Shown here piece by piece: positions 1-64,000 of a stretch of 64,000 nt of DNA. The notes below the pieces were generated by a model that saw only the letters and a list, made by a program, of their open reading frames with translations, was not told the origin of the DNA and searched no databases. This DNA comes from an uncultured bacterium (lineage in GTDB: Bacteria > Planctomycetota > SZUA-567 > JAKLDR01): positions 3,566-67,565 of the forward strand of contig CALGYR010000100.1 of NCBI GenBank assembly GCA_937935355.1, read 5' to 3'. The position numbers were made by a program, and so were the translations under genes. Position 1 is the stretch's first letter. Each line of letters opens with the position of its first letter.

Positions 1-45
1 TTCGACATTCGATGTTCTGAGGTTCGCCGTTCGTAGAGCTTAAGG
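1..45. repeat. family B element, partial at the window edge
   Basis: 'ttcgacattcgatgttctgaggttcgccgttcg' matches the right arm of the 26300-26420 element. Confidence 0.45.
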
Positions 46-119
46 AAGGGCCGTTCGGTGCAGCATCCGGCCTTCGTGATTGGACATGCGATGTTCGTCA
101 ATCTGCGGCTGGCGGTCCC

Positions 120-3029
120 TCATCCCTCCCCCGGCCGGTCCAGGATGCTGCGCACCTTGTCGGCCAGGTCCTCGAGCGTGAAGGGCTTGCTGATGAAGTC
201 GACGCCGGCCTCCAGCACTCCATGGCTGACGATGTACTTCTCGGTGTGTCCGGACATGTAGAGCACCCGCCTGACCTGTCCCCGGGAGGTGAGCATGTCG
301 GCCAGCCGGCGGCCGCTGACGGCCGGCATGACCACGTCGGTGAGCAGCAGGTCGATTGGGGCGGGGCTCGACTCGGCGGCCTGCAGGGCGTCGCCCACGT
401 TCTTGCAGGCCAGCACCTCGTAGCCGAGGTCGCGGAGCTCGGCCGCCACCAGGTCGCAGACCTCGGGCTCGTCCTCCACCACCAGGACCGATTCCGAGCC
501 CCGAGCCGCATCGCCGGCCTGCGCCGGGCTGGCGGACGCGGGCTCCTGCCCGGTTTTCTCCTCGGCGAGGGCCGGGAAGCAGACCTTGAAGGAGCTGCCT
601 TTGCCCGGCTCGGTGTCCACCTCGATGTGGCCGCCGCTCTGGCTGACGATGCCGTAGACCGTCGAGAGCCCGAGCCCGGTGCCGGCCCAGGGTTCCTTGG
701 TGGTGAAGAAGGGTTCGAAGAGGTGCTCGCGAACCTCCGGAGTCATGCCCGTGCCGGTGTCGGAAACCTCCAGCCGCACGTAGCGTCCCGGCAGGACCTC
801 CGGATGTCTGCGGCGCCGCTGCTCGCCGTGCTCGACATTGGCGGTGCGCAGGGTGAGCCGGCCGCCCTGGGGCATGGCGTCGCGGGCGTTGGTGGCCAGG
901 TTCATGATCACCTGGCTGACCTGAGTGTGGTCGGCCAATATCGGCCAGGGCTCCTTCTCGAGCGCGACTTCCAGCAGCACGTCCTCGCCCAGGACCGAGG
1001 GCAGCATCTCGCGCATCTCCGCGACCACGTCGTTGAGGTCGAGCCGCACCGGCTGCAGCACCTGCTTGCGCCCGAAGGCCAGGAGCTGCCGGGTCAGCGC
1101 CGCCGAGCGCTCCCCGGCCCGGACCATCTGCTCCACGGCGGCGCGCCGGAAGCCGGTCAGGCCCGGGTCGCGCAGCAGCCGGTTGCCGTAGCCGGTGACC
1201 ACGGTCATCATGTTGTTGAAGTCGTGGGCCACGCCGCCGGCCAGGCGTCCGACGGCGTCCATCTTCTGGGCCTGGAGGAGCTGGGCCTGCAGAAGGTCCC
1301 GCTCGGCGTCAGCGCGCTTGTGCTCGGTGAGGTCGTGGACCACGCTCATTACCAGGCGGCGCCCCTCGACCTCCACGATACGCGCGTGGACCTCCACGGG
1401 CATGATCGAGCCGTCCTTGCGGCGGTGGGCGGATTCGAAGACCATGTGCCCGGTGCGCTGCAATTCTTCGATCCGGGGCTTGACGAGCGCGGCCGAATCG
1501 GGGGCGTCGAGCTCCATGATCGTCATGGCCAGGAGTTCCTCGCGGGCGTAGCCGCGCGCTTCGCAGGCCGCCTGATTGACGTAGATCATCCGGCCCCCGG
1601 TGTCGTGCACGAAGATGGAGTCCGACGCCATGTCCAGCATCATGGAGCGGAAGCGGGACTCCTCCTCGGCCTTGCGGATCTTCTCGCGGTCCAGGACCTG
1701 GGCGGTCACGTCCTCCAGCGACAGGACCAGGAACTCGACCCGGCCGGCGGCGTCGAGGATGGGAGCCAGCGTCCAGTTCCAGTAGGTGACCCCCCGTTCG
1801 GGGCGATCCGGGAAGGTGAATGGTTGGGCCCAGGCCCGGTGCGGCTGCCGGGTCCTGACCACCCCCTCGAAGATGGCCCGGTTCTCCTCGTGCGGGCAGA
1901 GCTCGAAGTGGTTGCGGCCGGCGAAGTCAGTCGCGGGCCTCCCGCAGGCCTGGGCGTAGGCCTCGTTGACCCGGATGAAGTCGAACTTCGGGTCCAGGAA
2001 GACCGTCGGGGTGAGCGAGTGCTCGAACGACGCGTCGAGCTTGCGGGATTGCTCGCGCAGTTCGGCGGTTCGTATGGTCACCAGCCGCCGGAGGGACCGC
2101 GACCAGAGCAGGGCGATGGTCAGGAGGGCCAGCAGCGGCACCAGGACCCAGGCGGCGTAGGTCAGCACCGTCCGGGCCGAGGGCCCCTGCGGCTCGAACT
2201 GCTCCAGCCACTTCCGGCGGATCTCGTCGTATTCGCCGTCGGTCTTGATGGCGGCCAGGCCCCGGTCGAAGGGTGCCAGCACGGGGGAGTTGCCCTTCCT
2301 GACCGCGTAGCAGCAGTCCAGGGTCATGACCGTCATGCCCGCGACCACGGTCCCGTCCAGGTCCATCCGCTGGACGTAGTGCATGCCCACCGCCCGGGAG
2401 GTGACGAAACAGTCCCCCTGCCTGGAGAGCAGGAACCGGATGGCCTGGGGCACGTTCTCGACCACCAGCAGTCTGCCGGACACGCCGTTCTCGCGCAGCT
2501 GCTCCTCCATGGGGCTGCCGCGCACGACGACGACGCGATGGCCGCGCAGTTCCTCGAGCGAGTCGTACCGCCCGTTCTTCCGGCAGGAGAAGACGGCGAA
2601 CTGCACGGTGGTGATCGGCGCGGAGAAGTCCAGGCTCTTCTCGTACTCCCGGGTGTGGAACATGCCCTGCATGACGTCGACGGTGCCCGACTGCAGGGCC
2701 TGGCGGGTGGCCGCCCGGGAGGCCATCCGGAACTCGACGTCCAGGTCCGTGGCCCGGGCGATGGCCCTGGTCGTGTCGGTTATGAAGCCGGTGGGACTGC
2801 CCTCGTGGACGAACTCGTAAGGCGGGTAGCTGGCCAGCCCCCCGACGACCACGCGCGTGCGGCCGGCGGCCGCTTCCGGCCTTCCGGCCCGGGCCGTCCG
2901 GTTGGCGGCGTCTCCTCCTCCTGCCGCGCCCAGGGCCAGGAGCGCCGCGAGAAGGAACGCAGCGAGGAGCACCGGCGTGGTCAGAAGCCAGCTGCTCCGC
3001 GGGAGGACCTCCGTCCGGCGGCTAGCCAC
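120..3029 (-). CDS. hybrid sensor histidine kinase (periplasmic solute-binding domain, TM, PAS x2, HisKA/HATPase, C-terminal receiver)
   Basis: Translation shows an N-terminal TM and an SBP_bac_3-like domain. A second TM is followed by PAS regions. The H-box is 'GGVAHDFNNMM', the HATPase motifs include 'DTGTGM...GTGLGLS', and the receiver is 'LVVEDEPEV...DLLLTDVVMP'. Confidence 0.85.
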   Translation of the reverse strand: MASRRTEVLPRSSWLLTTPVLLAAFLLAALLALGAAGGGDAANRTARAGRPEAAAGRTRVVVGGLASYPPYEFVHEGSPTGFITDTTRAIARATDLDVEFRMASRAATRQALQSGTVDVMQGMFHTREYEKSLDFSAPITTVQFAVFSCRKNGRYDSLEELRGHRVVVVRGSPMEEQLRENGVSGRLLVVENVPQAIRFLLSRQGDCFVTSRAVGMHYVQRMDLDGTVVAGMTVMTLDCCYAVRKGNSPVLAPFDRGLAAIKTDGEYDEIRRKWLEQFEPQGPSARTVLTYAAWVLVPLLALLTIALLWSRSLRRLVTIRTAELREQSRKLDASFEHSLTPTVFLDPKFDFIRVNEAYAQACGRPATDFAGRNHFELCPHEENRAIFEGVVRTRQPHRAWAQPFTFPDRPERGVTYWNWTLAPILDAAGRVEFLVLSLEDVTAQVLDREKIRKAEEESRFRSMMLDMASDSIFVHDTGGRMIYVNQAACEARGYAREELLAMTIMELDAPDSAALVKPRIEELQRTGHMVFESAHRRKDGSIMPVEVHARIVEVEGRRLVMSVVHDLTEHKRADAERDLLQAQLLQAQKMDAVGRLAGGVAHDFNNMMTVVTGYGNRLLRDPGLTGFRRAAVEQMVRAGERSAALTRQLLAFGRKQVLQPVRLDLNDVVAEMREMLPSVLGEDVLLEVALEKEPWPILADHTQVSQVIMNLATNARDAMPQGGRLTLRTANVEHGEQRRRRHPEVLPGRYVRLEVSDTGTGMTPEVREHLFEPFFTTKEPWAGTGLGLSTVYGIVSQSGGHIEVDTEPGKGSSFKVCFPALAEEKTGQEPASASPAQAGDAARGSESVLVVEDEPEVCDLVAAELRDLGYEVLACKNVGDALQAAESSPAPIDLLLTDVVMPAVSGRRLADMLTSRGQVRRVLYMSGHTEKYIVSHGVLEAGVDFISKPFTLEDLADKVRSILDRPGEG

Positions 3030-3240
3030 GCAGTGCCCGCCACTCGTCGGGTTTGCGGCTTTCGCTGGAAGCGTCGGGAACTGAGCCGGAATTCATCGCG
3101 CCCACCAGGAGAGAAGGAGCGACGTGCGGAACCGGACCGCCGCCGCAAGAGAACCACCCTGATCCTCAGGGAATCAAGGTGGTTCCAGAACAGGGCCTAC
3201 TCGCCCCTTTAGCGGAACTTTCGGCCCTGTTCCATATCTG

Positions 3241-4077
3241 TTAACCGGATGGCGGTGGCGGATTTTCCCGGAAACTCCGGAACGGATCTCCTGCGTCGTT
3301 CCCGGAGAACGACCGGCGCAGCTCGCCCGGAGGCATTCCGAACTCCCGGCGGAAGAGACGGGACAGCTGGTATTCGTCGCCGACGCCAACCTCGGGGGCG
3401 ATGGCCTTTAAGGGCAGGTCGGTGGTCAGGAGCAGGAGCTTGGCCTTCTCCAGGCGCAGGAGGCGGAGCTCACGCATGGGCGTGTGCCCGGCCGAGCGCC
3501 GGAAGGCGCGCAGGAAATGGTAGCGGTCCATGCCCGCCTCCCGGGCCAGGTCGTCGAGGGAGAGGCGCTCGCCGAGCCTCTCGCGCATCCAGGCGCGCAT
3601 CCTGGGGGCCAGGCCGTAGGCGTCGGTGCCGGCCTCGGAGGCGGCGCGGAGCGCCTCGGCCGCCGCGGACCGGAAGAGGTTCGCGGCCGACTCCCGCTGC
3701 GCCGCGGTCGTTGCCGGCCGCTCGGCGCACAGCCAGGAGATGAGCAGCGCCACGCGTCCGCGGACGTCGCGGAACTTCACGGGCAGAGCGCCGGCGAAAC
3801 CGGGATGTTCGAAGGCCATGAACCACGTCTCGACCGGACGGCGCCGGTCGCTGGTCTCTTCGTGGAGCGTGCCCGCCTGATATAGCAGCAGCTCCCCCGG
3901 CCCGGCGGTGATGGCCTGCCCGCGCATCCGGACCTGCATCCGGCCGCGGACCACCGCGATGACCTCGTGAAACGGGTGGGAGTGGGCCGCCATGGCCCAG
4001 CGCGGGTCGGGCCGGACGTGCCCGGCGGATATCAGGCGTTCGGCGGCAGGCTGCTGCATTCGCGCAATTCCTGACAA
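3241..4077 (-). CDS. AraC family transcriptional regulator with N-terminal cupin domain
   Basis: The C-terminus carries an AraC HTH: 'LSLDDLAREAGMDRYHFLRAFRR..GHTPMRELRLLRLEKAKLLL'. The N-terminus has a cupin-like His motif 'HSHPFHEV'. Confidence 0.8.
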   Translation of the reverse strand: MSGIARMQQPAAERLISAGHVRPDPRWAMAAHSHPFHEVIAVVRGRMQVRMRGQAITAGPGELLLYQAGTLHEETSDRRRPVETWFMAFEHPGFAGALPVKFRDVRGRVALLISWLCAERPATTAAQRESAANLFRSAAAEALRAASEAGTDAYGLAPRMRAWMRERLGERLSLDDLAREAGMDRYHFLRAFRRSAGHTPMRELRLLRLEKAKLLLLTTDLPLKAIAPEVGVGDEYQLSRLFRREFGMPPGELRRSFSGNDAGDPFRSFRENPPPPSG

Positions 4078-4240
4078 AAGCCGTCAACCCCGGCCATTGT
4101 CCGCGCCCCCTCCGGCCGGCTAGGCTTGCTCTGAGGCCGGAAGAGAGGCCCCGGAGCCGGCGGCCGGCCGGGATTGTAGGCGGCCCCGGCCGCGGGCACA
4201 AGCGAGCCACGGAGGAAACGCGGCCATTGCAGAAGACGAT

Positions 4241-4361
4241 GCTCACCGCTGAGTCGCGGAGACGCAGAGACAGGATGCTGTCCGCGGCTGAGGCCTGCCC
4301 CATCAAAAGCCCTCGGCCACGTTCTGGAGGCAACTCTGCGACTCTGCGCCTCGGCGGTGAA
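4241..4361. repeat. family C hairpin element (GAGACGCGGAG-type arms, conserved loop)
   Basis: 'tcaccgctgagtcgcggagacgcagagac...tgtccgcggctgagg...ctctgcgactctgcgcctcggcggtgaa'. Confidence 0.75.
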
Positions 4362-4396
4362 GGCGTCTCTCGAAGAGGCCCTAACGGAGGATAGGC

Positions 4397-5452
4397 ATGG
4401 ACAGAGTCAGGATCGGTTTCGTGGGCGTCGGCGGGATGGGCCAGTGCGCCCACCTGCGCAACTACGCGGTGCTCCCGGACTGCGAGGTGGTGGCCATCGC
4501 CGAGCTTCGCGAGAAGACCGCCCGGGCGGTGGCCGGGAAGTACAACGTGCCGCGAGTCTACCGCTCGCATGAGGAGATGCTCGGACAGGAGCGGCTCGAC
4601 GGCATCGTCGCCAGCCAGCCGTTCGGCCGCCACGGCGTGCTGGTGCCGGGGCTGCTCGAGGCCGGCGTGCCGGTCTTCATCGAGAAGCCCCTGGCCGGCT
4701 GCATCGAGGCGGGCGAGAAGATCCTCTCGGCGCTCGCCCGGAGCAAGGCCTGGGTGATGGTCGGCTACCACAAGCGCAGCGACCCGGCCACCGCCGCGGC
4801 CAGGGCCGAAATCGACCGCCTGAAGAGCACCGGCGAGCTCGGCGGGCTCAAGTACGTGCGCATCCTGATGCCGGCCGGCGACTGGATCGCCGGCGGCTAC
4901 AGCGAGCTCATCAGCATCAAGGAGGACGCCAAGCCCGAGCTGGCCTGGGACGCGCCGGCCTCGGACATGTCCGCCGAGCTCTTCAAGCAGTACACCGCCT
5001 TCGTGAACTACTACATCCACCAGGTGAACCTGATGCGCTTCCTGCTCGGCGAGAGCTACAGGGTGACCTACGCCGACCCCTCGGGCGTGGTCTTCGCCGG
5101 CCAGAGCGCGAGCGGCGTCGCCTGCGTCATCGAGATGTCGCCCTACCGCACGACGGTCGACTGGCAGGAGTCGGCGCTGGTGGCCTTCGAGAAGGGCTAC
5201 GTGAAGCTCGAACTCCCGGCGCCGCTGGCCCACAACCGCCCGGGCCGCGTCGAGATCTTCAGGGATCCGAGCAAGGAAACTGCGCCTCAGACCGTCGTCC
5301 CGCAGCTGCCCTGGGTCCATGCCATGAAGCAGCAGGCGGCGAACTTCATCGCCGCGATCCGCGGCGAGAGGAGGCCGCCCTGCGACGCCGCCGAGGCGCT
5401 CGAGGACCTCAAGGTCGCCCGCGAGTACACCCGGCTCTGGAAGGGAGCGTGA
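4397..5452 (+). CDS. Gfo/Idh/MocA family oxidoreductase
   Basis: N-terminal Rossmann motif 'RIGFVGVGGMGQ..H' followed by 'EKPLA' and 'GYHKR'. The RBS 'ggaggataggc' precedes the ATG. Confidence 0.85.
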   Translation: MDRVRIGFVGVGGMGQCAHLRNYAVLPDCEVVAIAELREKTARAVAGKYNVPRVYRSHEEMLGQERLDGIVASQPFGRHGVLVPGLLEAGVPVFIEKPLAGCIEAGEKILSALARSKAWVMVGYHKRSDPATAAARAEIDRLKSTGELGGLKYVRILMPAGDWIAGGYSELISIKEDAKPELAWDAPASDMSAELFKQYTAFVNYYIHQVNLMRFLLGESYRVTYADPSGVVFAGQSASGVACVIEMSPYRTTVDWQESALVAFEKGYVKLELPAPLAHNRPGRVEIFRDPSKETAPQTVVPQLPWVHAMKQQAANFIAAIRGERRPPCDAAEALEDLKVAREYTRLWKGA

Positions 5453-5456
5453 CCAC

Positions 5457-6557
5457 GTGCCCCTCAAGTGGAGGAAGGAACTCATCGCCGACGAGCGCTA
5501 CGAGTCGGCCGGGGTCTTCGACGTCGACGGCGACGGAGTGCCCGACATCGTTTCCGGCGCCTGGTGGTACAAGGGCCCGGACTTCAAGCAGGCCTTCAAG
5601 ATCGGCGAAGTCCGGGCCGAGGGCGAGTACTTCGACGACTTCTCGACCATCCCCATGGACGTCAACGGCGACGGCCGCCTCGACTTCATCACCGGCGGCT
5701 GGTGGGGCAACACCCTGCGTTGGCGCGAGAACCCCGGCGAGTACGACCCGAAGAAGAAGCCCTGGCCCGAGCACGTCATCGCCGAGACCGGCAACATCGA
5801 GACCACTCGTGCCTGGGACGTCGACGGCGACGGCGAGCTCGAGATCGTGCCCAACACCCCCAACGGGCCGCTCGTGGCCTACAAGCTCGTCCGCGATGCG
5901 AGCGGCAAGGGCACCGGGAAGTTCGCGGGTTACAAGCTCTGGAGCGCGAAGCAGGGCCACGGCCTGGGCTTCGGCGACATCGACGGCGACGGGCGGGGAG
6001 AGTTCATCCTGAACACCGGTTGGTTGAAGGCCCCGGCCGCCGGGCTCTTCTCCGGCGAGTGGACCTTCCACGAGGAGTTCAAGCTGATGCCCTGGGCGGC
6101 GAGCGTCCCGGTCCTGGTGGTCGACTTGAACGGCGACGGCCGCAGCGAGCTCATCGTCGGCAACGCCCACGGCTACGGCCTCGACTGGTGGGAGCAGTCC
6201 CCCGAGGCGGGCGGCAGGCGCTCCTGGAAGAAGCACCCCATCGACCCCTGGAACGCCCAGTACCACGACCTCCAGTGGGCGGACATCGACGGCGACGGGC
6301 AAGCCGAGCTCGTGACCGGCAAGCGCCACCGCGCCCACAACGGCAACGACATCGGCGAGGCGGACGACGTCGGCCTCTACTATTTCAAGTGGACGGGCGA
6401 AAGCTTCGCCAAGCAGGTCATCGACTACGGCCCGATCCGACAGGGCAAGGGCTGCGGCATCTTCTTCCAGTTGGCCGACCTGTCAGGCACCGGGCGGCTG
6501 GACATCGTGGCACCGGGGAAGGACGGGCTCTACGTCTTCCGAAACCTGGGGCTGTAG
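5457..6557 (+). CDS. FG-GAP/VCBS repeat-containing protein
   Basis: Repeated 'DVDGDG', 'DIDGDG' and 'DLNGDG' calcium-binding FG-GAP motifs. The start lies 5 bp after the oxidoreductase stop, suggesting an operon. Confidence 0.8.
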   Translation: MPLKWRKELIADERYESAGVFDVDGDGVPDIVSGAWWYKGPDFKQAFKIGEVRAEGEYFDDFSTIPMDVNGDGRLDFITGGWWGNTLRWRENPGEYDPKKKPWPEHVIAETGNIETTRAWDVDGDGELEIVPNTPNGPLVAYKLVRDASGKGTGKFAGYKLWSAKQGHGLGFGDIDGDGRGEFILNTGWLKAPAAGLFSGEWTFHEEFKLMPWAASVPVLVVDLNGDGRSELIVGNAHGYGLDWWEQSPEAGGRRSWKKHPIDPWNAQYHDLQWADIDGDGQAELVTGKRHRAHNGNDIGEADDVGLYYFKWTGESFAKQVIDYGPIRQGKGCGIFFQLADLSGTGRLDIVAPGKDGLYVFRNLGL

Positions 6558-6574
6558 GCACAAGATGGATCCCC

Positions 6575-6706
6575 ACCACAGAGCACACGGAGGGCACAGA
6601 GGACGGCCACAGTTGCTCATCTGCGGAGACACGGCCATGCCGCCCAAGGCTCTTGCCACAGTGAAAAGTCACGGTCGTCCTCCGTGTCCTCTGTGTCCTC
6701 TGTGGT
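6575..6706. repeat. family D hairpin (CACAGAGG-type arms)
   Basis: 'ccacagagcacacggagggcacagaggacgg-N68-cgtcctccgtgtcctctgtgtcctctgtgg'. Confidence 0.75.
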
Positions 6707-6766
6707 GAAGATCGCAGTTGTAGCCTTGGACGTTTCTCGAAACGGCCCTGGGAGGATTCCGGAGTC

Positions 6767-7885
6767 ATGACCAACCGCGAGAGACTCGTCGGGACCCTGA
6801 TCGGCCGGCCGGTCGACCGCGCGCCGCTGCCCTGGTGGATGGGTTTCAGTCCCTGGGGCGAGACGCTCGAGCGCTGGCGCCGGGAGTCGGGAGACCCGAG
6901 CCTGGACGTCCGCGCGCGGCTGGGCTTCGAGCCATTCTTCGCGGCGGTCCCGGCCGAGTACGGGCCCTTCCCGCGCTTCGAGAGGCGCGTCCTCGAGGAG
7001 ACTGCAGAGCACGCGACCTTCACCGACTGGCGCGGCATCACCGTCCGCCAGCGGAAGGGCTCGAGCGACATGCCGGAGTTCGTCGACCATCCGGTGAAGG
7101 GGCCCGACGACTGGAAGCGCTACAAGGAGGAGCGGCTGCTCCCGCGCGTCGAGGAGCGCCTGGCCGCGCTGCCGGAGTGGCTGGCCAGGGTTACGCCGGA
7201 GACGGCCGTGCAGGTCGGGGTCTTCCCCTGGGGCGTATTCGGCACGGCGCGCGACCTGCTCGGCGCCGAGGAACTGCTGGTCGGCTTCTACTCCGAGCCG
7301 GAGATGGTCCGCGACATCATGGAGACGAACGTCAGCCTGTGGCTGGCGCTATACGAGCGGATCGCCGATCACGTCCGGATCGACCACATCCACGTCTGGG
7401 AGGACATGTCGGGCCGGCAGGGCAGCCTGATCTCCCCGGCGATGGCCGAGGACTTCATGATGCCGCAGTACGACCGCATCGCCGACTTCGCCCGGCGCCG
7501 CGGCGTGCCGGTGGTCTCGGTGGACTCCGACGGGCAGGTCGACGAGCTCGTGCCGCTCATGATGCGCCACGGGGTCAACGCCTTCATGCCCTTCGAGGTC
7601 CAGGCCGGCTCGGACGTCGAGGAGTTCGGCCGGCGCTACCCCGGGATCGGCCTATTCGGCGGGCTCGACAAGCGCGCGCTGGCCGGTGGCCGGGCCGAAA
7701 TGCACCGCGAGCTCGACCGCGCCGAGCGGTTGCTGGCCCGCGGCCGGTGGGTGCCGGGCTTCGACCACCTCATCCCGCCCGAGGCGTCCTGGGAGAACTT
7801 CAGCTGGTTCGTAGGCGAGCTTCGGAAGCTGGTTATGCAGGCGGCCGGCGCCGCCCCCGCCACTGGCGCGGCGAGCACTTCATGA
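6767..7885 (+). CDS. uroporphyrinogen decarboxylase (URO-D) family protein, MtaA/CmuA-like methyltransferase family
   Basis: URO-D fold signatures, including 'HIHVWEDMSGRQGSLISP' and 'VDSDGQVDELVPLMMRHGVNAFMPFE'. Confidence 0.75.
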   Translation: MTNRERLVGTLIGRPVDRAPLPWWMGFSPWGETLERWRRESGDPSLDVRARLGFEPFFAAVPAEYGPFPRFERRVLEETAEHATFTDWRGITVRQRKGSSDMPEFVDHPVKGPDDWKRYKEERLLPRVEERLAALPEWLARVTPETAVQVGVFPWGVFGTARDLLGAEELLVGFYSEPEMVRDIMETNVSLWLALYERIADHVRIDHIHVWEDMSGRQGSLISPAMAEDFMMPQYDRIADFARRRGVPVVSVDSDGQVDELVPLMMRHGVNAFMPFEVQAGSDVEEFGRRYPGIGLFGGLDKRALAGGRAEMHRELDRAERLLARGRWVPGFDHLIPPEASWENFSWFVGELRKLVMQAAGAAPATGAASTS

Positions 7886-8747
7886 CCCGCTGGAAGTGGC
7901 GGTTGAAGCTCGAGAGGGTGGGGTAGCCCACCCGGCCGGCCACGTCCAGCACCCGCAGGCTGGTGCTCTCCAGGAGCGTCGTCGCCATCTGAAGGCGCAG
8001 ATAGGTTAGATAGTCGCGCGGGCTGCGCCCCGTCGCCCGGTGGAACATCCGGCGCAGGTTGCTCTCGCTCGTGGCGCAGAGCTCGGCGAGCTCGGCCATC
8101 CCCACCGGCTCGGCGTAAGTCCGCGAGAGGTGCTCGAGCGCCGGGGCGATGGCCTCGGCTGGACCGGCCCGCTCGCGCGGTGTCGCGTCAGGCTCGGCTC
8201 CCGGCAGCCGCTGGAGCAGACCCATGGCCGCCAGCACCAGCCCCCGGACCACCGTCCGGTGACCGGGCCGGGCGCCTCCGCCGGCGGCCTCCAACTCGGC
8301 GACGAGCTGCCTGACGGCCCCGACCAACTCCGGATGGGCGCCCGGCTTCACGATGTTCGGGAAGCCCGGTCCGCCGAGCGGGGCGATGCGCAGCGCCTCT
8401 CGGTCGTCGCTTGCGGCGCTCAGGAGCTTGGCGGGGTCGAGCATTACGAAGCTCCAGGAACTGCCCGTGTCGGGCGCGCTCTGGGCCCGGTGCATCTCGC
8501 GGTCGTTGATCACCGACACGTCGCCGGATGCGAAAGGCAGGACCTTGTCCTCGACCACGAAGATGCCGGCGCCCTGGTGGCAGTAGCCCAGTTCCAGGCA
8601 GTCGTGCAGGTGCAGCCCGGTGATGGGCTCGGTCGAGGGGGAATGGCGCCTGCCCATGGCTATCGGGAAGTCAGCTGGCAGCACGGACGGCATGAACTGC
8701 TGCTCGGCCGGCTGTCGTGAGCGATTCTGCACGGTTTTTGGCCGCAT
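7833..8747 (-). CDS. AraC family transcriptional regulator (cupin N-terminal domain)
   Basis: C-terminal AraC HTH 'MAELAELCATSESNLRRMFHRATGRSPRDYLTYLRLQMATTLL'. The true start may be the internal Met near 8693. The 3' end overlaps the convergent URO-D gene. Confidence 0.75.
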   Translation of the reverse strand: MRPKTVQNRSRQPAEQQFMPSVLPADFPIAMGRRHSPSTEPITGLHLHDCLELGYCHQGAGIFVVEDKVLPFASGDVSVINDREMHRAQSAPDTGSSWSFVMLDPAKLLSAASDDREALRIAPLGGPGFPNIVKPGAHPELVGAVRQLVAELEAAGGGARPGHRTVVRGLVLAAMGLLQRLPGAEPDATPRERAGPAEAIAPALEHLSRTYAEPVGMAELAELCATSESNLRRMFHRATGRSPRDYLTYLRLQMATTLLESTSLRVLDVAGRVGYPTLSSFNRHFQRVMKCSPRQWRGRRRPPA

Positions 8748-8814
8748 CTGCGTGGACCTCCGCCAATACGGCAGTGTAAGCTATACCGAGACGAGCGCAA
8801 GTCCCGTGGGTGGT

Positions 8815-8900
8815 CAACCACAAAGTCACCAAGGCACAAAGGGGCACAAAGCAGAAAAAGGCGTTCCTCTTGGTGTCTCTTCGTGTCTTGGTGTCTTTGG
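8815..8900. repeat. family D hairpin (CACAAAGG variant)
   Basis: 'ccacaaagtcaccaaggcacaaaggggcacaaag-N18-ctcttggtgtctcttcgtgtcttggtgtctttgggg'. Confidence 0.7.
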
Positions 8901-8928
8901 GGTAAGGAGAGAATTGGGAGGAGAGAAG

Positions 8929-10230
8929 ATGGCTTACCCCAAGGTGGCGGACATCAAGAAGACGGCCGAGCTGTTGGAACTCTACAGCCAGCTCCAGCAC
9001 GAGTACGGGGCCAGGGGCGTCGAGCGCGAGCTTGCCGGCGTGCGCCGGGCGATGGACGCGGGCCTGAAGCGTCTGCGCGCACTGCCGGCCGACGCGAAGC
9101 TCGCGGCCAGAGAGCCCAACCGCCTCGCCGACATCAAGCGGCTCCGCCCGGCCGGCCCGCGCCGGATGTGGAAGACGTTCGACCGTGCCGGGTACCTCGA
9201 CCGGCTGGAGGGCGCGCTGCTCGCGCGCATGGCCGGCTGCACGCTCGGGGCGCCGGTCGAATTCTGGGACATCGAGAAGATGCAGGAACTGGCCCGTGAG
9301 AACGGCCAGAACTTCCCGCCCACCGAATATTGGAGCCGCGTGCCGGAGCCTTTCCGGAAGCGCTACGGCTTCAGCGAGCGCCGGGACTACACCCGCGACC
9401 GGATGAACGGCGTCCCGGTGGACGACGACATCGTCTACACGCTCCTCGGGCTCCTGGTGGTCGAGGAGTACGGTCCGCGTTTCTCTGTCGCGGAGAACGG
9501 CAGGGCCTGGCTCAAGCACCTGCCCTACGCCTGCACCGCCGAGAAGGTGGCCCTCGAGAACCTGGGCAGGGGCGTGGCCGCGATGCAGGCCGGCTGGCGC
9601 GACAACCCCTACTGCGAGTGGATCGGCGCCGACATCCGCTCCGACCCCTGGGGCTACATGGCCCCCGGCATGCCGGAGTTCGCCGCTGACATGGCCTGGC
9701 GCGACGCCTACCTCAGCCACCGCCGCAACGGCGTCTACGGCGAGATGTACTTCTCGGCGGCCATCGCCGCGGCCTTCGCGGTGGACGACCCGGTCGAGGC
9801 CCTGAGGATCGGGCTCACCGAGATCCCGCGCGACTGCGCCATGGCCGGGGCGGTGCGCTGGGCGCTGAAGGTTGCCCCGAAGATCCGCAACTGGCGCCAG
9901 GCCCGCGACGCCGCCGAGCGGAAGTTCGCCGGCATGCACCGGGTGCACACCATCATCAACGCGGTGCTGACCATCTGGGGCATCACCATCGGCCGGACCG
10001 ACGTTTCGAAGGTGATCGGCGAGACCGTGGCCATGGGCCTGGACAACGACTGCACGGCGGCGACGGCCGGCTCCATCGTGGGCGCAGTGGTGGGCAGGAA
10101 GGGCGTTCCCGCGAAGTGGACCAAGCCCTTCAACAACACCGTCCACTCGTACCTCAAGACCTGCAGGAAGTTCCGGATCGACGATCTCCTCCGGCGCTTC
10201 GCGAAGCAGGCCGAGAGGGTGCACGGGTAG
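8929..10230 (+). CDS. ADP-ribosylglycohydrolase family protein
   Basis: The ATG at 8929 follows the RBS 'ggaggagagaag'. Conserved motifs include 'GCTLGAPVEF...DDDIVYTL' and 'GLDNDCTAATAGSIVGA' (ADP-ribosylglycohydrolase Mg-binding D/T-rich motifs). Confidence 0.8.
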   Translation: MAYPKVADIKKTAELLELYSQLQHEYGARGVERELAGVRRAMDAGLKRLRALPADAKLAAREPNRLADIKRLRPAGPRRMWKTFDRAGYLDRLEGALLARMAGCTLGAPVEFWDIEKMQELARENGQNFPPTEYWSRVPEPFRKRYGFSERRDYTRDRMNGVPVDDDIVYTLLGLLVVEEYGPRFSVAENGRAWLKHLPYACTAEKVALENLGRGVAAMQAGWRDNPYCEWIGADIRSDPWGYMAPGMPEFAADMAWRDAYLSHRRNGVYGEMYFSAAIAAAFAVDDPVEALRIGLTEIPRDCAMAGAVRWALKVAPKIRNWRQARDAAERKFAGMHRVHTIINAVLTIWGITIGRTDVSKVIGETVAMGLDNDCTAATAGSIVGAVVGRKGVPAKWTKPFNNTVHSYLKTCRKFRIDDLLRRFAKQAERVHG

Positions 10231-10275
10231 GGGGTGGAAGGCTGGAAGGCTGGAAGGCTGGAAGGTTGGAAGGGC
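10231..10275. repeat. family A oligomer repeat (GGCTGGAAGG x4 direct)
   Basis: 'gggtggaaggctggaaggctggaaggctggaaggttggaagg' lies between the ADP-ribosylglycohydrolase stop and the URO-D start. Confidence 0.7.
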
Positions 10276-10296
10276 GGGGGAGATGAGGGCGGAAGC

Positions 10297-11334
10297 GTGA
10301 ACGCCAAGGAAAACGCCCTGCGGATCATCCGCTTCGACCGCCCGGAGCGGATCGTGGGCGGGCCGCCATGTCACGGGCTCGCCTACCTGGGCTGCAACCA
10401 CGAGGGCTACGAGGGCGGCGGCCACCACCTGCCGGTGGGCTCGAAGTGGACGGACATCTGGGGGACCGTCTGGCACCGCGAGCACGAGGGCGTGATGGGG
10501 TTCCCTCGCGGCAATCCGCTGGCCGACCTGGTCGGCGGACTGGCCCGTTTCCATTGGCCGTCTCCCGACGACGAGCGCATCTGCGGCCCGCTCCGGGAGC
10601 AGGCCCGGGCCTGGAACCGCGAGGAGTCTTTCCTGACCGGCCGGCATCGGGACACGCTCTGGGAGAAGGGCTACATGCTCGTGGGCATGGAGGAGCTGAT
10701 GTGCTCCTTCCACACCGAGCCGGGAGCGGTGCGCGAGCTCTTCCGCGGCATCATGGACTTCCAGCTGGGCATGGCCCGGCACTACCTGGAGCTGGGCGTC
10801 GAGATGGTCTCGATGGGCGACGACCTCGGCACCCAGTCGGGGCTGCTGCTCTCGCCGGAGATCCTCGAGGAGTTCCTGGTGCCGGAGTACCGCCGGCTCT
10901 TCGACCTGTACCGGAGCCGCGGCGTCATGATCGGCTTCCACAGCTGCGGGCACGTCACGCCGGTCCTGGAGATGTTCATGGACCTGGGCGTGGACGTCCT
11001 GAACCCGATACAGGCCACGGCCAACGACCTGGCCGAGGTCCGGCGCATCACCCGGGGGCGGATGGCCCTGCAGGGCGGGGTCTCCTCGGGGCTGGTCATG
11101 GAGGGCCCGACGGAGCGGATCCGGGCGGAGGCCCGCCGCTGCATGCGGCTGCTCGGCAGCGACGGGGGATACTTCTGCGGTCCCGACCAGGGCATGCCCT
11201 ACCCGCAGGAGCACCTCGACGCGCTCAAGGACGAGATCGGGCGCTTCGGCCGGTATCCGCTGTGCGAGGCAGGAGATCGCGCCGCGTCGGTCCCGGGCCA
11301 TTGCGGGAAGGAGGTTTCACCGCCGAGGCGCTGA
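10297..11334 (+). CDS. URO-D family protein (second paralog)
   Basis: Motifs 'DIWGTVWHRE', 'GDDLGTQSGLLLSPE' and 'GFHSCGHVTPVLEMFMDLGVDVLNPIQ'. A GTG start at 10297 is preferred. The upstream in-frame ATG at 10234 would translate the GGCTGGAAGG repeat. Confidence 0.7.
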   Translation: MNAKENALRIIRFDRPERIVGGPPCHGLAYLGCNHEGYEGGGHHLPVGSKWTDIWGTVWHREHEGVMGFPRGNPLADLVGGLARFHWPSPDDERICGPLREQARAWNREESFLTGRHRDTLWEKGYMLVGMEELMCSFHTEPGAVRELFRGIMDFQLGMARHYLELGVEMVSMGDDLGTQSGLLLSPEILEEFLVPEYRRLFDLYRSRGVMIGFHSCGHVTPVLEMFMDLGVDVLNPIQATANDLAEVRRITRGRMALQGGVSSGLVMEGPTERIRAEARRCMRLLGSDGGYFCGPDQGMPYPQEHLDALKDEIGRFGRYPLCEAGDRAASVPGHCGKEVSPPRR

Positions 11335-11435
11335 GGCGCAGAGCGCGCTCATGAGCGCGGCGGACGTTCCTTGGCGGCCTGGGTCCTGGCCGCGGACGGA
11401 ATCTTCTTTCTGCGTCTCCGCGCCTCGGCGGTGAA
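11317..11435. repeat. family C element whose left arm overlaps the stop codon of the URO-D paralog
   Basis: 'tcaccgccgaggcgctgaggcgcagagcg...ggtcctggccgcggacgg...ctgcgtctccgcgcctcggcggtgaa'. Confidence 0.6.
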
Positions 11436-11513
11436 ATCGGCCTCCTGCCGTGGTCCTGGTTCCCGGTCGCAGGCAGTTGACCGGGCCGCGGCTCGGTGGT
11501 TATACTCCGAGCC

Positions 11514-12224
11514 ATGAGATCGACTTTCGTCGCTGCCGCCTTCGCGGCCCTGACGCTGGGCCTGCTCGGGGCCGAAGGGCCGTCGGGGTCCGCCCCGGCC
11601 AAGCCTGCGCCGCCGGCCGCCGGCGCGCTCAGCGAAGCCCCCGCCGACAGGCAGGAGAGCCTGAGGGACCGGCGCCTGCACGTGTCGGTGACTCTCAAGG
11701 ATGGCAAGGCGGTGGCCGGCGTTCTCGAGAGCTACACGCCGGGCAAGGACGGCCTGCCCGGGACCTTCGTGCTCACCGTCGAAGGCGGCAAGCCCGTCGC
11801 CATCTACGATCTCAACGTCGTCAGGCTCGAGGTGGTCAAGGTCGAGGCCGCCGAGCCGGCCAAGGAGCCCGCGCCTCCGCACAGCCGGCTTCTCCCGGAA
11901 CTGATGGAAGCCATGCGGGCGGGCACGGTCCCGGCCTTCATCGCCAGGCACGAAGCGGCTTTGAAGAAGGTCGCCGACATCCAGGACGGTCGCGCGGAGC
12001 TGTGGGCGCTGGCCGCCGCCTACCGGCACCAGCAGCCGGAGGCGGACCGCAAGCAGCTTCGGGAGCGCCTCCGCGCCGGCGTGGACGGCGTCGAGGACGC
12101 GCTGGTCCGGGCCGATCTCCACCGGCTGCTGCAGGAGGAGCGCATCCTGCAGGGCCGGCCGCTGAGGCCTCTCGGCGGCAGAGGCCTCGGTCCGGGCGGA
12201 GTCCGGGAGCCGGAGAAGAACTAA
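11514..12224 (+). CDS. hypothetical secreted protein (signal peptide)
   Basis: 'MRSTFVAAAFAALTLGLLGAEG' resembles a signal peptide. No recognisable domain was found. Confidence 0.55.
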   Translation: MRSTFVAAAFAALTLGLLGAEGPSGSAPAKPAPPAAGALSEAPADRQESLRDRRLHVSVTLKDGKAVAGVLESYTPGKDGLPGTFVLTVEGGKPVAIYDLNVVRLEVVKVEAAEPAKEPAPPHSRLLPELMEAMRAGTVPAFIARHEAALKKVADIQDGRAELWALAAAYRHQQPEADRKQLRERLRAGVDGVEDALVRADLHRLLQEERILQGRPLRPLGGRGLGPGGVREPEKN

Positions 12225-12646
12225 CGCCCGGAAGCCAGGAAGTCCCCGGCTTTCCGGAGCAGCTCGCGCGTATTGTCGAAGGTCAGCAGAGCCAGAGCCT
12301 GGTCGAAGGCCGCCCAGCGCAGCTCGGCGATCTCGTCCGCGTCGCCGCTCGCGGGTTGCGAGTCCGGCGCCGAGCGGGCCAGCAGGTAGACCGACTCCTT
12401 GAGAGCGGTTCCGTCGGGCAAAGGGTAGCGCAGGGTCTCGCCGAAGCCGGGGACGATCTCCAGCCCGGTCAGGCCGACCTCCTCGGCCGTCTCGCGCAAC
12501 GCGGCGGCCTCGTCGCTCTCGCCGGGGTTGAGGTGGCCCTTGGGAAAGCCCCAGGCCCCGTGACGGCGGCTCCTGACCAGCAGGAATTCGCGGCGGCCGT
12601 CGCTCTCCCGCACGACTATCAGTCCGGCGGAGCGTTCGGTCTTCAT
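12221..12646 (-). CDS. NUDIX hydrolase
   Basis: Nudix box 'GFPKGHLNPGESDEAAALRETAEEVGL'. Confidence 0.85.
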   Translation of the reverse strand: MKTERSAGLIVVRESDGRREFLLVRSRRHGAWGFPKGHLNPGESDEAAALRETAEEVGLTGLEIVPGFGETLRYPLPDGTALKESVYLLARSAPDSQPASGDADEIAELRWAAFDQALALLTFDNTRELLRKAGDFLASGR

Positions 12647-12650
12647 GGTG

Positions 12651-13367
12651 TCAGCCTTTCCGTCCCTCGTCCTCGAGCCGCGCGAGGGTCGCCATATGGT
12701 GCGCCCTCCGCGCCGGCTCCGGCAGGCGGTACCCGGCCGTCGAGGCGAGCACCAGGCGTGCCGCGCCGGCGAGGTCGATGAGGTGTCCGACCGAAACGTA
12801 GACCGGCGTCACCCCGTCGCGGGTCCGGAGCGCGAGTCCCACCGTTTCGCCGCGATGCACGAGCGGGCGGCTCGAGCCGCACCTGGCCGGCAGGGGTGCG
12901 TGCTCGCCCACCAGGATGCTCTTGGCGCAGCCTACCGCGGGGATGCCCAGGAAGAGGCCCAGGTGCGAGGCGATGCCCAGCCGCCGCGGGTGGGCGCGGC
13001 CCTGGCCGTCGACCATCACGACCCCTGGCCTGGCCGCAAGCTTTTCCAGACATGCGAGCACCGGCGGGAGTTCGCGGAAGGACAGCAGCCCCGGCACGTA
13101 GGGCATGCCCGGCCGCTCGGAGACCACGTGCTCCTCGACGGTCTCGATGTCAGCCGGGCGGTCGACCGCGCCGTCGTCCGGCAGCCGGCAGAGGACCACC
13201 GCGGCGTAGAGCCGGTCCTCTTGCCGGGAGTAGCCGCAGTCGATCCCGGCCACGAGCCGCGGCAGATTGCGGAGCGGCCGTTCGCGGACCTCCCCGGCCA
13301 GCTTCCTCTGGAGCTCGACGGCCTCCCCCGGAGAGAGGTCCCAGGAGTGCAGGGGAGGGGACTTCAC
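12651..13367 (-). CDS. nfi: endonuclease V (deoxyinosine 3' endonuclease)
   Basis: Alignable with E. coli Nfi: 'GMPYVPGLLSFRELP', 'VDGQGRAHPRRLGIASHLG' and 'GYRLPEP'. The ORF track merges it into a longer GC-artefact ORF. A GTG start at 13367 is chosen. Confidence 0.8.
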   Translation of the reverse strand: MKSPPLHSWDLSPGEAVELQRKLAGEVRERPLRNLPRLVAGIDCGYSRQEDRLYAAVVLCRLPDDGAVDRPADIETVEEHVVSERPGMPYVPGLLSFRELPPVLACLEKLAARPGVVMVDGQGRAHPRRLGIASHLGLFLGIPAVGCAKSILVGEHAPLPARCGSSRPLVHRGETVGLALRTRDGVTPVYVSVGHLIDLAGAARLVLASTAGYRLPEPARRAHHMATLARLEDEGRKG

Positions 13368-13696
13368 TGCGGGCGCACCGGGCCCTCGGCGGACCACCAG
13401 GGGTCCTGCTTGGCCCAGTCGACGCCGAAGTTGTCGTGGGCCAGCTCCTTGAACTGGTCGCGCGAGACCGGTTTCCATTCGTGACGGCACCGGGCGGCCT
13501 CGGGCGTCCGGAGGGACTGGGTCGGTCCTTTGCCGTAGATGCCGCCGTCGAGGCTGTCGCACTTGGCGCAGCAGAAGAAGGCCCGCTCGACCTTGCCGTG
13601 GGACGGCGGCTGGTTCGGGCCGCAGCCCGAGCAGAGCAGTGCGACGGCCGCGACGGCGGTTGCGGAGGCGGAGAGGAGGACGGTTCCGATGCGCAT
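13364..13696 (-). CDS. small lipoprotein, hypothetical
   Basis: Signal peptide plus lipobox 'LLCSGC'. Its stop overlaps the nfi start by 4 bp. Confidence 0.55.
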   Translation of the reverse strand: MRIGTVLLSASATAVAAVALLCSGCGPNQPPSHGKVERAFFCCAKCDSLDGGIYGKGPTQSLRTPEAARCRHEWKPVSRDQFKELAHDNFGVDWAKQDPWWSAEGPVRPQ

Positions 13697-13699
13697 GGG

Positions 13700-14410
13700 C
13701 TATTCCCTTTTCGAGATGTCGGCGCCGCCCAGGAAGGGGGCGAGCTCCCGGGCGTCGACCTGGATGTCGCGGAGGCTGCCGGTCAGGTGGACGATGGCCT
13801 CGGCGCTGCCGGCCTCGCCCTGGAAGCGCTTGTCGAGGCTCTGCACGTGGAAATCGCTGAGCATCACCCGGACGGGGAGGTCGAGCTTCCCGCCCGCGCC
13901 CGGCTCGAAGACGCACGATAGCGTGAAGCGGCCGCGCAGGAAGCGGACCCGGCCGTGCTCCTTGAGCGCGGGGTTGAGCTCGAAGCAGTGCCCGCTGACG
14001 GCCAGCTTCGCCGGGCCGGAGCCGGTCTCCCCGGTAAGGGCGCCGAGGTTGCCGGCCGAGACGTCCACGCCGGTCAGGCGCAGCGGCTCGGTCCCGGGCA
14101 GCTCCAGGCGGACCACGCCCTGGTTCATGGTCAGGGTCCGGAGCCGCCGCTCGGAGAGGTCCCCGGTGGCCACCAGGCGGTCGAATTCCAGGACCGGCCC
14201 AGGGGCCGCGCCCAGGGTCAGGTCGGAGATGGCGATGCCTCCGGACGCCGGCCGGACCGATCCGATCCGGCAGGGCATGCCCGTCTCCCGGGAGATGGCC
14301 GCGGCCAGCCGCCGGCTCGGCGAGAGCGGCCCGAGGAGGAGCCACGCGACCAGCGCGCCGGTCCCGGCGAGCGCGGCGGCGATGGCGGCGAGGCGTCTGC
14401 GGCGGCTCAT
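13700..14410 (-). CDS. hypothetical membrane-anchored protein
   Basis: N-terminal TM 'LAAIAAALAGTGALVAWLLL'. The gene is tightly packed between the lipoprotein and PilZ genes. Confidence 0.5.
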   Translation of the reverse strand: MSRRRRLAAIAAALAGTGALVAWLLLGPLSPSRRLAAAISRETGMPCRIGSVRPASGGIAISDLTLGAAPGPVLEFDRLVATGDLSERRLRTLTMNQGVVRLELPGTEPLRLTGVDVSAGNLGALTGETGSGPAKLAVSGHCFELNPALKEHGRVRFLRGRFTLSCVFEPGAGGKLDLPVRVMLSDFHVQSLDKRFQGEAGSAEAIVHLTGSLRDIQVDARELAPFLGGADISKRE

Positions 14411-15132
14411 TTCTGGGAGACGAACTGCGCGCCGGCCTCGTAGCGGGTGCCCACCCGCCGGGAGCGGATCACCCGGATTATGGAGTTGAGGGTCAGCCGC
14501 GTGCCGGCGCCGCCCGCCGGCGACGGGTTGCTGAAGATGCTGATGGCCGCCACCGAGCCGGACGGCAGCGGCCGGGTGGAGAAGAAGCGCAGGCCGCCGG
14601 CGGAGATGTCGCGGACCTCGCCGCGCCAGGGCCGGGCCGTCTCGCCCGGCAGCCGGAAGAAGGCCTCCAGGCGCACCGGGTGGCGCTTCGTCCGGCGGCG
14701 CTCGGAGGCCTCGAACCGCCGGGCCGGCACGGGGGCGAAGCGCGCCCCTATCTCCCAGACCTGCGCGACCTGGCGGCAGCGGACCACCTCGAGGTAGAGC
14801 TCTCCGCCGAAGTCCCGGACCTTGCCGCCCCGGCGCTGCAGCGTGGCCTGGAGGATCTCGCCGATGCCGAGCTCCTGCGAGGCCGCGAAGCGCAGGCCGC
14901 TGCGGGAGAGGTCCCGCACCCGTCCGACCAGCGGGGTCATCCGGCCGGGCGCGCGGTAGCGCACCAGCAGGTCGGCGTTGAGCCTCTCGAAGTTGCGGCG
15001 CTCGCGGCCGCCGCCGGAATCCAGGCGGGCCTCGAGCCGGGCCAGGAGCCGGTCGACATCCTGGAGCTTCTGGCGCTCCAGGGCCGCCTGCTCGCGCAGG
15101 CGGTGGGGGCGGGACGAACCGCTCTCGGGCAT
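14407..15132 (-). CDS. PilZ domain-containing protein (tandem PilZ)
   Basis: Two 'RRxxR...D(L/I)SxGG' c-di-GMP-binding signatures: 'ERRNFERL...DLSRSGLRF' and 'RRRTKRHP...DISAGGLRF'. Confidence 0.75.
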   Translation of the reverse strand: MPESGSSRPHRLREQAALERQKLQDVDRLLARLEARLDSGGGRERRNFERLNADLLVRYRAPGRMTPLVGRVRDLSRSGLRFAASQELGIGEILQATLQRRGGKVRDFGGELYLEVVRCRQVAQVWEIGARFAPVPARRFEASERRRTKRHPVRLEAFFRLPGETARPWRGEVRDISAGGLRFFSTRPLPSGSVAAISIFSNPSPAGGAGTRLTLNSIIRVIRSRRVGTRYEAGAQFVSQK

Positions 15133-15136
15133 CCGC

Positions 15137-16369
<1,233 letters not shown>

Positions 16370-16498
16370 CGATCGTCTCCTCCTGGTTATGGCACTGGCG
16401 CGGCGGCTCTTCCGGAGCCGTCGGAGCGATTCTAGCCCCGCTGGGGAGGTTCGCAAGGAACGTGTGGGCACCAACTGCCGGTAATGAGAGGAGCCGGG

Positions 16499-16619
16499 CT
16501 CACCGCCGAGACGCGGAGGCGCCGAGACTGGATTTTGTCCGCGGCTCAGGTTCTTGCCCGCAGAAGCCGTCCGCCGCGTTCCTGAGCCTGCTCTGCGCCT
16601 CTGTGTCTCCGCGGTGAAC
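16499..16619. repeat. family C hairpin element
   Basis: 'tcaccgccgagacgcggaggcgccgagac...tgtccgcggctcagg...ctctgcgcctctgtgtctccgcggtgaa'. The loop core is shared with the 4241 copy. Confidence 0.75.
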
Positions 16620-16698
16620 CCGGGCCACAAAGAACCGCGCGGCCGGATCTCTCCGGCCGCGCGGGCTCTGCCTGGGTTCGTTCTGGACTGCCGCGGCT

Positions 16699-17049
16699 TC
16701 AGCCGCCCACCGACTTCACTCCTTCGTCGACGGAGTCGACCATGGTGACCACCGAGGCCAGGCCCGAGAGCTCGAACGAGCGCCGGGCCACCGTCGGGGC
16801 GCCGGCGACCACCAGCTTGCCGCCGACCTGTTTGAACTGGGCGTTGTAGTAGCCGACCATGGCCACCACGTAGCTGGTCATCCGCGTCACGCCGGAGAGG
16901 TCGAGCACCGCGCGCGGCGGGATGCCGCTGCCCAGGATCTTGTCCATGACTGCCTTGAAGTCGCCGATTTCCTGGACTTCCAGGTCGCCGTTCATGGCCA
17001 CCACGGACACCTGTCCGCGGCTGCTAACCTTGAGCTCCATTGCCGACAT
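16699..17049 (-). CDS. STAS domain protein (anti-sigma factor antagonist-like)
   Basis: '[24 protein letters not shown]...[17 protein letters not shown]' has SpoIIAA-like topology. Start chosen by the RBS 'ggagcgaggtg'. Confidence 0.7.
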
Positions 17050-17077
17050 GCCCATCACCTCGCTCCGTGAGGGGTGA

Positions 17078-19303
17078 CTAGTGGCGCGGGCCGCCACGAC
17101 CGCCGTGGCCACCATGCCCGCCCCGGCCGCCGCCGCGACCGCCGTGGCCGCCGGGACCGCGCGGCCGGAAGCCGCCGCCGCCCTCGCCGCCGGCCGGCTG
17201 CTGGTTCTCCATGCCCTCGGGCACGGGGAGCAGAGCCTTGCGGGAGAGCTTGAGGCGCCCGGTGTCGTCGATGTTGATCAGCTTCACCTCGACGGTGTCG
17301 CCGATCTTGACGTGCTGGCCGATGTCCTTGACGTAGGCGTAGTCCCACTCGGAGACGTGCAGCAGGCCGTCGGTGCCGGGCAGGATCTCGATGAAGGCGC
17401 CGAACTCCTTGATGGTCCGGACGGTGCCCTTGTAGACCGTGCCGACGATCGGCTCCATGGTCAGGGCCTCGACCATGGCCTTGGCGGCCTCGGCCGCGGC
17501 CGCGTCCGTCGAGGAGATGGAGACGATGCCCTCGTCGTTGATGTCGATCTCGGCGCCGGACTGGGCCTCGATCCCGCGGATGGTCTTGCCGCCGGGGCCG
17601 ATGACCTTGCCGATCTTCTCCTGGTCGACCTTGATGGTGATGATCCGCGGGGCGAGCGGGTTGAGCTGCTCGCGCGGCTTGGCCAGGGCCTCGAGCATGA
17701 TCCCGAGGATCTTCATGCGCCCCTGGCGGGCCTGCTCGAGCGCGCGGCTCAGCAGGTCGGTCTTCAGCCCCTTCACCTTGATGTCCATCTGCAGGGCGGT
17801 GATGCCCTGGCCCGTGCCGGCGACCTTGAAGTCCATGTCGCCGAAGTGGTCCTCGTCGCCGAGGATGTCGGTGAGCACGATGCTCTTGTCGCCCTCCTGG
17901 ACCAGGCCCATGGCGATGCCCGCCACCGGGGCCTTGATCTGGACGCCGGCGTCCATCAGCGAGAGCGATCCGCCGCAGATGGTCGCCTGGCTGGACGAGC
18001 CGTTGGACTCGAGCACCTCCGCGGCGATGCGGATGGTGTAGGGGAAGTTCTCGCCGGAGGGCAGCACCGGCTCGAGCGCCCGCTTGGCCAGCGCGCCGTG
18101 GCCGATGTCGCGGCGGCTCGGGCCGCGCGGCATCTTGACCTCGCCGACCGAGAAGGACGGGAAGTTGTAGTGCAGCAGGAAGTCCTCCTCGAAGTCCTCG
18201 TGGAGGGCCTCGACCATCTGCTTGTCGCCGGGGGTTCCCAGCGTGGTGGTGGCCAGCACCTGGGTCTCGCCGCGGGTGAAGAGCGCCGAGCCGTGGGTGC
18301 GCGGCAGCAGCCCCACCTCGCAGGTGATCGGCCGGACGTCCTCGAAGCCGCGGCCGTCGCAGCGTACGCCGTTCTCGAAGATGCTCTTGCGCATGGCCAC
18401 GGACTGCAGTTCGTCGAAGGCCGCGTAGACCTTGCCCTTGGTCGGGCTCTTGGGGTCGTCGGGCTTGACGAACTCGGCCATGATCTTGTCGCGCACGGCC
18501 TTGAGCGCCGCGCGGCGCTCGGCCTTGGTCTTCACCAGGCAGGCCTGGCCGGTCTCGGCGAGGTATTTCGCCTCGACGGCCTTGAAGAGCGAGTTGTCGA
18601 CGGGCGCGGGCACCATCTTCTGGACGCCGCACTGGGCCGCGAGCTCGGACTGCATCAGGGCGATCTCGCGGCAGACGCCGCCGGCCATCTCGAGTGCCCG
18701 GACCATCACGTCCTCGGGCACCTCTTTGGCTCCGGCCTCGACCATGACGATGCTGTCGGCGGTGCCGGCCACGATGAGGTCCAGGTCGCCCTCGGTGCGC
18801 TGGGCGTAGCTGGGGTTGACGACGAACTCGCCGTTCACCCGGCCGATGCGCACGGCGCCGAACGGACCCTGGAAGGGCAGGGGGCTGACCGCCATGCTGG
18901 CGGAGCCCGCGATCATGGCGAAGATGTCCGGGTCGGTCTCGTCGTCGGCCGAGAGGGTCATGACCTGGACCAGCGTGTCGCGCCGGAAGCCGTCCGGGAA
19001 GAGCGGGCGGGTCGGGCGGTCGATGAGCCGCATGGTCAGGATTTCCTTCTCGGTCGGACGGCCCTCGCGCTTGTAGAAGCGTCCGCCGAAGATCTTGCCG
19101 GCCGAGAAGGCCTTCTCGCGGTAGTCGACCGTCAGCGGGAAGAAGTCGTCGAAGCCCTCGCGCGGGTCGGCGTCGGTGACGGCGGCGAGCACCACGGTGT
19201 TGCCCCAGGTCACCAGCGCGGCGCCGGAGGCCTGCTTGGCGAGGCGCCCGGTCTCGATGACCAGTTTGCGCCCGCCGATTTCACGTTCTACGATGAAAGC
19301 CAA
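17078..19303 (-). CDS. pnp: polyribonucleotide nucleotidyltransferase (PNPase)
   Basis: Two RNase PH domains plus KH and S1 domains. The N-terminus is 'MAFIVEREIGGRKLVIETGRLAKQASGA'. There is an unusual Gly/Arg/His-rich C-terminal tail. Confidence 0.92.
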   Translation of the reverse strand: MAFIVEREIGGRKLVIETGRLAKQASGAALVTWGNTVVLAAVTDADPREGFDDFFPLTVDYREKAFSAGKIFGGRFYKREGRPTEKEILTMRLIDRPTRPLFPDGFRRDTLVQVMTLSADDETDPDIFAMIAGSASMAVSPLPFQGPFGAVRIGRVNGEFVVNPSYAQRTEGDLDLIVAGTADSIVMVEAGAKEVPEDVMVRALEMAGGVCREIALMQSELAAQCGVQKMVPAPVDNSLFKAVEAKYLAETGQACLVKTKAERRAALKAVRDKIMAEFVKPDDPKSPTKGKVYAAFDELQSVAMRKSIFENGVRCDGRGFEDVRPITCEVGLLPRTHGSALFTRGETQVLATTTLGTPGDKQMVEALHEDFEEDFLLHYNFPSFSVGEVKMPRGPSRRDIGHGALAKRALEPVLPSGENFPYTIRIAAEVLESNGSSSQATICGGSLSLMDAGVQIKAPVAGIAMGLVQEGDKSIVLTDILGDEDHFGDMDFKVAGTGQGITALQMDIKVKGLKTDLLSRALEQARQGRMKILGIMLEALAKPREQLNPLAPRIITIKVDQEKIGKVIGPGGKTIRGIEAQSGAEIDINDEGIVSISSTDAAAAEAAKAMVEALTMEPIVGTVYKGTVRTIKEFGAFIEILPGTDGLLHVSEWDYAYVKDIGQHVKIGDTVEVKLINIDDTGRLKLSRKALLPVPEGMENQQPAGGEGGGGFRPRGPGGHGGRGGGRGGHGGHGGRGGPRH

Positions 19304-19356
19304 GTTGTGCTCCTTGTCTACGGATTCCTCTCGAAAACCAGAATGCTTCCCCCGCG

Positions 19357-19626
19357 CTACTTGCGCAGGTTGAGGCGGTCGATGAGCCCCTTGTAGCGAT
19401 TGAAGTCCTCGCGGCGCAGATAGCGCAGCAGCCGGTTGCGCCGGCTGACCATCAGCACCAGCCCCCGGCGGGAGTGGGCGTCCTTCTTGTGCTTCTCCAG
19501 ATGCTTGGACAGGTCCGTGATCTGCTCGGTGAGGAGCGCGATCTGGACCTCGGGCGAGCCGGTGTCCTTCTCTCCGATGCGGTTGTCGGCGACGATCTGC
19601 TTCCTGCGTTCCTTGGTTACGGCCAT
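19357..19626 (-). CDS. rpsO: 30S ribosomal protein S15
   Basis: 89 aa, '[12 protein letters not shown]...[29 protein letters not shown]'. This is the classical rpsO-pnp arrangement. Confidence 0.92.
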
Positions 19627-20050
19627 GGTCTCCTCGACTCCTTCCTGCCCTTTCGCTTCTCGGGATCGGTCGGCCGCGCCCGCACGGGCGGACGCGGAGA
19701 ACGCGCCAGAACCCGGCCGGGAAAGGGACCAGCCGGATCCGGAGTGTCGCTCAGAGCGGCGCCGGAACGACCGGCGCGGTCGCAATGGAGTCAGTAGCTT
19801 CGGTGGAGAAGGGGGCGGCACGCCGGACGGCGGCGCCCGAAAACTTCGGCCTCGAACTCTACATCCTCGCCCGCGGCACGCGGGCCGACACTCTCATCTT
19901 TCATTCGGCCGCCAGTATAAGCGGGCCGTCCGGAGGCGTCAAGGACGGATTGGGGGCGCAATTCCCGGGATTTGCGTGGCGCGCGGGCATCGGGCGCGAG
20001 TAATATCCGGAGGGCGCCGGACGGCGGCGCACCGGCACCGGAGGGAGGCC

Positions 20051-23000
20051 ATGACCGACCGGGAGCTCCTCGACGCCTACGCGGCCGGAGGCTCGCAGAC
20101 AGCCTTCGCCGAACTGGTCGCGCGTCACGCCGGGCAGGTCTACGCGACCTGCCTGCGCGTCCTGGAGGACCCCCACGCCGCCGAGGACGCCGCCCAGGCG
20201 ACATTCCTGGTGCTCGCCCGCAAGGCCGGCGCCCTCGGCGGCGGGGCGGTCCTGGCCGGTTGGCTGCACCTGGCGGCCAGGCGCTCGGCCCTGGCGCTCA
20301 GGGAGCGGGAGCGCCGGCGCGAGCGGCGCGAGAGGGAGGCGGCGATAATGCGCGAACGCGAGTCGGCAGGGTCGGAGGCTTCCTGGGCGGAGGTCCGGCC
20401 CAGGCTCGATGCGGCGCTGGCCGCCCTGAGCGGGCCGCAGCGCGATGTGGTTCTGTTGCGCCATCTCTACGGCTGCTCCGAGGAGGAGGCTGCGAGGGAG
20501 CTGGGGTGGAAACGCAGCCGCGTGTCCATGACCCTGCTGCGGGCCATGGAGCGCCTGCGCGAGCGGCTGGGGCGCGACGGCGCGCGGCTTGGCTCGGCGG
20601 CCCTGGCCGGCCTGCTCGCGTCCGAGGCTGCGGGCCCGGCGGCCCCGGCCGGCCTGGCCGCATCCATCGTCGAGACCTGCTCCGGAGGGGCGGCGGCGTC
20701 ATCCCCGGTGGCATTCGCTGCGGAGGGAGTCATGAAGACCATGTTCCTGGCGAAACTGAAGGCGGCGGCGACGGTCCTGACGGCTGCGGCCGTGGCGGGA
20801 CTCGGCGGAACGGCGGCCGTGCTGCTCGCCGCCGAGGGGCCTGCCGGTCCGCCTGCCCCGGAGAGCCCCGCGCTTAAGGCCGCTCCGGCCAACACCTGGG
20901 TGAAGCTCGCCGAGGAGCCCGACGGCGCCCGGGACGGGGCGCTCTTCTGCTACGCGCCCAACGCCGGCCGCTTCATCCTGGCCGGCGGCGTGGCCGGCAA
21001 GCCCCAGCACTTCGACACCGAGCTCTTCGACGCCGGCGCCGGGAAGTGGGTCAACGCCCACCCCAAGGACGGCCCCTACAAGAACGAGTCGGGGCTGACC
21101 GACGCGCCCAGCTCCGGCTACACCGGCTGGCCGACGCCGGCCTTCCAGACCGACAAGGCCGGGGTCACCCGCATCCGCATGGACGGAGAGAACGCCGCCT
21201 ACGGCACGGACACGCGGCTGGGCTTCCAGTACGCCTTCGACCCGGCCGGCGGAAAGCTCTACGCCTACTTCTGCGACATCACCGCGGCCTACGACCCGCT
21301 CGAGCGCAAGTGGACCGACCTGAAGGCGGAGAAGTTCAGCAAGACGCCGCGCTTCGCGCTGATGTACGGCTCGCTGGCCTACGATCCGGTCAACAAGGAG
21401 GTCCTGTCGATCGGCGGCACCAGCAACGAGCCGGGCGGCACCCCCGGCACCTGGGCGTTCAACATCGCGGCCGGCTCCTGGAAGAAGGTGGAGACCGGCT
21501 CGAAGGAGCTCCGGGCATTGGGCGCCGGGGCCGAAGACTTGCGAAAGGGCGCCGACGCGCTGGCCAATGCCGCCCGCAACCGCTTCTACGTCGCCGAGAG
21601 CGAGGCCGAGGCCAAAGACGACCTGGCCGGCCGCGCCGCGAAGCTCGCCGCCGAGGCCGAGGCCTTCGTCGGGAAGCTGAAGGCGGCGAAGCTCTCCGGA
21701 GTCGAAGAGCGGGCGCCCGCGTCCGCCGCCGAGGAGTTCGGGAAGCTCGCCGCCGCGCTCAAGGCGCTTGGCGGCAGGCTCGGCGGCAAGGTCGGGCAGG
21801 AGGCGCTGGCCGAGGCTCAGTCCATCCAGGACCTGGCCTGGCGGGCGGCGCGCCGGCTCGACGCCGAGCCCTGCGGCCGGGGCTATTCCCAGATGGCCTC
21901 GGACCTGGCCGCGGGGAAGATAGTGCTCTTCGGGGGCAGCCGGCTCGACGGCTTCCTCTCCGACACCTGGGTCTACGACTGCAAGTCGCGATCCTGGGAG
22001 CAGCGCCGGCCGAAGCTTGCGCCCTCGCCGCGCGCCGGGCACACGCTGGCCTGGCTGCCGGGGAGCGGCAAAGTCGTCCTGGCCGGCGGCAGCGCCCGGC
22101 ACGGCGCCGCGCCCCAGGACCTCTGGGCCTACGACCTCAGGGGCGACGAGTGGAGGCTGCTCGCCCGGTTCAAGGACGGCCCGGCCGGTGGACCCGGCGC
22201 GGTCGACACCTCCGACCAGCTGATCGTGGTGAGCGTCGACCCGAAGAAGGGGCGCTCGCGGGTGACCTGGGGCATGCGCGTGGATCCGGCCGCGCCGGCC
22301 GCCGGACTGGACGCGGCCTCGGCGGGAGGCGCTCCGGGGACCGTGGCCTTCGGGCTCGCTCCGGCCGACTACGACAAGGCCGCGACGCCCGATCCGGACG
22401 GGGTCGGCAGGGTCCTCAAAGAGCTGCCGGCCAACAAGTGGAAACTCATGCCCAAGCCGCCGAAGGGCACGGCCACCCGCGACTGGGGGACGCTGCCCTA
22501 CGATACCGACCGCCACCAGATCCTTCACTGGGGCGGGGGGCACTCGACCTACATCGGCACGGACCTGGCCCACTACAGCCTGCGCACCGCCACCTGGAGC
22601 ATCGGCTATCCGGCCGAGAACCCGCCGACCCGCGGCTTCTACGCCATGGCCGACCAGAGCTTCAACGACCGCCCGATGGTGCCCAACCACGTCTGGGATG
22701 CGGCGGCCTACGACCCGGTCTCGAAGAAGGGCGTGTGGATGGTCCGGGGCGGCACCTGGACCTACGATCCGGCCAGGCGCGAGTGGGACTACCCGCCGGC
22801 GGCGAGCATCGGAGGTGAGCTCAAAGTCGCGCTGGCCGCCACGCCCAAGGGCGTGGTCTGCTGGGCCAACGAGGCCCTGCAGCTCTTCGACGCCAAGGCC
22901 GGGGCGTGGAGCAAGCTGCCGCTGGCCGGCGGCAAGGTCGGCGGCGCCTACGGGGACACGTCGGGCATCTGCCACGACTCGAAGCGCAACTGCCTGTGGC

Positions 23001-23410
23001 TCGCCCACCGCGGCGGGCCGATGATGCGCTACGACATGGATGGCGGCGCGCTCACCGTCATCGACGTCAAGGGCCCGGCCGGGATCTTCATGCGCGAGAC
23101 GGTCTACGTCCCGGAGATCGACATGCTCTTGAACGAGGTCCGGGTGCAGGGCGAGGGCGGGGCCGGCAACCTGGCCTTCGACATCGAGGGCGGGAAGTGG
23201 CTGGGGCTCGATCTGCCCTACGATGGCAAGGATCAGTACCTGTCGAGCCGCGAGTACTGGGCCACCACCGGCAGTCGGTCGCTGCACTACGACCCGGCCC
23301 TAAAGGTGGCCATCTTCCTCTACGGCGCCGAGGAGGTCGGCGTCCTTCGTGCCGAGAAGCCGGGCTTGAAGACCTTCGAGGTCAAGCTCCAGGAGCCGAA
23401 GAAGAAGTAG
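20051..23410 (+). CDS. ECF (sigma-70 family) sigma factor domain fused in frame to a TM segment and a large Kelch/beta-propeller domain
   Basis: Sigma region 2 ('FAELVARHAGQVYATCLRVL') and region 4 ('DVVLLRHLYGCSEEEAARELGWKRSRVSMTL') are present. They are followed by a hydrophobic segment and repeated Kelch-like units. There is no stop between the parts. A strong internal SD 'ggagggag' precedes the ATG at 20732. Confidence 0.7.
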   Translation: MTDRELLDAYAAGGSQTAFAELVARHAGQVYATCLRVLEDPHAAEDAAQATFLVLARKAGALGGGAVLAGWLHLAARRSALALRERERRRERREREAAIMRERESAGSEASWAEVRPRLDAALAALSGPQRDVVLLRHLYGCSEEEAARELGWKRSRVSMTLLRAMERLRERLGRDGARLGSAALAGLLASEAAGPAAPAGLAASIVETCSGGAAASSPVAFAAEGVMKTMFLAKLKAAATVLTAAAVAGLGGTAAVLLAAEGPAGPPAPESPALKAAPANTWVKLAEEPDGARDGALFCYAPNAGRFILAGGVAGKPQHFDTELFDAGAGKWVNAHPKDGPYKNESGLTDAPSSGYTGWPTPAFQTDKAGVTRIRMDGENAAYGTDTRLGFQYAFDPAGGKLYAYFCDITAAYDPLERKWTDLKAEKFSKTPRFALMYGSLAYDPVNKEVLSIGGTSNEPGGTPGTWAFNIAAGSWKKVETGSKELRALGAGAEDLRKGADALANAARNRFYVAESEAEAKDDLAGRAAKLAAEAEAFVGKLKAAKLSGVEERAPASAAEEFGKLAAALKALGGRLGGKVGQEALAEAQSIQDLAWRAARRLDAEPCGRGYSQMASDLAAGKIVLFGGSRLDGFLSDTWVYDCKSRSWEQRRPKLAPSPRAGHTLAWLPGSGKVVLAGGSARHGAAPQDLWAYDLRGDEWRLLARFKDGPAGGPGAVDTSDQLIVVSVDPKKGRSRVTWGMRVDPAAPAAGLDAASAGGAPGTVAFGLAPADYDKAATPDPDGVGRVLKELPANKWKLMPKPPKGTATRDWGTLPYDTDRHQILHWGGGHSTYIGTDLAHYSLRTATWSIGYPAENPPTRGFYAMADQSFNDRPMVPNHVWDAAAYDPVSKKGVWMVRGGTWTYDPARREWDYPPAASIGGELKVALAATPKGVVCWANEALQLFDAKAGAWSKLPLAGGKVGGAYGDTSGICHDSKRNCLWLAHRGGPMMRYDMDGGALTVIDVKGPAGIFMRETVYVPEIDMLLNEVRVQGEGGAGNLAFDIEGGKWLGLDLPYDGKDQYLSSREYWATTGSRSLHYDPALKVAIFLYGAEEVGVLRAEKPGLKTFEVKLQEPKKK

Positions 23411-23499
23411 GCTCGCGAAGCACGCGCGCGGGCTCTTCGCGGTCGGCGCGATCACGCCGCTGCGCGGCGCGCGGCCATTGCTGAGCCGCTCCCGGCCGC

Positions 23500-23529
23500 G
23501 GCTAGTTTGCGCTCGGGCGCAAACTAGCC
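23500..23529. terminator. perfect hairpin between convergent genes (bidirectional terminator candidate)
   Basis: 'ggctagtttgcgc-tcgg-gcgcaaactagcc', a 13 bp stem with a 4 nt loop. Confidence 0.5.
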
Positions 23530-24045
23530 CCCGTCGAAGCTCCAGCGCTCCTGGACCATGAACCAGTTGCCGGTGTTCTCGAGGTACTCGAGCGTGCCGG
23601 AGAGGATCCTCCAGTGGTCCTCCTCCTCGGCGGCCAGGCGCTCGCAAAGCGTGCGGGCCTCGCCGGAGGCGGCCTTCTTCGCCCACGTGCGGTAGAAGGC
23701 CAGGGACTTGTCCTCCATCTCGATGCCGACTTTGAGGGCCTGGATGTCGTCGGGGGTGCCGGCCGCCTTGGAGCGCAGGCTCTCGGGCATGTCCTGGAAG
23801 ACGTTGCGGAGAGCCGCGGCGAACTCGCCCGCGTAGGGGGCGACCTTCAGCTTGCCGGCGGCCAGCGCCTCGATGAACTCGATGTGCTTCTGCTCGGCCT
23901 CGGCCAGGTAGTCGAACATCTTCCTGGCCAACGGGTTCGAGGTCTTGGCGGCGGCGCCTCCGTAGAACTGCTTGCCGTCCTGTTCCGTGTGGCGGGCGGT
24001 CTCGAGGATGGTGCGGAGTTCCTGGCTGCTGTCCTTCTCGGGCAC
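23524..24045 (-). CDS. ferritin-like/rubrerythrin-family domain protein
   Basis: Two 'E..H' di-iron-like helices: 'AEAEQKHIEFI' and 'AAEEEDHWR'. Confidence 0.65.
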   Translation of the reverse strand: MPEKDSSQELRTILETARHTEQDGKQFYGGAAAKTSNPLARKMFDYLAEAEQKHIEFIEALAAGKLKVAPYAGEFAAALRNVFQDMPESLRSKAAGTPDDIQALKVGIEMEDKSLAFYRTWAKKAASGEARTLCERLAAEEEDHWRILSGTLEYLENTGNWFMVQERWSFDGG

Positions 24046-24189
24046 GGTCCGGCGCTCCTTTCGTGGCTCTGGGTCGATCGGTCCCGGCCGCCGGCGGGGC
24101 GGTCCGGGCGCGAGGCTTCGGCGGTCGTAACCGGCCCGTCGCGCCGGGTATTCCTATAAGGGCGGCCCTCTGCATGCGCAAGTGCGTTC

Positions 24190-24240
24190 TCAGCGCAGAG
24201 ACGCGGAGGTCGCAGAGCGAGCGCGGAGAGAGCGATGGGC
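24190..24240. repeat. family C partial (left-arm-like)
   Basis: 'ctcagcgcagagacgcggaggtcgcagagcgagcgcggagag'. Confidence 0.4.
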
Positions 24241-24340
24241 GAACCCGGATCTTCTGCCACGGCGATTGCGGCGGCAACCGGTTCTTGCAGCCCCGGCGGC
24301 TTTTGGGTATAAGCGGCGTGTCGACCCGGAGGGACGAGGG

Positions 24341-25243
24341 ATGCCCAAGGAATACGGCGACCAGCGCGGCACCAGGCGCTATAACGTCAGGGACTTCCAG
24401 CTCTACTGGACCCCGAGCGGGCTGCTCTCCTTCCTGAGCGCCGGCAAGCAGGCCAAGAACAAGCTGCCGGTGGTGAACTTCAGCGTGGGCGGCGCCCAGT
24501 TCCTCTCCGCCAAGGATCTGCCCCGGGGCGAGCGGGTGCGCATCCACCTGACCGGTCCAATCCTGCCGGACGCCATGACCGTGGAGGCCGAGGTCTGCTG
24601 GTCGCGGCAGATCCCGCGCCGCTCGGCCTACCGGGTGGGCGTGCGCTTCAGCTCGAAGGCCTCGCGCCAGGAGAGGCTCCAGGAGCTCGAGGCCAGGCTC
24701 GGGGACATGACCATCCGTCTGCGCTGCGCAGGGTGCGGCACGCCGTTCTCGGTCAAGAAGAGCTTCGAGGGCGAGGCCGGTCGCTGCCCGCGTTGCAAGG
24801 CGGTGGTGGAGGTCCGCGAGGAGGAGCTGCTTCCCGAGTTGCCCGAGGAGAAGAAGACCGTCGAGGAGAAGCCGGGTGCGTCCGCGCCGGGGCCGGTGGC
24901 CTCGGGGGGGCTCTCCAAGGCCATGACCCTCTTCATCCGCTCGACGATCCCCAGCCGGCTGCACCTGGAGCTCATCCAGCACTTCACCAAGCGGCCGGCC
25001 GGACAGGTCTTCGGGGTGAGCGAGCTGGCCATGCTGGTCAGCGTGCCCGAGCCGCGGGTCCACGCCACGCTCAAGGAGATGACCGCCCGGGGCATTCTCA
25101 AGGAGCTCGGGGCCAAGACCTTCAACTACGACCCCTCGCCGGACGCCAAGCGCAAGATCGCCGAGCTGGCCTCGCTGCTCAGCAACCCGCTGCGCCGCAG
25201 CGAGGTGCTGGCCGCGGTGCTGGCCTGCGAGAAGGGCAAGTAG
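24341..25243 (+). CDS. PilZ domain protein with zinc-ribbon and C-terminal winged-helix-like region
   Basis: 'RGTRRYNVRDF...NFSVGGAQF' (PilZ) and 'CAGCGTPF....CPRCK' (Zn ribbon). RBS 'ggagggacgaggg'. Confidence 0.7.
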   Translation: MPKEYGDQRGTRRYNVRDFQLYWTPSGLLSFLSAGKQAKNKLPVVNFSVGGAQFLSAKDLPRGERVRIHLTGPILPDAMTVEAEVCWSRQIPRRSAYRVGVRFSSKASRQERLQELEARLGDMTIRLRCAGCGTPFSVKKSFEGEAGRCPRCKAVVEVREEELLPELPEEKKTVEEKPGASAPGPVASGGLSKAMTLFIRSTIPSRLHLELIQHFTKRPAGQVFGVSELAMLVSVPEPRVHATLKEMTARGILKELGAKTFNYDPSPDAKRKIAELASLLSNPLRRSEVLAAVLACEKGK

Positions 25244-25258
25244 CGGGGTTCGCTGATC

Positions 25259-26233
25259 GTGAAGGTCGAGCACGCCCTGGTCACCGGCGGCGCCGGGTTC
25301 ATCGGCAGCCATCTCTGCGAGCGGCTGCTGGCCTCCGGCTGCCGGGTGACTGCGGTCGACGACCTCTCCACCGGCTCGATCCGCAACGTGCGCGCGCTCG
25401 AGGGCAACCCGGACTTCCGCATCCTGGTGGGCTCGGCCGGCGACCGCGAACTGCTCCAGAGCCTGGCGGTCGGCGCCGACGCGGTTTTCCACCTGGCCGC
25501 GGTGGTCGGCGTGCGCAAGGTCATGGAGAGCTCGGTCGAGACCATCGAGAAGAATCTGCACACCACCGAGACGGTGCTGAAGGTCTGCAACCTGCTGCGC
25601 CTGCGGCTGGTGGTGGCCTCGACCAGCGAGGTCTACGGCGCCAACCCCCGGGCCTCGTTCCGCGAGGACGACGACTCGATCATCGGCACCAGCCGCCACC
25701 GGCGATGGTCCTACGCGGCCAGCAAACTGCTCGACGAGTTCCACGCCTACGCGTACTACCATTCGACGGCCCTGCCGGTGACCATCGTGCGGCTCTTCAA
25801 CACCATCGGGCCGCGCCAGGTGGGGCACTACGGCATGGTCGTGCCCACCTTCGTGGGCCAGGCCCTGGCCGGCGCGCCCATCACCGTCCACGGCGACGGC
25901 AGCCAGCGGCGCTGCTTCACGGCGGTCGCTGATGTCGTCCGATGCCTGGCGGAACTGGCCGCGCGCGAGGAGACCGCCGGGCAGGTCTACAATATCGGCG
26001 GCACCCAGGAGATCTCGATCATGGACCTGGCCAACAAGGTCAAGGCCATGACCGGGAGCGCCTCGCCGATCGTCACGAAGAGCTACGCCGAGGTCTACGG
26101 CGAGAACTTCGTGGACATGGAGCGCCGCGTGCCGGACGTCTCCAAGCTCCGCTCGGCCATCGGCTTCGCGCCGGAGACGGGGCTCGAGGACATGCTCCGG
26201 ACGGTGATAGAGCACCTCAGGGCCGGGCAGTAG
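25259..26233 (+). CDS. NAD-dependent epimerase/dehydratase (SDR family, UDP-sugar epimerase/decarboxylase-like)
   Basis: 'VTGGAGFIGSHLCERL' Rossmann motif and the catalytic 'YAASK' motif. Confidence 0.85.
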   Translation: MKVEHALVTGGAGFIGSHLCERLLASGCRVTAVDDLSTGSIRNVRALEGNPDFRILVGSAGDRELLQSLAVGADAVFHLAAVVGVRKVMESSVETIEKNLHTTETVLKVCNLLRLRLVVASTSEVYGANPRASFREDDDSIIGTSRHRRWSYAASKLLDEFHAYAYYHSTALPVTIVRLFNTIGPRQVGHYGMVVPTFVGQALAGAPITVHGDGSQRRCFTAVADVVRCLAELAAREETAGQVYNIGGTQEISIMDLANKVKAMTGSASPIVTKSYAEVYGENFVDMERRVPDVSKLRSAIGFAPETGLEDMLRTVIEHLRAGQ

Positions 26234-26299
26234 GCTTCTCGCTACCTCCGGGCCCGGCCAGCCAATCCGGGATGCCTTTGAATGGCACTTCCGTAAGCC

Positions 26300-26420
26300 C
26301 TGCGAACGGCGAACCGCAGAATGTCGAATGTCGAAGTCAGAATTACGAACGACGTGGAGTGGCCGGGAGTTGCCACTTCGACATTCGTCATTCGGTGTTC
26401 TGCGGTTCTGCGGTTTGCTG
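26300..26420. repeat. family B hairpin (AATGTCGAA-type arms)
   Basis: 'gaaccgcagaatgtcgaatgtcgaag-N42-cttcgacattcgtcattcggtgttctgcggttc'. Confidence 0.7.
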
Positions 26421-27035
26421 TGGGTTCGCCAGGGGGCTGGCATGGCCTAGGGAAGCGCCATTCGGGCGCATCCCTAACGGCTCTTGCTCCGCGCGGATGC
26501 CGCCATCCGCTTCAGGGTGCTCCCACGCCTCTGCAACTCTCGCCATCCTGGCCACCAGCCAGTCCTGGACCGGCTTGGGGAGAGACGCCCCGAAGCAGAT
26601 GCTGCCCTGCGGGCTCGTTATCGCGATGCGATGGATCGGAGGTCCAAGGCCATGTCGTCTGGCCCCATAGTGGTCGACGACCTTTTCTGCTCGCACGTCC
26701 GTACCGTGAAGGCGCTGAACGCCGGATCCCCAGATGCTCCGCGTTCTGATTTCCACCATGCCCCGGCACATGGTCAGATCGTAGACCAGCGTGCTCAGCC
26801 GCAGGGCGTGGATGTCCAGAGCCGCCGTAAGCGTCCCGAATACCCCGACCAGCAGGTAAGCCAGAAGCGGGTTGCTTTGCCTGCTCGCGATAACGCCGGA
26901 CGCCAGAAACAGCATCGGAGGCGTTGCGACGGCGCCTGCGCAGAGCAGGACCCAGGGCTTCTTTCCGGTGAGGCGCACGGCCAAACAGCCAGGGCTTTCC
27001 TCGAGGACAGCGGCGTGTCTGCCGATCGCGTTCAT
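26388..27035 (-). CDS. hypothetical membrane protein
   Basis: Several hydrophobic helices. It sits in a lower-GC patch. The start is placed at the internal Met 'MNAIGRH'. Confidence 0.4.
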   Translation of the reverse strand: MNAIGRHAAVLEESPGCLAVRLTGKKPWVLLCAGAVATPPMLFLASGVIASRQSNPLLAYLLVGVFGTLTAALDIHALRLSTLVYDLTMCRGMVEIRTRSIWGSGVQRLHGTDVRAEKVVDHYGARRHGLGPPIHRIAITSPQGSICFGASLPKPVQDWLVARMARVAEAWEHPEADGGIRAEQEPLGMRPNGASLGHASPLANPQQTAEPQNTE

Positions 27036-27389
27036 GTCCCCGCCACCTGTTGCACTGCCCCCGTCTTGCCGGCCATTGTGCGTCTGGCGGCATGTTCTAT
27101 CCGCGCCTCTCAGACCTGCAAGTGACGGTGGATGTATCGGACCGGCGCCCATGCGGCATATGCCGCCGCTGAGGCTTTACGTTACGGTTACTCGCCGGGA
27201 GGCGGAGAAGACGGTTCCAGATTCGCTGGGAGGCACTTGCGACGCCGGCGACGGCGGGGAGAATGCCGGCAGGAGGTCGTCATGGCCAACGGACTTCGTC
27301 TCGCGACTATGTGGGTCGGGGAGATCGCAGCCCGGCCGGTGACGCTGGTCGTTCCGGCGAAGAAAGAGAAGCAGGCACCATAGCAGCCC

Positions 27390-28115
27390 GTGCCCGAAGA
27401 GCAGAGCGAACTTGATGCGGTTCCCGGGGCGGTGTTCCCCGGAGAAGACGGAGGTCGTTCGGTGGATGGCCAGCTTGGCGTTCCGCGAAGTGAGCCCTCT
27501 GAGGACGGGCGTGGCGTGCTGAGGAAGGGCCCTTGGGGGCGGGTAGGATGTGTGCTGGGGGCTGGCGTCTTCGTCTGCCTGCTGGCTGTCGGCGGACTCG
27601 GGGCCTGGCGGCATCTTGACGCGGAGGCGTGCAGGGGCAATCTTGAGATGATAGGCCGGGCCTGCCTTAGCTATGCGGCGGAGAATGGTGGGAGCTTCCC
27701 AGCCGACTGGGATGGTGTTCTTTCCAAGCGACGGTTTCCGGAGCCATTTGTGTGCCCTTCTGACCCGCGGGGATATGGCTACGCTGTGAAAGACAACCGA
27801 GTGGTTCCAGACCGCGTGAGCTATGAGTATGTGGCCGGGCTCAGGCTGGACAAGTCGAGGGAACTCGTGGTGGCATACGACAGGCATGGCAACCACCGGG
27901 GAGGTCGCAACGTGCTCATGATCTCCGGTGGTTCGGTGGAGGTTGTCTTCTGGCCCACGGCGAGAAATGGGGAGTTGGAGACCAGGCTGGCCGAGCAGAG
28001 GGCGCGGAGTTCGAACGACCGCGATGCCCCGGCTGTTCCAGCCAAGTCGCACGCGACCGGGCCGGACGTCGAATTAACCAATGACGTGGGGCATGGCAAG
28101 CCCCTCTCGCCCTGA
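27390..28115 (+). CDS. DUF1559-like (planctomycete pseudopilin-like) protein
   Basis: 'CRGNLEMIGRACLSYAAENGGSFP' matches the DUF1559 'C.NL+.IG.A...Y...G.FP' motif. The C-terminal 'HRGGRNVLMISGGSVEVV' matches the H-X9-DG(SV) box. The N-terminus is hydrophobic. Confidence 0.55.
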   Translation: MPEEQSELDAVPGAVFPGEDGGRSVDGQLGVPRSEPSEDGRGVLRKGPWGRVGCVLGAGVFVCLLAVGGLGAWRHLDAEACRGNLEMIGRACLSYAAENGGSFPADWDGVLSKRRFPEPFVCPSDPRGYGYAVKDNRVVPDRVSYEYVAGLRLDKSRELVVAYDRHGNHRGGRNVLMISGGSVEVVFWPTARNGELETRLAEQRARSSNDRDAPAVPAKSHATGPDVELTNDVGHGKPLSP

Positions 28116-28157
28116 GCCGGTGCCTTCTCGCGGAGAGAATGATGCCCCGGCAGCATC

Positions 28158-28355
28158 GTGAGCCTGCGCACCGAGCAGGTCGAGGCCGTTGAACGTTTGG
28201 GGGGGCAGGAACTGGTCGCGTTGGGAGAGATCGGACCGGCTGCCGCGCAGGCCATTCCGGACATCGAGCCGCTCCTGGAGGACCGGGATCAGGAAGTTCG
28301 CGCGGCCGCCGCCGATGCGCTTATGAAGATCCGGCGCGAGGCGATTGACGAGTAG
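28158..28355 (+). pseudogene. orphan HEAT/PBS-lyase repeat fragment
   Basis: The 65 aa sequence 'LGEIGPAAAQAIPDIEPLLEDRDQEVRAAAADALMKI' is a single HEAT-like repeat without a surrounding protein. Confidence 0.3.
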
Positions 28356-28525
28356 CGCTCCAACTCCGCGCAGCGATCTGATCGTGCTATCAGCCTGCCG
28401 TTTGCGCTCTGAACTAGAGTGCTGGTTCGGGGAGTGTAACGCCCGTCGATCGCCGCCGAATTCATAAGTGACTGTATATTGGGCCGTTCCGTGCCCATTC
28501 GTCTGTCTTCACCCTTCCATCGGAA

Positions 28526-28540
28526 TACCCCCGCCGGGTA
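28526..28540. promoter_or_regulatory. predicted CsoR operator (TACCC-N5-GGGTA pseudo-palindrome) upstream of YHS/csoR/cusCBA
   Basis: 'TACCCCCGCCGGGTA' lies about 90 bp upstream of the YHS gene. A near-identical box occurs at 37431. Confidence 0.5.
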
Positions 28541-28631
28541 CCGGGTTGACACCACAAGGAGGAGAGGGCCGGTCCGGAGGCCGTCCCTGCGATCATCCTG
28601 GACAGAGGTGCACCGGTGAGGAGGAGCTGAA

Positions 28632-29054
28632 ATGTTCAGCCTGCAGTTGAGGTCTCTGGGAGTGATGGCGTTGGGCTTGGCCTTCTCGTTTGCGGCCGTC
28701 GCCGCCGAGGGAGACAAGCCTCAGGCGGGCGACCAGGACGGGGCGAAGAAGGAGGTCAAGGTCCAGACCACCTGTCCGGTCATGGGCAACAAGATCAACA
28801 AGGACATCTACGTCGATCACGACGGCAAACGGGTCTACCTGTGCTGCAAGGCCTGCGTGGCCGCCTTCAACAAGGACCCCGGGAAGTACATCAAGAAGCT
28901 CGAGGACGAGGGCGTGACCATCGAGAAGGCCCCGGTGCAGACGGAGTGCAAGGACAAGTGCGATGCCAAGGACGGCAAGGCCGGAGGCGGCTGTTGCTCG
29001 GACGCCGGCAAGACCGTCAAGGAAGGAGCGGGGGAAGGCGGGTGCTGCAAGTAG
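28632..29054 (+). CDS. secreted YHS/TRASH-domain metal-binding protein with Cys-rich C-terminus
   Basis: Signal peptide, YHS-like 'CPVMGNKI.....YVDHDGKRVYLCCKACVAAFNKDPGKY', and a C-terminal 'GGGCCS...GGCCK' motif. Confidence 0.7.
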   Translation: MFSLQLRSLGVMALGLAFSFAAVAAEGDKPQAGDQDGAKKEVKVQTTCPVMGNKINKDIYVDHDGKRVYLCCKACVAAFNKDPGKYIKKLEDEGVTIEKAPVQTECKDKCDAKDGKAGGGCCSDAGKTVKEGAGEGGCCK

Positions 29055-29156
29055 CGCCCGCGCGGTTCTACGGGCGGTTCTCCCCGCAGAGAACCGCCCG
29101 TAGAACTTCCGCCGCAGAAGGCGTCATGAACCCCGGTCCGGGTACGGAGGCTGAAT

Positions 29157-29441
29157 ATGCTTGACGACGACCTCTCACGCGAGCTCGACCGCCGGCTCCT
29201 CAAGATCGAGGGCCAGGTCCGCGGCATTCGCAAGATGATCGAAGATCATCGCTACTGCGTGGACCTGCTCGACCAGCTGGCCGCGGCGCGCGCGGGCTTG
29301 GGCGCGGTCGGCCAGGGGATACTCAGGAACCACATCGAGACCTGCGTGGCCGCGGCCCTGTCCGGGACTAACCAGGCCGACCGGCAGGCGAAGGTCGAGG
29401 AACTGGTCAGGCTCTTCCCGCGGTTCTGCCGCGGAGGCTGA
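29157..29441 (+). CDS. csoR: CsoR/RcnR family metal-sensing transcriptional repressor
   Basis: 94 aa, 'LKIEGQVRGIRKMIEDHRYCVDLLDQL...H..C'. This is the CsoR fold with a Cys-His-Cys ligand set. Confidence 0.8.
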   Translation: MLDDDLSRELDRRLLKIEGQVRGIRKMIEDHRYCVDLLDQLAAARAGLGAVGQGILRNHIETCVAAALSGTNQADRQAKVEELVRLFPRFCRGG

Positions 29442-29483
29442 GGAGGATTCCAATGCGCCGAGGGCACTGCGACCGGAGGGGAA

Positions 29484-29640
29484 CTGCGGCACCGAACGTT
29501 CAACATGCAACACGCAACATTCGACACGCAATGAATCAGCGGAAGGGGCCGATTCATCGGTTTCATTCCTCAAGATCGTGCTCCTTCCCTGATTTGCTCT
29601 GTATGTTGCATGTTGCATGTTGGACGTTGCGTGTTCGTCT
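29484..29640. repeat. family B-like hairpin (CAACATGCAAC arms) with an inner stem-loop
   Basis: 'gaacgttcaacatgcaacacgcaacattcgacacgcaatgaatc...gattcat...tgttgcatgttgcatgttggacgttgcgtgttcg'. Confidence 0.7.
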
Positions 29641-29671
29641 CTTCCCCGAAATATCCTGCAGGGCCATCGCT

Positions 29672-31096
29672 GTGCGCACTTCGAGGACTGGTCTCGCTCT
29701 GCTCGCGCTTCCCCTGGCCCTGGCGGCTGGCTGCGCGCCTGACGGTTCGCCGGGCGCTTCGCCAGGCGTTGGGATCGGCGGTTCGGCGGGGACCCCGCCC
29801 TTCAGCAGGGCCGGGATCGTTCGCGACCGGGGGATGGGGGGCGAGGTTCGCGCCGAGCCGCCCCTCGCGACGCTCGACGACTATCTGGCGTATGCGGCGA
29901 TCCACAACCCCGGCCTGGAGGCGGCCTACTACCGCTGGCAGGCGGCGACCGAGCGCGCCCCGCAGGCCCGGAGCCTTCCCAATCCGGTGCTCAATTACGG
30001 GTACTACATCCGCTCGGTCGAAACCAAGGTCGGCCCGCAGCGCGAGCGAGTGGGCCTGTCCCAGGCCATTCCATGGCCGGGCAAGCTCATCGCCGCCTCG
30101 GCGGTGGCGGACAGAGAGGCCGAGGCCGCGCGGCTCGGCTACGAGGCGGCCAAGTTCGAGCTCTTCTATCGGGTCAAGGACGCCTGGTACGAGTACTACT
30201 ACCTCGGGCGTCAGACCCAGGTGACGGAGGCCGTCGCCGACCTGGTCCGGAAGATGGAGGAGGTCGTCAGGGCCAGGTACGCGGCCGGCGCTGCCGGGCA
30301 TCCGGACCTGATCCGCGCGCAGGTTGAGCTCGGACGGGTCGAGGACCGCGTCAGGAGCCTGCGCGACCTGCGCTCCGCGGCGGCCGCCAGGCTCAACGCC
30401 GTGCTCGGCCGTCCGACGGACGCGCCGGTGCCCTGGCCCGGGGAGGCGCCGGCCGTCTCCAGCCTCGCGGCATCGGACGAGTCGCTGGTCGCCGAAGTCC
30501 TGGAGCGCAACCCGGAACTCGCCGCGCTCGGCGCCCAGGTCGAGCGGGACCGCAGGGCGGTGAGCCTCGCCAGGCAGAACTACTGGCCGGACATCACCGT
30601 CGGCGGCGAGTACATCTTCACCGACAAGGCCAGGAGCACCATGCCGATCGAGGACAACGGCAAGGACCCGGTGGTGGTGAGCGTGGGTCTGAGCCTGCCC
30701 ATCTGGTTCGGGCGCTACCGGGCGGCCGAGCGCGAGGCCCGCGACCGGCTGCGCGGCACGGAGCTCTCGCGCGAGGACCGGGGCAACGCGATCGCCGCCC
30801 GGCTCAAGCGCGTCCTCTTCGAACTGCACGACGCCGAGCGCAAGGCCGAACTCTACGGCCGGACGCTCATACCCCGGGCCGAGGATTCCCTGGCGGCGAA
30901 TGAGGCGGCCTTCAAGGCCGGCCGCACGGACTTCTCGGCCCTGCTCGACGCCGAGCGGGTGCTGCTCGACTTCCGGCTGAGCTACGAGCGGGCGGTGGCC
31001 GGCCACGCCCAGCGCCTCGGCGAGCTCGAGATGCTGCTGGGCCGGCCGGTGGCCACGGATGCGGTGTCCGACGCTCCCAAGGAGGTGGGCCGATGA
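29672..31096 (+). CDS. cusC: TolC-family outer membrane efflux protein (CusC-like)
   Basis: Lipoprotein-like 'LALLALPLALAAGC' followed by two OEP repeats. A GTG start at 29672 is chosen because the upstream part of the ORF is occupied by a hairpin repeat. Confidence 0.75.
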   Translation: MRTSRTGLALLALPLALAAGCAPDGSPGASPGVGIGGSAGTPPFSRAGIVRDRGMGGEVRAEPPLATLDDYLAYAAIHNPGLEAAYYRWQAATERAPQARSLPNPVLNYGYYIRSVETKVGPQRERVGLSQAIPWPGKLIAASAVADREAEAARLGYEAAKFELFYRVKDAWYEYYYLGRQTQVTEAVADLVRKMEEVVRARYAAGAAGHPDLIRAQVELGRVEDRVRSLRDLRSAAAARLNAVLGRPTDAPVPWPGEAPAVSSLAASDESLVAEVLERNPELAALGAQVERDRRAVSLARQNYWPDITVGGEYIFTDKARSTMPIEDNGKDPVVVSVGLSLPIWFGRYRAAEREARDRLRGTELSREDRGNAIAARLKRVLFELHDAERKAELYGRTLIPRAEDSLAANEAAFKAGRTDFSALLDAERVLLDFRLSYERAVAGHAQRLGELEMLLGRPVATDAVSDAPKEVGR

Positions 31097-32949
31097 TCGA
31101 CTTCAGAAGAATTCTGGTGAGCGGCCGGTTCCGCCTGGCATTCGCCATCGCCGGGGTGCTGCTTCTCGGCGGCCTGGCGACGATCGTTCTGCACGAGTCC
31201 GGCGGCAGCCATGCGGCCGAATCGTCCGTGGCCGGCAAGGCCGGGGCGCAGTACTACACCTGCGGCATGCACCCCTGGGTGATTCTGCCGAAGCCCGGCG
31301 ACTGCCCGATCTGCCACATGAAGCTCGTGCCCCTCGATCCCGCGAAGTTCACCGGCCAGATCGCCATCGACCCGGTGGTCGTCCAGAACATCGGCGTCCG
31401 AGTCGCGCCGGCGACGGTCGGAGAGGTGACCCGCACCGTCCGGACGGTCGGTTCGGTCGAATACGACGAGACCCGCGTCCGGGACGTGAACCTCAAGATC
31501 GCCGGCTGGATCGAGAAGCTGCACGTCGACTCCCTCGGTCAGCCGGTGAAGAAGGGCGAGCCGCTCCTCGAGATCTACTCGCCCGAGCTCTACTCGGCCG
31601 AGGCCGAGTATCTCGCGGCCTTTCGGCGCGCCAAGGCCGGGCAGAACGCGGACAGGGCCGACAGGATGGACGCCGAGTTGCTCGCGGCCGCCCGGAAGCG
31701 CCTGGAGTACTTCGACGTCCCGGCCGGCGAGGTCCGCGAGCTCGAGCGGACCGGCGAGGTCAGGAAGGCCCTGACCATCCGCAGCCCCTTCGACGGCGTG
31801 GTCGTCGAGAAGATGGCCCAGGAGGGCATGAAGGCCGATGCCGCCATGCGCCTCTACCGCATCGCCGACCTCTCGACCGTCTGGGTGCAGGCCGCGGTCT
31901 ACGAGCAGCAACTGCCCTACGTCCGGGAGGGCCAGGCGGCGGCCATGACGCTGCCCTACCTGCCCGGCCGGAAGTTCGACGGCAAGGTGGCCTACGTCTA
32001 CCCCTACCTGGACAGGAAGCTCCGCCAGGTGAACGTGCGCCTGGAGTTCGCGAACCCCGATCTCACGCTCAAGCCCGGGATGTTCGCGAGCGTCGAGTTG
32101 CGCGGCGCCGAGGCGAAGCAGGGCCTGCTCGTCCCGCGCGAGGCGGTGATCGACACCGGCGAGCGGCAGGTGGCCTTCGTGAGCCTGGGCAAGGGGAGGT
32201 TCGAGCCCCGCGACGTGAAGCTCGGCGTCGAGGCCGACGGCGGCAAGGTCGAGATCCTCGAGGGCCTGAAGCCCGGCGAGATGGTGGTCACCAGCGGCCA
32301 GTTCCTGCTCGACAGCGAGTCGCGCCTGCGCGAGGCGCTGGCCAGGATGATGGCGGGGACGACGGGAGGGGTGGAAGGTGGAGGGTGGAAGGTGGAAGGT
32401 TCCGCCTCGCAAGCCTCCACCATCCACCATCCACCTTCCACCCTGCTTGTCCTTCCGGCGCCCGCCGGCAAGGCGCTCGCCGGGATGCTCGACGGCTACT
32501 TTGCGATCGGTGCGAAGCTGGCCGACGACACCGCTGCGGGCATCGCCGAGCCCGCGCGACAAGTGGCCTCGAGCGCCGAGGCTCTGCTCAAGGTGGAGAT
32601 CCCCGGCGACCCGCACTTCTGGCACAAGCACATGGAGGCCGGCGAGGTCCGCGCCAGGGCGCTGGAGCTGGCCGGCGCCGGCGATCTGGCCAAGGCCCGC
32701 TCGGTCTTCGCCGACCTGGGCACGGCGCTCGAAAAGCTGCTCAAGGCGACGGGCGTCCCCGCTGGCTACGGGAAGGAGGTCTACGAACTCCATTGCCCGA
32801 TGTATCGGGAGGAGCAGGGCGGCGCCGTCTGGCTGCAGACCAACCAGGATGTCACCAACCCATACTACGGCAAGGCCATGCTGAACTGCGGGGACGTGGT
32901 GGGGGCTGTCCCCTCCCACGCCGCTCCGGACGGGAACGGGAAGAAGTAG
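31093..32949 (+). CDS. cusB: efflux RND periplasmic adaptor (CusB-like) with N-terminal heavy-metal-binding motif and C-terminal DUF3347-like domain
   Basis: 'YYTCGMHPWVILPKPGDCPICHMKL' (HMBD), then an MFP barrel/lipoyl region and a C-terminal 'YYGKAMLNCG'. A GGTGGAAGG hairpin repeat sits in frame in the linker at 32368-32444. Confidence 0.75.
   Translation: MIDFRRILVSGRFRLAFAIAGVLLLGGLATIVLHESGGSHAAESSVAGKAGAQYYTCGMHPWVILPKPGDCPICHMKLVPLDPAKFTGQIAIDPVVVQNIGVRVAPATVGEVTRTVRTVGSVEYDETRVRDVNLKIAGWIEKLHVDSLGQPVKKGEPLLEIYSPELYSAEAEYLAAFRRAKAGQNADRADRMDAELLAAARKRLEYFDVPAGEVRELERTGEVRKALTIRSPFDGVVVEKMAQEGMKADAAMRLYRIADLSTVWVQAAVYEQQLPYVREGQAAAMTLPYLPGRKFDGKVAYVYPYLDRKLRQVNVRLEFANPDLTLKPGMFASVELRGAEAKQGLLVPREAVIDTGERQVAFVSLGKGRFEPRDVKLGVEADGGKVEILEGLKPGEMVVTSGQFLLDSESRLREALARMMAGTTGGVEGGGWKVEGSASQASTIHHPPSTLLVLPAPAGKALAGMLDGYFAIGAKLADDTAAGIAEPARQVASSAEALLKVEIPGDPHFWHKHMEAGEVRARALELAGAGDLAKARSVFADLGTALEKLLKATGVPAGYGKEVYELHCPMYREEQGGAVWLQTNQDVTNPYYGKAMLNCGDVVGAVPSHAAPDGNGKK
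32368..32444. repeat. family A hairpin (GGTGGAAGG arms) inside the cusB linker
   Basis: 'ggtggaaggtggagggtggaaggtggaagg-N17-ccaccatccaccatccaccttccacc'. Confidence 0.75.
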
Positions 32950-32953
32950 TCCC

Positions 32954-35900
32954 ATGATCGGCAAGCTCATCGACTGGTGCGTCCGCAACCGCCTTCTGGT
33001 GCTGCTCCTGACGGCGCTGTTGGCCGTCGGAGGCATCTGGTCGGCCAGCCACATCACCATCGATGCCATCCCGGACCTCTCCGACGTGCAGGTGGTGATC
33101 CGTACGGAGGCGGCGGGCCAGGCCCCGCAGATCGTCGAGGACCAGATCACCTATCCGCTGACCACGGCGATGCTGGCCGTGCCCAAGGCCAAGGTGGTGC
33201 GCGGCTACAGCATGTTCGGCACCAGCTTCGTCTACATCATCTTCGAGGACGGCACCGACCTGTACTGGGCGCGGAGCCGCGTCCTCGAGCAGCTCAGCAC
33301 CGTTTCGGCGAAGCTCCCGGCCGGCGTGAGCCCGCAACTCGGGCCGGACGCCACCGGGGTGGGATGGATCTACGAGTACGCGCTCGTCACCGGCAGGTAC
33401 TGTCCGGACCATCCGAACGGCGCCTGGCACGACCCCGTGACGGACAAGTGGTACGCCGATCCCGGGAAAGCCCCCGGCGACGAGGCTGTGCAGAAACGGC
33501 TCGTCCATCACCGGGTCTTCCAGGAGAGCCGCGATGCCTGCCCTCTCGACGGCAAGCCTCTCAAACCGAGCGACCAGAGCCTGGCCAACCTCCGCAGCCT
33601 CCAGGACTGGTATCTGCGCTACGAGCTGACCGCGGTCGACGGGGTCAGCGAGGTGGCCTCGCTCGGCGGCTTCGTCAAGCAATACCAGGTGGTGGTCGAC
33701 CCGGTGAAGCTGCTGGCCTTCCACATGCCGCTCGGCAAGGTCAAGTCCGCGATCCAGCGCTCGAACCTCGACGTTGGCGGCCGGCTCGTGGAGATGAGCG
33801 AGACCGAATACATGGTTCGGGGCGTGGGCTACCTCGGCAGCCTCTCTGACCGGGAGGTCGTCGTCGCCCGCGCCGCAGGCAAGTCCGTCGGGGAGCTGCG
33901 CACCGCCAGGGCGCTCGATGAGCTGGGCAGGGTCGCGCTCGGCGCCACGGAGAGCGGATCTCCCATCCGGCTCTCGGACGTGGCCGAGGTGCGCCTCGGC
34001 CCGGACATCCGCCGCGGCGTGGCCGACTGGAACGGCGGGGGCGAGACCGTCGGCGGGATCGTGGTGATGCGCTTCGGCGAGAACGCCCGCGCGACCATCG
34101 ACAACGTCCGCCGGAAGCTCGCCGACCTCGAGAAGGGCCTGCCCGCCGGCGTGGCGGTCGAGACCGGCTATGACCGCAGCGACCTGATCGACCGCGCGGT
34201 GGATACGCTGCGGCACACGCTCTTCGAGGAAATCGCCATCGTCGCGCTGGTGTGCATTCTGTTCCTGCTCCATGCCCGGAGCGCGCTGGTGGCCGCCTTC
34301 GTGCTGCCGACGGGAGTGCTGGCCACGCTTGCGGTCATGCACCTGCTGGGCATCAATGCCAACATCATGAGCCTGGGCGGCATCGCCATCGCCATCGGCG
34401 TGATGGTGGACAGCTCCATCATCATGGTGGAGAACGCCCACAAGCACCTCGACTACGAGAGACAACGCGTGGCCGAAGGGGGCGGGCCCCGCCCGCGGTC
34501 CGCGGTCATAGCCGAGGCGGCCCGGGAGGTGGGCCCGAGCCTCTTCATCGCGCTGCTCATCATCGTGGTCAGCTTCCTGCCCATCTTCGTGCTGGGCGAG
34601 CAGTCCGGGAGGCTCTTCAAGCCCCTGGCCTACACCAAGACCTTCGCGATGATCGGCGGCGCGGTGCTGGCCGTGACCATCATCCCGGTGCTCATGACCT
34701 TCTTCGTGTCGGAGCGGACGCTGCCCGTGGAAATGAGCCGGCGCAGGCGCTGGGCCACCTACGCGGGCATCGTCTTCGTCCCCGCCCTGGTGTTGGCGGC
34801 GATCCCCTTGCCGCAGCTGGACGGATACCGGCTCCCGCTGGCTCTGGGCTGGGCCGTCCTCTCCGCCCTGGCGATCCTGCCGCAGCGGCTCCCCTCGGAG
34901 GAGCGGAACCCGATCAGCCGCTTCCTGGAGGCGGTCTACAACCCGCTATTCGCGCTGGTGATGCGCTTCCGCTGGGCGGCGATGATCGGGGCGGTCGTGC
35001 TGGTGGCCGTGACATGGGTCCCCTTCAGCCGTCTGGGCAGCGAGTTCATGCCGCCGCTCGAAGAGGGCGACCTGCTCTATATGCCCACGACCGACCCGGG
35101 CATCAGCATGGGCAAGGCCCGCGAGCTGCTCCAGCAGACCGACGCGCTCATCAAGAGCTTCCCGGAGGTCGAGAAGGTCCTGGGCAAGGCCGGCCGGGCC
35201 GAGACCGCCACCGACCCGGCGCCGCCGAGCATGCTCGAGACCACCATCACCCTCCGGCGCGACAAGGACCTCTGGCGACAGGTGCCGGCCGGGCGCTTCT
35301 TCGCCTCCTGGCCGGGGTTCCTGCGCGGGCCGCTCTCGCACATCTGGCCGCTCAACCGGCCGATCACGACCGACGAACTGGTCTACGGCTACGAGCTGCC
35401 GGTGGCCGGCCGCGAGCCGCTCCACGTCCCCGGGCTCAACGAGGCGGTCCAGATCCCGGGGCTGACCAACTCCTGGACCATGCCGATCAAGACGCGCATC
35501 GACATGCTCTCCACCGGCATCAAGACCCCGGTGGGCGTCAAGGTCATGGGGCCGGACCTGGGGACGCTGGGCCGGATGGCCGACCGGATCGCCCAGGTGC
35601 TGAAGACCTCCGAGGGCACCGGCGCCTACACGGTGAGCGCCTTCCCGGAGAAGACCGTCGGCGGCAATTACCTCGACGTGCGCATCGACCGCGACGAGAT
35701 CGGCCGCTACGGCCTGACCGTGGGCGACGTCCAGGACGTGGTCATGAGCGCCCTGGGCGGCGCCAACGTCACCTACACGGTGGAGGGGCTGGAGCGCTAT
35801 CCGGTGAACCTGCGTTATCCCTCCGAGTTGCGCGACCGACGGGACGCGCTCGCCGGCATGCTGGTGGCCACGCCCTCCGGCGCGCAGGTGCCGCTGGGGC

Positions 35901-36688
35901 AGCTCGCCGAGCTCCAAATCCACAAGGGCGCGCCCATGGTCAAGAGCGAGAACGCGCGGCTGACCAGTTGGGTCTACGTGGACATCGCCGGGATCGACGT
36001 GGGCACTTACGTGGCCAACGCCCAGCGGGCCGTCGCCGAGAAGGTCGATCGGCCCGAGGGCTACTCCATCGTCTGGTCCGGACAGTACGAGTACATGCAG
36101 GCAGCCAGGCAGGACCTGATCGTCGCCGGAATACTTGCGCTGGCGGCCATAATCCTGCTGCTCTACGTTTCGACCCGGAGCTGGCTGCGGACCTTGCTAG
36201 TGATTCTGGCCGTGCCCTTCAGCCTGGTGGGGGCGGTCTGGCTGCTCTACCTGATGGACTACAACCTGTCGCTCGCGGTGGTGGTGGGCCTGATCGCGCT
36301 GGCCGGGCTCGACGCCGAGACCGGGGTGGTCATGCTGCTCTACCTCGACACCAGCTTCGCGCGCTTCAAGTCCGAGGGGCGGATGCGTGACGCCAAAGAC
36401 CTGTGGCGCGCCGTCCACGACGGGGCGGTCAAGCGCATCCGGCCCAAGATGATGACGGTGGTCTCGACGGGCGCCGGCCTCCTGCCGCTGCTGTGGGCCT
36501 CGGGCGCCGGCGCCGACACCATGCGGCGGCTGGCCGTGCCCATGATCGGCGGGCTGGCCACGAGCTTCCTGATGGAGCTCCTCATCTACCCGGCGATCTA
36601 CTACACCGCCAAGAGGATGGCCCTTGCCGGTCAGTTACGGGACAAAGGTGCGCGCACCGGCGAGGCACTGCCCTCCTCGGCGCAGTAA
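32954..36688 (+). CDS. cusA: heavy-metal efflux RND permease (CusA/CzcA family)
   Basis: 1244 aa, 12 TM HME-RND topology, starting 'MIGKLIDWCVRNRLLVLLLTALLAVGG'. Confidence 0.9.
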   Translation: MIGKLIDWCVRNRLLVLLLTALLAVGGIWSASHITIDAIPDLSDVQVVIRTEAAGQAPQIVEDQITYPLTTAMLAVPKAKVVRGYSMFGTSFVYIIFEDGTDLYWARSRVLEQLSTVSAKLPAGVSPQLGPDATGVGWIYEYALVTGRYCPDHPNGAWHDPVTDKWYADPGKAPGDEAVQKRLVHHRVFQESRDACPLDGKPLKPSDQSLANLRSLQDWYLRYELTAVDGVSEVASLGGFVKQYQVVVDPVKLLAFHMPLGKVKSAIQRSNLDVGGRLVEMSETEYMVRGVGYLGSLSDREVVVARAAGKSVGELRTARALDELGRVALGATESGSPIRLSDVAEVRLGPDIRRGVADWNGGGETVGGIVVMRFGENARATIDNVRRKLADLEKGLPAGVAVETGYDRSDLIDRAVDTLRHTLFEEIAIVALVCILFLLHARSALVAAFVLPTGVLATLAVMHLLGINANIMSLGGIAIAIGVMVDSSIIMVENAHKHLDYERQRVAEGGGPRPRSAVIAEAAREVGPSLFIALLIIVVSFLPIFVLGEQSGRLFKPLAYTKTFAMIGGAVLAVTIIPVLMTFFVSERTLPVEMSRRRRWATYAGIVFVPALVLAAIPLPQLDGYRLPLALGWAVLSALAILPQRLPSEERNPISRFLEAVYNPLFALVMRFRWAAMIGAVVLVAVTWVPFSRLGSEFMPPLEEGDLLYMPTTDPGISMGKARELLQQTDALIKSFPEVEKVLGKAGRAETATDPAPPSMLETTITLRRDKDLWRQVPAGRFFASWPGFLRGPLSHIWPLNRPITTDELVYGYELPVAGREPLHVPGLNEAVQIPGLTNSWTMPIKTRIDMLSTGIKTPVGVKVMGPDLGTLGRMADRIAQVLKTSEGTGAYTVSAFPEKTVGGNYLDVRIDRDEIGRYGLTVGDVQDVVMSALGGANVTYTVEGLERYPVNLRYPSELRDRRDALAGMLVATPSGAQVPLGQLAELQIHKGAPMVKSENARLTSWVYVDIAGIDVGTYVANAQRAVAEKVDRPEGYSIVWSGQYEYMQAARQDLIVAGILALAAIILLLYVSTRSWLRTLLVILAVPFSLVGAVWLLYLMDYNLSLAVVVGLIALAGLDAETGVVMLLYLDTSFARFKSEGRMRDAKDLWRAVHDGAVKRIRPKMMTVVSTGAGLLPLLWASGAGADTMRRLAVPMIGGLATSFLMELLIYPAIYYTAKRMALAGQLRDKGARTGEALPSSAQ

Positions 36689-36711
36689 CCGGAGTGAATA
36701 GGGGCGCGAAA

Positions 36712-37326
36712 GTGAGCGACTGCTGCGCTTCGTGTGTCGGGGAACTGGAGAAACTCCAGGGCCGCCAGCGCTCGACGCTGCGCGTCGTGCTGGCCATCAA
36801 CGCGGTCATGTTCGCCGTGGAGGCGGCGGCCGGCATCCTGGCGGGCTCGACCGCCCTCTTGGCCGACTCGCTGGACATGCTGGGCGACGCGCTGGTCTAC
36901 GGCTTCAGCCTGTACGTGGTGGGCCGCAGCCAGTCCTGGAAGGCGGCCGCGGCCCTGGCCAAGGGCGCGGCAATGGCGCTCTTCGGCCTCTTCGTCCTGG
37001 GGGAGGCGCTCTGGAAGCTGTTCCACCCCGAGGTGCCCGCCCACCTCGCGATCGGCGGCGTCGGGCTTCTGGCGCTGGCCACCAACCTGGTCTGCCTGGG
37101 CCTCCTGTGGCGTCATCGCGCGGAGGACATCAACATGCGCTCGGTGTGGCTGTGCTCGCGCAACGACATCGTCGCCAACGTGTCCGTGCTGGTCGCGGCG
37201 CTCGGGGTGTGGGCCTTCCGGTCGCAGTGGCCGGACCTGCTGATCGGCGTGGGCATCGCGGCGCTCTTCATCGCCTCGTCGGTCCGCGTGCTGCGCGAGG
37301 CGTGGAGGTGTCGCGCTCCGCGCTGA
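36712..37326 (+). CDS. cation diffusion facilitator-like membrane transporter (TM domain only)
   Basis: The GTG at 36712 is the first start after the cusA stop (36688). Six TM helices carry CDF-like 'LLADSLDMLGDAL' and 'HRAEDINMRSVWLCSRNDIVANV'. Confidence 0.6.
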   Translation: MSDCCASCVGELEKLQGRQRSTLRVVLAINAVMFAVEAAAGILAGSTALLADSLDMLGDALVYGFSLYVVGRSQSWKAAAALAKGAAMALFGLFVLGEALWKLFHPEVPAHLAIGGVGLLALATNLVCLGLLWRHRAEDINMRSVWLCSRNDIVANVSVLVAALGVWAFRSQWPDLLIGVGIAALFIASSVRVLREAWRCRAPR

Positions 37327-37430
37327 TCCGGGTCTGGTCGCAGCGGCCGGTTGCCTTCGGGGCGTCGATCCCGGGCTGTGCCGATGCGCCCGCCATGCCT
37401 CCTCCATGTCTTTGTCGGCTGCCGCCGGAA

Positions 37431-37445
37431 TACCCCGGCCGGGTG
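37431..37445. promoter_or_regulatory. second predicted CsoR operator
   Basis: 'TACCCCGGCCGGGTG' lies about 55 bp upstream of the HMBD-protein ATG. The flanks are shared with the 28526 box ('GGAATACCCC.GCCGGGT'). Confidence 0.45.
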
Positions 37446-37498
37446 GTGGGTTTTGCCCACGAAGGGGACGGCTCGGGCGGCAAGGAGGAGGTGCTGCC

Positions 37499-37786
37499 AT
37501 GAAAGCGAAAAACCGACCGATCGGGTGGCTGTGGCTTTTCGCGGCCGGATGCGTGGTGCTGGCCGTGGGATTGGCTGCCGGCCATATGCTGCTGGCCGAC
37601 AACCAGCTGGAGCGGCCCAAACACGCCGCGCCGTTGTGGAACGCTCCGGAGAGCACGCAGTCCTGGCGCTGCCCGGCCCACGTGGAGGATAGGCTCTCCG
37701 GCCCGGGCAAGTGCCCCAAGTGCGGCATGGACCTGACCTTCCCGAAGCCCGACGAAGCGGAAGCCCGGGACTGCGCCGCGCGGTGA
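37499..37786 (+). CDS. membrane-anchored heavy-metal-binding domain (HMBD) protein
   Basis: RBS 'aaggaggaggtg', TM 'WLWLFAAGCVVLAVGLAAG', and 'WRCPAHVEDRLSGPGKCPKCGMDL' (CPxH...CPxCGM motif, as in the CusB N-terminus). Confidence 0.65.
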   Translation: MKAKNRPIGWLWLFAAGCVVLAVGLAAGHMLLADNQLERPKHAAPLWNAPESTQSWRCPAHVEDRLSGPGKCPKCGMDLTFPKPDEAEARDCAAR

Positions 37787-37967
37787 CCTGGGGTGACATG
37801 GCATCCCGCGGAAAAGGTTTCCGGTGCGACGCCAATCCTGAGGCATGGCAAGCATCGGATTGAAGCCTCATTCTTGACGCGCCGCCGGCAGTCGATACCA
37901 TGCGACCGTCCGGCCGAGGCCCTTCGCGGGCCATTTCCCAGGCGCCGTCAAGGAGGGGAACAACGCG

Positions 37968-39632
37968 ATGTCAGATGGTGGTCCGACCGCCGATTCTAAC
38001 CGCCACGGCTCCGTCCGCGGCCGGGACGCCGTCAGGCGCGTGCTTCAGGACGCCGCCGCGCGCGACCCGAACAGCATCGATCCACAGAAGCTTCTGGGTG
38101 CGGTCCTGGCGGGCTCGGACGATCCGGGGGGCGATCTGGCCTGGTTGGTGGCCTACGACCTGGACAAGGGCGTCTGCGACGTGGGAGTCCCTCTGCTTCA
38201 CTTCGTGGCCACCGATAAGGATGCCCTGGCCGCCGCCGGCGCCGGCAAGGTCCGGAAGTCCGCCAGGACCGCCTTGCTCAAAGCCTTGCGCGACCGGCGG
38301 GTGCCCGATGACCGGAAGCTGCCTCTGGCGCCGCTTTTCGAGATGCTCGGGGGCCGGCTCTCGGAGGGCGACTATCGCTCCTTCTTCAGCGACTACGATG
38401 CCGTCGTTCGCAGCATAGCCAGACGGGTCGCCTCCTCCGTGATGGACACTCCGGAAGGCATCGAAGGCGTGTTCGAAGCGATCGGACTGATGGAGACGGG
38501 GCGCGGCGCCCCCTCCGAGCGGGACGTCGCCCAGCTTCTCCAGTTGCATGGGGACGCTCGCGAGGCCAACCCGGCCGCCGCGGCCGCGCTGCTGGGCGCT
38601 CTCGTGGCGCTCGAGATCGAGCACGGCCGGACGGGCGAGGAGACCGCCGCCATGGTCGACCTGCTGGCCAAGGACGCCTCCCCGCGCGCCGCGTGGTGCA
38701 TTGACGAGCTGGGCCGCTGGCCGGCGGCCGGCCCGATCGGCGCGCGGTGCCGGGCGCTCGCCGGCGCTCTCCGGGAAAAGGGCGTGCTCCCCGGGGGCGT
38801 GCGCCCGCCCGAGTTCGTGTCCGGCCTGTTCAGCGCCGTGGACGGGGCGGGCTCGCGCAACCTGACGATCATCACCAAGTCGGCGGACGGCGGCCTGGAT
38901 GGCCTGGTGTTGATGCCCAACGATCAGGTCGGCATCAAGGACGCCTGGTGCGCCTTCGGCGATGGGCGGGAGGCGGAGGCTCGCTTCAAGTCCGCCAAGG
39001 AGATCGTCGCGGTCCGGTGCTCCATGGAACTGGCGCGCGAGCTGGTGGCCGACGCCCTGGCGATCCACGAGCAGACCCGGCGGCCCCCGCCCGGCCGGTT
39101 CTTCATCTATCGTCCGGTCTTCGGCGCGGAGCCCATTGTCCCGCGCCGACGCAGTCCGGATCTGGGCGCCTATGGAGTCCCCGGGCCGGAGGCGGCGTCT
39201 CCCGTGTCCGAGCGCGAGGCCTTCGACATGCTCGACTGCCCCGGCTACCGCGAGCTGTGGTTCTGCTCCGACTTCGTCTATGAAACCATCTCGAAGATGA
39301 CGCGTGGAGGGCGACAGCGGCTCTCCGACATCCAGCTCGAGAAGCTCATGGTCGAGGTCCTCCCGCAAGAGAGGGAACGGCTGCTCTCGCGGCTGGCGGC
39401 GAACCTGGAGATTCTCGCTTTGGCCGGGAAGGCGTCCAGGCGGGAGAACCGGCTGGCTTTCCGGGTCTGGCGCGAGTTGTCGAAGGGCGACGCCAACCCG
39501 GCCGCCATCCCCTTCCTCCGGGCGCTGTGCCGGCGCACGGCGGAGATCGTGGGATATAACCTCGCCATGGGCTTCCGCAGCCAGGCTCAGGCCAACCGGG
39601 TGGTGGAGGAGATGGAGGAGGGGAGGGAGTAG
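37968..39632 (+). CDS. hypothetical protein (554 aa, no recognisable domain)
   Basis: RBS 'ggaggggaacaacgcg' before the ATG. Same strand as the rtcR-like gene, 85 bp upstream of it. Confidence 0.55.
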   Translation: MSDGGPTADSNRHGSVRGRDAVRRVLQDAAARDPNSIDPQKLLGAVLAGSDDPGGDLAWLVAYDLDKGVCDVGVPLLHFVATDKDALAAAGAGKVRKSARTALLKALRDRRVPDDRKLPLAPLFEMLGGRLSEGDYRSFFSDYDAVVRSIARRVASSVMDTPEGIEGVFEAIGLMETGRGAPSERDVAQLLQLHGDAREANPAAAAALLGALVALEIEHGRTGEETAAMVDLLAKDASPRAAWCIDELGRWPAAGPIGARCRALAGALREKGVLPGGVRPPEFVSGLFSAVDGAGSRNLTIITKSADGGLDGLVLMPNDQVGIKDAWCAFGDGREAEARFKSAKEIVAVRCSMELARELVADALAIHEQTRRPPPGRFFIYRPVFGAEPIVPRRRSPDLGAYGVPGPEAASPVSEREAFDMLDCPGYRELWFCSDFVYETISKMTRGGRQRLSDIQLEKLMVEVLPQERERLLSRLAANLEILALAGKASRRENRLAFRVWRELSKGDANPAAIPFLRALCRRTAEIVGYNLAMGFRSQAQANRVVEEMEEGRE

Positions 39633-39717
39633 GCCCGCGAGGGACCTCGGATGCCCGTGTAGCCGTCCGGGGAAAGATCGTTGTGAAACCATAAAGCCTC
39701 TTGTACACTTCCGCGCC

Positions 39718-41217
39718 ATGCGCGAAGTGCTTTTCGCCTGGATAGGCAATACGGACCTGAAGGCGGCGGCCGGCCAGACGGATGTTGGACTCGGCCCGAT
39801 CGGCCAGGCGGTCAAGGCGAAGAGCTACGACAAGCTCGTCCTAATCAGCAACTACCCCAAGGCGCAGGCCCAGGAGTACGCCAAGTGGCTATCCGGGCAG
39901 ACCAGGGCCGAGACGCTCGTCCTCCACGAGAAGCTGAGCAGCCCCACGAACTTCGGCGAGATCTACCTGGCGGCCAGGAAGGCGGTCGATGCTGAACTTG
40001 CCTCCGCCCCCGGCGGCGGGGCCCGCCCGACGTTTCACCTGAGCCCCGGCACTCCGGCCATGGCCGCGGTCTGGATCATTCTGGCCAAGGCGTTCTACGG
40101 CGCGGAACTCATCCAGTCGTCCCGCGAAGAGGGGGTCGTGACGGCCTCCGTGCCTTTCGACCTCTCCGCCGAGTTCATCCCCGACCTGCTGCGGAGGCGG
40201 GACGAGGCCATAGAGCGGCTCGCGAGCGCCACGCCGCCGGAGGCCCCGGAGTTCGCCGACATCGTCCACCGGTGCGAGGAGATGAAGCGCGTCGTGGCCA
40301 AGGCGCGCCGCGTGGCCGTCCACGGCGTGCCCGTGCTCATCGAGGGCGAGTCCGGGACCGGCAAGGAGCTCCTGGCCCGCGCCATCCACGACGCAAGTCC
40401 GCGGCGCGATAAGCCTTTCGTCGCCATAAACTGCGGGGCCATCCCGGCGGGCCTGGTGGAGTCGGAGCTTTTCGGCCACGTGAAGGGCGCCTTCAGCGGA
40501 GCCACGGCCGACCGCCAGGGCCGCCTTGAGGACGCCGATGGCGGCACCGTCTTCTTGGACGAGGTCGGCGAGCTTCCGGCCGACGCGCAGGTCAAGCTCC
40601 TGCGCGTGCTCGAGACCGGGGAGGTGACCCCGGTCGGCTCCGGCAAGACCGTCGAGCTCGACGTGCGGGTGCTCGCGGCGACCAACCGGGACCTCATGGC
40701 CGAGGTGACTGCCGGCCGCTTCCGCGAGGACCTCTTCTACCGGCTGGCGGTGGCGGTGCTGTTCCTGCCCCCGCTGCGGGCCAGGAAGGGCGACGTTGGC
40801 CTTCTGATCGACAGGCTGCTCGATCAGGTCGGGAAGGAGCTTCCCGAGGCCGGCAGCAAGAAGCTTTCTGCGGGCGCAAGAAAGCTTATGCTGGCCCACC
40901 CCTGGCGCGGCAACGTCCGGGAACTGCTCAACACTCTGCGGCGGGCGGCGATCTGGTCCGCCGGCGAGGTCATCGACGCCGACGAGATGCGCGAGGCGCT
41001 CCTGAGCGCCGGCGCCGCGCAGGGGACGGAGGTGCTCGGCCAGCCGCTCGGGAACGGCTTCAACCTTCCGGAAACGCTGGGTTTGGTCGCGCGGCACTAC
41101 CTGGAGCGGGCGCTCCAGGAGTCCGGTGGCAACAAGACCAAGGCGGCCGAGCTGCTCGGGCTGCCCAGCTACCAGACGCTGACCAACTGGCTCAAGCGGT
41201 ACGGGGTTGAGGGATGA
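39718..41217 (+). CDS. sigma-54-dependent transcriptional activator with N-terminal CARF-like (RtcR-type) sensor domain
   Basis: AAA+ sigma-54 domain: 'VLIEGESGTGKELLARAIH', GAFTGA-like 'GHVKGAFSGA', 'FREDLFYRL', and a C-terminal Fis HTH. The N-terminal 'HLSPGTPAMAAVWIILAKAFYGAELIQSS' aligns with E. coli RtcR 'HITTGTHVAQICWFLLAEARYLPARLIQSS'. Confidence 0.85.
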   Translation: MREVLFAWIGNTDLKAAAGQTDVGLGPIGQAVKAKSYDKLVLISNYPKAQAQEYAKWLSGQTRAETLVLHEKLSSPTNFGEIYLAARKAVDAELASAPGGGARPTFHLSPGTPAMAAVWIILAKAFYGAELIQSSREEGVVTASVPFDLSAEFIPDLLRRRDEAIERLASATPPEAPEFADIVHRCEEMKRVVAKARRVAVHGVPVLIEGESGTGKELLARAIHDASPRRDKPFVAINCGAIPAGLVESELFGHVKGAFSGATADRQGRLEDADGGTVFLDEVGELPADAQVKLLRVLETGEVTPVGSGKTVELDVRVLAATNRDLMAEVTAGRFREDLFYRLAVAVLFLPPLRARKGDVGLLIDRLLDQVGKELPEAGSKKLSAGARKLMLAHPWRGNVRELLNTLRRAAIWSAGEVIDADEMREALLSAGAAQGTEVLGQPLGNGFNLPETLGLVARHYLERALQESGGNKTKAAELLGLPSYQTLTNWLKRYGVEG

Positions 41218-41218
41218 A

Positions 41219-41234
41219 TGGCACGGAGGTTGCT
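41219..41234 (+). promoter_or_regulatory. near-consensus sigma-54 (-24/-12) promoter upstream of hsdR
   Basis: 'TGGCACGGAGGTTGCT' matches TGGCACG-N4-TTGC exactly. It lies at the 3' end of the activator gene, 15-55 bp before the candidate hsdR starts. Confidence 0.7.
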
Positions 41235-41287
41235 CTGATGCGCAGATCATGCGACTTCTCGATGGACACGACTGGGGAGACTCGCCG

Positions 41288-43576
41288 ATGAGGAACAGAT
41301 CCTCGGAGGCGGACGCCAGGATCGTTATCGACGACCTGCTCCGTCAGGCCGGGTGGGACCCGGCCGACAAGTCCCAGGTGGTCACGGAGTTCCATGTGGC
41401 CGGTTCCCCCCAGACGATAGCCGAGAGCAATCCGGCCTACGGACAAGGTGCGGCAGTGCTGGACGGAAGTGCCGAGCCTATGTCGGAGGCTGGTCCGGGC
41501 AGAGGCGACTACCTGCTTCAGGACCGGCGGGGCCGGCCGCTGGCGGTCGTCGAGGCCAAGAGGGCTGGGACCAATCCTTACTCCGCCAAGCAGCAGACGC
41601 TGCCCTACGCCAAGAAGGTGGGCGCGCCCTTCATCTTCCTGACCAACGGCGAGCTCATCTACTTCTGGGACTACATGAACGATGACGCCCGGATGGTCAA
41701 CTCGTTCTACTCCCGGCGCGACCTGGAACGGCTGGTCGAGATGCGCGCCACCCGCAAGGCTATGGCGACGGTCGAGATCCCGGAGTACTACCTTCGCCAG
41801 GGCGAGAACCGGCAGGTTCGGCCCTACCAGCGCGCCGCCATGCAGGCGCTCGACCACGCCGTCGAGCTCGGCAAGCGCCGCTTCCTGATCGAGTTGCCAA
41901 CGGGCACCGGCAAGACCGATCTCACCTGCCTCTACCTCAAGCGGTTGATCCAGGCCGGCCGGGCCGAGCGCATCCTCTTCCTGGTGGACCGTGAGCAGTT
42001 GGCCAAGCAGGCTCTGGAGGCGTTCCAGGATGTGCTGAGCCAGCACGGTAGCTACTGGCTCCGTCCGGGGATGGCGAGACAGGAGCAGCAGATCACTGTC
42101 TGCCTGCTCCAGACCATGATCGGGCGCTACAAGGAATTCACCAGCGGCTACTTCGACGTGGTCGTGGCCGATGAAAGTCATCGCTCTATCTATGGCGCCT
42201 GGCAGACGGCACTTACGCATTTCGACGCGCTGCACATCGGCCTGACCGCCACGCCCTCGGCCTACATCGAGCGCAACACCTTCGACTTCTACCAGTGCCG
42301 GGATGGCAAGCCGGACTTCTCGTTCCCCATCCAGCAGGCCTTCAAGGAGGGCTACCTCGCTCCCTACCGGTTCGCGTCGGGCATTACCGTCATCCTGGCC
42401 GAGGGCGCCGAGGTCGGGGAGGAGGACTACGACCCGGCCGAGTTCGAGCGCAAGTGGACCAACGAGGACACCAACCGGAAGATGATGCAGGAGTTCGACC
42501 GGCTGGCCTGGGAGAACTACCGCGAGCTGGCGCCCGGCCAGAAGATCGTCCCGGGCAAGGCGGTGGTCTTCGCCATCACCAAGCACCACGCTGCCCGGCT
42601 GGCCCAGTACCTGAACGAACTGCACCCAGAGCTCAAGGGCCGCTACGCCGAGGTTATTACCAGCGACGTGGCCAATGCCGACGAGCTCATCCGCAAGTTC
42701 CGGCGCGAGGACTACCCGCAGGTGGCGGTCAGCGTCGGCATGCTCGACACCGGTTTCGACTGCCGGGAGATCCTGCATCTGGTGATGTGCCGCCGGGTGC
42801 GCAGCCCGATCCTCTACCAACAGATGCGTGGGCGGGGAACCCGTACCGCGCCGCACATCGGCAAGCAGGGCTTCGTCATTTACGACTTCTTCGGCAATCG
42901 CGAGTACTTCAACGACAGTGACGCCGATGCCTTCACCGGCGCTGGCGGCGGACACGCCTCCGGCGGGCGGCCCAAGCCTCCCAGCGAGCCCCGCGACTTG
43001 GTGGAATTGGGGCTCCAGGACGAATGGCTTCACGCTGTGGCCTATGTCGAGGTCGGACCGGAAGGCGAGCGCGTCGACAAGAAGGACTACATCACCAATT
43101 GGCAGAAGACGGTCCAGGGCTCGGCCAAGGACGACCCGGTTATCAGGAAGGTCCGGGACGGCGAGTCCCTGAGCGAGGGTGAGGAGAAGGAACTCGCCGA
43201 CCGGCTCAACCGGCCGGAGATGTATTTCAACGAAGAGAACCTCCGGAGAGCCTACCGCCAGCCAGGCGGCAACTTGATCGACTTCATCAGGGCGGCCCTC
43301 GGCAGCCTCAAGATCAAGAGCCGCGAGGAAGTGCTGACTGAGAACTTCCAGGCTTGGCTGGTGGCCAAGTCACTTACCGCGCAGCAGGCCCAGTACCTGG
43401 CGCTGCTCAAGAACCGCGGCATCGTTCGCGGCAAGATCGAGATGGAGGATCTCTTCAGCCCACCCCTCTCGATCCTCAACGCTGCAGAACTCGGCGTCGA
43501 ACTCTTCGGTGAGAAGGGCTTGAAACAGGTAGTTGCCGACCTTAATGAATCCGTGTTCGGCAAGAAGGGTGCATAG
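41288..43576 (+). CDS. hsdR: type I restriction enzyme R subunit (HsdR) with EcoEI_R_C-like C-terminus
   Basis: HSDR_N nuclease motif 'DYLL..RPLAVVEAKRAG', helicase motifs 'ELPTGTGKT' and 'DESH', and the C-terminal 'AWLVAKSLTAQQAQYLALL'. The alternative ATG is at 41249. Confidence 0.85.
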   Translation: MRNRSSEADARIVIDDLLRQAGWDPADKSQVVTEFHVAGSPQTIAESNPAYGQGAAVLDGSAEPMSEAGPGRGDYLLQDRRGRPLAVVEAKRAGTNPYSAKQQTLPYAKKVGAPFIFLTNGELIYFWDYMNDDARMVNSFYSRRDLERLVEMRATRKAMATVEIPEYYLRQGENRQVRPYQRAAMQALDHAVELGKRRFLIELPTGTGKTDLTCLYLKRLIQAGRAERILFLVDREQLAKQALEAFQDVLSQHGSYWLRPGMARQEQQITVCLLQTMIGRYKEFTSGYFDVVVADESHRSIYGAWQTALTHFDALHIGLTATPSAYIERNTFDFYQCRDGKPDFSFPIQQAFKEGYLAPYRFASGITVILAEGAEVGEEDYDPAEFERKWTNEDTNRKMMQEFDRLAWENYRELAPGQKIVPGKAVVFAITKHHAARLAQYLNELHPELKGRYAEVITSDVANADELIRKFRREDYPQVAVSVGMLDTGFDCREILHLVMCRRVRSPILYQQMRGRGTRTAPHIGKQGFVIYDFFGNREYFNDSDADAFTGAGGGHASGGRPKPPSEPRDLVELGLQDEWLHAVAYVEVGPEGERVDKKDYITNWQKTVQGSAKDDPVIRKVRDGESLSEGEEKELADRLNRPEMYFNEENLRRAYRQPGGNLIDFIRAALGSLKIKSREEVLTENFQAWLVAKSLTAQQAQYLALLKNRGIVRGKIEMEDLFSPPLSILNAAELGVELFGEKGLKQVVADLNESVFGKKGA

Positions 43577-43589
43577 GAGCAAGCCGGGG

Positions 43590-44102
43590 ATGACCAATCT
43601 GCCGACAGTAGACGTGGCCACCCTCTGGAATAGCCTTGAGTGGGTCCGGGGAGGTCTGCAGCGGACCCGGTCGGTGACCTGCCCGCTCTGCGTGACGGAG
43701 GCCCCGAAGGCGGCAGGGCTGTACCGCGTTGCTTGGATTTTGGATGAGGGCTGGGAACGCCTAAGCAAGGTTTTTCATGCTCGGGCAACCAAGAGGATCG
43801 TTGACCCGTCGGTTGGTTTCGCCGCCCTTCAGCCGCCCATTGTCCTTTCTATTGGGCGCACCACGAACATCTTCAGCAGAATCCGCCAGCACTTCGGTAA
43901 TAATCGGAACAGCAATCGCATTCTGAGCCGTCTTCGGCAGATCTCGCCTTCTGAGTGGACTGACGAAGACGTCCGAGGTGCGGCTGCCAAGAGCCTGCAA
44001 GTTGAATGGGCGGTGGTGCCTAACTGGGTGGAGCGCTGCCTGCTGGAGAGCTACGGCAAGGCGATCCAGTCCCCCATCCTCGACCTCGACGCGGAGCACT
44101 AG
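43590..44102 (+). CDS. GIY-YIG-like nuclease domain protein
   Basis: 'GLYRVAW' (GIY-like), 'VLSIGRTTNIFSRIRQH' (YIG plus the conserved Arg), and 'ESYG' with a Glu. The RBS is 'aggagcaagccgggg'. GC is locally lower. Confidence 0.5.
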   Translation: MTNLPTVDVATLWNSLEWVRGGLQRTRSVTCPLCVTEAPKAAGLYRVAWILDEGWERLSKVFHARATKRIVDPSVGFAALQPPIVLSIGRTTNIFSRIRQHFGNNRNSNRILSRLRQISPSEWTDEDVRGAAAKSLQVEWAVVPNWVERCLLESYGKAIQSPILDLDAEH

Positions 44103-44105
44103 TCC

Positions 44106-45776
44106 ATGAACCAGGATCTAAGACGCAAGCTCAACCGGATTACCGACATCCTCTGGGCCGGGGGGGTCACGAACCCGGTCACCTACATCGAACAACTTTC
44201 CTACCTGATCTACCTGAAGATGCTCGACGAGGAGGAGTCCAGCCGGGAACTCAAGGCCCGGTTGACCGGCGGGCAGGCGAACGGCAACGGCAATGGCCGG
44301 CTACTCTTCGCCAAGCAGGCCGAGCGCTACCGCTGGACCAAGTGGCGTTTCAAGAGCGGGGTGGAACTCCGCGACTTCGTCCGGGACGAGGTCTTCCCCT
44401 ACATGGCCTCCCTGGTGAAGGAGGAGCCGCAGATCGCGGAGTACTTCCGGGACGCCGTGCTCGAGATCGTGGACGCCAACGTCCTCAAGCAGGTGGTGGA
44501 CGAGATCGACAGCATCGACTTCGCGAAGCTCGGCACGGACGTCAAGGGTGACATCTTCGAGTACCTGCTCACCCACCTGGGCCAGTCGGCGCTCAACGGC
44601 CAGTTCCGCACGCCGCGTCAGATCCGCACCATGATGGTCGAAATGGTCGCCCCGGACCTCGGCGATACGGTCTACGATCCGGCCGCCGGCACCGGCGGCT
44701 TTCTGATCGATGCCGTGGAGCATATCCTGGCCAAATACTCCACCGAGCCGCAGGAGGTGCCCATCTACGGCGAGGAGTGGCTGGAGAGCCGGGGCCAGAC
44801 GCTTGCGGAGGCCAGGAAGGCCGTCCCGGCGCTCCAAACCTACCGCAAGGGGCCGGGCGAGCGCGTTCCCGACTGGAAGCTGCTCGAAGGGGCCATTTAC
44901 GGGATCGACGTGTCGCGGCAGATGATGCGGATCGCCATGATGAACCTGGTGCTCCACGGCATCCGCAAGGCTAACGTCAAGCGGGCCAATACGCTCTCCG
45001 ACATGGGCGGCCTGACCGAGGACGACCTGGCCCGCCGGTACAAGGTCATCCTCTCGAATCCACCCTTTGCCGGCGTGCTCCCCAAGGAGTCCGTGAGGAA
45101 GGACCTGCCCACCAACTCCAAGAAGAGCGAGCTGCTCTTCCTGGGAGTCATGATGGAAGCGCTCGCCCCGGGCGGGCGCTGCGCCGTGGTGGTGCCCGAG
45201 GGGCTGCTCTTCGGGTCCACCTCCGCTCACACTGAGCTTCGTCGGAAGTTGCTCGACGACTACCAACTCCTGGCCGTGGTCTCCCTCCCCGCCGGCGTCT
45301 TCAAGCCTTATGCCGGGGTCAAGACCGGCGTTCTGGTCTTCCGTAAGCCGGAAAGCGCTACGAAGGACAAGAAGAAGCCCGAGGGCAAGGTCTGGTTCTA
45401 CGAGATCCGGAACGACGGCTACGACCCGGACAAGATCCAGGGCGGCGGCCGGCCGGAGACGCCGGCGAAGAACGACATCCCCGACCTGCTCGCCCAGTGG
45501 GCGGAGTACCGGAAGTCCGGCTTCAGGAAGCCTCCGGGCGTGGAGGCCGGGACGCTCCTGGAGGCCGGCAGCCCCGAGCCGCGCTCGTGGTGGGCGCCGC
45601 TTAAGGCCATCGCCGAGAACGAGTTCAACCTGGCCGCCGGGCGGTACAAGCCGCAGGTGGCGGAGAAGGCTCCGGAGGATGACCCGGCGGAACTGATCCG
45701 CGAGACGGCCGAGGTCGAGCGGGAGATCCTTGGCGGGTTGGAGAAGCTGCTGAAGGATGTGGAGGCTGCCCAGTGA
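44106..45776 (+). CDS. hsdM: type I restriction-modification system methyltransferase subunit (HsdM)
   Basis: HsdM_N-like N-terminus, AdoMet motif 'VYDPAAGTGGFL', and the catalytic 'SNPPFAG' motif. Confidence 0.9.
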   Translation: MNQDLRRKLNRITDILWAGGVTNPVTYIEQLSYLIYLKMLDEEESSRELKARLTGGQANGNGNGRLLFAKQAERYRWTKWRFKSGVELRDFVRDEVFPYMASLVKEEPQIAEYFRDAVLEIVDANVLKQVVDEIDSIDFAKLGTDVKGDIFEYLLTHLGQSALNGQFRTPRQIRTMMVEMVAPDLGDTVYDPAAGTGGFLIDAVEHILAKYSTEPQEVPIYGEEWLESRGQTLAEARKAVPALQTYRKGPGERVPDWKLLEGAIYGIDVSRQMMRIAMMNLVLHGIRKANVKRANTLSDMGGLTEDDLARRYKVILSNPPFAGVLPKESVRKDLPTNSKKSELLFLGVMMEALAPGGRCAVVVPEGLLFGSTSAHTELRRKLLDDYQLLAVVSLPAGVFKPYAGVKTGVLVFRKPESATKDKKKPEGKVWFYEIRNDGYDPDKIQGGGRPETPAKNDIPDLLAQWAEYRKSGFRKPPGVEAGTLLEAGSPEPRSWWAPLKAIAENEFNLAAGRYKPQVAEKAPEDDPAELIRETAEVEREILGGLEKLLKDVEAAQ

Positions 45777-47041
45777 AGTGGCACTCGCCAAGGCTATCCA
45801 GACTTGCCCAGATCATCCGGGGCGTCTCGTTCGACAGCTCCGAGGCTAGCCCCACGCCAATTGCGGGGCATGTCCCTATCCTGCGCGCCGGCAACATCGG
45901 CCGCGACCTGGACACAGAGAATGACCTGATCTGGGTCCCGGCAGCCAGGGTGTCAGACGAACAAAGGCTCAAGGCAGGTGACATCGCGATTGCCATGTCG
46001 TCAGGAAGCTCCAATATCGTCGGGAAGACAGCACAGTTGAACCAAGCGTGGGACGGCTCCGTGGGGGCCTTCTGCGCGATCATCCGCCCGTTGGAGACTG
46101 TGAGCGCCGCATATCTCGGGTACTGGCTTCTTGGTCCCACCTTCACCGCATGGCGGCAATCGCAGTGTATGGGGCTGAACATCAAGAACTTGCGGAAGGC
46201 GGAGATCGAGTGCCTGGAAATCCCGCTCCCTCCTCCCTCCGAGCAGCACCGGATCGTGGAGATCCTCGACCAGGCCGACGCCCTGCGCCGGAAGCGCGCC
46301 GAGGCCGACGCCAAGGCCGGGCGCATCCTGCCGGCGCTCTTCTACAAGATGTTCGGGGATCCGGCGACGAATCCGAAGGGGTGGCCGGTGGTGCCTATCA
46401 GCAAGCTGGTTGAACCCATCGAACGGAGAGACCCCTCCGTTCAACCCGAAGAGCCTTTCACCTACATCGATATCGCGAGTGTGAATGGCCAGTTAGGCGT
46501 CATCACCGACACCAAAGCCTTGATGGGCGCAGAAGCTCCCAGCAGGGCGCGGCAGATTGTCAGGGCGAACGATGCAATCATCTCGACCGTCCGCCCATAC
46601 CTTCGAGCGACGGCATTAGTGCCTACGCAACATGACAACCAGATTTGCAGCACCGGATTCTGCGTCTTGAGGGCAAAGACAGGGGTGGGATTTGGCTTCT
46701 TGTATGCTCTTTCCCGCTTGCAGTGGTTCACAGACCAGCTTAACGCACGTGCCCGTGGAGCGTCATATCCGGCCGTGACGGATGCAGACGTTCTCAACCT
46801 GCGCGTGCCGCGACAGACCGACCGGGAAACACTTCAGATATTTGATCGCCAGGTGCTCGATGTCCTTGTGCAACAGGACAAGCGACGTGGAGTTGCATGC
46901 AGACTTGGTGTCTTGTTCGAGACGCTTCTCCACCGCGCTTTCACCGGCGACCTAATGGCCGGTTGGCGCGAGGCGCACATGAATGAACTCCAAATAGAGA
47001 TGGAATCACAGGCCAGAATGCTGAAGGGGGGCGATGAATGA
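45773..47041 (+). CDS. hsdS: type I restriction-modification specificity subunit (HsdS), two TRDs
   Basis: A 4 bp overlap with hsdM. The conserved central and C-terminal repeats are 'LEIPLPPPSEQHRIVEILDQADALRRKR' and 'LRVPRQTDRETLQIFDRQVLDV'. Confidence 0.85.
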   Translation: MKWHSPRLSRLAQIIRGVSFDSSEASPTPIAGHVPILRAGNIGRDLDTENDLIWVPAARVSDEQRLKAGDIAIAMSSGSSNIVGKTAQLNQAWDGSVGAFCAIIRPLETVSAAYLGYWLLGPTFTAWRQSQCMGLNIKNLRKAEIECLEIPLPPPSEQHRIVEILDQADALRRKRAEADAKAGRILPALFYKMFGDPATNPKGWPVVPISKLVEPIERRDPSVQPEEPFTYIDIASVNGQLGVITDTKALMGAEAPSRARQIVRANDAIISTVRPYLRATALVPTQHDNQICSTGFCVLRAKTGVGFGFLYALSRLQWFTDQLNARARGASYPAVTDADVLNLRVPRQTDRETLQIFDRQVLDVLVQQDKRRGVACRLGVLFETLLHRAFTGDLMAGWREAHMNELQIEMESQARMLKGGDE

Positions 47042-47673
47042 TCAGGATCAGTCTGAAGGGCCTAGCCAAATTCATGACCGGCAACTCCGCCAAGCAGCGC
47101 AAAGTTCTCAGGGACTACAAATACCCCGATCCAGAGGGGCATGCGCAGGCAACCTACTACCGAGAGGCCAGAGACTTCATCGTGTCCCATCACCAGAGTG
47201 GGCACAGCCCCCTCTGGCTCCCGGAGAGGGCCGCAATTCTCGACACGCTGGCATCTCAGTCGGCAGGGCAAACCAAAGTCCGCCTTCGCAATAATGCCCG
47301 GGCACTTCGAGAGTACGCGAACCACTTTGGGAAGCGGACATTCAAGGTGCTGCGCGATGTGAATCTCGGCATCGAACACGCCGGCGTTCTGGTAACCTTC
47401 GCTCCTGACCTCCACATCAAGGAAGGCGAGAAGGAGAAGATCATCAGACTTGACTTCACCAAGGAACCTCCTGACGACAAGACCGTCAAGATCATCACTC
47501 AGGCGATGTTTGAGGCGCAGGCAACTCTCGGGATGGGCTTGCCAAGTGCCGCAGTGCTCTACCTGGATGTGCCCCGTGGCCAAACGCACAAGGGTGCCAG
47601 GGCGGGGTCTCGGATGCGCACTGAGATCGAAGCGGCCTGCAAGAACATCTCTGCTCTGTGGGATGGAATCTAG
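47038..47673 (+). CDS. hypothetical protein (211 aa) translationally coupled to hsdS
   Basis: ATGA overlap with the hsdS stop. No recognisable domain. GC is lower. Confidence 0.5.
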   Translation: MIRISLKGLAKFMTGNSAKQRKVLRDYKYPDPEGHAQATYYREARDFIVSHHQSGHSPLWLPERAAILDTLASQSAGQTKVRLRNNARALREYANHFGKRTFKVLRDVNLGIEHAGVLVTFAPDLHIKEGEKEKIIRLDFTKEPPDDKTVKIITQAMFEAQATLGMGLPSAAVLYLDVPRGQTHKGARAGSRMRTEIEAACKNISALWDGI

Positions 47674-47682
47674 GGGAACAAG

Positions 47683-49404
47683 ATGCTCACCGCCCTCCAA
47701 CTCGCCCGCTTCAAGGCCTTTGGCGACCTCCAGCGCGTCCCGATCAAGCCGATCACCCTGATCTACGGCCCGAACAGCGCCGGGAAGTCGAGCCTGATCC
47801 ACAGCCTGATCCTGGCCCGCCAGGCGGCCGAGACCGGCGAACTGGACGTCCACCGCACCCCGGTCGGCGGCGACTCGGTGGACCTGGGCGGCTTCCGGCA
47901 ATACGTCCACCGGCGCAACGCCGGCGAGCGGGTCGAGTGGGCCATGGAGCTCGATACCAGCCGTTTCACTGGGCGCCTGGCTACGCTTCTGGCGGCGGCC
48001 AAGGTGGTTACAGCTCGCGTCGAGGTCGGCTTGGCTCACGAGGAGAAGAAGCGCAAGCGTTTCGTCCTCGATCCCCGGACCGACAAGGCAATCGAGATCG
48101 AGGAACCCACCGGCGAGATGGTGGCCGTGGGGCAACCCGCAATCCAGAGCTTCAAATTGGAGGCCGACTCCACGCCACTCCTGGAGATGAGCCGCCGGCC
48201 GAGCGGCGGCTTCCGGCTGGACAGACTGCACCATGGGCATGCCGTGTTCCGGGAGGTGATCAAGGCCATAGTGGCAGCCTCCACGACGACGGAGTCGTTG
48301 CAGCCGTCCGACTACGAAGGTCTGGACAAGGCAATAGACGCCCTTGTCCCCGACATAGTCGCCACCTGCCGCGGTTTACTACCGGATGGTCTGGCGAAAG
48401 CCGAAGGGCCGGATTCGGAGAAGCCTCCCACGTTGTTTCCAATCAGCAAGGGCCGCCGGCAGGAGGACTTGGCCGCCGCAGTCCGCTTCTTCGTGCCCCG
48501 TACTATTGAAGAACTGCTCAAGGGCGTGAGCCAGACGGTGGGCTTCGAGCTCGACCGATTGCATTATCTCGGACCGCTGCGCTCCTACCCGCCGCGACAC
48601 TTGGCATTTGCCCAGCACCACGATCCCAACTGGATCGCGGGTGGTGGATATGCATGGGACGCGGTGCGGCGGGACGGCAGAGTGCGCGCTCAAGTGAACG
48701 AGTGGTTGGGTGCCAAGAACCGGCTGCAGACGCCTTACGAACTTACCCTGCGTGAACTGGTGGGCGTGGATCAACTGGAGACGCCGATATCCGAAGGCAT
48801 CGAGAATCATCTGGGTCGCGAGGCTGAAGCAAGCAAAGGCCCTGTTGAGGTTGCCGATGATCTAGAGATTAGCAGGTTGCCGTTCCCTGACTTGCTGGAT
48901 GAGCTCCTAACGGCCATCAATTCGGCCGACATCGAGAAACTAGACGAACTTATTCTGAAGGACTGTCGATCCAATACGGTTGTCAGCCACCGCGACGTTG
49001 GCATCGGCATCAGCCAAGTGCTCCCGGTGCTCGTCAGCGCCTACGCCTCCCAGGACCGCCTGGTGGCCATCGAGCAACCGGAGATCCATCTGCATCCCAA
49101 GCTCCAGGCCGAGCTGGGCGACGTGTTTCTGGAGTCCGCCCTCGGCGAGCGCCGGAACACCTTCCTGCTCGAGACCCACAGCGAGCACGTCCTGCTCCGC
49201 ATCATGAAGCGCATGCGCCAGATGGCCGACGGCAGCCTGCCCGAGGGCCTGCCCAAGGTGCGCCCGGAGGATGTGGCGGTGCTCTACGTCGAGCCGGACG
49301 GCTCCCGGAGCATCGTCCGGGAGATGCCGCTCAACGAGCGCGGCGACCTGGTCAAAGCCTGGCCCGGCGGGTTCTTCGAAGAAGGCCTCGACGAGATGTT
49401 CTGA
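47683..49404 (+). CDS. AAA_21/OLD-family ABC-type ATPase (RloA/PtuA/AriA-like)
   Basis: Walker A 'IYGPNSAGKSSL' and D-loop/Walker B region 'LVAIEQPEIHLHP...LLETHSEHVL'. No C-terminal Toprim domain was seen. Confidence 0.75.
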   Translation: MLTALQLARFKAFGDLQRVPIKPITLIYGPNSAGKSSLIHSLILARQAAETGELDVHRTPVGGDSVDLGGFRQYVHRRNAGERVEWAMELDTSRFTGRLATLLAAAKVVTARVEVGLAHEEKKRKRFVLDPRTDKAIEIEEPTGEMVAVGQPAIQSFKLEADSTPLLEMSRRPSGGFRLDRLHHGHAVFREVIKAIVAASTTTESLQPSDYEGLDKAIDALVPDIVATCRGLLPDGLAKAEGPDSEKPPTLFPISKGRRQEDLAAAVRFFVPRTIEELLKGVSQTVGFELDRLHYLGPLRSYPPRHLAFAQHHDPNWIAGGGYAWDAVRRDGRVRAQVNEWLGAKNRLQTPYELTLRELVGVDQLETPISEGIENHLGREAEASKGPVEVADDLEISRLPFPDLLDELLTAINSADIEKLDELILKDCRSNTVVSHRDVGIGISQVLPVLVSAYASQDRLVAIEQPEIHLHPKLQAELGDVFLESALGERRNTFLLETHSEHVLLRIMKRMRQMADGSLPEGLPKVRPEDVAVLYVEPDGSRSIVREMPLNERGDLVKAWPGGFFEEGLDEMF

Positions 49405-50345
49405 TGGCTCTGCTTGCCGAATACGCTCTGACCCCGGACGTCTTCGACTCGGCTTCCTACGCCGGCGAGGAGATCGGCGATCTGCACCTGTCCCATCTCA
49501 AGGAGGCGCTCCTGGACGACGGGGTTGTCCGGAGCCTGCGTAACGGCGAGTGGCTGGCGCAGTTTAGCGGTGACGGTCGCATGTGGCACCGCCGCGGCAA
49601 GGAGCTACTTCACAAGCTGGACAAGCAAGGACGGCTGAGGGCCTGCGCCCCCGTGGGCAACGCCTGCCCGGCAGTTGACTGTGACTGGTGCCATGAGGCC
49701 TTGGGTTCTCACGCCCGTCTCCCGCTTGGCGGGATCGTGGTGACAGACTGTGTCGCGTCAGCCTTCGTGGGGAACCCACTGGTGGCCTCGGTCACGAAGC
49801 TCCCGGCAGCACAATGGTGGAGCGAGCGAAGCCCATCGGCCCGTCTGGTACGGACGAAAGTCGAGTACCAGCGGCACCTTGGCCTGCTTCTGGAGTGTTC
49901 GCGGTCCATTGCCTTCATCGACGCACATCTGGATCCCAGCCAAGGCCGCTACAAGGACTTCGTTGCCATCCTCGCCGGCATGGCGGGCATGAAGCGGGTG
50001 CCGCGGATAGAACTGCATCGCGTATGCCACTCGCAGTTGCGCGGAGAGAAGCCCGACAAGAGGCCGGATCCCGAGCTCAGGCCACTGTTCTTGCGAGAGC
50101 TGTCCTCCCCGTTGAAGGCGGCCGGAATGTCCATCGAGGCGTTCTTCTGGGACGACTTCCATGATCGCCACATCGTCAGCAATCTTGCGGTCCTGCATCT
50201 GGGCAATGGCCTGGATACCACCACCCATCCAAGCGCGATGACTACGTGGACTAGGCTAGGTCGACGTGAAGCCGACGATGTGCGGCGTGAGTTCGATCCT
50301 GCAAGCGGTCGCCACACGCTGGTAGAACGCTTCCCCATTCCATGA
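49404..50345 (+). CDS. hypothetical protein (313 aa), partner of the ATPase
   Basis: A 1 nt TGATG overlap with the ATPase stop. No recognisable domain. Confidence 0.5.
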   Translation: MALLAEYALTPDVFDSASYAGEEIGDLHLSHLKEALLDDGVVRSLRNGEWLAQFSGDGRMWHRRGKELLHKLDKQGRLRACAPVGNACPAVDCDWCHEALGSHARLPLGGIVVTDCVASAFVGNPLVASVTKLPAAQWWSERSPSARLVRTKVEYQRHLGLLLECSRSIAFIDAHLDPSQGRYKDFVAILAGMAGMKRVPRIELHRVCHSQLRGEKPDKRPDPELRPLFLRELSSPLKAAGMSIEAFFWDDFHDRHIVSNLAVLHLGNGLDTTTHPSAMTTWTRLGRREADDVRREFDPASGRHTLVERFPIP

Positions 50346-50608
50346 AACGCCGCAAAGCCAATCCCCAACCCGAATTCGAGCCCACCCGCATCTCGGGCTT
50401 CCGCCCCGTGGCGTTCTTCTTCGCCCTGATCGCCTTCTACCTCCTGGGCCTGACCATCTGGAGCCCATTCTACATCCTCTGGCCCCGCCGCTACCCGGGG
50501 ACGAACTGGTTCCAGTCCGTGGCCATCCGCGGCAGCCTGGTCTGGCAGCTCTGGTCGCGGTACGTCTTTGGGCAGGCCTGGGGGCTGCTGCGCGGCCGGC
50601 ACCGGTAG
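50342..50608 (+). CDS. small membrane protein (88 aa)
   Basis: ATGA overlap with the upstream stop. Two hydrophobic helices: 'FRPVAFFFALIAFYLLGLTIW'. Confidence 0.45.
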   Translation: MKRRKANPQPEFEPTRISGFRPVAFFFALIAFYLLGLTIWSPFYILWPRRYPGTNWFQSVAIRGSLVWQLWSRYVFGQAWGLLRGRHR

Positions 50609-50609
50609 G

Positions 50610-50640
50610 GTTCTCAACCACGAAACACACGAAATACACG
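50610..50640. repeat. three direct 9-bp CACGAAANN units
   Basis: 'cacgaaacacacgaaatacacgaaaga', immediately after the stop of the small TM gene. Confidence 0.55.
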
Positions 50641-50739
50641 AAAGAGGCTTCGAGAGCCGCCGAACGGTGAGCAGGAAGTGTTTCGCCGAGGTTAGCTACC
50701 AAGCCTTCGTGAGGGGCCGGAACCGGGGACATGGAGACC

Positions 50740-50860
50740 CGGTCGTTGTTGTTGTTCACACAGAGCCGCGGAGCCACGGAGAACGGCAAACCAGGCCGTT
50801 GTTGTCCTCTGTGTCTCTGCGTCTCCGTGTGAGAAACAGCCGTTGCTGTTGCCATCATCC
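50740..50860. repeat. family D hairpin
   Basis: 'cacacagagccgcggagccacggagaacgg-N25-gtcctctgtgtctctgcgtctccgtgtgagaa'. Confidence 0.65.
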
Positions 50861-50866
50861 TGCACG

Positions 50867-51685
50867 TCACAAGTCCTCCGCCGCGTACACCAACTCCTTC
50901 TGGAGCTTGGTGAGGGCTCTCTGGGCCTGGCTCCGCAGCTGCCAGAGACGGTCCAGATCGCCGGGGTCGCTCACCGCCGCCTGGGCCAGTTCGGCGCTGG
51001 CGCGCAGGAGCGCCAGGGCGGTGCTCTGCAATGCCGGCCCCCCCTTCAGCTTCCGGGTGGTGTTCACGATCCCGTCGATGACGGGCTGCCAGTCAGCGCG
51101 GGGTTTGCTTGCTTTTGTGGGGGCCGGCTGCGCCAGTTCCGGTTCCAGCGTCGTGACGACTTGGTCGCGGCGCTTGGCGGTCGCGTACTCTTCCCTTAAC
51201 CTGGCGCGGATACCGGGGCCGAAGGTCATGGGGTAGGTGGCAAGCCAGCCGTCGTAGACTATCCTGCTCTTGAACGGCAACAGCACCGTTCGCACCATTA
51301 CAGGCATGGGCCCCAGGCTGAACAAGTCCTCGAAGCTCTCGGACAGGCCCAAAACTCCGTAGGCGCGCGAACCGCCGAGCAGGATGGCGTGGTTCTTCAG
51401 AAACCGGAAGACATAGAAGTCGCCGGCCACGAAGCGTTTCCACTTCTGTACGATCTCCAGTTCGTCCGCCGGCAGTTTGTCCGGATTGTCCCTGACGTAG
51501 GCGTCGATCAGGTCCGGTTCCTTCCACAATGCCTCCCTTGTCCGGTACTTATCGTCTTTGGGCAACGCGGCAAACGCCTCCGCGGACGTGGTATCCGGGA
51601 GCAGGCCGCGCTGTCTGCCGACGTAGGACTGAAGTCCCCATATCAAGCGATAGAACAGGGCGGCTTCTTCCTTCTCCAACTTCAC
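50867..51685 (-). CDS. hypothetical protein (about 272 aa)
   Basis: The listed 411 aa ORF has a GC-artefact N-terminus. The real start is probably the GTG at 51685, overlapping the upstream stop (GTGA). Confidence 0.45.
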   Translation of the reverse strand: MKLEKEEAALFYRLIWGLQSYVGRQRGLLPDTTSAEAFAALPKDDKYRTREALWKEPDLIDAYVRDNPDKLPADELEIVQKWKRFVAGDFYVFRFLKNHAILLGGSRAYGVLGLSESFEDLFSLGPMPVMVRTVLLPFKSRIVYDGWLATYPMTFGPGIRARLREEYATAKRRDQVVTTLEPELAQPAPTKASKPRADWQPVIDGIVNTTRKLKGGPALQSTALALLRASAELAQAAVSDPGDLDRLWQLRSQAQRALTKLQKELVYAAEDL

Positions 51686-52078
51686 GTCCTTCCCCTGCCA
51701 GGCCGGCCGGCTGCGTGGTCCCCGGCTTCGCCCTCTCCGGCGTGGCCCCGCCGGAGCCCTTCGAGCGCCTCGATTCTCGCCCGGGTCTCCTCCGACAGGT
51801 TCTCCACATGTTCCGGGCCCAGGAGGTCGTGCTGCTTCAACTGGAACAGCTTGGCGAAGAGCGTCGACCGGCTCCAGTCGTCGAAGCAGTCGGCGACGAT
51901 GCGGTTGGAGTCCTTGAGGTGCCGGTAGAGCCGGCGGTATTTGTCGGCTTCGGACTGCCCGGCGGCCGCGAGGATGTCCATCGACTGCCGGTTGATGCGC
52001 CCGAACAGGGCGGCGAGCAGCTCCTCCTGGGCCTTCCGCATGTACTTCCAGTCGCGCTCGGGGATGTCTCTGGACATG
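51682..52078 (-). CDS. hypothetical protein (132 aa)
   Basis: Starts at 'MSRDIPERDWKYMRKAQEEL'. Coupled to its flanking genes by overlaps. Confidence 0.45.
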
Positions 52079-52079
52079 C

Positions 52080-52607
52080 TTAGCCTCCCGTTCTCTCCGC
52101 ACCCCGGCCGCCCCTCGCCCGGGTCCACTCCCGGGATGGCGGGGGCTCCGCTATGGGCGGCTCGATGCCTGCCGGGAACCATCCGCCGCGGGTCATTTGC
52201 AGCTCCTTGTAGGTTTTGAACATGAAGGCATGTTTGAGGACTTCGGCCGGAGGCCTGGGGTGCTTCATGTTCTCCCGCCAGTGCTTCTTCTCCAGTGTGC
52301 CGAAGACCAGATAGTCGCCGCCGATCAAGTCGGGGTCCAACTCCACGAACAGGTCGGTGAGCAGGCGTTCGATCTCGTGCTTGTGGGCGGCCAACAGGTC
52401 GCAGCCCCGGCAGTAGCGGCAGGTGTAGTTGAGGGCGACCATCCGCTTCTCGCCGACGTCGATCAGCAGGGGAAGCTTGCGCTGTCCGGTCTTGCGGTGG
52501 CAGACAGGGCAGATCGAGAGCCGCACGTCGGGATAGGGGTTCATGATGAACCCGTATCTGCGGGGCGGCTCCCCTGCACTCGGATCCCAGGCCTTGGCCA
52601 TATCCAT
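52080..52607 (-). CDS. hypothetical zinc-ribbon protein
   Basis: 'CPVCHRK...CRYCRGC', a four-Cys arrangement. Confidence 0.5.
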   Translation of the reverse strand: MDMAKAWDPSAGEPPRRYGFIMNPYPDVRLSICPVCHRKTGQRKLPLLIDVGEKRMVALNYTCRYCRGCDLLAAHKHEIERLLTDLFVELDPDLIGGDYLVFGTLEKKHWRENMKHPRPPAEVLKHAFMFKTYKELQMTRGGWFPAGIEPPIAEPPPSREWTRARGGRGAERTGG

Positions 52608-52623
52608 ATGTTGTCTCCTGTCG

Positions 52624-53370
52624 CTACTTGCGTTGTTCTTCGGCGCCCCCCGGTCCCCGGTCCTCCATGTTCACCTCAAGGCCGTTCTCCCGGCACCACT
52701 CGAGAATGGCCGCTCGGGTCGCCTCATTCTCGAAATCGTGCCACTTCTGGAGCAGGCCGTGGCGCTCGAGCAGGTCCTTGTAGCGGCCGTAGGCGCCGCG
52801 CCGGCTGAAAATCCGGCCGACCTCCCCGGCGAGCTGCGGCGCGTGCCGGTTCACGAAGTTCCCGACCAGGTCGGCGCCCAGGTCCAGGTCGTTCTTGTGA
52901 GGGATCGAGAGGTAGTCTTCCCCGCCCGCGTCCTCGGGCATCTCGTCCATGTCCGCCATCTCGGAGGAGAAGAAGGTCTGCCCCGTCTTCCGGTGGATGC
53001 AGGCGGAGTGATCGCCGTACGGTGCAGAACCCACGAAGTCGAACGCCATTTCGACTTCGGAAAACTTGATGGCCATGCGCTTCTCCTTTGACAGGTTGTC
53101 CGGCTTGGAAACTCCAGCGTCCGGGGGCTGCTGCGCGGCTGCGTCTCTGTTCAACTCGTACTGGTAGAGCTCCTCCCACATCTCGTTCTGGGCAAGCCAG
53201 ACGGGGTCGGCGTTCCTGGCGACGAATTCGTCGACGGGCATCCCGTCGATGGTCGGCGGACGCCTTACCCGCTTCTGCTTGCCGTTGACGAAGATGGTCA
53301 TGAACTCGAGCCGGCGCCGCCGTTTCTCGGCCTTCTCCTTGGCGGTCAGCTTGCGCTTGCGGCGTGACAC
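52624..53370 (-). CDS. hypothetical protein with Lys/Arg-rich N-terminus
   Basis: 'MSRRKRKLTAKEKAEKRRRRLEF'. No recognisable domain. Confidence 0.5.
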   Translation of the reverse strand: MSRRKRKLTAKEKAEKRRRRLEFMTIFVNGKQKRVRRPPTIDGMPVDEFVARNADPVWLAQNEMWEELYQYELNRDAAAQQPPDAGVSKPDNLSKEKRMAIKFSEVEMAFDFVGSAPYGDHSACIHRKTGQTFFSSEMADMDEMPEDAGGEDYLSIPHKNDLDLGADLVGNFVNRHAPQLAGEVGRIFSRRGAYGRYKDLLERHGLLQKWHDFENEATRAAILEWCRENGLEVNMEDRGPGGAEEQRK

Positions 53371-53379
53371 GGGGTGCCG

Positions 53380-54078
53380 TCAGCCGTTCTTGGGCCAGGC
53401 TTCCAAGCGTTCAAGCCACGTCCGGAAGAGCGGGCACTGAGCTCTGATGGCCTCCAACCCTATCTCCAGGACGGCTAAGGTCCCCATGACGGGCTTCTCA
53501 TAGCCGGGCAGCAGCGATTCCACGCGCTTCGACGGGGCCGTCTGAGGGGAATCGTTCACCTCCTCGGGGCTGGCGAAATCGTCCCGTATAGCCTGGAACG
53601 CCGGAGCCAGATCGGGGTGTCCGATTCCGCCGGCGAACCGGGAGCAGTCGCTGAAGAGCAGCCCCTCGAACTCGTGCATCATCACATAGGGAATGAACCG
53701 GCCCGGGTTGAAATCCTCGCCCATCCCTCTACAGACATCCGCCAGCAGGGCGTTCTCGACGGTTGAAGCTTTCTGTGGAAACGGCAAGCGGCCCGCATCG
53801 GCCCGACCGGGCCAGGCCCTGGGACCGCTGCAGGGCAGTCCGTAGTAGTCCACCATGGTCGTTACCAGGCATTCCCCATCCTGCTTGAGGTGGTTCCGAA
53901 TGTCGCCCCGTACTTCCCCCCAGCCGCGGATGCCACCGCGGCGTTGGCGCTGCCGTGCGTTGCCGAGGAGCCGGGCGCCGACCGCCGTGTAGCCATGCTC
54001 GTAAAGGTGGGCCGCGAGCACCTGAGTGACGAAGGATTCCTCCGTCTCGCCTTCCACGTGGACCAGCAATCTAGCCAT
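53380..54078 (-). CDS. DUF4276 family protein (Toprim-like)
   Basis: N-terminal 'MARLLVHVEGETEESFV' resembles the DUF4276/Toprim 'VEGxxE' signature. An 8 bp overlap with the upstream ATPase. Confidence 0.65.
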   Translation of the reverse strand: MARLLVHVEGETEESFVTQVLAAHLYEHGYTAVGARLLGNARQRQRRGGIRGWGEVRGDIRNHLKQDGECLVTTMVDYYGLPCSGPRAWPGRADAGRLPFPQKASTVENALLADVCRGMGEDFNPGRFIPYVMMHEFEGLLFSDCSRFAGGIGHPDLAPAFQAIRDDFASPEEVNDSPQTAPSKRVESLLPGYEKPVMGTLAVLEIGLEAIRAQCPLFRTWLERLEAWPKNG

Positions 54079-55189
54079 GGGCGCGTTCCGCCCCAGGCCG
54101 GCCGCCGAACTCGTTCTTTTCCCAGAGCTGGCCGAGGCTGTAGTTCTCGAGCCATGTGGCCAGCTTGGCGGACTCCAGACGGGTGAACTCGGTTCCCCCG
54201 TGTGCCCGGTCGGCCACCAGCACATCCTCCGGTGCAAAATGGTCCAGGAGGAGAGGTGATTGGGTGGAGACGATGGCCTGTGTCTTGATCGAGGCCTGCT
54301 TGATCAGCGAGGCCAGCATGGTTATGGCGTAGGGATGCAGGCCCAGCTCCGGCTCGTCCACGAGAATAACCGAAGGTCTGTGGGCCTCCGGCTGCATGAA
54401 GAGGGTCGTCAGCGCGATGAAACGCAGCGTCCCGTCCGAGAGCGAGGAGGCGTCGAAGTAGGCCTCGGAGCCCTTGTGCCGCCACTCCAGACGGATCTTG
54501 TCCGGATTGAGCTTCTGCGGCTCCAGCATGAAGTCGTCGAAGAACGGGGTGACCAACTGGACCGTCTTGCGGATGAGGTTGTAGGATGTCTGGTGCTTGA
54601 GCCGAAGATAGTAGAGGAAGGCGGCGAGGTTCGAGCCGTCCGGGCGGAGGTAACGGTTGTCGTTCACGTCGGCCGTCTTCTTCATGGGCGACGAATCGCT
54701 GGTGTCGTGAAAATGGTAGAGCCGCCAGCTGCCGAGGCGGAAGCGAACGTACTTGGCGGTTCGCTCGCAGCCCGGATCGCTGATGCCAGCCTCCGCGCCC
54801 CTCGGCGCGATCCCGCTCTCATAGGGCTTTTCGTAGTGGGCCTTGTCCCAGTAGTAGCCGGTCTCGGCGGTACGGCGCAATTGATCGCCGGCTGCGGGCT
54901 CCAGGGTTATGGCGTACTGGTTGACGCCTTCCTGGAAGGAGATGTGAATCTCCAGCTTCTGAGTGGTCTTCGAGCCGAAGTGCAGCACCTTGTCGGCGCC
55001 GCCGGCCTTGGCGACGTAGTCCTGCAGGTGCCCCTCCCGGATGGCGTGGAGGAAGGCGAAGACGCCGATGAAGTTGGACTTGCCCGAGCCGTTGGGGCCG
55101 ATGACCACGTTGATGGGCCCGAGCTTCAGATTCTCGACGGAAGCGATGCTCTTGAAGCCCTTCACGGTGATGCTGTCTAGCTCAGCCAT
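54071..55189 (-). CDS. AAA family ATPase (AAA_21/SMC-like ABC ATPase)
   Basis: Walker A 'VIGPNGSGKSNF' and Walker B/D-loop 'ILVDEPELGLHP'. It is the usual partner of DUF4276. Confidence 0.8.
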   Translation of the reverse strand: MAELDSITVKGFKSIASVENLKLGPINVVIGPNGSGKSNFIGVFAFLHAIREGHLQDYVAKAGGADKVLHFGSKTTQKLEIHISFQEGVNQYAITLEPAAGDQLRRTAETGYYWDKAHYEKPYESGIAPRGAEAGISDPGCERTAKYVRFRLGSWRLYHFHDTSDSSPMKKTADVNDNRYLRPDGSNLAAFLYYLRLKHQTSYNLIRKTVQLVTPFFDDFMLEPQKLNPDKIRLEWRHKGSEAYFDASSLSDGTLRFIALTTLFMQPEAHRPSVILVDEPELGLHPYAITMLASLIKQASIKTQAIVSTQSPLLLDHFAPEDVLVADRAHGGTEFTRLESAKLATWLENYSLGQLWEKNEFGGRPGAERAHG

Positions 55190-55408
55190 TGCGCGATTCC
55201 TCTGCCGGACCGTCCGGCATTGTAGCGGGCCGGGCGGCGGTTGCATGGACATGATACTTCGGGCAGGAGGGCGGTCAAGGATGATCATCTGTCGGCGCCA
55301 TGCCCGCGGCCTGGAGGACCAACACGCCCATACCGATCGGCCGCCCCCGGGATGATTCCCCCCTCCGCCCGTCGTTTAGTCAGTGCGCCGAGGGGGAGCC
55401 GCACTACT

Positions 55409-56389
55409 ATGGAAACCGCCTTCGAACGCGCCGTAACTGCCGCCATCGGCGACGAGCTGCACGCCGTCGAGATCGACACCATCCAGGCCAACCTGGGGCT
55501 GCGCTGCGACCTGGCCTGCGCGCACTGCCACCTGGACGCCTCTCCGGACCGGGTCGAGTCCATGGAGTGGCCGGTGATGGCACAGCTGGTGGAGGCCGCC
55601 CAGAACTCGGGCTGCCGCCAAGTCGAGCTCACCGGCGCCGCGCCCGAGCTGCATCCCGACTTCCGGCGGTTGGTGGCGGCGCTCCGCGAGGCCGAGGTTG
55701 GCGTGGAGTTGCGCACCAACTTCACGGCGCTGCTCGCCGAGGGCAACGAGGACCTGCCGGAGTTCCTGCGCGATCAGGGCGTGCGGGTGGTCGGCTCGCT
55801 GCCGTGCTACATGGAGGAGAACGTCGACGCCCAGAGGGGGGAGGGCGTCTTCGCGCTCAGCATGCAGGCGATGCGGCGGCTCAACGAGCTCGGCTACGGC
55901 CGCGGCATCGACCTGTCTCTCGACCTCGTCCACAACCCGGTCGGCGCCTTTCTGCCGCCCAGGCAGGAGGTCCTGGAGGCCGACTATCGCCTGGAGCTTG
56001 ACCGCCGCTACGGCGTGAGCTTCAACCGCCTGTTCGTCATGAACAACTCCGCCATGGGCCGCTTCCTGACGGCGCTGCGCGAGCAGGGGCGGGAGGGCGT
56101 CTACCAGCGGCTGCTCGAGGAGTCCTTCAATCCGGCGACCCTCGACGGCCTGATGTGCCGCCACCTGGTGGCCGTCCGCTGGGACGGGACGATCTTCGAC
56201 TGCGACTTCAACCTGGCGCTCGGCCTGCCCGTCCACCACGCGGTCCCGAACCGACTGGAGGAGTTCGAGCCTCTGGAACTGGCCGGCCGCAAGATCATGC
56301 TCGGAGAGCACTGCTTCGGCTGCGCCGCCGGCCACGGCTCGGGCTGCACAGGTGCACTCTCGGCGACCACGGCGGGGGAGAGGATGTGA
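55409..56389 (+). CDS. radical SAM/Cys-rich domain protein (ArsS-like, TIGR04167-type)
   Basis: Radical SAM 'CDLACAHCH' and a C-terminal Cys-rich 'CFGCAAGHGSGCTGAL'. Confidence 0.75.
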   Translation: METAFERAVTAAIGDELHAVEIDTIQANLGLRCDLACAHCHLDASPDRVESMEWPVMAQLVEAAQNSGCRQVELTGAAPELHPDFRRLVAALREAEVGVELRTNFTALLAEGNEDLPEFLRDQGVRVVGSLPCYMEENVDAQRGEGVFALSMQAMRRLNELGYGRGIDLSLDLVHNPVGAFLPPRQEVLEADYRLELDRRYGVSFNRLFVMNNSAMGRFLTALREQGREGVYQRLLEESFNPATLDGLMCRHLVAVRWDGTIFDCDFNLALGLPVHHAVPNRLEEFEPLELAGRKIMLGEHCFGCAAGHGSGCTGALSATTAGERM

Positions 56390-56393
56390 GGCC

Positions 56394-56570
56394 TGGTGGA
56401 AGGTGGAAGGTTGAAGGTGGAGGTGAACCGGGTTCGTTAGGCTGAAGCCGGAGGGCGGACGCGCGGAGCCGCCCTCGGCTTCCATCTTTCACCATCCATC
56501 TTCCACCGTAAACCTCCACCCTCCACCTTCCACCCTCCACCTGCCACCTCCCACCCGCCAATCTTCCTTC
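56394..56570. repeat. family A composite hairpin (GGTGGAAGG arms flanking an inner perfect hairpin)
   Basis: Left arm 'ggtggaaggtggaaggttgaaggtggaggtg'. Inner stem 'gaagccgagggcgg...ccgccctcggcttc'. Right arm 'caccatccatcttccacc...ctccaccctccaccttccaccctccacctgccacctcccacc'. Confidence 0.75.
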
Positions 56571-56694
56571 CCCGATTGACATTGTCGTCCCTTCGGTGTA
56601 TCTACTCCGGAGCCAAAGCAGCACGTTGCGGCGTCCGACGCGGCAGACTTGACGGTCGTTCCATCGATACGTAGTCCGGGCCGGGGAACCGCGG

Positions 56695-58908
56695 ATGCAG
56701 TCATTCTTCACAAACCCGTGGATGCTGGCCGCGGCCGCGGCGGTGGCGCTCCCCATCATCATCGAGTGGCTCTTCCGCCGGCGCAAGCGCCAGGTTGAGC
56801 TGCCCACCATCCGCTTCCTGCTGCGCAACAAGGAACAGGAGAAGATCAAGCGGCAGGACCGCATCCTGCTGATCCTGCGCATGGTCGGTATCGGCCTGCT
56901 GGTCCTGGCCGTGTCCCGGCCCATCATCCGGCAGGGCTTGATGGGCGGCGCCCGGCAGCGGCACGTGGTCGTGCTGCTCGACGGCACGGCCAGCACCAGC
57001 CAGCAGGTCGGCGTGACCAGCGCCTTCGGGCTCGCCCAGAAGAAGGCCTCGGCCATGATCCGCGAGCTGCCCGACGGCACGGCCGTCAGCGTGGCGCTCC
57101 TGGGCCACCGGGCCTCGACGGTCTTCGAGGAGGAGAAGGACCTGCACACCGCCGCCGGGCGGGTGGAGGCGCTCCGCGCCGGCTCGGGCGCCGCGCCGAT
57201 CACCGACTTGCTCGCCTGGGCCGACGAGTTGCTGGGCCGCTCGCAGGCCGGCCGGCCGGAGGTCTACGTTTTCTCCGACTTCCAGAAGCACACCTGGACG
57301 CGGGAGGGCCGGCTGACCGCCGATGCCTCGCGGGCGCTCGCGGCGCTCGGCGCCCGGGCCGAGTGCTTCCTGGTGGATACCGGCGGCGAGCCCCAGTTCA
57401 ACTACATGCTCACCGAACTGCGCCCGGCTGACTGGCTGATGTCCGTGGGCCTGCCGGTGCGCTTCCGCGTGCAGGTCGAGCTCTGGGGCAAGCCGCCGGA
57501 GGGCCGCGCGGCCACGGTGACCTTCATGGTCGACGGGGCCAAGAAGGACGTGCGCGACGTGCGGGTCGGCGACGGGCCGGCGGTCCTGGAGTTCGACCAC
57601 CGCTTCGCCGAGCCCGGCGAGCACCTGGTCGAGGCCGTCCTCGAGGGCGACGAGCACCGCGTGGACAACCGGCGCCTGTACATCTGTTCGGTGCCGGAGA
57701 GCGTCAAGGTCCTGGTGCTCGACGACAGCGTCTCGGCCGAGGCCGCCGCCGGGCCGGCCGAGGGGGGCGCCGCGGCGGCCCCCGCTGCGGGTCGGCCGGC
57801 CGAGCGGCTCGACTTCCGGAGTTCCTACCTGACCCGGGCCGTCGCGCCGCCGAGCCATCCGGGGGCCGAGCGGGTCTCGCGCTTCTCGGCGCGGGCCGTC
57901 AACTTCTCGCAGATCGACTACGAGAACCTCGAGAACTACGCCGCGGTGGTGCTCACCGACACCGGGGACCTGGCCGAGGCCACCGCCGTGAAGCTCGAGA
58001 ACTACGTCTCCGACGGCGGCGCGCTCTGGGTCTTCCTCGGGCCTCAAGTCAATGTCTATCAATACAACAAGCTGCTCTTCAAGGACGGCGCCGGCGTGCT
58101 GCCCTGCCGGCTCAAGGCGCCCGCGGCGCCCGAGGCCGGCAAGGAGTCGCCCTACATCCGCTTCGGGGAGTCGACCCACCCGGCGCTGGCCCAGCTCGCC
58201 GGCGGCGGCAACTCCGACGCGAAGTTCCTGCGCTACATGGACCTGGAGGTCAAGCCGGAGACCAAGGTGGTGCTGGCGCTCTCCAACGGGGTTCCGGCCA
58301 TGCTCGAGAAGAGCTTCGGCCGGGGACGGGTGCTGCTGGTCAACTCCACGGCGGGCGTGGACTGGTCCCTGCTGCCGGCCACCATCGAGTTCCCCATCCT
58401 GATGCAGGAGATGATGCGCTACCTGGTGGGCAACCCCGACGCGGCGGTGAACCTCAACGTCGGCGACCGCTTCGAGGAGCCGGTCTACGTCTCCTCGCAG
58501 CACCTCCTGCTCCGGATGCCCGACGGCCGCAAGGAGCGGCTCGGGCCCAAGGCGCGCGAGGGCCGGGCCAACGCCTGGGCCGTATCCTTCGACGGCACCA
58601 TGCAGCAGGGCCGCTACGAGTTCGTGGACGTCTCGCCGGAGTCCCTGCCCCGGCTGCGCTTCGCCGTCAACCAGAAGCCCGAGGAGGGCGACCTGGGCCG
58701 CTTCACCCGCGACGAGTTCGCCGAGGCCTTCGGCCGCGGCGGCGCGCGCTGGATCGGCCAGGAGACGCCGGTCGAGGATTTCGTCGCCAAACTGCACTCC
58801 GTGACCGAACTGGCCCCGGGCGTGCTCTGGATGCTGGTCCTGGTGCTGGCCGTCGAGTCGTACCTGGCGGCGCGCTTCGGCCGCCGGCGCGGAGGGTCCA
58901 CCACGTGA
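56695..58908 (+). CDS. BatA-like membrane protein with vWFA domain
   Basis: BatA_N signature 'FTNPWMLAAAAAVALPIIIEWLFRRRKRQ', then vWA-like 'VVVLLDGTASTS'. Confidence 0.75.
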   Translation: MQSFFTNPWMLAAAAAVALPIIIEWLFRRRKRQVELPTIRFLLRNKEQEKIKRQDRILLILRMVGIGLLVLAVSRPIIRQGLMGGARQRHVVVLLDGTASTSQQVGVTSAFGLAQKKASAMIRELPDGTAVSVALLGHRASTVFEEEKDLHTAAGRVEALRAGSGAAPITDLLAWADELLGRSQAGRPEVYVFSDFQKHTWTREGRLTADASRALAALGARAECFLVDTGGEPQFNYMLTELRPADWLMSVGLPVRFRVQVELWGKPPEGRAATVTFMVDGAKKDVRDVRVGDGPAVLEFDHRFAEPGEHLVEAVLEGDEHRVDNRRLYICSVPESVKVLVLDDSVSAEAAAGPAEGGAAAAPAAGRPAERLDFRSSYLTRAVAPPSHPGAERVSRFSARAVNFSQIDYENLENYAAVVLTDTGDLAEATAVKLENYVSDGGALWVFLGPQVNVYQYNKLLFKDGAGVLPCRLKAPAAPEAGKESPYIRFGESTHPALAQLAGGGNSDAKFLRYMDLEVKPETKVVLALSNGVPAMLEKSFGRGRVLLVNSTAGVDWSLLPATIEFPILMQEMMRYLVGNPDAAVNLNVGDRFEEPVYVSSQHLLLRMPDGRKERLGPKAREGRANAWAVSFDGTMQQGRYEFVDVSPESLPRLRFAVNQKPEEGDLGRFTRDEFAEAFGRGGARWIGQETPVEDFVAKLHSVTELAPGVLWMLVLVLAVESYLAARFGRRRGGSTT

Positions 58909-61241
58909 GACCGACGCTGCTGGCCGGCCAGGGCATGGCCATCTTCCTGCTGGTCGTGGCCGCGGCCCTGGGCTTCTTCTACGTCTACATCTACCGCCGG
59001 GAGGCCCGGCAGGCCCGGCGGCTCACCGGAAGACAGCGCGGCACCCTGCGGCTGCTGCGCATCGTCGTCGGGGCGCTGGCCGTTCTGGCCCTGGCGCGCC
59101 CGGCGGTGACCGTGGTCAAGCACGAGACCCGGCTGCCGGTGCTGCCCATACTGCTCGACGAGTCCACCAGCATGGCCTTCCCGGACGCCCGGGACAACCC
59201 GCTGGTCCAGGCCGGCTCCCCCGACAAACGCCGCCGCTACGACACCGCCAAGACGGTGGTCGAGACGCTCGAGAAGAAGCTGACCCTGACCCACCGGGTC
59301 AAGCTCTTCACCTTCTCGGACTCGGGCAAGCTGCTCAAGGAGCTGCCCGTCCGCAAGGACGAGGCCGACCCGCTGCCCGGCCGCGACGAGCTCTTCGCGG
59401 GGGCGCCGGACCCGACCGGGGACTACACCAACGTCGGCGACGGCCTGCGCGACGTGCTGCGCGAGCTCTCCGGCGACCGGGTCTCCGGCGTGGTGCTGCT
59501 CTCCGACGGCCGCCAGACCGGCGGCGCGGCGCTGCGCGACGCCGGCGCCCAGGCGGCCGACGCCAGGGTCCCGGTCCACGCCCTGGCCCTGGGCTCGGAG
59601 TTCCCGCTGCGCGACCTGCGCATCGACGAGGTCATCGTCGACCCGGAGGCCAGCCTCGGCGACGTGCTCCGCTTCCGGCTGAAGGTCACCAACCAGATCC
59701 GCGCGCCGCTCGCGGCCAAGCTGACCCTCTACGAGGAGGGCCAGAAGGTCAACGAGAAGGAGCTCAACCTCAACCGCGGCGAGAACATGGTGGAGATCGC
59801 CACCATCCCGGAGACCGAGGGCACCCGGGCCTTCCGGCTGGTCCTGCCGGCCTTCGACGACGAGGTGGACACCGCCAACAACGAGGCCACCGTCCACGTC
59901 AAGGTGGTCAAGCGCACCCTGCGGGTGCTGCTGGTCGCCGGCAACCCCAGCCGGGAGTTCTTCTACCTGGTGCCGGGGCTCTTGCGCGATCCGGTGGTGG
60001 ACCTGTCCTGCTTCCTGCAGTCGGCGGACATCGACTACGTCCAGCAGGGCAACACCAGCATCGAGCGCCTGCCGCGGTCGGTGGAGGAGTGGAAGAAGTA
60101 CGACGTGGTCATGCTCTTCGACGTCGACCCCAACAAGATCACCACCCAGCAGGTCGCCGAAATGGAGACCATGGTCCGCACCGGCGGCGGGCTGATGGTC
60201 ATCGCCGGCCGCAACAACGGCCTGGCCAAACTCATCCAGGTCCACGCCGTGAAGGTCCGCGAGCTGCTCCCGGTGGAGATCGACAAGAACGCGCTGCCGG
60301 ACTACTTCCAGACCTTCGAGACGGCCTTCTCCGCCGAGCGCACCCCCATCGGCCGCAGCCACGCGGTCATGCGCCTGGACCGCGACGACCGGACCAACGA
60401 GGCGGTCTGGGCCACCTTCCCGAAGTTCCACTGGGCTCACCCGGTCCGGGGCGTCAAGCCCAAGTCGGTCGTGCTGCTCCAGCGCGCCGGGGAGGGCTCC
60501 GGCCGCGGCGACTGCCTGATGGCCATCCACCGCTACTACGAGGGCGCGGTCTTCTACTCGGGGATCGACAGCCTCTGGCGCTGGCGCTACCCGAGCGAGA
60601 ACTACGACTACGACCGCTTCTGGACCAACGTGATCCGCTACCTGGGCGAGACGCGCCTCAAAGGCGCGCAGCAGCAGGTGGCGCTCTCCACCGACCGCAA
60701 CAGCTACGCGCCGGGCGAGGAGGTCAAGGTCAAGCTGCGGCTGCTCGACCCGGCGCTGATGAGCCAGCTCGAGGGCCAGCAGCTGGTCGTGGCCGTGACC
60801 AGCTCCGAGGGCGAGCGGCAGATGGTGGCGCTCTCGCCCGACCGGAGCGGCGAGATGCTCTACCTCGGCTCCTACCGGGCGCGCCGGGTCGGCAGCATGG
60901 TGGTCGAGGCCAAACAGGCCGCCCCCGGCGGCAGCACCGAGGCCAAGCCGCTCTTCGACGTCAAGTGCGCCTTCCAGGTCAAGATGCAGTCGCTGGAGAA
61001 CAAGGACACCAGCGGCGATCTGGAGGCCATGAAGAGTCTCGCCGAGCAGACCGGCGGCAGGTACTTCGACTACCGCAACATGGGCGGCCTCGACGAGCTG
61101 GTCGCGGCCATCCCCTCCGACCCGCAGGTGCTCAGCCAGGAAGTCCTGGTCGAGGCCTGGGACGGGACCGCCTTCCTGGCGCTCTTCCTGCTGCTGATCG
61201 GCGCGGAGTGGTCCTTGAGGAAACTGTGGGGGCTGCTGTGA
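58905..61241 (+). CDS. vWFA-domain membrane protein (BatB-like) with C-terminal TM anchor
   Basis: An N-terminal TM, vWA-like 'LPILLDESTSM', and a C-terminal TM 'FLALFLLLIGAEWSL'. A 4 bp overlap with the upstream gene. Confidence 0.65.
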   Translation: MRPTLLAGQGMAIFLLVVAAALGFFYVYIYRREARQARRLTGRQRGTLRLLRIVVGALAVLALARPAVTVVKHETRLPVLPILLDESTSMAFPDARDNPLVQAGSPDKRRRYDTAKTVVETLEKKLTLTHRVKLFTFSDSGKLLKELPVRKDEADPLPGRDELFAGAPDPTGDYTNVGDGLRDVLRELSGDRVSGVVLLSDGRQTGGAALRDAGAQAADARVPVHALALGSEFPLRDLRIDEVIVDPEASLGDVLRFRLKVTNQIRAPLAAKLTLYEEGQKVNEKELNLNRGENMVEIATIPETEGTRAFRLVLPAFDDEVDTANNEATVHVKVVKRTLRVLLVAGNPSREFFYLVPGLLRDPVVDLSCFLQSADIDYVQQGNTSIERLPRSVEEWKKYDVVMLFDVDPNKITTQQVAEMETMVRTGGGLMVIAGRNNGLAKLIQVHAVKVRELLPVEIDKNALPDYFQTFETAFSAERTPIGRSHAVMRLDRDDRTNEAVWATFPKFHWAHPVRGVKPKSVVLLQRAGEGSGRGDCLMAIHRYYEGAVFYSGIDSLWRWRYPSENYDYDRFWTNVIRYLGETRLKGAQQQVALSTDRNSYAPGEEVKVKLRLLDPALMSQLEGQQLVVAVTSSEGERQMVALSPDRSGEMLYLGSYRARRVGSMVVEAKQAAPGGSTEAKPLFDVKCAFQVKMQSLENKDTSGDLEAMKSLAEQTGGRYFDYRNMGGLDELVAAIPSDPQVLSQEVLVEAWDGTAFLALFLLLIGAEWSLRKLWGLL

Positions 61242-62533
61242 TGAGCAGATGGCTGCTGGCCTTCGTGGCCGTCGCCTGCCTGGCCGGGCTGGGGCTCTCC
61301 GCCGCCTCGGGAGAGAGGCCGCCCCGGAAGCCCGCCGCGGAGAAGCCGGAGAAGAAGCCCGAGAAGAACGCCGAGAAGAAGCCCGCCGGCAAGGCCAAGG
61401 ACAAGGCCGGTGAGCAGGCTGGCGAGCAGCCCGGCGCGGAGGACGGGCAGCCCAAGGTCGACGAGGCCCAGCGCCTGCTCGCCGAGCGGGAGAAGAAGCG
61501 CGGCCCGACCTTCCCGGGCAAGGACCCGGCCTTCCTGGTGCTGCCGCGGGCCAGCGAGCGGGGCAACACCGCCCAGACGCTCCTGACCCCCCAGGTCAAA
61601 GAGATGACCGAGAAGTCCCTGGAGTACCTGGTGCGCACCCAGGGGCCGGACGGCGGCTGGGGCGACATGCAGTTCAAGCCCTCCAATACCGGCGTGACCG
61701 CGCTGGCCTGCCTGGCCTTCATGGCCGAGGGCAGCCGCCCGCGGGTCGGCCGCTACGGCAAGCCCCTGGACCGGGGCCTGGAGTTCCTGCTCAAGAACGT
61801 CAAGAAGGGCAGCGGGGTCATCGCCGGGGCGGGCAGCAACGAGCTCGGGCCCATGTACGAGCACGCGCTCTCGACGCTGGCCCTGCTCATGGCCAGCGGG
61901 GACATGCCCTGGAAGCCCGAGCTCCACGAGGTGATCGGCGGGGCGGTCGACGCCATCAAGAAGAGCCAGCACCTCGACGGCGGCTGGCGCTACCAGTTGA
62001 CCAACGTGGGCGACAGCGACATGTCGGTCACCGCCAACGTCCTCTGGGTGCTGCGCACCGCCAAGAAGTGCGGCTTCACCGTGCCGGCCGACGCCGTGGA
62101 CAAGGGCGTCAAGTACATCGAGAAGTGCGCCAACCCCGACGGCACCTTCCGCTACCGCTACTGGGGCCTGCACGCCTCGCCGAGCCTGGGCGGCACCGGG
62201 ATCATCGCCCTGGCCAACCAGGGCAGCCTGGACCACCCGCTGATCCCCCGGGCGCGCGACCGCATCGCCTACGACTACCGGCGCTACACCATCGAGGACC
62301 TCAAGGGCCGGCGCTACTTCGTCTACGGGGCCTTCTACGCGAGCCTGGCCACCTACTCCTGCGGCGACAAGTACCTGGTGCCCTGGTTCCGCAAGACCGT
62401 GGACGTGCTGGCCGTCATGCAGCGCAAGGACGGGGAGTTCTGGGACGAGTTCGACAACACCGTGTACCCCACGGCCATGGCCGCGATAATGCTGCAGGCG
62501 CCGCTGGGCTACCTGCCGATCTACGAGCGCTGA
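61241..62533 (+). CDS. secreted prenyltransferase/squalene-oxidase-repeat (alpha-alpha toroid) protein
   Basis: A signal peptide and a Lys/Pro/Glu-rich linker, then repeats 'QGPDGGWGD' and 'QHLDGGWRY' typical of terpene-cyclase-like repeats. Confidence 0.65.
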   Translation: MSRWLLAFVAVACLAGLGLSAASGERPPRKPAAEKPEKKPEKNAEKKPAGKAKDKAGEQAGEQPGAEDGQPKVDEAQRLLAEREKKRGPTFPGKDPAFLVLPRASERGNTAQTLLTPQVKEMTEKSLEYLVRTQGPDGGWGDMQFKPSNTGVTALACLAFMAEGSRPRVGRYGKPLDRGLEFLLKNVKKGSGVIAGAGSNELGPMYEHALSTLALLMASGDMPWKPELHEVIGGAVDAIKKSQHLDGGWRYQLTNVGDSDMSVTANVLWVLRTAKKCGFTVPADAVDKGVKYIEKCANPDGTFRYRYWGLHASPSLGGTGIIALANQGSLDHPLIPRARDRIAYDYRRYTIEDLKGRRYFVYGAFYASLATYSCGDKYLVPWFRKTVDVLAVMQRKDGEFWDEFDNTVYPTAMAAIMLQAPLGYLPIYER

Positions 62534-62547
62534 GGGCGAGATCGAGA

Positions 62548-64000
62548 GATGGATACCAGAGCCCTGGACCGCCTGTGCGCCGCCTTCCGGCGGAGGATCC
62601 GCTCGCGGCTCGTCCAGGCGGGCCTGTGCCGGCTCGTCATCCTGGCCCTCGCGCTGCTGCCTGCCTTCCTGGTCCTCGACTGGTGGGTGCACCTGGAGAC
62701 CCTCTGGCGCGTCCTGGCCCTGGCCGGGTACCTCGCGGCGCTCGGCTCGGTGGCGTGGTGGACCATGCTCGCGCCCATGTCCCGGCGCTGGAGCAACGAG
62801 GAGGTCCTGGCCTACGTCGACTCGACGCTCCCGGGCGGCCGGGGGATGCTCCTTGAGCTCTACCAGCTGCTGCGGGGCGAGGGCATCCAGGAGATGGAGA
62901 CCGCCCTGGGCCGGGACATGGTCGAGGGCGCGCGTGGGGACCTCGCGCCGCTCGTCGAGGAGGCCGAGCGCTCCGAGACGTTGCACGGCCGGAGGCTCGC
63001 GCGCTGGGCCCTCGTCGCCGGGGTCGTGGCCCTGGTCTTCCTGGGCGCGGCCGTGCCGCTTCGCGAGTATCTGTCCATCGGCTGCGAGCGCTTCTTCAAT
63101 CCCTTCTCGTCGCAGCGCTGGCCGCACCGCACGACCATCGCGCTCGACGAGCCGGCCAACGGCTGGACCATCCCGCAGATGGAGGCCTTCACGGTCCGCG
63201 GCAAGGTCACCGGGCTGATCCCGCCCCAGGTGGTCATGGCCTACCGGGTCGAGAGCACCGGCTACTGGATCAAGGAGCGCGTCGCCGTCCGCGACGACGG
63301 GGCGCTGGCCTACACCTTCCCGCAGGTCCGGGAGCCGGTCGACTTCTACCTGAAGGGCGGGGACTACGCCACCGACGAGCACCGCATCGAGATCGTCGAG
63401 CGGCCCTACTTGAAGAAGGTCGCGGCCCACTACAGCTACCCGGACTACGCCGGCATCCCGGACCGGACCGTGCCCGGCGGACAGCTCGCGGGGCTCGAGG
63501 GCACGAGCGTGCGCCTGTCCTTCGAGAGCTCCATGGCGCTCGAGAAGGCGGTGATGATCCTCGACCTCAAGACCGGCAGGACTTCCGAGACGTTGCCGCT
63601 CAAATCCGAGACCGAGTTCGAGAAGACCCTGGTGCTCTCCGCCGACGGGGGCTACAGCGTGGAGCTCTACGAGAAGCACGGCTTCCGCGAGGCCCGGCCC
63701 GAGCGCTACGAGATCCGGGTCACCCCCGACAACCCGCCGGAGGTCGAGCTGCTCGCCCCAGGGCGCGACCTGGTGGTCATCCGCGAGGCCGCGGTGGACG
63801 TGTCCCTGCGGGCCCGCGACGACTTCGGTCTCAAGAAGGTGGAGTTCCTCTGCCAGGTCGACGACGGCGAGCCGACGGTGCTCAGCGACCGGATCACCGG
63901 CCCGATGGATCCCAAGGGGAAGGCCAAGGAGGCCTTCTTCAAGTGGGACCTGCGCAAGATGAATCTGCCCAAGACGGCGGTGCTCCAGTACTTCGTACGG
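62548..64000 (+). CDS. hypothetical membrane protein, 3'-truncated by the window end
   Basis: Manual translation from the ATG at 62548 gives 484 codons without a stop, with two N-terminal TM helices. The gene is absent from the ORF track because it does not terminate inside the window. Confidence 0.55.

Follow-up and report, generated by a model that had tools for sequence, protein, structure and literature searches.

Dispersed hairpin elements with tandem-word arms in an uncultured Planctomycetota genome

Rickettsia palindromic elements (RPEs) are palindromic repeats translated as extra peptide segments in protein-coding genes; they are not known outside Rickettsia, nor with a tandem-word construction. 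The Correia elements of Neisseria and the enterobacterial ERIC sequences are MITEs that are processed as RNA hairpins and can be co-transcribed with neighbouring genes. GxxExxY is a PD-(D/E)XK nuclease-type protein of unknown function. REP sequences are defined as palindromes tagged with GTAG or CGTC [PMC3733652]. [quoted passage not shown] The STRR heptamers of cyanobacteria, Beggiatoaceae and Bacteroidetes (TAACTGA) form intergenic arrays of 2 to 6 or more units, including variant units, and are suspected to have spread horizontally, with function unknown; they were described as direct repeats, with one inverted set noted among 170 [PMC4679880].

The window analysed here is a 64 kb stretch of DNA from an uncultured Planctomycetota MAG. 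Its hairpins are probably, though far from certainly, insertion-type cassettes, IVS-like and selfish, that contain no ORF. The class is widespread yet essentially undescribed; it has no Rfam family, and no description was found in the searchable literature.

Hairpins and single arms in the window

A first-pass annotation of the window had listed at least 13 copies of a hairpin element. All 13 loci are present, 10 as complete hairpins with tandem-word arms, but the other 3 are single arms. The arms of the 10 hairpins consist of 3 to 5 tandem words of 7–9 nt each, with true periods of 7 (GGTGGAA, GAATGTC, CAACAYG), 8 (GAGNCGCN) and 9 (NNCACRGAG), and the loops span about 14–90 nt; these values replace the 7–11 nt words and 17–70 nt spacers given earlier. 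Elements are 85–170 nt long with termini that are either TTCACC... or word arrays, and families B and C, which have 8–9-nt words, begin TTCACC(R)C.GAG. Minimum free energies of the complete hairpins as RNA (+ strand, n = 10) have z-scores of −5.4 to −9.6 against shuffles, while the single arms (n = 3) have no inverted partner, do not fold and have z about 0. Tandem arrays with an inverted copy within 300 nt number 12 in the window, and none of the 30 second-order Markov simulations used as the null yielded any; GGTGGAAGG has 8 occurrences where 0.63 are expected.

Family C is present in three copies that are homologous through the loop, with both orientations represented, and was dispersed as a whole unit. 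Copy 1 (4225..4388, + strand; dG −80.4, z −5.5) has an outer layer (4225–4242 and 4362–4388), a left arm of TCACCGCTGAG TCGCGGAG ACGCAGAG (4243–4269), a conserved loop core (~4270–4333) and a right arm (4334–4361), and is flanked by a divergent AraC-type gene (−) on one side and a GFO_IDH gene (+) on the other. Copy 2 (11292..11459, − strand; dG −120, z −9.1) is inverted relative to copies 1 and 3, and its arms (11315–11342 and 11409–11436) lie within an outer palindrome (11292–11314 and 11437–11459). From the reading frame and the gene call, its left arm encodes the final six codons and stop (11332–11334) of a URO-D-like gene. Copy 3 (C3; 16496..16624, + strand; z −6.0) has a − strand gene on either side, a STAS gene and one of the isocitrate/isopropylmalate dehydrogenase family; the nearest relative shares the neighbouring, conserved terminator and has no element at this position. 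Alignments of the loop cores give z = 8.0, 7.1 and 3.9, falling to about 0 when the orientation is wrong. The conserved loop recorded earlier for two copies is therefore real, and the third copy, at 11292, has it inverted.

No strand is assigned to the remaining hairpins. The family B copy (6566..6716; dG −84.8, z −8.2) has arms of CACCACAGAG CACACGGAG GGCACAGAG and their complement around a 64-nt loop, and starts 11 nt past the stop codon of an FG-GAP gene, with a co-directional URO-D-like gene downstream. A variant of this family (8818..8906; z −6.4), with words CACAAAG and CACCAAG and the anchor CAACCACAAAG, separates divergent AraC-type and ADP-ribosylglycohydrolase genes. The mixed B/C copy (50752..50836; z −5.4), composed of TTCACACAGAG CCGCGGAG CCACGGAG and their complement, is in a convergent intergenic region at the border of a lower-GC defence island.

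Families A, D and E have heptamer words. In family D (26304..26418; z −5.7), which occupies a convergent region with an epimerase gene upstream, GAATGTC arms lie within an outer GAACCGCAGAA/TTCTGCGGTTC layer. Family E (29488..29640; z −9.5) has CAACAYG arms and an 82-nt loop with an inner hairpin, and separates a CsoR-like repressor gene from the outer-membrane efflux gene of a cus-like operon. Family A copy 1 (32362..32450; z −9.6) has 4 to 5 copies of NGGTGGA per arm and a 14-nt loop. Copy 2 (56393..56562; dG −81.8/−94.1) has 4.6 GGTGGAA words in the left arm, ~10 in two blocks on the right side, and a loop of 59–87 nt with an inner hairpin; it begins 6 nt past the stop codon of a radical SAM gene, with a co-directional BatA gene downstream. 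The loops of these two GGTGGAA copies are unrelated; likewise, in most heptamer hairpins the words are particular to the locus and the loops are not homologous, a pattern that fits local generation and mobility equally.

The single arms are all on the + strand and lack a partner. One (10233..10275), with five copies of TGGAAGGC and an array score of 71, begins at the upstream gene's stop codon. The second, C-like (TCAGCGCAGAG ACGCGGAG GTCGCAGAG CGAGCGCGGAG; about 24192..24235; z +0.6), is in a divergent intergenic region, and the third (TCAACCACGAAA CACACGAAA TACACGAAA; about 50615..50645; z −0.2) directly follows, in a convergent region, the stop codon of a gene on the + strand. Overall, 3 of the 13 loci are in divergent promoter regions, where several had been placed, but the rest are co-directional or convergent, with one over a gene 3′-end and one in frame within a gene.

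The in-frame element is family A copy 1, which lies in a CusB-like gene (31093–32949), within the linker that precedes the C-terminal domain. GC3 of the gene falls from 0.9–1.0 to 0.67 over 32353–32460, and the linker is 31 aa compared with 20 aa in 19 homologues. This is not a clean insertion, as the usual linker has given way to one that is 11 aa longer. The HemW gene of a relative includes two in-frame hairpins that are missing in 7 homologues. At the first site, related proteins have different word families at the same position, and at the second a perfect simple 22-bp hairpin in one relative corresponds to a hexamer-arm hairpin nested at the apex in the other. Adjacent direct repeats are absent in 42 of 44 C-type elements, and the longest flank repeats are no commoner than in mismatched controls (43–44 elements). 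Insertion occurs without target-site duplication at gene ends, beside or within other hairpins, and in frame in permissive linkers, and the common architecture of dispersed, palindromic, insertion-type elements proposed at the outset is borne out.

Conservation acts on the words rather than on base pairing. The free positions of one C-type arm vary almost independently of those of the other (identity 0.37–0.67 against 0.27–0.57 expected), and the arm mismatches, 85 of them transversions and 67 transitions, show no G-U polarity. Heptamer arms have 42 transversions and 33 transitions, and 44 of these 75 mismatches cluster in one word phase, more than in any of 5000 null trials (mean 34, maximum 43). 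Common to both classes are conserved word cores, 1–2 variable positions that are not kept complementary, and a lack of G-U bias.

Related arms and the genes they enclose

Arm sequences of the B/C type were found in >120 metagenome contigs with GC contents of 42–72%, and ~45 of the arm matches had an inverted partner arm at the chosen score cut-off. The 2 Mb of fetched loci include 11 PDDEXK_3/GxxExxY ORFs, each adjoining an arm of the C type. In cases with both arms identified, these are 370–550 nt apart and the intervening space is filled by the GxxExxY ORF. Families B and C match four loci (L095, L107, L212 and L214) in having TTCACC-anchored inverted arrays of C(R)C.GAG words at both ends. 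The same GxxExxY arrangement is present in annotated isolates of Bacteroides finegoldii, Bernardetia and Sphingomonas. The arms in B. finegoldii are TTCACCACAGAG GACGCAGAG GACACGGAG, and the words flanking its GxxExxY gene are those of the family B copy at 6566..6716. In Sphingomonas the cassette sits between fabD and fabG; S. paeninsulae and other alphaproteobacteria have an empty site there. A complete hairpin adjoins the GxxExxY gene in Gemmatirosa. Some cargo genes, in Prevotella, Pseudanabaena, Gemmatirosa and Fusobacteria, are flanked by direct rather than inverted arrays.

Heptamer arms of the A/D/E type recur across Planctomycetota with locus-specific words. In the GTDB pnp set, 8 loci have the architecture; 7 bear the label Planctomycetota and 1 that of a delta-proteobacterial MAG, and loci of other phyla in that set had no convincing heptamer hairpin. 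The nearest relative has the architecture at 3 sites. The GAATGTC word of family D also forms a hairpin in another Planctomycetota MAG (L020). At one locus (L162), a PF05635 gene is enclosed by (AGTCCGG)x3 arms, and inverted word arrays flank four-helix-bundle genes in Nostoc, Riemerella and Azospirillum. The Azospirillum case, with heptamers GACAGAG/GACGGAG, is within the LSU rRNA and is a true 23S rRNA intervening sequence. Arrays of the STRR type flank four-helix-bundle genes in Pseudanabaena and Calothrix. The match of families A, D and E to S23p cassettes is one of shared architecture and of examples from other taxa rather than of sequence homology.

The elements had been assigned to no named family, but their architecture is that of the shell of GxxExxY (TIGR04256/PF13366) and 23S_rRNA_IVP (PF05635) genes, the only ORFs found between such arms. 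Neither a GxxExxY ORF nor a PF05635 protein gave a tblastn match in the window, no cargo gene of either kind was found there or in ~5 kb past its downstream end, and Rfam detected no rRNA in the window. As ORF-less IVSs are known, the lack of an S23p ORF is compatible with kinship to IVSs.

The cassette is a foldback in which each arm is built of 3–5 tandem words, each having a conserved 5–7-nt core and 1–2 free positions, and the loop is either short or filled exactly by one small gene. Elsewhere, shells of the B/C type carry the GxxExxY PD-(D/E)XK nuclease gene, and those that A/D/E match in architecture carry the 23S_rRNA_IVP (S23p) four-helix-bundle gene; a shell of the latter type in helix 45 of 23S rRNA is the classical intervening sequence. 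The mode of movement and the role as RNA are inferred. The word arrays may be multi-site recognition tracts for an oligomeric protein and the basis of propagation, with the cargo proteins possibly acting on them in cis or in trans. The long imperfect stem, once transcribed, may behave as an IVS or Correia stem, either a substrate of RNase III or at least an inert stem-loop, which would keep insertion tolerable to the host, and word slippage could lengthen or shorten arms while the stem survives.

Alternative origins and functions

Local generation of immobile palindromes is unlikely, though it would account for several features. A short hairpin would grow by replication slippage of a 7–9-nt unit in one arm, and template switching in the quasi-palindrome would copy the change to the second arm, giving each locus its own words. 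The locus-specific words and unrelated loops of the heptamer hairpins are as expected, as are the differences in word copy number among Coxiella strains [PMC4990558], the different word families at the first HemW site, and the simple and nested hairpins at the second. However, template-switch correction predicts complementary arms, and the free positions are nearly independent. Words also recur unlinked, with three occurrences of GGTGGAA in the 64 kb and GAATGTC present again in a second MAG; contigs of widely different GC content share identical arm sequences, and the arms and loop of family C are homologous at three unrelated loci in both orientations.

It is improbable that the hairpins are host RNA elements, i.e. 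terminators or 3′-end/intercistronic stabilisers locally selected for stem stability. The stems are very stable, 7 of the 13 loci are just past a stop codon or between co-directional genes, and 8 of the 10 hairpins fold more stably on the + strand, from which the window is mainly transcribed. However, what is conserved across phyla is the arm sequence and not the pairing, arm mismatches show neither G-U bias nor strand polarity, and three elements in divergent regions, one in frame in cusB and two in the hemW of a relative are not placed accordingly. An intrinsic terminator, a GC-rich stem followed by a U-tract, was rejected, in agreement with the initial reading, because the conserved flanks on both strands are TT before and AA after the hairpin, the opposite arrangement, and because C3 lies 12 nt past a separate canonical, conserved terminator.

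Still less credible are operator arrays, inverted clusters of host transcription-factor sites that regulate the neighbouring genes. Conserved word cores with free spacer positions would suit such sites, and two elements are in divergent promoter regions adjoining AraC-family regulator genes; but the same words are beside unrelated genes in many phyla, elements also occur in convergent regions and coding sequences, arms elsewhere enclose small selfish-looking genes, and the at least 5 words in 64 kb would need equally many dedicated regulators. Assembly or binning artefacts can be dismissed almost entirely: the window derives from a MAG and chimeric reads can create palindromes, but the NCBI MAG contig, the ENA assembly and the Logan assembly, three independent assemblies, are 100% identical, and complete genomes of cultured isolates show the same architecture.

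Comparison with described element classes

The preferred reading, ORF-less selfish cassettes, was set against the described classes. A CRISPR array, with direct repeats of 24–48 nt and unique spacers of similar length, was rejected, as it had been at first, because the 7–9-nt units abut one another and have an inverted array as their partner. The suggestion of a MITE/REP-like mobile class holds for the dispersed, palindromic, insertion-type character of the elements, but not for the definitions of REPs or classical MITEs. REP/REPIN sequences (20–40-nt palindromes with a GTAG or CGTC tag) were rejected because the tag is absent and the elements are 85–170 nt, and no RAYT (Y1 transposase) gene was seen in ~70 kb of this genome. 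A classical DDE-derived MITE was rejected because target-site duplication is absent and the gene-carrying relatives encode no transposase; as the first reading had stated, none is present in the gene and Pfam lists of the window and its vicinity. Correia, ERIC and REP/REPIN sequences resemble the window elements as small, dispersed, mostly intergenic palindromes, but the latter lack a TA or other target-site duplication, the tag and any partner transposase of the RAYT or DDE kind, and instead of unique sequence they have arms of tandem words that include free positions.

The period-7 arrays of families A, D and E agree with STRRs in unit length, but their words differ from those published, and the window arrays are paired in inverted orientation and form hairpins; the three single arms would fit STRRs. 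RPEs share in-frame palindromic insertion, as seen here in CusB and in the HemW of the relative, but have no sequence relationship to the window elements.

The IVSs of 23S rRNA in Coxiella, Leptospira, Salmonella and Rhizobiales are likewise foldbacks with terminal inverted repeats and a long imperfect stem. They have either a short loop or one small ORF (PF05635), tandem heptamers in the stem region and a sporadic distribution, and are also viewed as selfish. However, IVSs are in helix 9, 25 or 45, whereas the window elements are intergenic, over gene ends or in protein-coding sequence, where RNase III excision could not be harmless, and every one is ORF-less, unlike the ORF-bearing IVSs. For GxxExxY genes (TIGR04256/PF13366 PDDEXK_3), the likeness extends to the sequence of the flanking arrays, which is shared with the B/C arms including the TTCACC(R)C.GAG anchor. 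The window copies hold loops of 14–90 nt in place of the gene, and family C, with its own conserved 60-nt loop core, spreads ORF-less.

Hairpins with tandem-word arms in the window

The window (63-72% GC) is 100% identical in NCBI contig DAIPLX010000026.1 (GCA_036768975.1, where coordinates are those of the window plus 3561), in an ENA assembly and in a Logan assembly, so that its features are not assembly artefacts, an explanation that the first-pass annotation had itself raised. The nearest available PNPase relative of this genome is a MAG labelled Planctomycetota (86% PNPase identity). No tRNA genes were found in the window, and no Rfam family reached gathering score in it.

All 13 element loci proposed from the sequence were recovered by inverted-repeat and tandem-repeat scans and by direct reading, but the hairpin architecture holds for 10 of them; the loci at 10233, ~24192 and ~50615 each consist of one arm and fail to fold. 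Arms of the ten complete hairpins contain 3-5 tandem words, and folding gives MFE z scores of -5.4 to -9.6 against shuffled sequences. Tandem words are indeed the building blocks of the arms, though not at the 7-11 nt first suggested. The periods are 7 nt (GGTGGAA, GAATGTC and CAACAYG), 8 nt (GAGNCGCN) and 9 nt (NNCACRGAG). Tandem arrays with an inverted copy no more than 300 nt away number 12 in the window versus 0 in 30 Markov simulations.

Family C is present in three copies, at 4225-4388, 11292-11459 and 16496-16624, which can be aligned across ~130 nt including the loop, with the second inverted relative to the others. A conserved loop had been reported for two copies, and the loop cores are alike in all three (z of 8.0, 7.1 and 3.9). 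Family C is therefore a true dispersed repeat, mobile as one intact unit. Homologues of the window-element loops were searched for in all fetched loci and none was found outside the window.

Gene context and in-frame copies

Five complete elements come after a stop codon, either with co-directional genes on both sides or within a convergent region, and the several elements first placed in divergent promoter regions come down to three loci. The family C copy at 11292-11459 enters a coding region, as its left arm contributes the six terminal codons of a URO-D-like gene, together with the stop codon. Two alike gene modules are adjacent at 3241-11334, each with an AraC-type regulator divergent from an enzyme gene and a URO-D-like gene downstream. 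Word-armed hairpins occupy both divergent gaps, and one adjoins or overlaps each of the URO-D-like genes.

The third family C copy (16496-16624) lies 12 nt past a canonical intrinsic terminator with a GC stem and T-run (~16640-16680, minus strand), which is downstream of the STAS gene, itself next after pnp. The terminator is kept in both the window genome and the 86% relative (L208, 12640-12680; L205, 12650-12690), while the hairpin is found in the window genome alone. The TT/AA flanks of the elements and this separate true terminator rule out the terminator reading, which the first-pass annotation had already called not obvious. No window element yielded a clean filled and empty site pair: in the 86% relative, where a single orthologous locus was available, the gene order around it differs. 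At its 3' end (17089-17193) the PNPase gene contains GC-rich tandem repeats, with periods of 18 and 39, that probably encode a low-complexity C-terminal tail.

One family A hairpin (32362-32450) is in frame within a CusB-like gene, and the frame runs on into the C-terminal domain. GC3 is 0.67 across the hairpin versus 0.9-1.0 around it, and the drop coincides exactly with the element. The linker here is 31 aa of unrelated sequence, compared with 20 aa in 19 homologues, which indicates that the linker was replaced, not cleanly inserted into. The gene belongs to a metal-efflux cluster (28632-37786) for a YHS-domain protein, a CsoR-like repressor, an outer-membrane factor, CusB-like and CusA-like (ACR_tran) proteins, a cation-efflux protein and an HMBD protein, and a further hairpin, element E (29488-29640), precedes the outer-membrane gene.

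In-frame copies also occur in the HemW gene of the relative, where GC3 falls to 0.60-0.65 across two hairpins; seven HemW homologues are without either insertion. The first site is common to a 73-80% identical homologue, in which the words are the same except at the free positions. A third homologue (P0243) carries another insertion at this site, 'VEGGRWTVEEGG...PPPSTFHPPP', that reads like translated GGTGGAA-type words. At the second site, a simple, perfect hairpin of 22 bp is in frame in the gene of a related MAG (L229, ~6690-6750); being a palindrome at the DNA level, it codes for the peptide KGSDP two times. In the other genome a hexamer-arm hairpin is nested at the apex of the simple hairpin.

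A lower-GC island at 41288-55189 (0.63-0.65 versus ~0.69) has the look of a defence island. It includes a type I restriction-modification system (HsdR/M/S) and an AAA_15/AAA_21 ATPase with DUF3696; its opposite strand has a DUF4276 gene adjoining an SMC_N/AAA_21 ATPase. One single arm (50615-50645) and one mixed family B/C hairpin (50752-50836) are located in its convergent gap, between the plus- and minus-strand gene blocks.

Cassettes carrying GxxExxY and S23p genes

The family C arm pattern was found in at least 120 metagenome contigs from soil, peat and sediment (GC 42-72%), and among the matches listed ~45 arms are clearly paired with an inverted arm at a distance of 5-800 nt. Where arms are 370-550 nt apart, the gap is filled exactly by one PDDEXK_3/GxxExxY ORF (PF13366, E = 1e-38; TIGR04256). 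The fetched loci, 2 Mb in total, contain 11 GxxExxY genes, and every one adjoins a C-type arm. The GxxExxY protein matched no entry in PDB or PADLOC. A composite subfamily on metagenome contigs (L155, L127, L129, L134, L143, L159 and L164) has C-type outer arms followed by a second conserved paired layer, AAGTCAAAACCGGAGAGCGCNGAGGNGGCNGAGG, giving foldbacks 300-375 nt long whose dG reaches ~-225 kcal/mol.

Annotated records from cultured bacteria include the same arrangement. In Bacteroides finegoldii, radA is followed by an arm of TTCACCACAGAG GACGCAGAG GACACGGAG, the GxxExxY gene, an arm of CTCTGTGAC CTCTGTGTC CTCTGTGGTGAA and the next gene, and the words are those of family B in the window. 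A similarly arranged cassette is present in Bernardetia, and another, with CGCGAAG words, separates fabD and fabG in Sphingomonas parapaucimobilis. The fabD-fabG spacer is without this cassette in S. paeninsulae and several other alphaproteobacteria, which identifies it as an insertion. Its cargo gene has the same orientation as its neighbours, and there is no room for a promoter. The Treponema GxxExxY gene is flanked by a simple 11-nt inverted repeat.

PNPase-matched loci (47-53% identical among the matches listed, with no close relative) were used as an unbiased taxonomic sample for the heptamer class. Word-armed hairpins were found in eight, seven labelled Planctomycetota and one labelled as delta-proteobacterial, and the nearest relative has three in 22 kb. 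Most have period-7 arms with a word private to each. Among the matches listed, PNPase loci of other phyla yielded no convincing word-armed hairpins; one further match, at L043 in an AT-rich MAG with no assigned phylum, seems to be low-complexity noise. The listed contigs with C-type arms contain 15 further heptamer-class hairpins. The longest word array seen is a 160-nt heptamer run (L148, 119-279; GACGGTA/GTCCGTG variants) with an inverted partner ~120 nt away.

A second cargo gene, for the 23S_rRNA_IVP four-helix bundle (PF05635), lies between (AGTCCGG)x3 arms at L162, in a cassette squeezed between two ABC transporter genes. When the flanks of four-helix-bundle genes on plasmids and chromids were compared, inverted arrays were found in Nostoc (GGGAAAA), Riemerella (AAGGTTY) and Azospirillum lipoferum (GACAGAG/GACGGAG). 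The Azospirillum copy is within an LSU rRNA gene (Rfam, 2693 bits) and is therefore a genuine 23S intervening sequence (IVS). Flanking arrays are direct in Pseudanabaena (L223) and Gemmatirosa (L225), as are the repeats beside the GxxExxY genes of Fusobacteria bacterium ZRK30 (L216) and Prevotella nigrescens (L217), and these direct arrangements are unaccounted for by the hairpin model. The Pseudanabaena gene is between cas6 and cas4, with CTAAAAG x16 on one side and CCAAAAG x9 on the other.

Arm sequence, origin and relation to known elements

C-type element ends are conserved as TT/CACC...GGTG/AA. The elements have no target-site duplication, direct repeats at their ends or within 30-nt flanks being in no excess over controls, the sole excess in the flank search being outer palindromic extensions, with ~10% of elements nested in an outer palindrome. 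Free word positions in C-type arms are near-independent between arms (identity 0.37-0.67 versus 0.27-0.57 expected), and the mismatches (85 transversions, 67 transitions) have no G-U strand polarity; thus it is the word sequence that is conserved and not the pairing. Heptamer arms behave likewise: their mismatches (42 transversions versus 33 transitions, polarity again absent) cluster in one word phase, which takes 44 of the 75, whereas 5000 null trials gave 43 at most. Selection for RNA structure left no signal in either G-U wobble polarity or co-variation of free positions.

The main rival to mobility is that heptamer palindromes arose purely locally, which may be so for families A, D and E. 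Local generation and mobility may act together. On the reading that fits best, the window elements are word-armed hairpin cassettes without an ORF. Other cassettes of this class carry a gene, either for a GxxExxY nuclease or for a four-helix-bundle protein of the S23p family, and rRNA IVSs are one manifestation. The analysis establishes how the hairpins are built, that they are dispersed, that in other genomes they accompany cargo genes, that they lack a target-site duplication, that they insert into operons and protein linkers, and that they are conserved at the level of words. S23p is a homopentamer (PDB 2GSC), and the words may be recognition tracts for an oligomeric protein; transcripts would be treated like IVS stems, and arm growth may come from slippage between words.

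A wider proposal, which we hold only tentatively and think rather unlikely, is that 23S IVSs, S23p genes, GxxExxY genes, cyanobacterial-type heptamer arrays and the abundant planctomycete hairpins, at present handled as distinct features, form one unrecognised selfish class. The tandem words would be putative binding tracts of the cargo protein, pentameric S23p or the nuclease, which would drive insertion without target-site duplication, preferentially at the apices of hairpins, at the ends of genes and in permissive RNA or protein loops. ORF-less copies would be mobilised in trans.

GxxExxY and S23p genes are among the commonest bacterial orphan small genes. We know of no function for either family and of a solved structure for S23p only, and to our knowledge the origin and mobility of rRNA IVSs have been an open question since 1990. 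If the window hairpins are ORF-less cassettes, IVSs would be a special case of a more general element, one that settles in operons and protein linkers as well, word arrays would give a concrete recognition target to test for both orphan proteins, and planctomycete genomes, here with ~1 element per 5-10 kb, would be a natural study system. The hairpins produce in-frame peptide insertions (CusB, HemW), can provide the stop codons of genes, and can misguide gene callers and ncRNA scans.

CRISPR arrays, which the first-pass annotation had correctly set aside, REP elements and Correia elements were ruled out on their defining features. Rfam searches of the window and 17 loci at gathering and permissive thresholds returned only sub-threshold miRNA-precursor look-alikes, and no description of these word-armed elements was found in the searchable literature. 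In the Coxiella IVS, the stem consists of 28-bp terminal inverted repeats, RNase III excises the element and the loop holds an S23p ORF; a GACAGAT heptamer is present in three tandem copies, the number varying between strains, and IVS origin and mobility are stated as unknown (PMC4990558). We rate the window elements as IVS-like, MITE-like palindromic elements, a previously undescribed form of a general kind that is already known.

Follow-up and report, generated by a model that had tools for sequence, protein, structure and literature searches.

Planctomycetes are rich in ECF sigma factors whose extensions span the membrane. The group ECF57 (formerly ECF01-Gob) carries long extensions, and a planctomycete genome holds about 5.3 copies; sigma2 and sigma4 each have a conserved cysteine, the two being reported to be linked (PMC8999054), and according to reviews no member has been studied experimentally. 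Among sigma factors with a fused TM helix and periplasmic part, only IutY of Pseudomonas putida (ECF243) has an experimentally shown mechanism: in this sigma/anti-sigma hybrid, sequential cleavage by Prc and RseP frees the sigma domain. In the actinobacterial groups ECF48, ECF52 and ECF53, sigma is fused to TM helices and an extracytoplasmic part; in SCO4117, a Pro-rich region precedes a carbohydrate-binding domain outside the cell. Outside the sigma factors, conserved in-frame internal starts give two isoforms each of CheA (CheA-L/S), IF2 (alpha/beta) and ClpB (93/79).

Here we analyze a gene in a 64,000-nucleotide stretch of planctomycete DNA (the window). The original prediction read it either as a one-component membrane-tethered sigma factor or as a sigma/anti-sigma pair that had lost its stop codon, possibly expressing both forms.

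One reading frame from sigma domain to double propeller

Positions 20051-23410 (plus strand) form a single open frame of 1119 codons, from the ATG at 20051 to the TGA at 23410. A protein identical to that of the window (P0001) is annotated as one gene in the NCBI MAG GCA_036768975.1, and orthologs start at the same MTD(R/G)ELL. The frame is laid out as follows:

20040..20048, plus strand: main Shine-Dalgarno (SD) element GGAGGGAGG, read in the sequence, serving the main start codon
20051..23410, plus strand: whole ORF with sigma, linker, TM helix and double propeller; 1119 aa plus stop
20114..20317, plus strand: sigma-70 region 2 (aa 22-89); Pfam PF04542 (Sigma70_r2), 29.7 bits against a cut-off of 24; AF2 helices 16-98
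20402..20563, plus strand: sigma-70 region 4 (aa 118-171); Pfam PF08281 and PF04545; AF2 helices 112-175
20576..20761, plus strand: conserved cytoplasmic linker (aa 176-237), from conserved columns and predicted helices
20762..20830, plus strand: single TM helix (about aa 238-260); hydropathy maximum 1.99 at aa 242-260, within a continuous AF2 helix (218-260)
20831..20887, plus strand: Pro/Ala-rich periplasmic spacer (aa 261-279), from the translation
20888..23407, plus strand: periplasmic ectodomain (aa 280-1119) of two domains that resemble beta-propellers and carry Kelch repeats, from AF2, Foldseek and homologs
21503..21853, plus strand: helical bundle inserted in the first propeller (aa 485-601), from AF2 helices
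21830..22180, plus strand: best-scoring Kelch repeats (aa 594-710); PF24681, PF13418, PF01344 and PF07646

Long antisense ORFs also run across the gene (for example 20699-23287, minus strand, 862 aa) and are GC-rich artefacts.

Our analysis demonstrates an architecture of sigma2-sigma4, linker, TM helix and double propeller. The reading frame bears out what was first noticed in the letters: two sigma regions, followed with no stop by a hydrophobic helix and a Kelch-like part of about 850 aa. Pfam matches both sigma regions above gathering scores, with Sigma70_r4_2 at aa 118-169, and NCBIfam TIGR02937 (ECF) scores 73.6 against a cut-off of 42.9. Regions 2 and 4, no Pfam match to region 3 and a fold that matches ECF sigmas identify an ECF (group 4) sigma-70 factor. 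The strongest hydrophobic segment lies at about aa 238-260, 858 aa follow the TM helix, and the Kelch families match within aa 594-710.

Between sigma4 and the membrane, AlphaFold 2 (AF2) predicts two short helices and then the start of a long helix that enters the membrane (helices 182-193, 202-211 and 218-260; pLDDT 84-95), with K229, K235 and K237 on the cytoplasmic side of the TM helix. Linker columns R175, R176, G177, P199, L202, L223, G226, M231, K235 and K237 are conserved family-wide. We found no Pfam match to an anti-sigma domain (FecR, zf-HC2, RskA) between sigma4 and the TM helix at E<=1, and regard the linker as a candidate in-cis regulatory (anti-sigma-like) segment. In the N-terminal AF2 model (pLDDT 86.9, pTM 0.79), the predicted sigma core superposes on anti-sigma-bound forms with an rmsd of 9-10 and on holoenzyme forms with an rmsd of 22-29; this compact predicted conformation offers a weak hint of in-cis inhibition.

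Directly after the spacer, the motif LKxAPxNTWVK marks the point at which the mature part of secreted homologs begins. The AF2 model of aa 262-1119 is confident (pLDDT 92.7, pTM 0.92), and places the helices of the inserted bundle at 224-252, 264-284, 294-313 and 322-340 (ectodomain numbering). PF24681 scores 80.1 bits against a threshold of 50, and PF13418, PF01344 and PF07646 also exceed their gathering scores. Foldseek matches the model to single Kelch propellers with target-normalised TM-scores of 0.7-0.77 (KEAP1 and NS1-BP Kelch domains), and more weakly to proteins with two propellers, among them GH74 and the sensor domain of BT4663. By profile scores above threshold and by fold, the ectodomain is a Kelch-repeat beta-propeller. 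About 60 proteins are homologous to the ectodomain from end to end; most stand alone (850-915 aa, with a classical signal peptide), and the double propeller of about 850 aa also occurs fused to a Ser/Thr kinase. Because this propeller is found free, kinase-fused or sigma-fused, the sigma-linker-TM module behaves as a portable cassette on otherwise free periplasmic proteins.

Comparison with homologs places the gene in a planctomycete family of sigma-TM-ectodomain fusions (ECF57/ECF01-Gob-like). The alignment of fused full-length orthologs P0002 (73% identity), P0004 (59%), P0011, P0012, P0121 and P0163 is unbroken across the sigma4-TM linker. More than 100 relatives carry the same sigma-linker-TM module with other ectodomains, among them WD40, CarboxypepD_reg, PQQ, LamG, thioredoxin, S41 peptidase and GH123, and a set of 113 fused relatives shows conservation of both linker and juxtamembrane motif regardless of ectodomain. 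Species-representative genomes hold at least 568 relatives, mostly in Gemmataceae and Isosphaeraceae. The one-component membrane-tethered sigma factor, one of the two readings originally offered, is thus supported by the fused orthologs and by the shared module. With this widespread secreted double propeller of 850 aa, the locus contributes an ectodomain type that is new among the known sigma-TM fusions.

Compared by described group features, ECF57 is the closest described group: it too joins an ECF core and a long, beta-propeller-bearing extension in one polypeptide, and is planctomycete and multi-copy per genome. The window protein has an extension of 944 aa with one TM helix, and its nearest homologs are named Planctomycetota or Gemmataceae; between its sigma-linker-TM part and the sigma-TM-WD40 proteins of Gemmataceae/Isosphaeraceae, including Singulisphaera, identity is 35-49%. 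Two features differ. The window propeller is a Kelch-type double propeller (about 840 aa) that is otherwise a free secreted protein, and not of the WD40-like type reported for ECF57: Pfam matches only Kelch families in the extension, whereas many relatives of the sigma module carry WD40 repeats. Of the ECF57 cysteine pair, the window protein has C34 (at least 90% conserved) but R137 at the sigma4 position; the sigma4 Cys is the family majority (consensus VLCYLEG), with R or H in Kelch-type orthologs.

Proposed release of the sigma domain

We propose that the cytoplasmic sigma2-sigma4 core (aa 1-175) is held by the three-helix linker and an N-in/C-out TM helix, which the Pro-rich spacer would connect to the 840-aa periplasmic propeller. 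The tethered sigma domain, probably clamped by its own linker, would be kept from free RNA polymerase. The signal would be an event at the propeller in the periplasm, either damage or the binding of a ligand that is possibly a glycan. As with classical anti-sigma factors and IutY, site-1 and then site-2 intramembrane proteolysis would follow and free the sigma domain. The same mRNA would also yield a propeller without sigma, signal-anchored or secreted, from ribosomes that start at M228 or M231. We are fairly confident of this explanation as a whole, which combines a one-polypeptide tethered ECF sigma and double propeller with putative proteolytic release and a putative internal start.

By analogy with IutY, the sigma domain is probably released through regulated proteolysis. 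Alternatively, it could act while tethered and bring RNA polymerase to the membrane, in the manner of the membrane-bound regulators ToxR and CadC, or be switched without proteolysis by a conformational change that the linker transmits. The short (about 60 aa) and conserved linker would suit such a mechanism, as would the lack of a linked protease gene at the locus and the filing of ECF57 under 'protein interaction', not proteolysis, in a review. Weighing against it, IutY, alone among sigmas with a fused TM helix and periplasmic part in having been studied experimentally, needs cleavage by Prc and RseP, and a 400-kDa polymerase on DNA some 60 residues from the membrane would be sterically demanding. 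We consider either alternative unlikely.

The neighborhood identifies no protease, partner or regulon among the window's called genes (about 10050-33410), and no protease gene is linked to the fused sigma in the ortholog loci either. We found no conserved gene neighborhood among orthologs. Sugar-type regulators, GH2, GH123 and beta-helix genes recur near the orthologs but are absent from the window, so glycan sensing by the propeller is speculative. A GGRAYTTG motif lies 60-90 nt upstream in the window (19967) and in loci L004 and L005; we do not claim it as an autoregulatory ECF promoter, as it occurs 6 times in the window against 5.8 expected and the comparison covers three sequences only. 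The sole sigma-70-like promoter in the region faces the opposite way, towards rpsO-pnp.

A nucleotide signature at a candidate internal start

Just ahead of the TM helix, at the graft point between sigma module and ectodomain, lies a conserved internal translation-initiation signature. In the window gene it consists of three elements:

20722..20729, plus strand: internal SD-like element GGAGGGAG, read in the sequence; the homologous family position holds AAGGAG from rare codons
20732..20734, plus strand: in-frame ATG (M228), candidate internal start, 5 nt after the GGAGG core; not family-conserved
20741..20743, plus strand: in-frame ATG (M231), family-conserved candidate internal start (ATG in 72/85 family genes), at the center of a trough in GC and RNA structure

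The element begins with the third base of the A224 codon, takes in all of codons E225 and G226 and ends with the first base of the V227 codon. It had been described as a strong Shine-Dalgarno sequence 4 nt before the ATG at 20732. The element is present, but the spacing is 2 nt from the end of the octamer (5 nt from the GGAGG core), and the column of M228, in this gene the better-spaced of the two ATGs, is Met in only 12 of 113 proteins. As a bare motif, the GGAGGGAG octamer does not exceed chance, with 6 occurrences in the window against 6.7 expected; GGAGG-N3-9-ATG is found 30 times against 19.7. To judge whether the SD arose by chance, we replaced such counts with a codon test across the family, and the significance of the internal SD comes from this family comparison only.

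Across 85 family genes, AAGGAG occurs at the homologous spot, 11 nt before ATG231, and is built from rare codons. At G226, 53 of 61 Gly codons are GGA, whose share gene-wide is 0.16 (P=2e-33); none of the 285 columns is more biased. GAA makes up 29 of 33 Glu codons at E225 (share 0.43). Residue 225 alternates between E, Q and K, mostly with NAA codons (46/84), such that GAA, CAA or AAA precedes GGA; this alternation fits a constraint to NAA and not one on side-chain chemistry. In ortholog P0002 the residues are now T-K-G, and AAAGGAG is still kept (P about 0.005-0.009). In 51-56% of genes, codons 228-231 are preceded by an SD word, where the background is 6%, and 46 genes have one where amino acids plus codon usage predict 13.7; about 40% of family genes have no 5-mer SD word. 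Among the Kelch-type fused orthologs whose DNA was read, 6 of 6 have the SD-like element.

The surroundings of ATG231 have a GC content of 0.49 against 0.65-0.70, with part of this trough attributable to a K/M/F-rich amino-acid motif, and a folding energy of -5.6 against -12 to -14 kcal/mol. The 11-nt spacing is inside the range at likely true starts of these loci, but on its long side (6/77). Two sigma-less relatives, P0005 and P0006, begin exactly at the internal-start point, P0005 with GGGAGGGAG upstream. Covariation of SD and ATG (P=0.014 over all genes) was not significant among well-aligned members only, and we did not use it.

These comparisons show that selection at the nucleotide level acts, family-wide, on the SD-like element and on the ATG after it. 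An SD-like element, workable spacing and a conserved in-frame start, all beyond protein constraint, are what a dual-product gene would have, and a conserved internal start yielding a sigma-less TM-propeller isoform is plausible. The original suggestion that both forms are possibly expressed thus gains strong comparative support through the element and its ATG. In the searchable literature on these sigma factors, we found no description of a conserved internal SD and ATG.

The SD-like element could instead slow elongating ribosomes by anti-SD pairing and give no second product. A pause would fall when sigma core and linker are already out of the ribosome and the TM helix is still to be made, for example for folding or docking on the linker. 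Nucleotide-level conservation inside an ORF that is almost never interrupted would suit such a pause, as would an SD-ATG231 spacing above the mode at likely true starts and the roughly 15% of members without ATG231, among them P0121, which keeps AAAGGAG but has ATT at position 231. A pause leaves unexplained the ATG conserved in most genes, the A/T-rich, weakly folded 40 nt centered on it and the rare TTG, AAA, CGA and AGA codons between SD and ATG, and it does not account for sigma-less relatives that start translation at this spot. SD-induced pausing is itself disputed in the ribosome-profiling literature. We judge that there is only a modest chance that pausing is the whole function. As for programmed frameshifting at the SD, we found no slippery or re-pairing codon and no dnaX-like heptamer, and rejected it. 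The SD is placed 3 nt ahead of codon 228, and in the +1 frame the NTG-A junction that codons 228/229 commonly form reads TGA.

It is very improbable that the internal SD is a functionless by-product of encoding a conserved Ala-Glu-Gly in a GC-rich gene. The octamer is about as frequent in the window as chance predicts, the E-G motif recurs in the family, and the amino acids plus this gene's codon usage would give a 5-mer SD word here 32% of the time; but family codon choice at residues 225 and 226, the excess of SD words and the persistence of AAAGGAG in P0002 already contradict this reading at the family level.

The internal SD and ATG, together with the origin of the sequence in a metagenome-assembled genome, are all that favors an assembly or sequencing artefact, or a recent stop loss that joined a sigma gene to a separate anti-sigma gene, and we give either almost no credence: orthologs at 73%, 59% and lower identity stay in frame, at the protein level the linker is conserved, 85 of 86 family ORFs run on without interruption (a linker stop is present in 1/86), and no split pair of sigma and TM-Kelch genes was found at the three unfused propeller loci examined (P0005, P0006, P0003). 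Upstream of these three lie a paralogous Kelch gene, a PATR protein gene and a divergent aldolase gene, and no sigma gene. Ortholog comparison, proposed at the outset as a check, thus does not support a recent stop loss or an error, and family-level alignments suggest that the fusion is at most ancient, not recent.

The proposed internal start leads us to a family-wide design of one ORF and two proteins, which we offer tentatively, its chances falling somewhat short of even. The AAGGAG-N11-ATG start would give a short form, M-x-x-x-K-x-K plus a hydrophobic helix (signal-anchor- or signal-peptide-like), which would be the same TM-plus-ectodomain protein that is encountered elsewhere free and secreted. 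It would serve as the working extracytoplasmic protein, as a decoy or as a partner, and the long form would be a stoichiometric reporter copy through which proteolysis would feed the state of the protein pool back to transcription. If the signature is functional, each gene encodes a regulator and its own sigma-less counterpart, and annotation would change from one product per CDS to two.

Comparison with known systems

The zinc-finger (ZAS) anti-sigma domain that precedes the TM helices in ECF48, ECF52 and ECF53 sets these groups apart from the window protein, which has no zf-HC2 or RskA match and belongs to a different sigma clade. BT4663, a Bacteroides hybrid two-component sensor, and GH74 have tandem propellers, and that of BT4663 is likewise extracytoplasmic and joined to a TM signaling module; with Foldseek E-values of about 1e-10, 8-10% identity and TM-scores of 0.21-0.30, the resemblance is one of architecture, not family.

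IutY, with sigma, TM helix and periplasmic domain in one polypeptide, is the best functional analogy. It has a FecR-type anti-sigma/periplasmic domain and a TonB-dependent outer-membrane receptor, whereas the window has no FecR and no receptor gene nearby. In place of an IutY-type anti-sigma domain, the window protein has a linker of only about 60 aa with three predicted helices, and its ectodomain exceeds about 17-fold, in length, the 50-aa stub accepted by RseP in IutY.

With CheA, IF2 and ClpB, the locus shares an SD at workable distance, a conserved in-frame ATG and an unstructured A/T-rich patch, a likeness that here is at sequence level only. Unlike in those proteins, the putative short form would change compartment and lose a whole transcription-factor module, for which we know of no precedent among sigma factors, and the two-protein design, if true, would bring a new principle of regulation to ECF sigma factors that carry extensions.

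One frame from sigma factor to propeller

We confirmed that the sigma, transmembrane (TM) and Kelch parts of the window gene lie in one uninterrupted frame, using the open frame itself, Pfam, hydropathy and the general ECF model TIGR02937 (NCBIfam), which scored the protein at 73.6 against a cut-off of 42.9. The sole strongly hydrophobic stretch spans ~aa 238-260. The NCBI MAG GCA_036768975.1 (contig DAIPLX010000026.1) encodes an identical protein, called there as one gene.

Features of the window gene and the region before it
19914-19942, minus strand: sigma-70-type promoter TTGACG-17-TATACT (10/12 matches), directed to rpsO and pnp
20040-20048, plus strand: GGAGGGAGG, the Shine-Dalgarno (SD) sequence of the main start, ATG 20051
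20051-23410, plus strand: whole ORF, ATG 20051 to TGA 23410, 1119 codons open (frame reading)
aa 22-89, plus strand: Sigma70_r2 (Pfam, above gathering score)
aa 118-171, plus strand: Sigma70_r4_2/r4 (Pfam, above gathering score)
20722-20729, plus strand: internal SD GGAGGGAG, 2 nt before ATG 20732 (M228)
20741, plus strand: second in-frame ATG (M231), read in the sequence
centred on aa 594-710, plus strand: several Kelch families (Pfam, all above gathering scores)

The original prediction had offered two readings, a one-component membrane-tethered sigma factor or a sigma/anti-sigma pair that lost its stop codon. The first is borne out by full-length fused homologs at 73% identity (P0002, from a 'Planctomycetota bacterium'), 59% identity (P0004) and beyond (P0011-14, P0121 and P0163, more distant). 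The linker between sigma4 and the TM helix aligns without interruption across these homologs and is conserved at the protein level; orthologs keep the frame through it. More than 100 further proteins have a sigma-linker-TM module 35-50% identical to this one. In all of them the TM helix lies at ~aa 250-270, following the motif aLA(E/K/Q)G-v-l-(R/K)-x-M-x-x-x-K-l-K, and the C-terminal parts vary widely (WD40, CarboxypepD_reg, PQQ, LamG/PA14, beta-helix, HEAT, thioredoxin/AhpC, PDZ plus S41 peptidase, GH123). A scan of species-representative genomes identified at least 568 relatives, most of them in Gemmataceae, Isosphaeraceae (including Singulisphaera), Fimbriiglobus and unclassified Planctomycetota.

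Among 86 family ORFs (80 loci fetched), one has a stop within the linker, and none of the three contigs inspected carries a sigma gene upstream of an unfused propeller homolog. Given the in-frame homologs, the rarity of linker stops and these sigma-free loci, we set aside recent stop-codon loss, frameshift artefact and chimeric assembly; the pair that lost its stop is thus not borne out as a recent event. Judged from these comparisons, the fusion is authentic and of long standing. The gene does encode a membrane-tethered, one-component ECF sigma factor, a kind already known from planctomycetes; what is new in it is the type of ectodomain, a Kelch double propeller. The one ORF with a linker stop, at locus L033, ends in ...MLTIKTIKAK; decay to a pseudogene, a sequencing error or a natural split variant could each account for it.

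A candidate internal start signal across the family

The internal SD that had been placed 4 nt before ATG 20732 is present, at a distance of 2 nt. ATG228 lies 5 nt past the GGAGG core of GGAGGGAG, with ATG231 farther downstream, and local GC is 0.53 versus 0.72 for the whole gene. Within the window (70% GC), the octamer occurs 6 times versus 6.7 expected, and GGAGG-N3-9-ATG 30 times versus 19.7 +/- 4.4. Another SD-like word, GGAGGCGGCGATAATG, with an in-frame ATG (M100) falls in the sigma2-sigma4 linker (20335-20350). Three of the gene's 18 in-frame internal ATGs have an upstream 5-mer SD word, so chance matches are common at this GC content. The window alone cannot say whether the internal SD matters.

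We therefore turn to the DNA of 85 genes of the family, drawn from 80 genome loci and from orthologs and aligned on protein. Codons for residues 225-227 are overwhelmingly GAA-GGA-GTN, which contains AAGGAG. Gly226 is encoded by GGA in 53 of 61 Gly codons, versus a 16% share in these genes (binomial P 2e-33), the strongest synonymous bias of 285 N-terminal columns (runner-up, 2e-9); at Glu225, GAA accounts for 29 of the 33 Glu codons versus 43% gene-wide. Residue 225 varies among the chemically unlike E, Q and K, for which NAA codons predominate (46 of 84). Ahead of codons 228-231, 51-56% of genes have a 5-mer SD word, versus a 6% background along the same genes, and SD words are found in 46 genes versus 13.7 expected from amino-acid sequence and each gene's codon usage. 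All six Kelch-type fused orthologs with DNA have an SD word at the internal site. In P0002 and P0163 the amino acids are now T-K-G and the DNA is still AAAGGAG (P ~0.005-0.009 for P0002, given its own codon usage). A strong SD word is missing in ~40% of family members, and SD/ATG covariation among family genes was not significant after filtering.

ATG231 is present in 72 of the 85 genes, 11 nt downstream of the SD; GGAG-ATG spacing at likely genuine starts in the same loci is 5-12 nt with a mode of 8, which makes 11 nt long and usable. The spacer uses rare A- or T-rich codons (TTG, AAA, CGA, AGA). GC in the 40 nt centred on ATG231 is 0.49 versus 0.65-0.70 nearby, a trough that is partly due to the Lys/Met/Phe-rich motif itself. 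Predicted folding energy there is -5.6 versus -12 to -14 kcal/mol, and in 99% of 72 genes the patch has less structure than that gene shows on average. The sigma-less homologs P0005 and P0006 start at the point homologous to the internal ATG, P0005 preceded by GGGAGGGAG and, upstream, by an unrelated gene, which suggests that the internal element can act as a sole start.

A functional internal initiation region is the simplest reading of these family data. That it operates family-wide, each gene giving a tethered sigma factor and a sigma-less TM-ectodomain isoform, has in our estimate an even chance or slightly less. A start at M231 would yield a protein opening with M-F-L-A-K-L-K and then the hydrophobic helix, the n- and h-regions of a putative signal anchor or signal peptide. 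Predicted masses are ~119 kDa for the full-length product and ~95 kDa for the short one. The main rival is that the SD-like element acts as an elongation pause, which leaves unexplained the conserved ATG, the unstructured patch and the sigma-less derivatives. A frameshift signal was rejected because a slippery site is missing. The suggestion that both forms might be expressed gains support, at the level of sequence, from family-wide selection on nucleotides. Our search of the accessible literature turned up no report of ECF fusions with an internal start.

The ectodomain and its genomic surroundings

Residues 262-1119 have ~60 end-to-end homologs (35-81% identity), mostly planctomycete. Nearly all of them stand alone, at 850-915 aa, and carry a classical signal peptide at the N-terminus. 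When representatives at the 50%-identity level were searched exhaustively, 790 matches fell below 1e-30. Invariant ectodomain residues include Asp, Trp and Arg. Outside this otherwise planctomycete distribution, the gammaproteobacterium Thioalkalivibrio denitrificans encodes a full-length relative of the secreted double-propeller protein (P0126/P0127, 51% identity), which may reflect horizontal transfer. Only five ectodomain homologs are sigma-fused, and one is fused to a Ser/Thr kinase (P0154, 1395 aa, kinase joined to the full 850-aa ectodomain). A Ser/Thr protein kinase-Kelch fusion gene also lies directly upstream of the sigma-Kelch ortholog P0004 (L005:1714-3789). These kinase fusions indicate one periplasmic module wired to two different signalling outputs. 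In a neighbour-joining tree of the ectodomain, sigma-fused genes do not cluster, and each one sits next to unfused sisters. This distribution implies several gains or losses of the sigma module.

An AlphaFold2 model of aa 262-1119 (59-sequence alignment; pLDDT 92.7, pTM 0.92) shows two beta-propeller-like domains, with an insertion of four helices breaking up the first. Foldseek matched it to single Kelch propellers (target-normalised TM-score 0.7-0.77) and more weakly (0.21-0.30) to double propellers such as GH74 xyloglucanases and the periplasmic sensor of BT4663, a Bacteroides hybrid two-component system.

Ortholog neighbourhoods repeatedly contain sugar-type regulators, GH2, a sigma-GH123 fusion and beta-helix proteins, and the window gene's own neighbours are housekeeping (rpsO-pnp, rubrerythrin, PilZ, epimerase). 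A glycan is a reasonable guess, and no more, for the propeller ligand. The gene after P0002 (L004:9643-13080, contig DAOOTB010000075.1) is a second sigma fusion of 1145 aa, with Sigma70_r2/r4 and the GH123 N-terminal and catalytic domains, a glycoside hydrolase as 'ectodomain'; upstream in L004 are an AraC regulator, GH2 and three URO-D-like genes. L001 carries the double-propeller gene as tandem paralogs (3-662 and 728-3418); the upstream copy, whose C-terminal propeller is of the same family, stops 65 nt short of the sigma-less P0005. Sigma-TM-ectodomain genes form tandem arrays within 8 kb at L054 (three genes) and at L030, L037 and L076 (two each), with an AAGGAG/GGGAG-ATG element in every copy. 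Downstream in the window (~28630-33400) is a copper/metal cluster comprising a YHS-domain protein, a CsoR-type repressor, an outer-membrane factor, a CusB-like adaptor and a CusA-like RND pump.

The promoter at 19914-19942 heads away from the sigma gene, toward rpsO (19357-19626) and pnp (17078-19303), and the annotated 72-aa ORF across this region (19785-20003) is probably spurious. GGGATTTG, GGAATTTG and GGAACTTG lie 60-90 nt before the start codon in the window (19967-19974), L004 and L005, each with an A/T-rich hexamer ~22-26 nt downstream; they are a possible ECF-type -35 element, a motif at chance frequency within the window.

The sigma domain and comparison with known systems

A model of aa 1-285 (70-sequence alignment; pLDDT 86.9, pTM 0.79) shows sigma2 and sigma4 helical bundles, short predicted linker helices (182-193, 202-211) and a long helix (218-260) extending from the juxtamembrane motif across the membrane. 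In superposition, the sigma core lies closer to ECF crystals with bound anti-sigma (SigW/RsiW, sigmaE/RseA, CnrH/CnrY, SigK/RskA; rmsd 9-10 A) than to forms bound in the holoenzyme (22-29 A). The model fits, without proving, a conserved linker that would hold sigma compact and inactive. No known anti-sigma domain profile in Pfam matched the protein.

Reviews describe ECF57 (originally ECF01-Gob) as planctomycete sigma factors with two conserved cysteines and long C-terminal extensions rich in WD40-like repeats, at ~5.3 copies per planctomycete genome and with no member studied. The window protein is built like them, and sigma-TM-WD40 proteins are homologs of its sigma module. It differs in carrying Kelch rather than WD40 repeats and in lacking the sigma4 cysteine, with R137 at the family-majority Cys position. 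We thus call it ECF57-like by architecture and homology, and do not claim proven membership. Among sigma factors with a fused TM and periplasmic part, the mechanism is known only for Pseudomonas putida IutY, which is freed by Prc and then RseP; actinobacterial ECF48, ECF52 and ECF53 are predicted to act similarly. By analogy with IutY, the window protein would most likely have its ectodomain trimmed in response to a signal and then be cut within the membrane, which would release the sigma domain.

Follow-up and report, generated by a model that had tools for sequence, protein, structure and literature searches.

Genes of the island and its regulator

Seven genes lie on the plus strand between positions 28632 and 37786 of the window, the whole 64-kb stretch of DNA analysed here. 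Searches of Pfam and NCBIfam confirmed every gene call of the original prediction: a YHS protein, csoR, cusC, cusB with an HMBD, cusA, a short CDF transporter and a membrane HMBD protein. The first gene (28632..29054) encodes a secreted YHS/TRASH-domain protein of 140 aa, which has a signal peptide and whose Cys-rich C-terminus closes with GGCCK. Its YHS match (E 1e-5) falls under the Pfam cut-off in the island copy, while for the L210 orthologue no weak mark accompanies the match. The orthologues in L001, L007, L210 and L211 likewise come first among the genes there, and the protein is a candidate periplasmic metal-binding partner of the pump.

The pump genes follow csoR. The cusC-type outer-membrane factor (29672..31096; OEP match, E 8e-50) was delimited mechanically as an ORF from 29453; the true start is probably the GTG at 29672, giving a lipoprotein signal ending LAAGC. 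The cusB-type membrane fusion protein (31093..32949, 618 aa) carries an N-terminal TM segment, an HMBD (residues 54-80) and a C-terminal extension. It matches HlyD_D23 at E 2e-81 in Pfam and the NCBIfam CusB subfamily model at 185 bits, below the cut-off of 390; the extension bears only a sub-threshold likeness to DUF3347 (E 0.007). In the HME-RND pump CusA (32954..36688, 1244 aa) the three-methionine Cu(I)/Ag(I) site is conserved as the methionines of DLLYMP, PSML and RIDMLSTGIK, which align with E. coli M573, M623 and M672. The match to E. coli CusA (3K07/3T51) reaches E 4.8e-300, with three insertions relative to the E. coli protein. The short CDF transporter (36712..37326, 204 aa) comprises the membrane domain only, with an N-terminal CC..C motif. 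The last gene (37499..37786) encodes a membrane-anchored HMBD protein of 95 aa, identified by Pfam and collinear with the N-terminal TM and HMBD module of CusB. Neither a CusF-type domain nor a kinase/response-regulator pair was found among the island proteins in Pfam or NCBIfam; by position, the secreted YHS protein and csoR take the CusF and CusRS roles.

The csoR gene (29157..29441) encodes a 94-aa CsoR/RcnR-family repressor, assigned by membership of PF02583 (Trns_repr_metal fold, about 90-120 aa) with E 5.2e-24 and 84.9 bits against a cut-off of 22.8. Residues C34, H59 and C63, together with Y33 and E82, are invariant across 18 aligned relatives. The second-shell Tyr next to the first Cys and the helix-3 Glu, here Y33 and E82, correspond to Y35 and E81 of M. 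tuberculosis CsoR. The closest solved relatives are the Cu-CsoR structures 4M1P and 4ADZ, with whose Cys, His and Cys ligands C34, H59 and C63 align, giving the x-C-H-C fingerprint; the N-terminus (MLDDD) contains no His. DNA contact by S. lividans CsoR involves an RLXR motif, a conserved Gln and two helix-3 Arg residues (PMC3902906). The full set is present in the alignment, where R13, K16, Q40, R89 and R92 pair with S. lividans R54, R57, Q81, R129 and R132, K16 being an Arg-to-Lys substitution. The top NCBIfam match was RicR, at 69.9 bits far under the model cut-off of 175 bits, followed by weaker RcnR and FrmR matches. By every sequence criterion tested, the regulator is a CsoR-type Cu(I) sensor.

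Operator-like boxes and their conservation

A pattern search found two boxes on the plus strand, upstream of the first and last genes, where they had been predicted: box 1, TACCCCCGCCGGGTA, at 28526-28540, 92 nt from the downstream YHS ATG, and box 2, TACCCCGGCCGGGTG, at 37431-37445, 54 nt from the HMBD-gene ATG. Type-2 CsoR operators have the form TAC-N9-GTA with G/C tracts (PMC3902906). Box 1 (TAC-CCCCGCCGG-GTA) fits this dyad, including the bridging G/C tracts and, to judge from these features, is a textbook type-2 operator. Box 2 reads TAC-N9-GTG, a single GTA-to-GTG mismatch in one arm; in S. lividans CsoR, symmetric swaps of each TAC/GTA base at both ends abolished binding (PMC3902906). 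The proposal that both are CsoR-type operators is supported for box 1, which is canonical and conserved, and is plausible for box 2, with its deviant arm and a downstream gene that has no homologues.

The short 14-nt pattern, at up to two mismatches, gave five matches against 2.8 expected and is unremarkable alone. The extended element GGAATACCCNNNNNSGGTRNNGGGTT, at up to three mismatches, gave two matches against 0.01 expected, and none of 100 shuffles reached two. Both boxes are embedded in a common 26-nt element, GGAATACCC-N5-sGGTr-NN-GGGTT, which occupies 28522..28547 (element 1; GTT at 28545-28547) and 37427..37452 (element 2; GTT at 37450-37452). ACCC-N4-6-GGGT occurs at four sites in the whole 64 kb, three of them within the island's three intergenic regions. 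The third of these was missed by the two-box picture: a degenerate box-like palindrome, AACCCCGGTCCGGGTA (AAC-N10-GTA; 29129..29144, plus strand), was recovered by the pattern scan 13 nt before the csoR ATG, where it abuts the ribosome-binding site. This site 3 departs from TAC-N9-GTA, has no GGAAT/GTT flanks and is not conserved in relatives.

Element 1 is conserved in L001/L130, L210, L213 and L131. Box 1 stands at the head of orthologous operons; four independent related loci, with CsoR proteins 71-84% identical, show no change in it despite diverged flanks. Across a six-site alignment, only GGAATACCC, C, GGT and GGGTT are invariant. In L001 and L131 the upstream neighbour is transcribed divergently, so the element there is not a terminator. 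No clear box was found in L211 (CsoR 80% identical) within the 177 nt available upstream of the YHS gene. Homologues of the 95-aa HMBD protein were not detected, and box 2 therefore has no orthologous copies against which its conservation could be checked.

More distant relatives were sampled as 68 distinct metagenomic csoR genes. Within 300 nt upstream of csoR, ACCC-N5-GGGT occurred at 1.69/kb, compared with 0.020/kb elsewhere in the same loci (approximately 84-fold), although a strict box lay within that distance in only 27 of the 68. The box of these distant relatives sits between TTGACA and TATAAT, the same operator-in-spacer geometry. In at least nine other loci, too, OMF-MFP-RND genes come after csoR. 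Two promoters that each carry a site for the cluster's own copper-sensing repressor would be a well-supported but fairly ordinary arrangement, in which the predicted promoter type is the main unusual point.

Promoter-like flanks and a model of regulation

The sigmaH/sigmaR ECF promoter consensus, defined in Actinobacteria, another phylum, comprises a -35 GGAAT and a -10 GTT separated by 18-19 nt (PMC10012870). The window contains three GGAAT-N18-GTT sites, all of them preceding genes, where chance would give 0.56; both cus-type elements and a rubrerythrin promoter match GGAAT-N18-19-GTT exactly in sequence and spacing, the consensus being actinobacterial. The rubrerythrin element (GGAATACCCGGCGCGACGGGCCGGTT; 24129..24154, minus strand) lies 84 nt upstream of its gene (23524-24045, minus strand) and has the same GGAATA-N17-GTT frame without the right CsoR half-site. 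It is conserved upstream of rubrerythrin orthologues: each of the four related lineages sampled retains GGAATA, three of them with GTT at N18, and 56 kb of related loci contain no other motif of this kind. TTGACA-N17-TAGGAA can also be read at three rubrerythrin sites, in which case GGAAT would fall within a sigma70 -10 region. No sigma70-type promoter was detected near box 1, and the sole match near box 2 precedes the next gene, about 430 nt farther downstream. No cognate sigma/anti-sigma factor was identified; the window's only sigma-like gene (19436-23410, a Kelch fusion) has no such motif upstream. Since GGAATA-N17-GTT also occurs at rubrerythrin without the dyad and fits the ECF consensus, the extended flanks probably belong to a promoter whose spacer holds the operator. 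The two boxes do share these flanks, as the original prediction stated, but the flanks are probably not part of the operator.

We favour the reading, with a probability of roughly 0.7, that the island's own CsoR represses it as a copper/silver efflux cluster, arranged as two transcription units with operators in ECF-type spacers. Within putative operon boundaries, unit 1 would comprise YHS-csoR-cusC-cusB-cusA-CDF, read from about 28522-28547, and unit 2 the HMBD gene alone, read from about 37427-37452. To call the island bracketed by the two boxes is accordingly misleading: box 1 heads a predicted six-gene operon that includes csoR, and box 2 would serve the small final gene and no other. The conserved GGAAT and GTT of each unit are read here as a putative -35 and -10 of sigmaH/sigmaR-like ECF type, and the 18 nt that separate them are filled by the CsoR dyad, TACCC-N5-GGGTr. 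Apo-CsoR would sit on this spacer and exclude RNA polymerase; binding by two tetramers at each site, the Streptomyces pattern, is probable. Binding of Cu(I) to C34/H59/C63 would release the repressor, and the predicted copper response would be de-repression of the pump, the CDF transporter, the HMBD protein, the secreted YHS protein (in CusF's place) and csoR itself, which would thereby be autoregulated. Any function of box 2 and of site 3 in this scheme is putative.

It is improbable, in our estimation, that the 26-nt element is essentially an alternative-sigma (ECF-type) promoter with an incidental palindrome, such that expression follows a stress sigma and CsoR acts elsewhere or weakly. Such a reading accommodates the invariant left flank GGAA, of which the right flank is not a mirror image, and the conservation of GGAATA-N17-GTT at rubrerythrin promoters lacking the right half-site. 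However, the spacer CCC and sGGTr vary little or not at all among the six cus-type sites but do vary in the rubrerythrin sites. The published CsoR operator (PMC3902906) is this same dyad, in which the sigma70 promoters ahead of distant csoR genes are enriched, and the operon itself encodes csoR. The suggestion that the regulator senses another signal, such as Ni/Co, persulfide or formaldehyde, to which the boxes then answer, is more doubtful still. The CsoR/RcnR family is functionally diverse, as the weaker RcnR and FrmR matches recall, and a Thermus member is reported to control sulfur oxidation (PMC10318464); yet the x-C-H-C ligands and the Tyr/Glu second shell are present without an N-terminal His, the best matches are Cu-CsoR structures and RicR, and the genes predicted to be regulated encode a CusA that retains the Met triad for Cu/Ag, together with HMBD proteins and a YHS protein.

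Box 2 might instead not work as an operator, being either a duplicate of element 1 that has decayed or a weak hairpin that terminates the CDF gene, with box 1 alone functional. We regard this as unlikely. The box lies 105 nt past the CDF stop codon, a simple terminator scan flags it as terminator-like (a 5-bp stem plus GTGGGTTTTG), one arm reads GTG rather than GTA, and comparative support is absent because the HMBD protein has no homologues. Nevertheless, apart from the A-to-G change, none of the positions invariant among the six aligned sites is altered in box 2, and GGAAT and GGGTT are exactly spaced. Its hairpin is a weak one, and at other loci identical elements are located in divergent promoter regions. 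The gene that it precedes has a strong Shine-Dalgarno sequence and encodes a metal-binding domain supported by Pfam.

An extension of the favoured CsoR model, which we offer tentatively, is two-input control in a planctomycete lineage, combining a stress ECF sigma factor (GGAATA-N17-GTT, shared with rubrerythrin) with the spacer CsoR operator, and with the secreted YHS/TRASH protein (conserved C-terminal GGCC) as a periplasmic metallochaperone replacing CusF. Were this so, a sigma factor of oxidative or thiol stress would govern the cus operon and the HMBD gene, and the pump would be made only when that sigma was active and cytoplasmic Cu(I) had removed CsoR.

Relation to known systems and hairpins within unit 1

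The nearest precedent is CsoR-copZA of Streptomyces lividans, Bacillus subtilis and Mycobacterium tuberculosis, with the type-2 operator TAC-N9-GTA and consensus ATATACCCCTNAGGGGTATAT (PMC3902906). The island's regulator shares its family, Cys-His-Cys site and DNA-contact residues with those proteins; the dyad and spacing of box 1 are identical, the operator overlaps a promoter and csoR is predicted to be autoregulated within the regulated operon (PMC3902906). The targets differ: in place of a P-type ATPase and CopZ, the island encodes a tripartite RND pump, CusCBA, along with a truncated CDF transporter, an HMBD protein and a secreted YHS protein. The host differs as well, a planctomycete-like MAG that is diderm, and the flanks are GGAAT/GGGTT in place of AT-rich repeats or sigma70 hexamers. 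RicR, a CsoR paralogue of M. tuberculosis, represses several separate promoters through a palindrome, e.g. TACCCCGCTGGGTA (PMC3944814), to which box 1 is close. One CsoR-family repressor serving more than one promoter through near-identical palindromes is likewise predicted here, but the score far below the RicR model cut-off indicates that this CsoR is not an orthologue, the two promoters are separated by 9 kb within a single island, not scattered over the genome, and the target genes differ.

The very close CusA match, Met triad, CusB-type adaptor and outer-membrane factor recall E. coli cusCFBA. Unlike that system, the island has neither CusF nor an adjacent CusRS, and its predicted regulator is a cytoplasmic one-component repressor; its CusB carries the N-terminal HMBD and C-terminal extension and its CusA the three insertions. 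GGAATA-N17-GTT also occurs at the ECF promoters of C. glutamicum trxB1 and mshC (PMC10012870), a match of sequence only and across phyla.

Strong hairpins on both sides of csoR, in the spacers that part it from YHS and from cusC, modify the picture originally drawn. A perfect 18-bp inverted repeat without a T-run (29065..29106, plus strand; RNA fold z -4.8) directly follows the YHS stop codon and is absent from the L001, L007, L210 and L211 spacers; it is likely to be a partial terminator or an mRNA-stabilising hairpin. The 230-nt csoR-cusC spacer holds a long imperfect hairpin of CAACATG-type 7-nt units (29490..29633, plus strand; z -6.5). Strong hairpins within unit 1 could terminate transcription, which would then need promoters beyond those found. 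A further hairpin of 7-nt repeats lies in frame within cusB (32353-32459).

Genes of the cluster and its regulator

The cluster opens with the proposed transcription unit 1, which comprises a secreted YHS/TRASH protein (28632-29054), CsoR (29157-29441), a CusC-type outer-membrane factor (29672, its probable start, to 31096), a CusB-type adaptor with an HMBD at residues 54-80 (31093-32949), CusA (32954-36688) and a 204-aa CDF consisting of the membrane domain only (36712-37326). Unit 2, likewise proposed, is a single gene for a membrane-anchored HMBD protein of 95 aa (37499-37786). Neither CusF nor CusRS was found in the island.

The 94-aa CsoR matched PF02583 with an E of 5e-24. Residues C34, H59, C63, Y33 and E82 are invariant across 18 relatives and an N-terminal His is absent, and the protein thus carries the x-C-H-C fingerprint of a Cu(I) sensor. 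The closest solved structures are the Cu-sensing CsoRs 4M1P and 4ADZ, while NCBIfam ranked RicR first, followed by RcnR and FrmR, all under their cut-offs. Alignment to S. lividans CsoR placed R13, K16, Q40, R89 and R92 at R54, R57, Q81, R129 and R132, which mutagenesis identified as operator contacts (PMC3902906).

CusA aligned to E. coli CusA with an E of 5e-300 and keeps the three Met of the Cu(I)/Ag(I) site. It is ~190 aa longer and has three insertions, at residues 147-207 (containing Cys and His), 586-644 (hydrophobic, which may be an extra TM hairpin) and 776-826; relatives are 1129-1295 aa long. The start of cusC is ambiguous (29453-29834). The mechanical ORF begins at 29453 with ~75 junk-like residues, and the deposited start at ~29834 loses the lipoprotein signal. 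A GTG at 29672 is the probable start, yielding the N-terminal sequence MRTSRTGLALLALPLALAAGC, a classic lipoprotein signal with a LAAGC end.

Besides a signal peptide, the YHS protein has a Cys-rich C-terminus whose last residues are GGCCK. Its YHS domain match fell below threshold in this copy, and that of the orthologue in L210 (L-numbers denote related loci from other genomes and metagenomes) is listed without a weak mark. A C-terminal GGCC-x is common to the operon-heading secreted YHS proteins of the window (28632-29054), L001 (9579-9977) and L007 (2-262), as GGCCK, GGCCP or GGCCH. In L001 and L191, the cusB gene region also ends in a YHS-like segment. The literature searched offered very little on copper and periplasmic YHS proteins.

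The 95-aa HMBD protein aligns collinearly with the TM+HMBD module at the N-terminus of CusB (34% identity over 68 aa). A homologue search returned the protein itself as sole match, and consequently the box upstream of its gene could not be footprinted.

Putative operator boxes and their conservation

A type-2 CsoR operator, as published, has the form TAC-N9-GTA, a dyad that spans G/C tracts (consensus ATATACCCCTNAGGGGTATAT), and two tetramers occupy each site (PMC3902906). For RicR, the reported box is TACCCCGCTGGGTA (PMC3944814). The original prediction placed CsoR-type boxes upstream of the first and last genes, and both were found at the positions it gave: box 1 at 28526-28540 before the YHS gene and box 2 at 37431-37445 before the HMBD gene, each on the plus strand. 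Box 1 reads TAC-CCCCGCCGG-GTA, a perfect fit to the type-2 operator, whereas box 2 (TAC-N9-GTG) differs from it by one arm base. Alone, the short box pattern is unremarkable when mismatches are allowed. The extended pattern GGAATACCC-N5-SGGTR-NN-GGGTT gave 2 matches in the window at <=3 mismatches versus 0.01 expected, and ACCC-N4-6-GGGT occurs at only four sites in the 64 kb, three of which occupy the island's three intergenic regions. Overall, box 1 is probably a working CsoR operator, and for box 2 the balance tips modestly in the same direction.

A degenerate site overlooked by the original prediction (AACCCCGGTCCGGGTA, 29129-29144) lies 13 nt 5' of the csoR ATG. With the form AAC-N10-GTA it fits the type-2 operator poorly, and it is absent from the YHS-csoR spacers of L001, L007, L210 and L211; a role as a conserved autoregulatory operator was therefore rejected.

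In relatives, the element heads the operon in four independent loci whose CsoR proteins are 71-84% identical, preceding the YHS gene in L001/L130 and L210 and csoR directly in L213 and L131. No clear box was seen in the 177 nt available upstream in L211 (CsoR 80% identity). Alignment of six sites (boxes 1 and 2 with elements of related cus-type loci) showed invariance limited to GGAATACCC, one C, GGT and GGGTT, with everything outside these having diverged. Such dyads might alternatively serve as terminators. In L001 and L131, however, the upstream neighbour is divergently transcribed and the element sits in the divergent promoter region, and this rules out terminator function for the element family; for box 2 itself, a terminator is retained as a minor rival to the operator.

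Among more distant csoR genes, 27 of 68 distinct metagenomic loci (38-54% identity) possess ACCC-N5-GGGT within 300 nt upstream, a density of 1.69/kb in those upstream 300 nt versus 0.020/kb elsewhere in the same loci. There the box typically lies between the TTGACA and TATAAT of a sigma70 promoter, as in TTGACAatACCCAGCGGGGGTATATAAT. OMF-MFP-RND genes follow csoR in several of these related loci (L132, L133, L138, L139, L142, L191, L203/204 and L208), and the wiring of CsoR to a Cus-type pump is thus a recurrent arrangement.

A scan of GTDB genomes with GAATACCCCNGCCGGGT returned >119 matches from many phyla, mostly attributable to chance. Among those listed, only L049 (Solirubrobacteraceae) and L091 lay within ~100 nt of csoR, and that in L035 was ~1.5 kb away. 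In L021 (Planctomycetaceae MAG WRMR01000188.1, 1872-2035), ~ten tandem 21-bp copies of CTCGAATACCCCCGCCGGGTA, the box 1 sequence, were observed; the DNA around them is rich in repeats, low in GC and apparently non-coding, and no csoR lies within 8 kb. The copies are either a coincidence or an operator-like satellite.

Proposed promoter context and transcript structure

The original prediction further noted extended flanks shared by the two boxes, which could be taken as part of the operator. The flanks are indeed present at both boxes, but they are better read as promoter elements, given the recurrence of GGAAT-N18-GTT, its conservation upstream of rubrerythrin, its restriction among related loci and its match to a known consensus. 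The window contains 3 copies of GGAAT-N18-GTT versus 0.56 expected. The third copy, GGAATACCCGGCGCGACGGGCCGGTT (minus strand, 24154-24129), precedes a rubrerythrin gene by 84 nt and has the same frame as the boxes without the right half-site. Upstream of rubrerythrin orthologues (61-74% identical; L216, L218/L219, L220 and L221), GGAATA is kept in 4/4 lineages and GTT at N18 in 3/4, L216 retaining GGAATA alone; the spacer is variable. The related loci scanned (56 kb) carry GGAATA-N17-GTT at the cus and rubrerythrin positions only. The sigmaH/sigmaR ECF consensus is GGAAT-N18-19-GTT, with GGAATA-N17-GTT at C. glutamicum trxB1 and mshC (PMC10012870); the cus/rubrerythrin frame equals this consensus, which comes from another phylum than the host's.

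Several other promoter classes were considered. TTGACA-N17-TAGGAA also fits three of the rubrerythrin sites, where GGAAT would form part of the -10 region. A scan for sigma70-type promoters found none at box 1 or box 2 and one before the next gene (37874-37901). The GGGTTGACA that follows box 1 was rejected as a -35 element since its TTG is not conserved over the six sites, as was the interpretation of box 2's GGTGGGTTTTGC as a sigma54 element, which has the wrong spacing and is absent from the other sites. No cognate sigma factor for GGAAT-N18-GTT was identified in the window. An ECF-type promoter is a tentative assignment, at slightly less than even odds, and GGAATA-N17-GTT is a candidate sigmaH/sigmaR-like signature common to the rubrerythrin and cus promoters. 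The most economical reading places the CsoR dyad within the spacer of an alternative-sigma promoter, as it lies within the sigma70 spacer of the distant relatives.

In unit 1, a hairpin with a perfect 18-bp stem lies just after the YHS gene's stop codon (29065-29106, z -4.8), and another of ~140 nt, built from 7-nt repeats, takes up the spacer between csoR and cusC (29490-29633, z -6.5). Both hairpins, like the degenerate site before csoR, are absent from the relatives examined, in which YHS, csoR and cusC are spaced by about 20-90 nt. The gap between the first hairpin and csoR is just 46 nt, leaving little room for a separate promoter, so the csoR-cus transcripts likely arise by read-through from the box 1 promoter; the hairpins may set expression ratios within the unit.

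Long hairpins with arms of tandem 7-nt units (GGTGGAA, CAACATG, GAATGTC) were observed at 26304-26408, 29490-29633, 32353-32459 and 56395-56548. That at 32353-32459 is part of the cusB reading frame, where it codes for the linker GGVEGGGWKVEGSASQASTIHHPPST (RNA fold -78.5 kcal/mol, z -6.8), 3' of which a C-terminal extension of CusB resembles DUF3347 at a sub-threshold level; two ORFs may have been fused here by insertion of a repeat element. An Rfam search of 26-40 kb revealed no known RNA family, giving only the sub-threshold miRNA-like matches that exposed this cusB hairpin.

Proposed regulation and surroundings

We propose, with a probability of roughly 0.7 and from sequence comparison, that the cluster is a Cu/Ag efflux system under its own CsoR repressor, organised as two transcription units. 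Apo-CsoR would occlude both promoters until released by Cu(I) or Ag(I), which would induce the secreted YHS protein, CsoR itself, CusCBA and the CDF, with the HMBD protein induced separately. The textbook pairing joins CsoR to CopA/CopZ in monoderm bacteria and Cus pumps to the periplasm-sensing CusRS (PMC9470648). Here, and in at least 12 metagenomic loci, a cytoplasmic CsoR appears wired directly to a tripartite envelope pump. No description of a CsoR-controlled cusCBA, or of CsoR in Planctomycetota, was found in the literature searched, coverage of which was incomplete. The repressor-operator logic is already known and current understanding is not overturned; the differences lie in the target set (RND pump, YHS protein and HMBD protein), in the phylum of the host and in the promoter context. 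If confirmed, the arrangement would extend the known CsoR regulon to RND efflux in diderm environmental bacteria, provide a defined cis-element with which to predict copper regulons in Planctomycetota MAGs and make the uncharacterised secreted YHS protein a candidate CusF analogue. The rubrerythrin-shared GGAATA-N17-GTT would likewise be one of few promoter signatures proposed for Planctomycetota.

The nearest named relative of CsoR (76% identity) is annotated as from a Planctomycetota bacterium; the planctomycete assignment of the host draws on this annotation and on the appearance of ORF 27390-28115. Relatives carry the same operon in other neighbourhoods, and the term 'island' is thus justified; neither an integrase nor a transposase was seen. 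On the 3' side lie a 554-aa protein with no Pfam or NCBIfam match, a sigma54-type activator and a type I restriction-modification system; within 37968-41217, the 554-aa ORF overlaps the start of the activator ORF (39304-41217) by ~330 nt. On the 5' side are a HEAT-repeat fragment (65 aa, 28158-28355) and ORFs of degraded appearance. Among these, ORF 27390-28115 has no domain by Pfam and is, as we assume by eye, planctomycete DUF1559-like. The window as a whole has a G+C of 68%. The ~2.4 kb 5' of the island (26233-28632), which contain weak or fragmentary ORFs only, have a slightly lower G+C of 0.63-0.65, suggesting decay or rearrangement at the island border.
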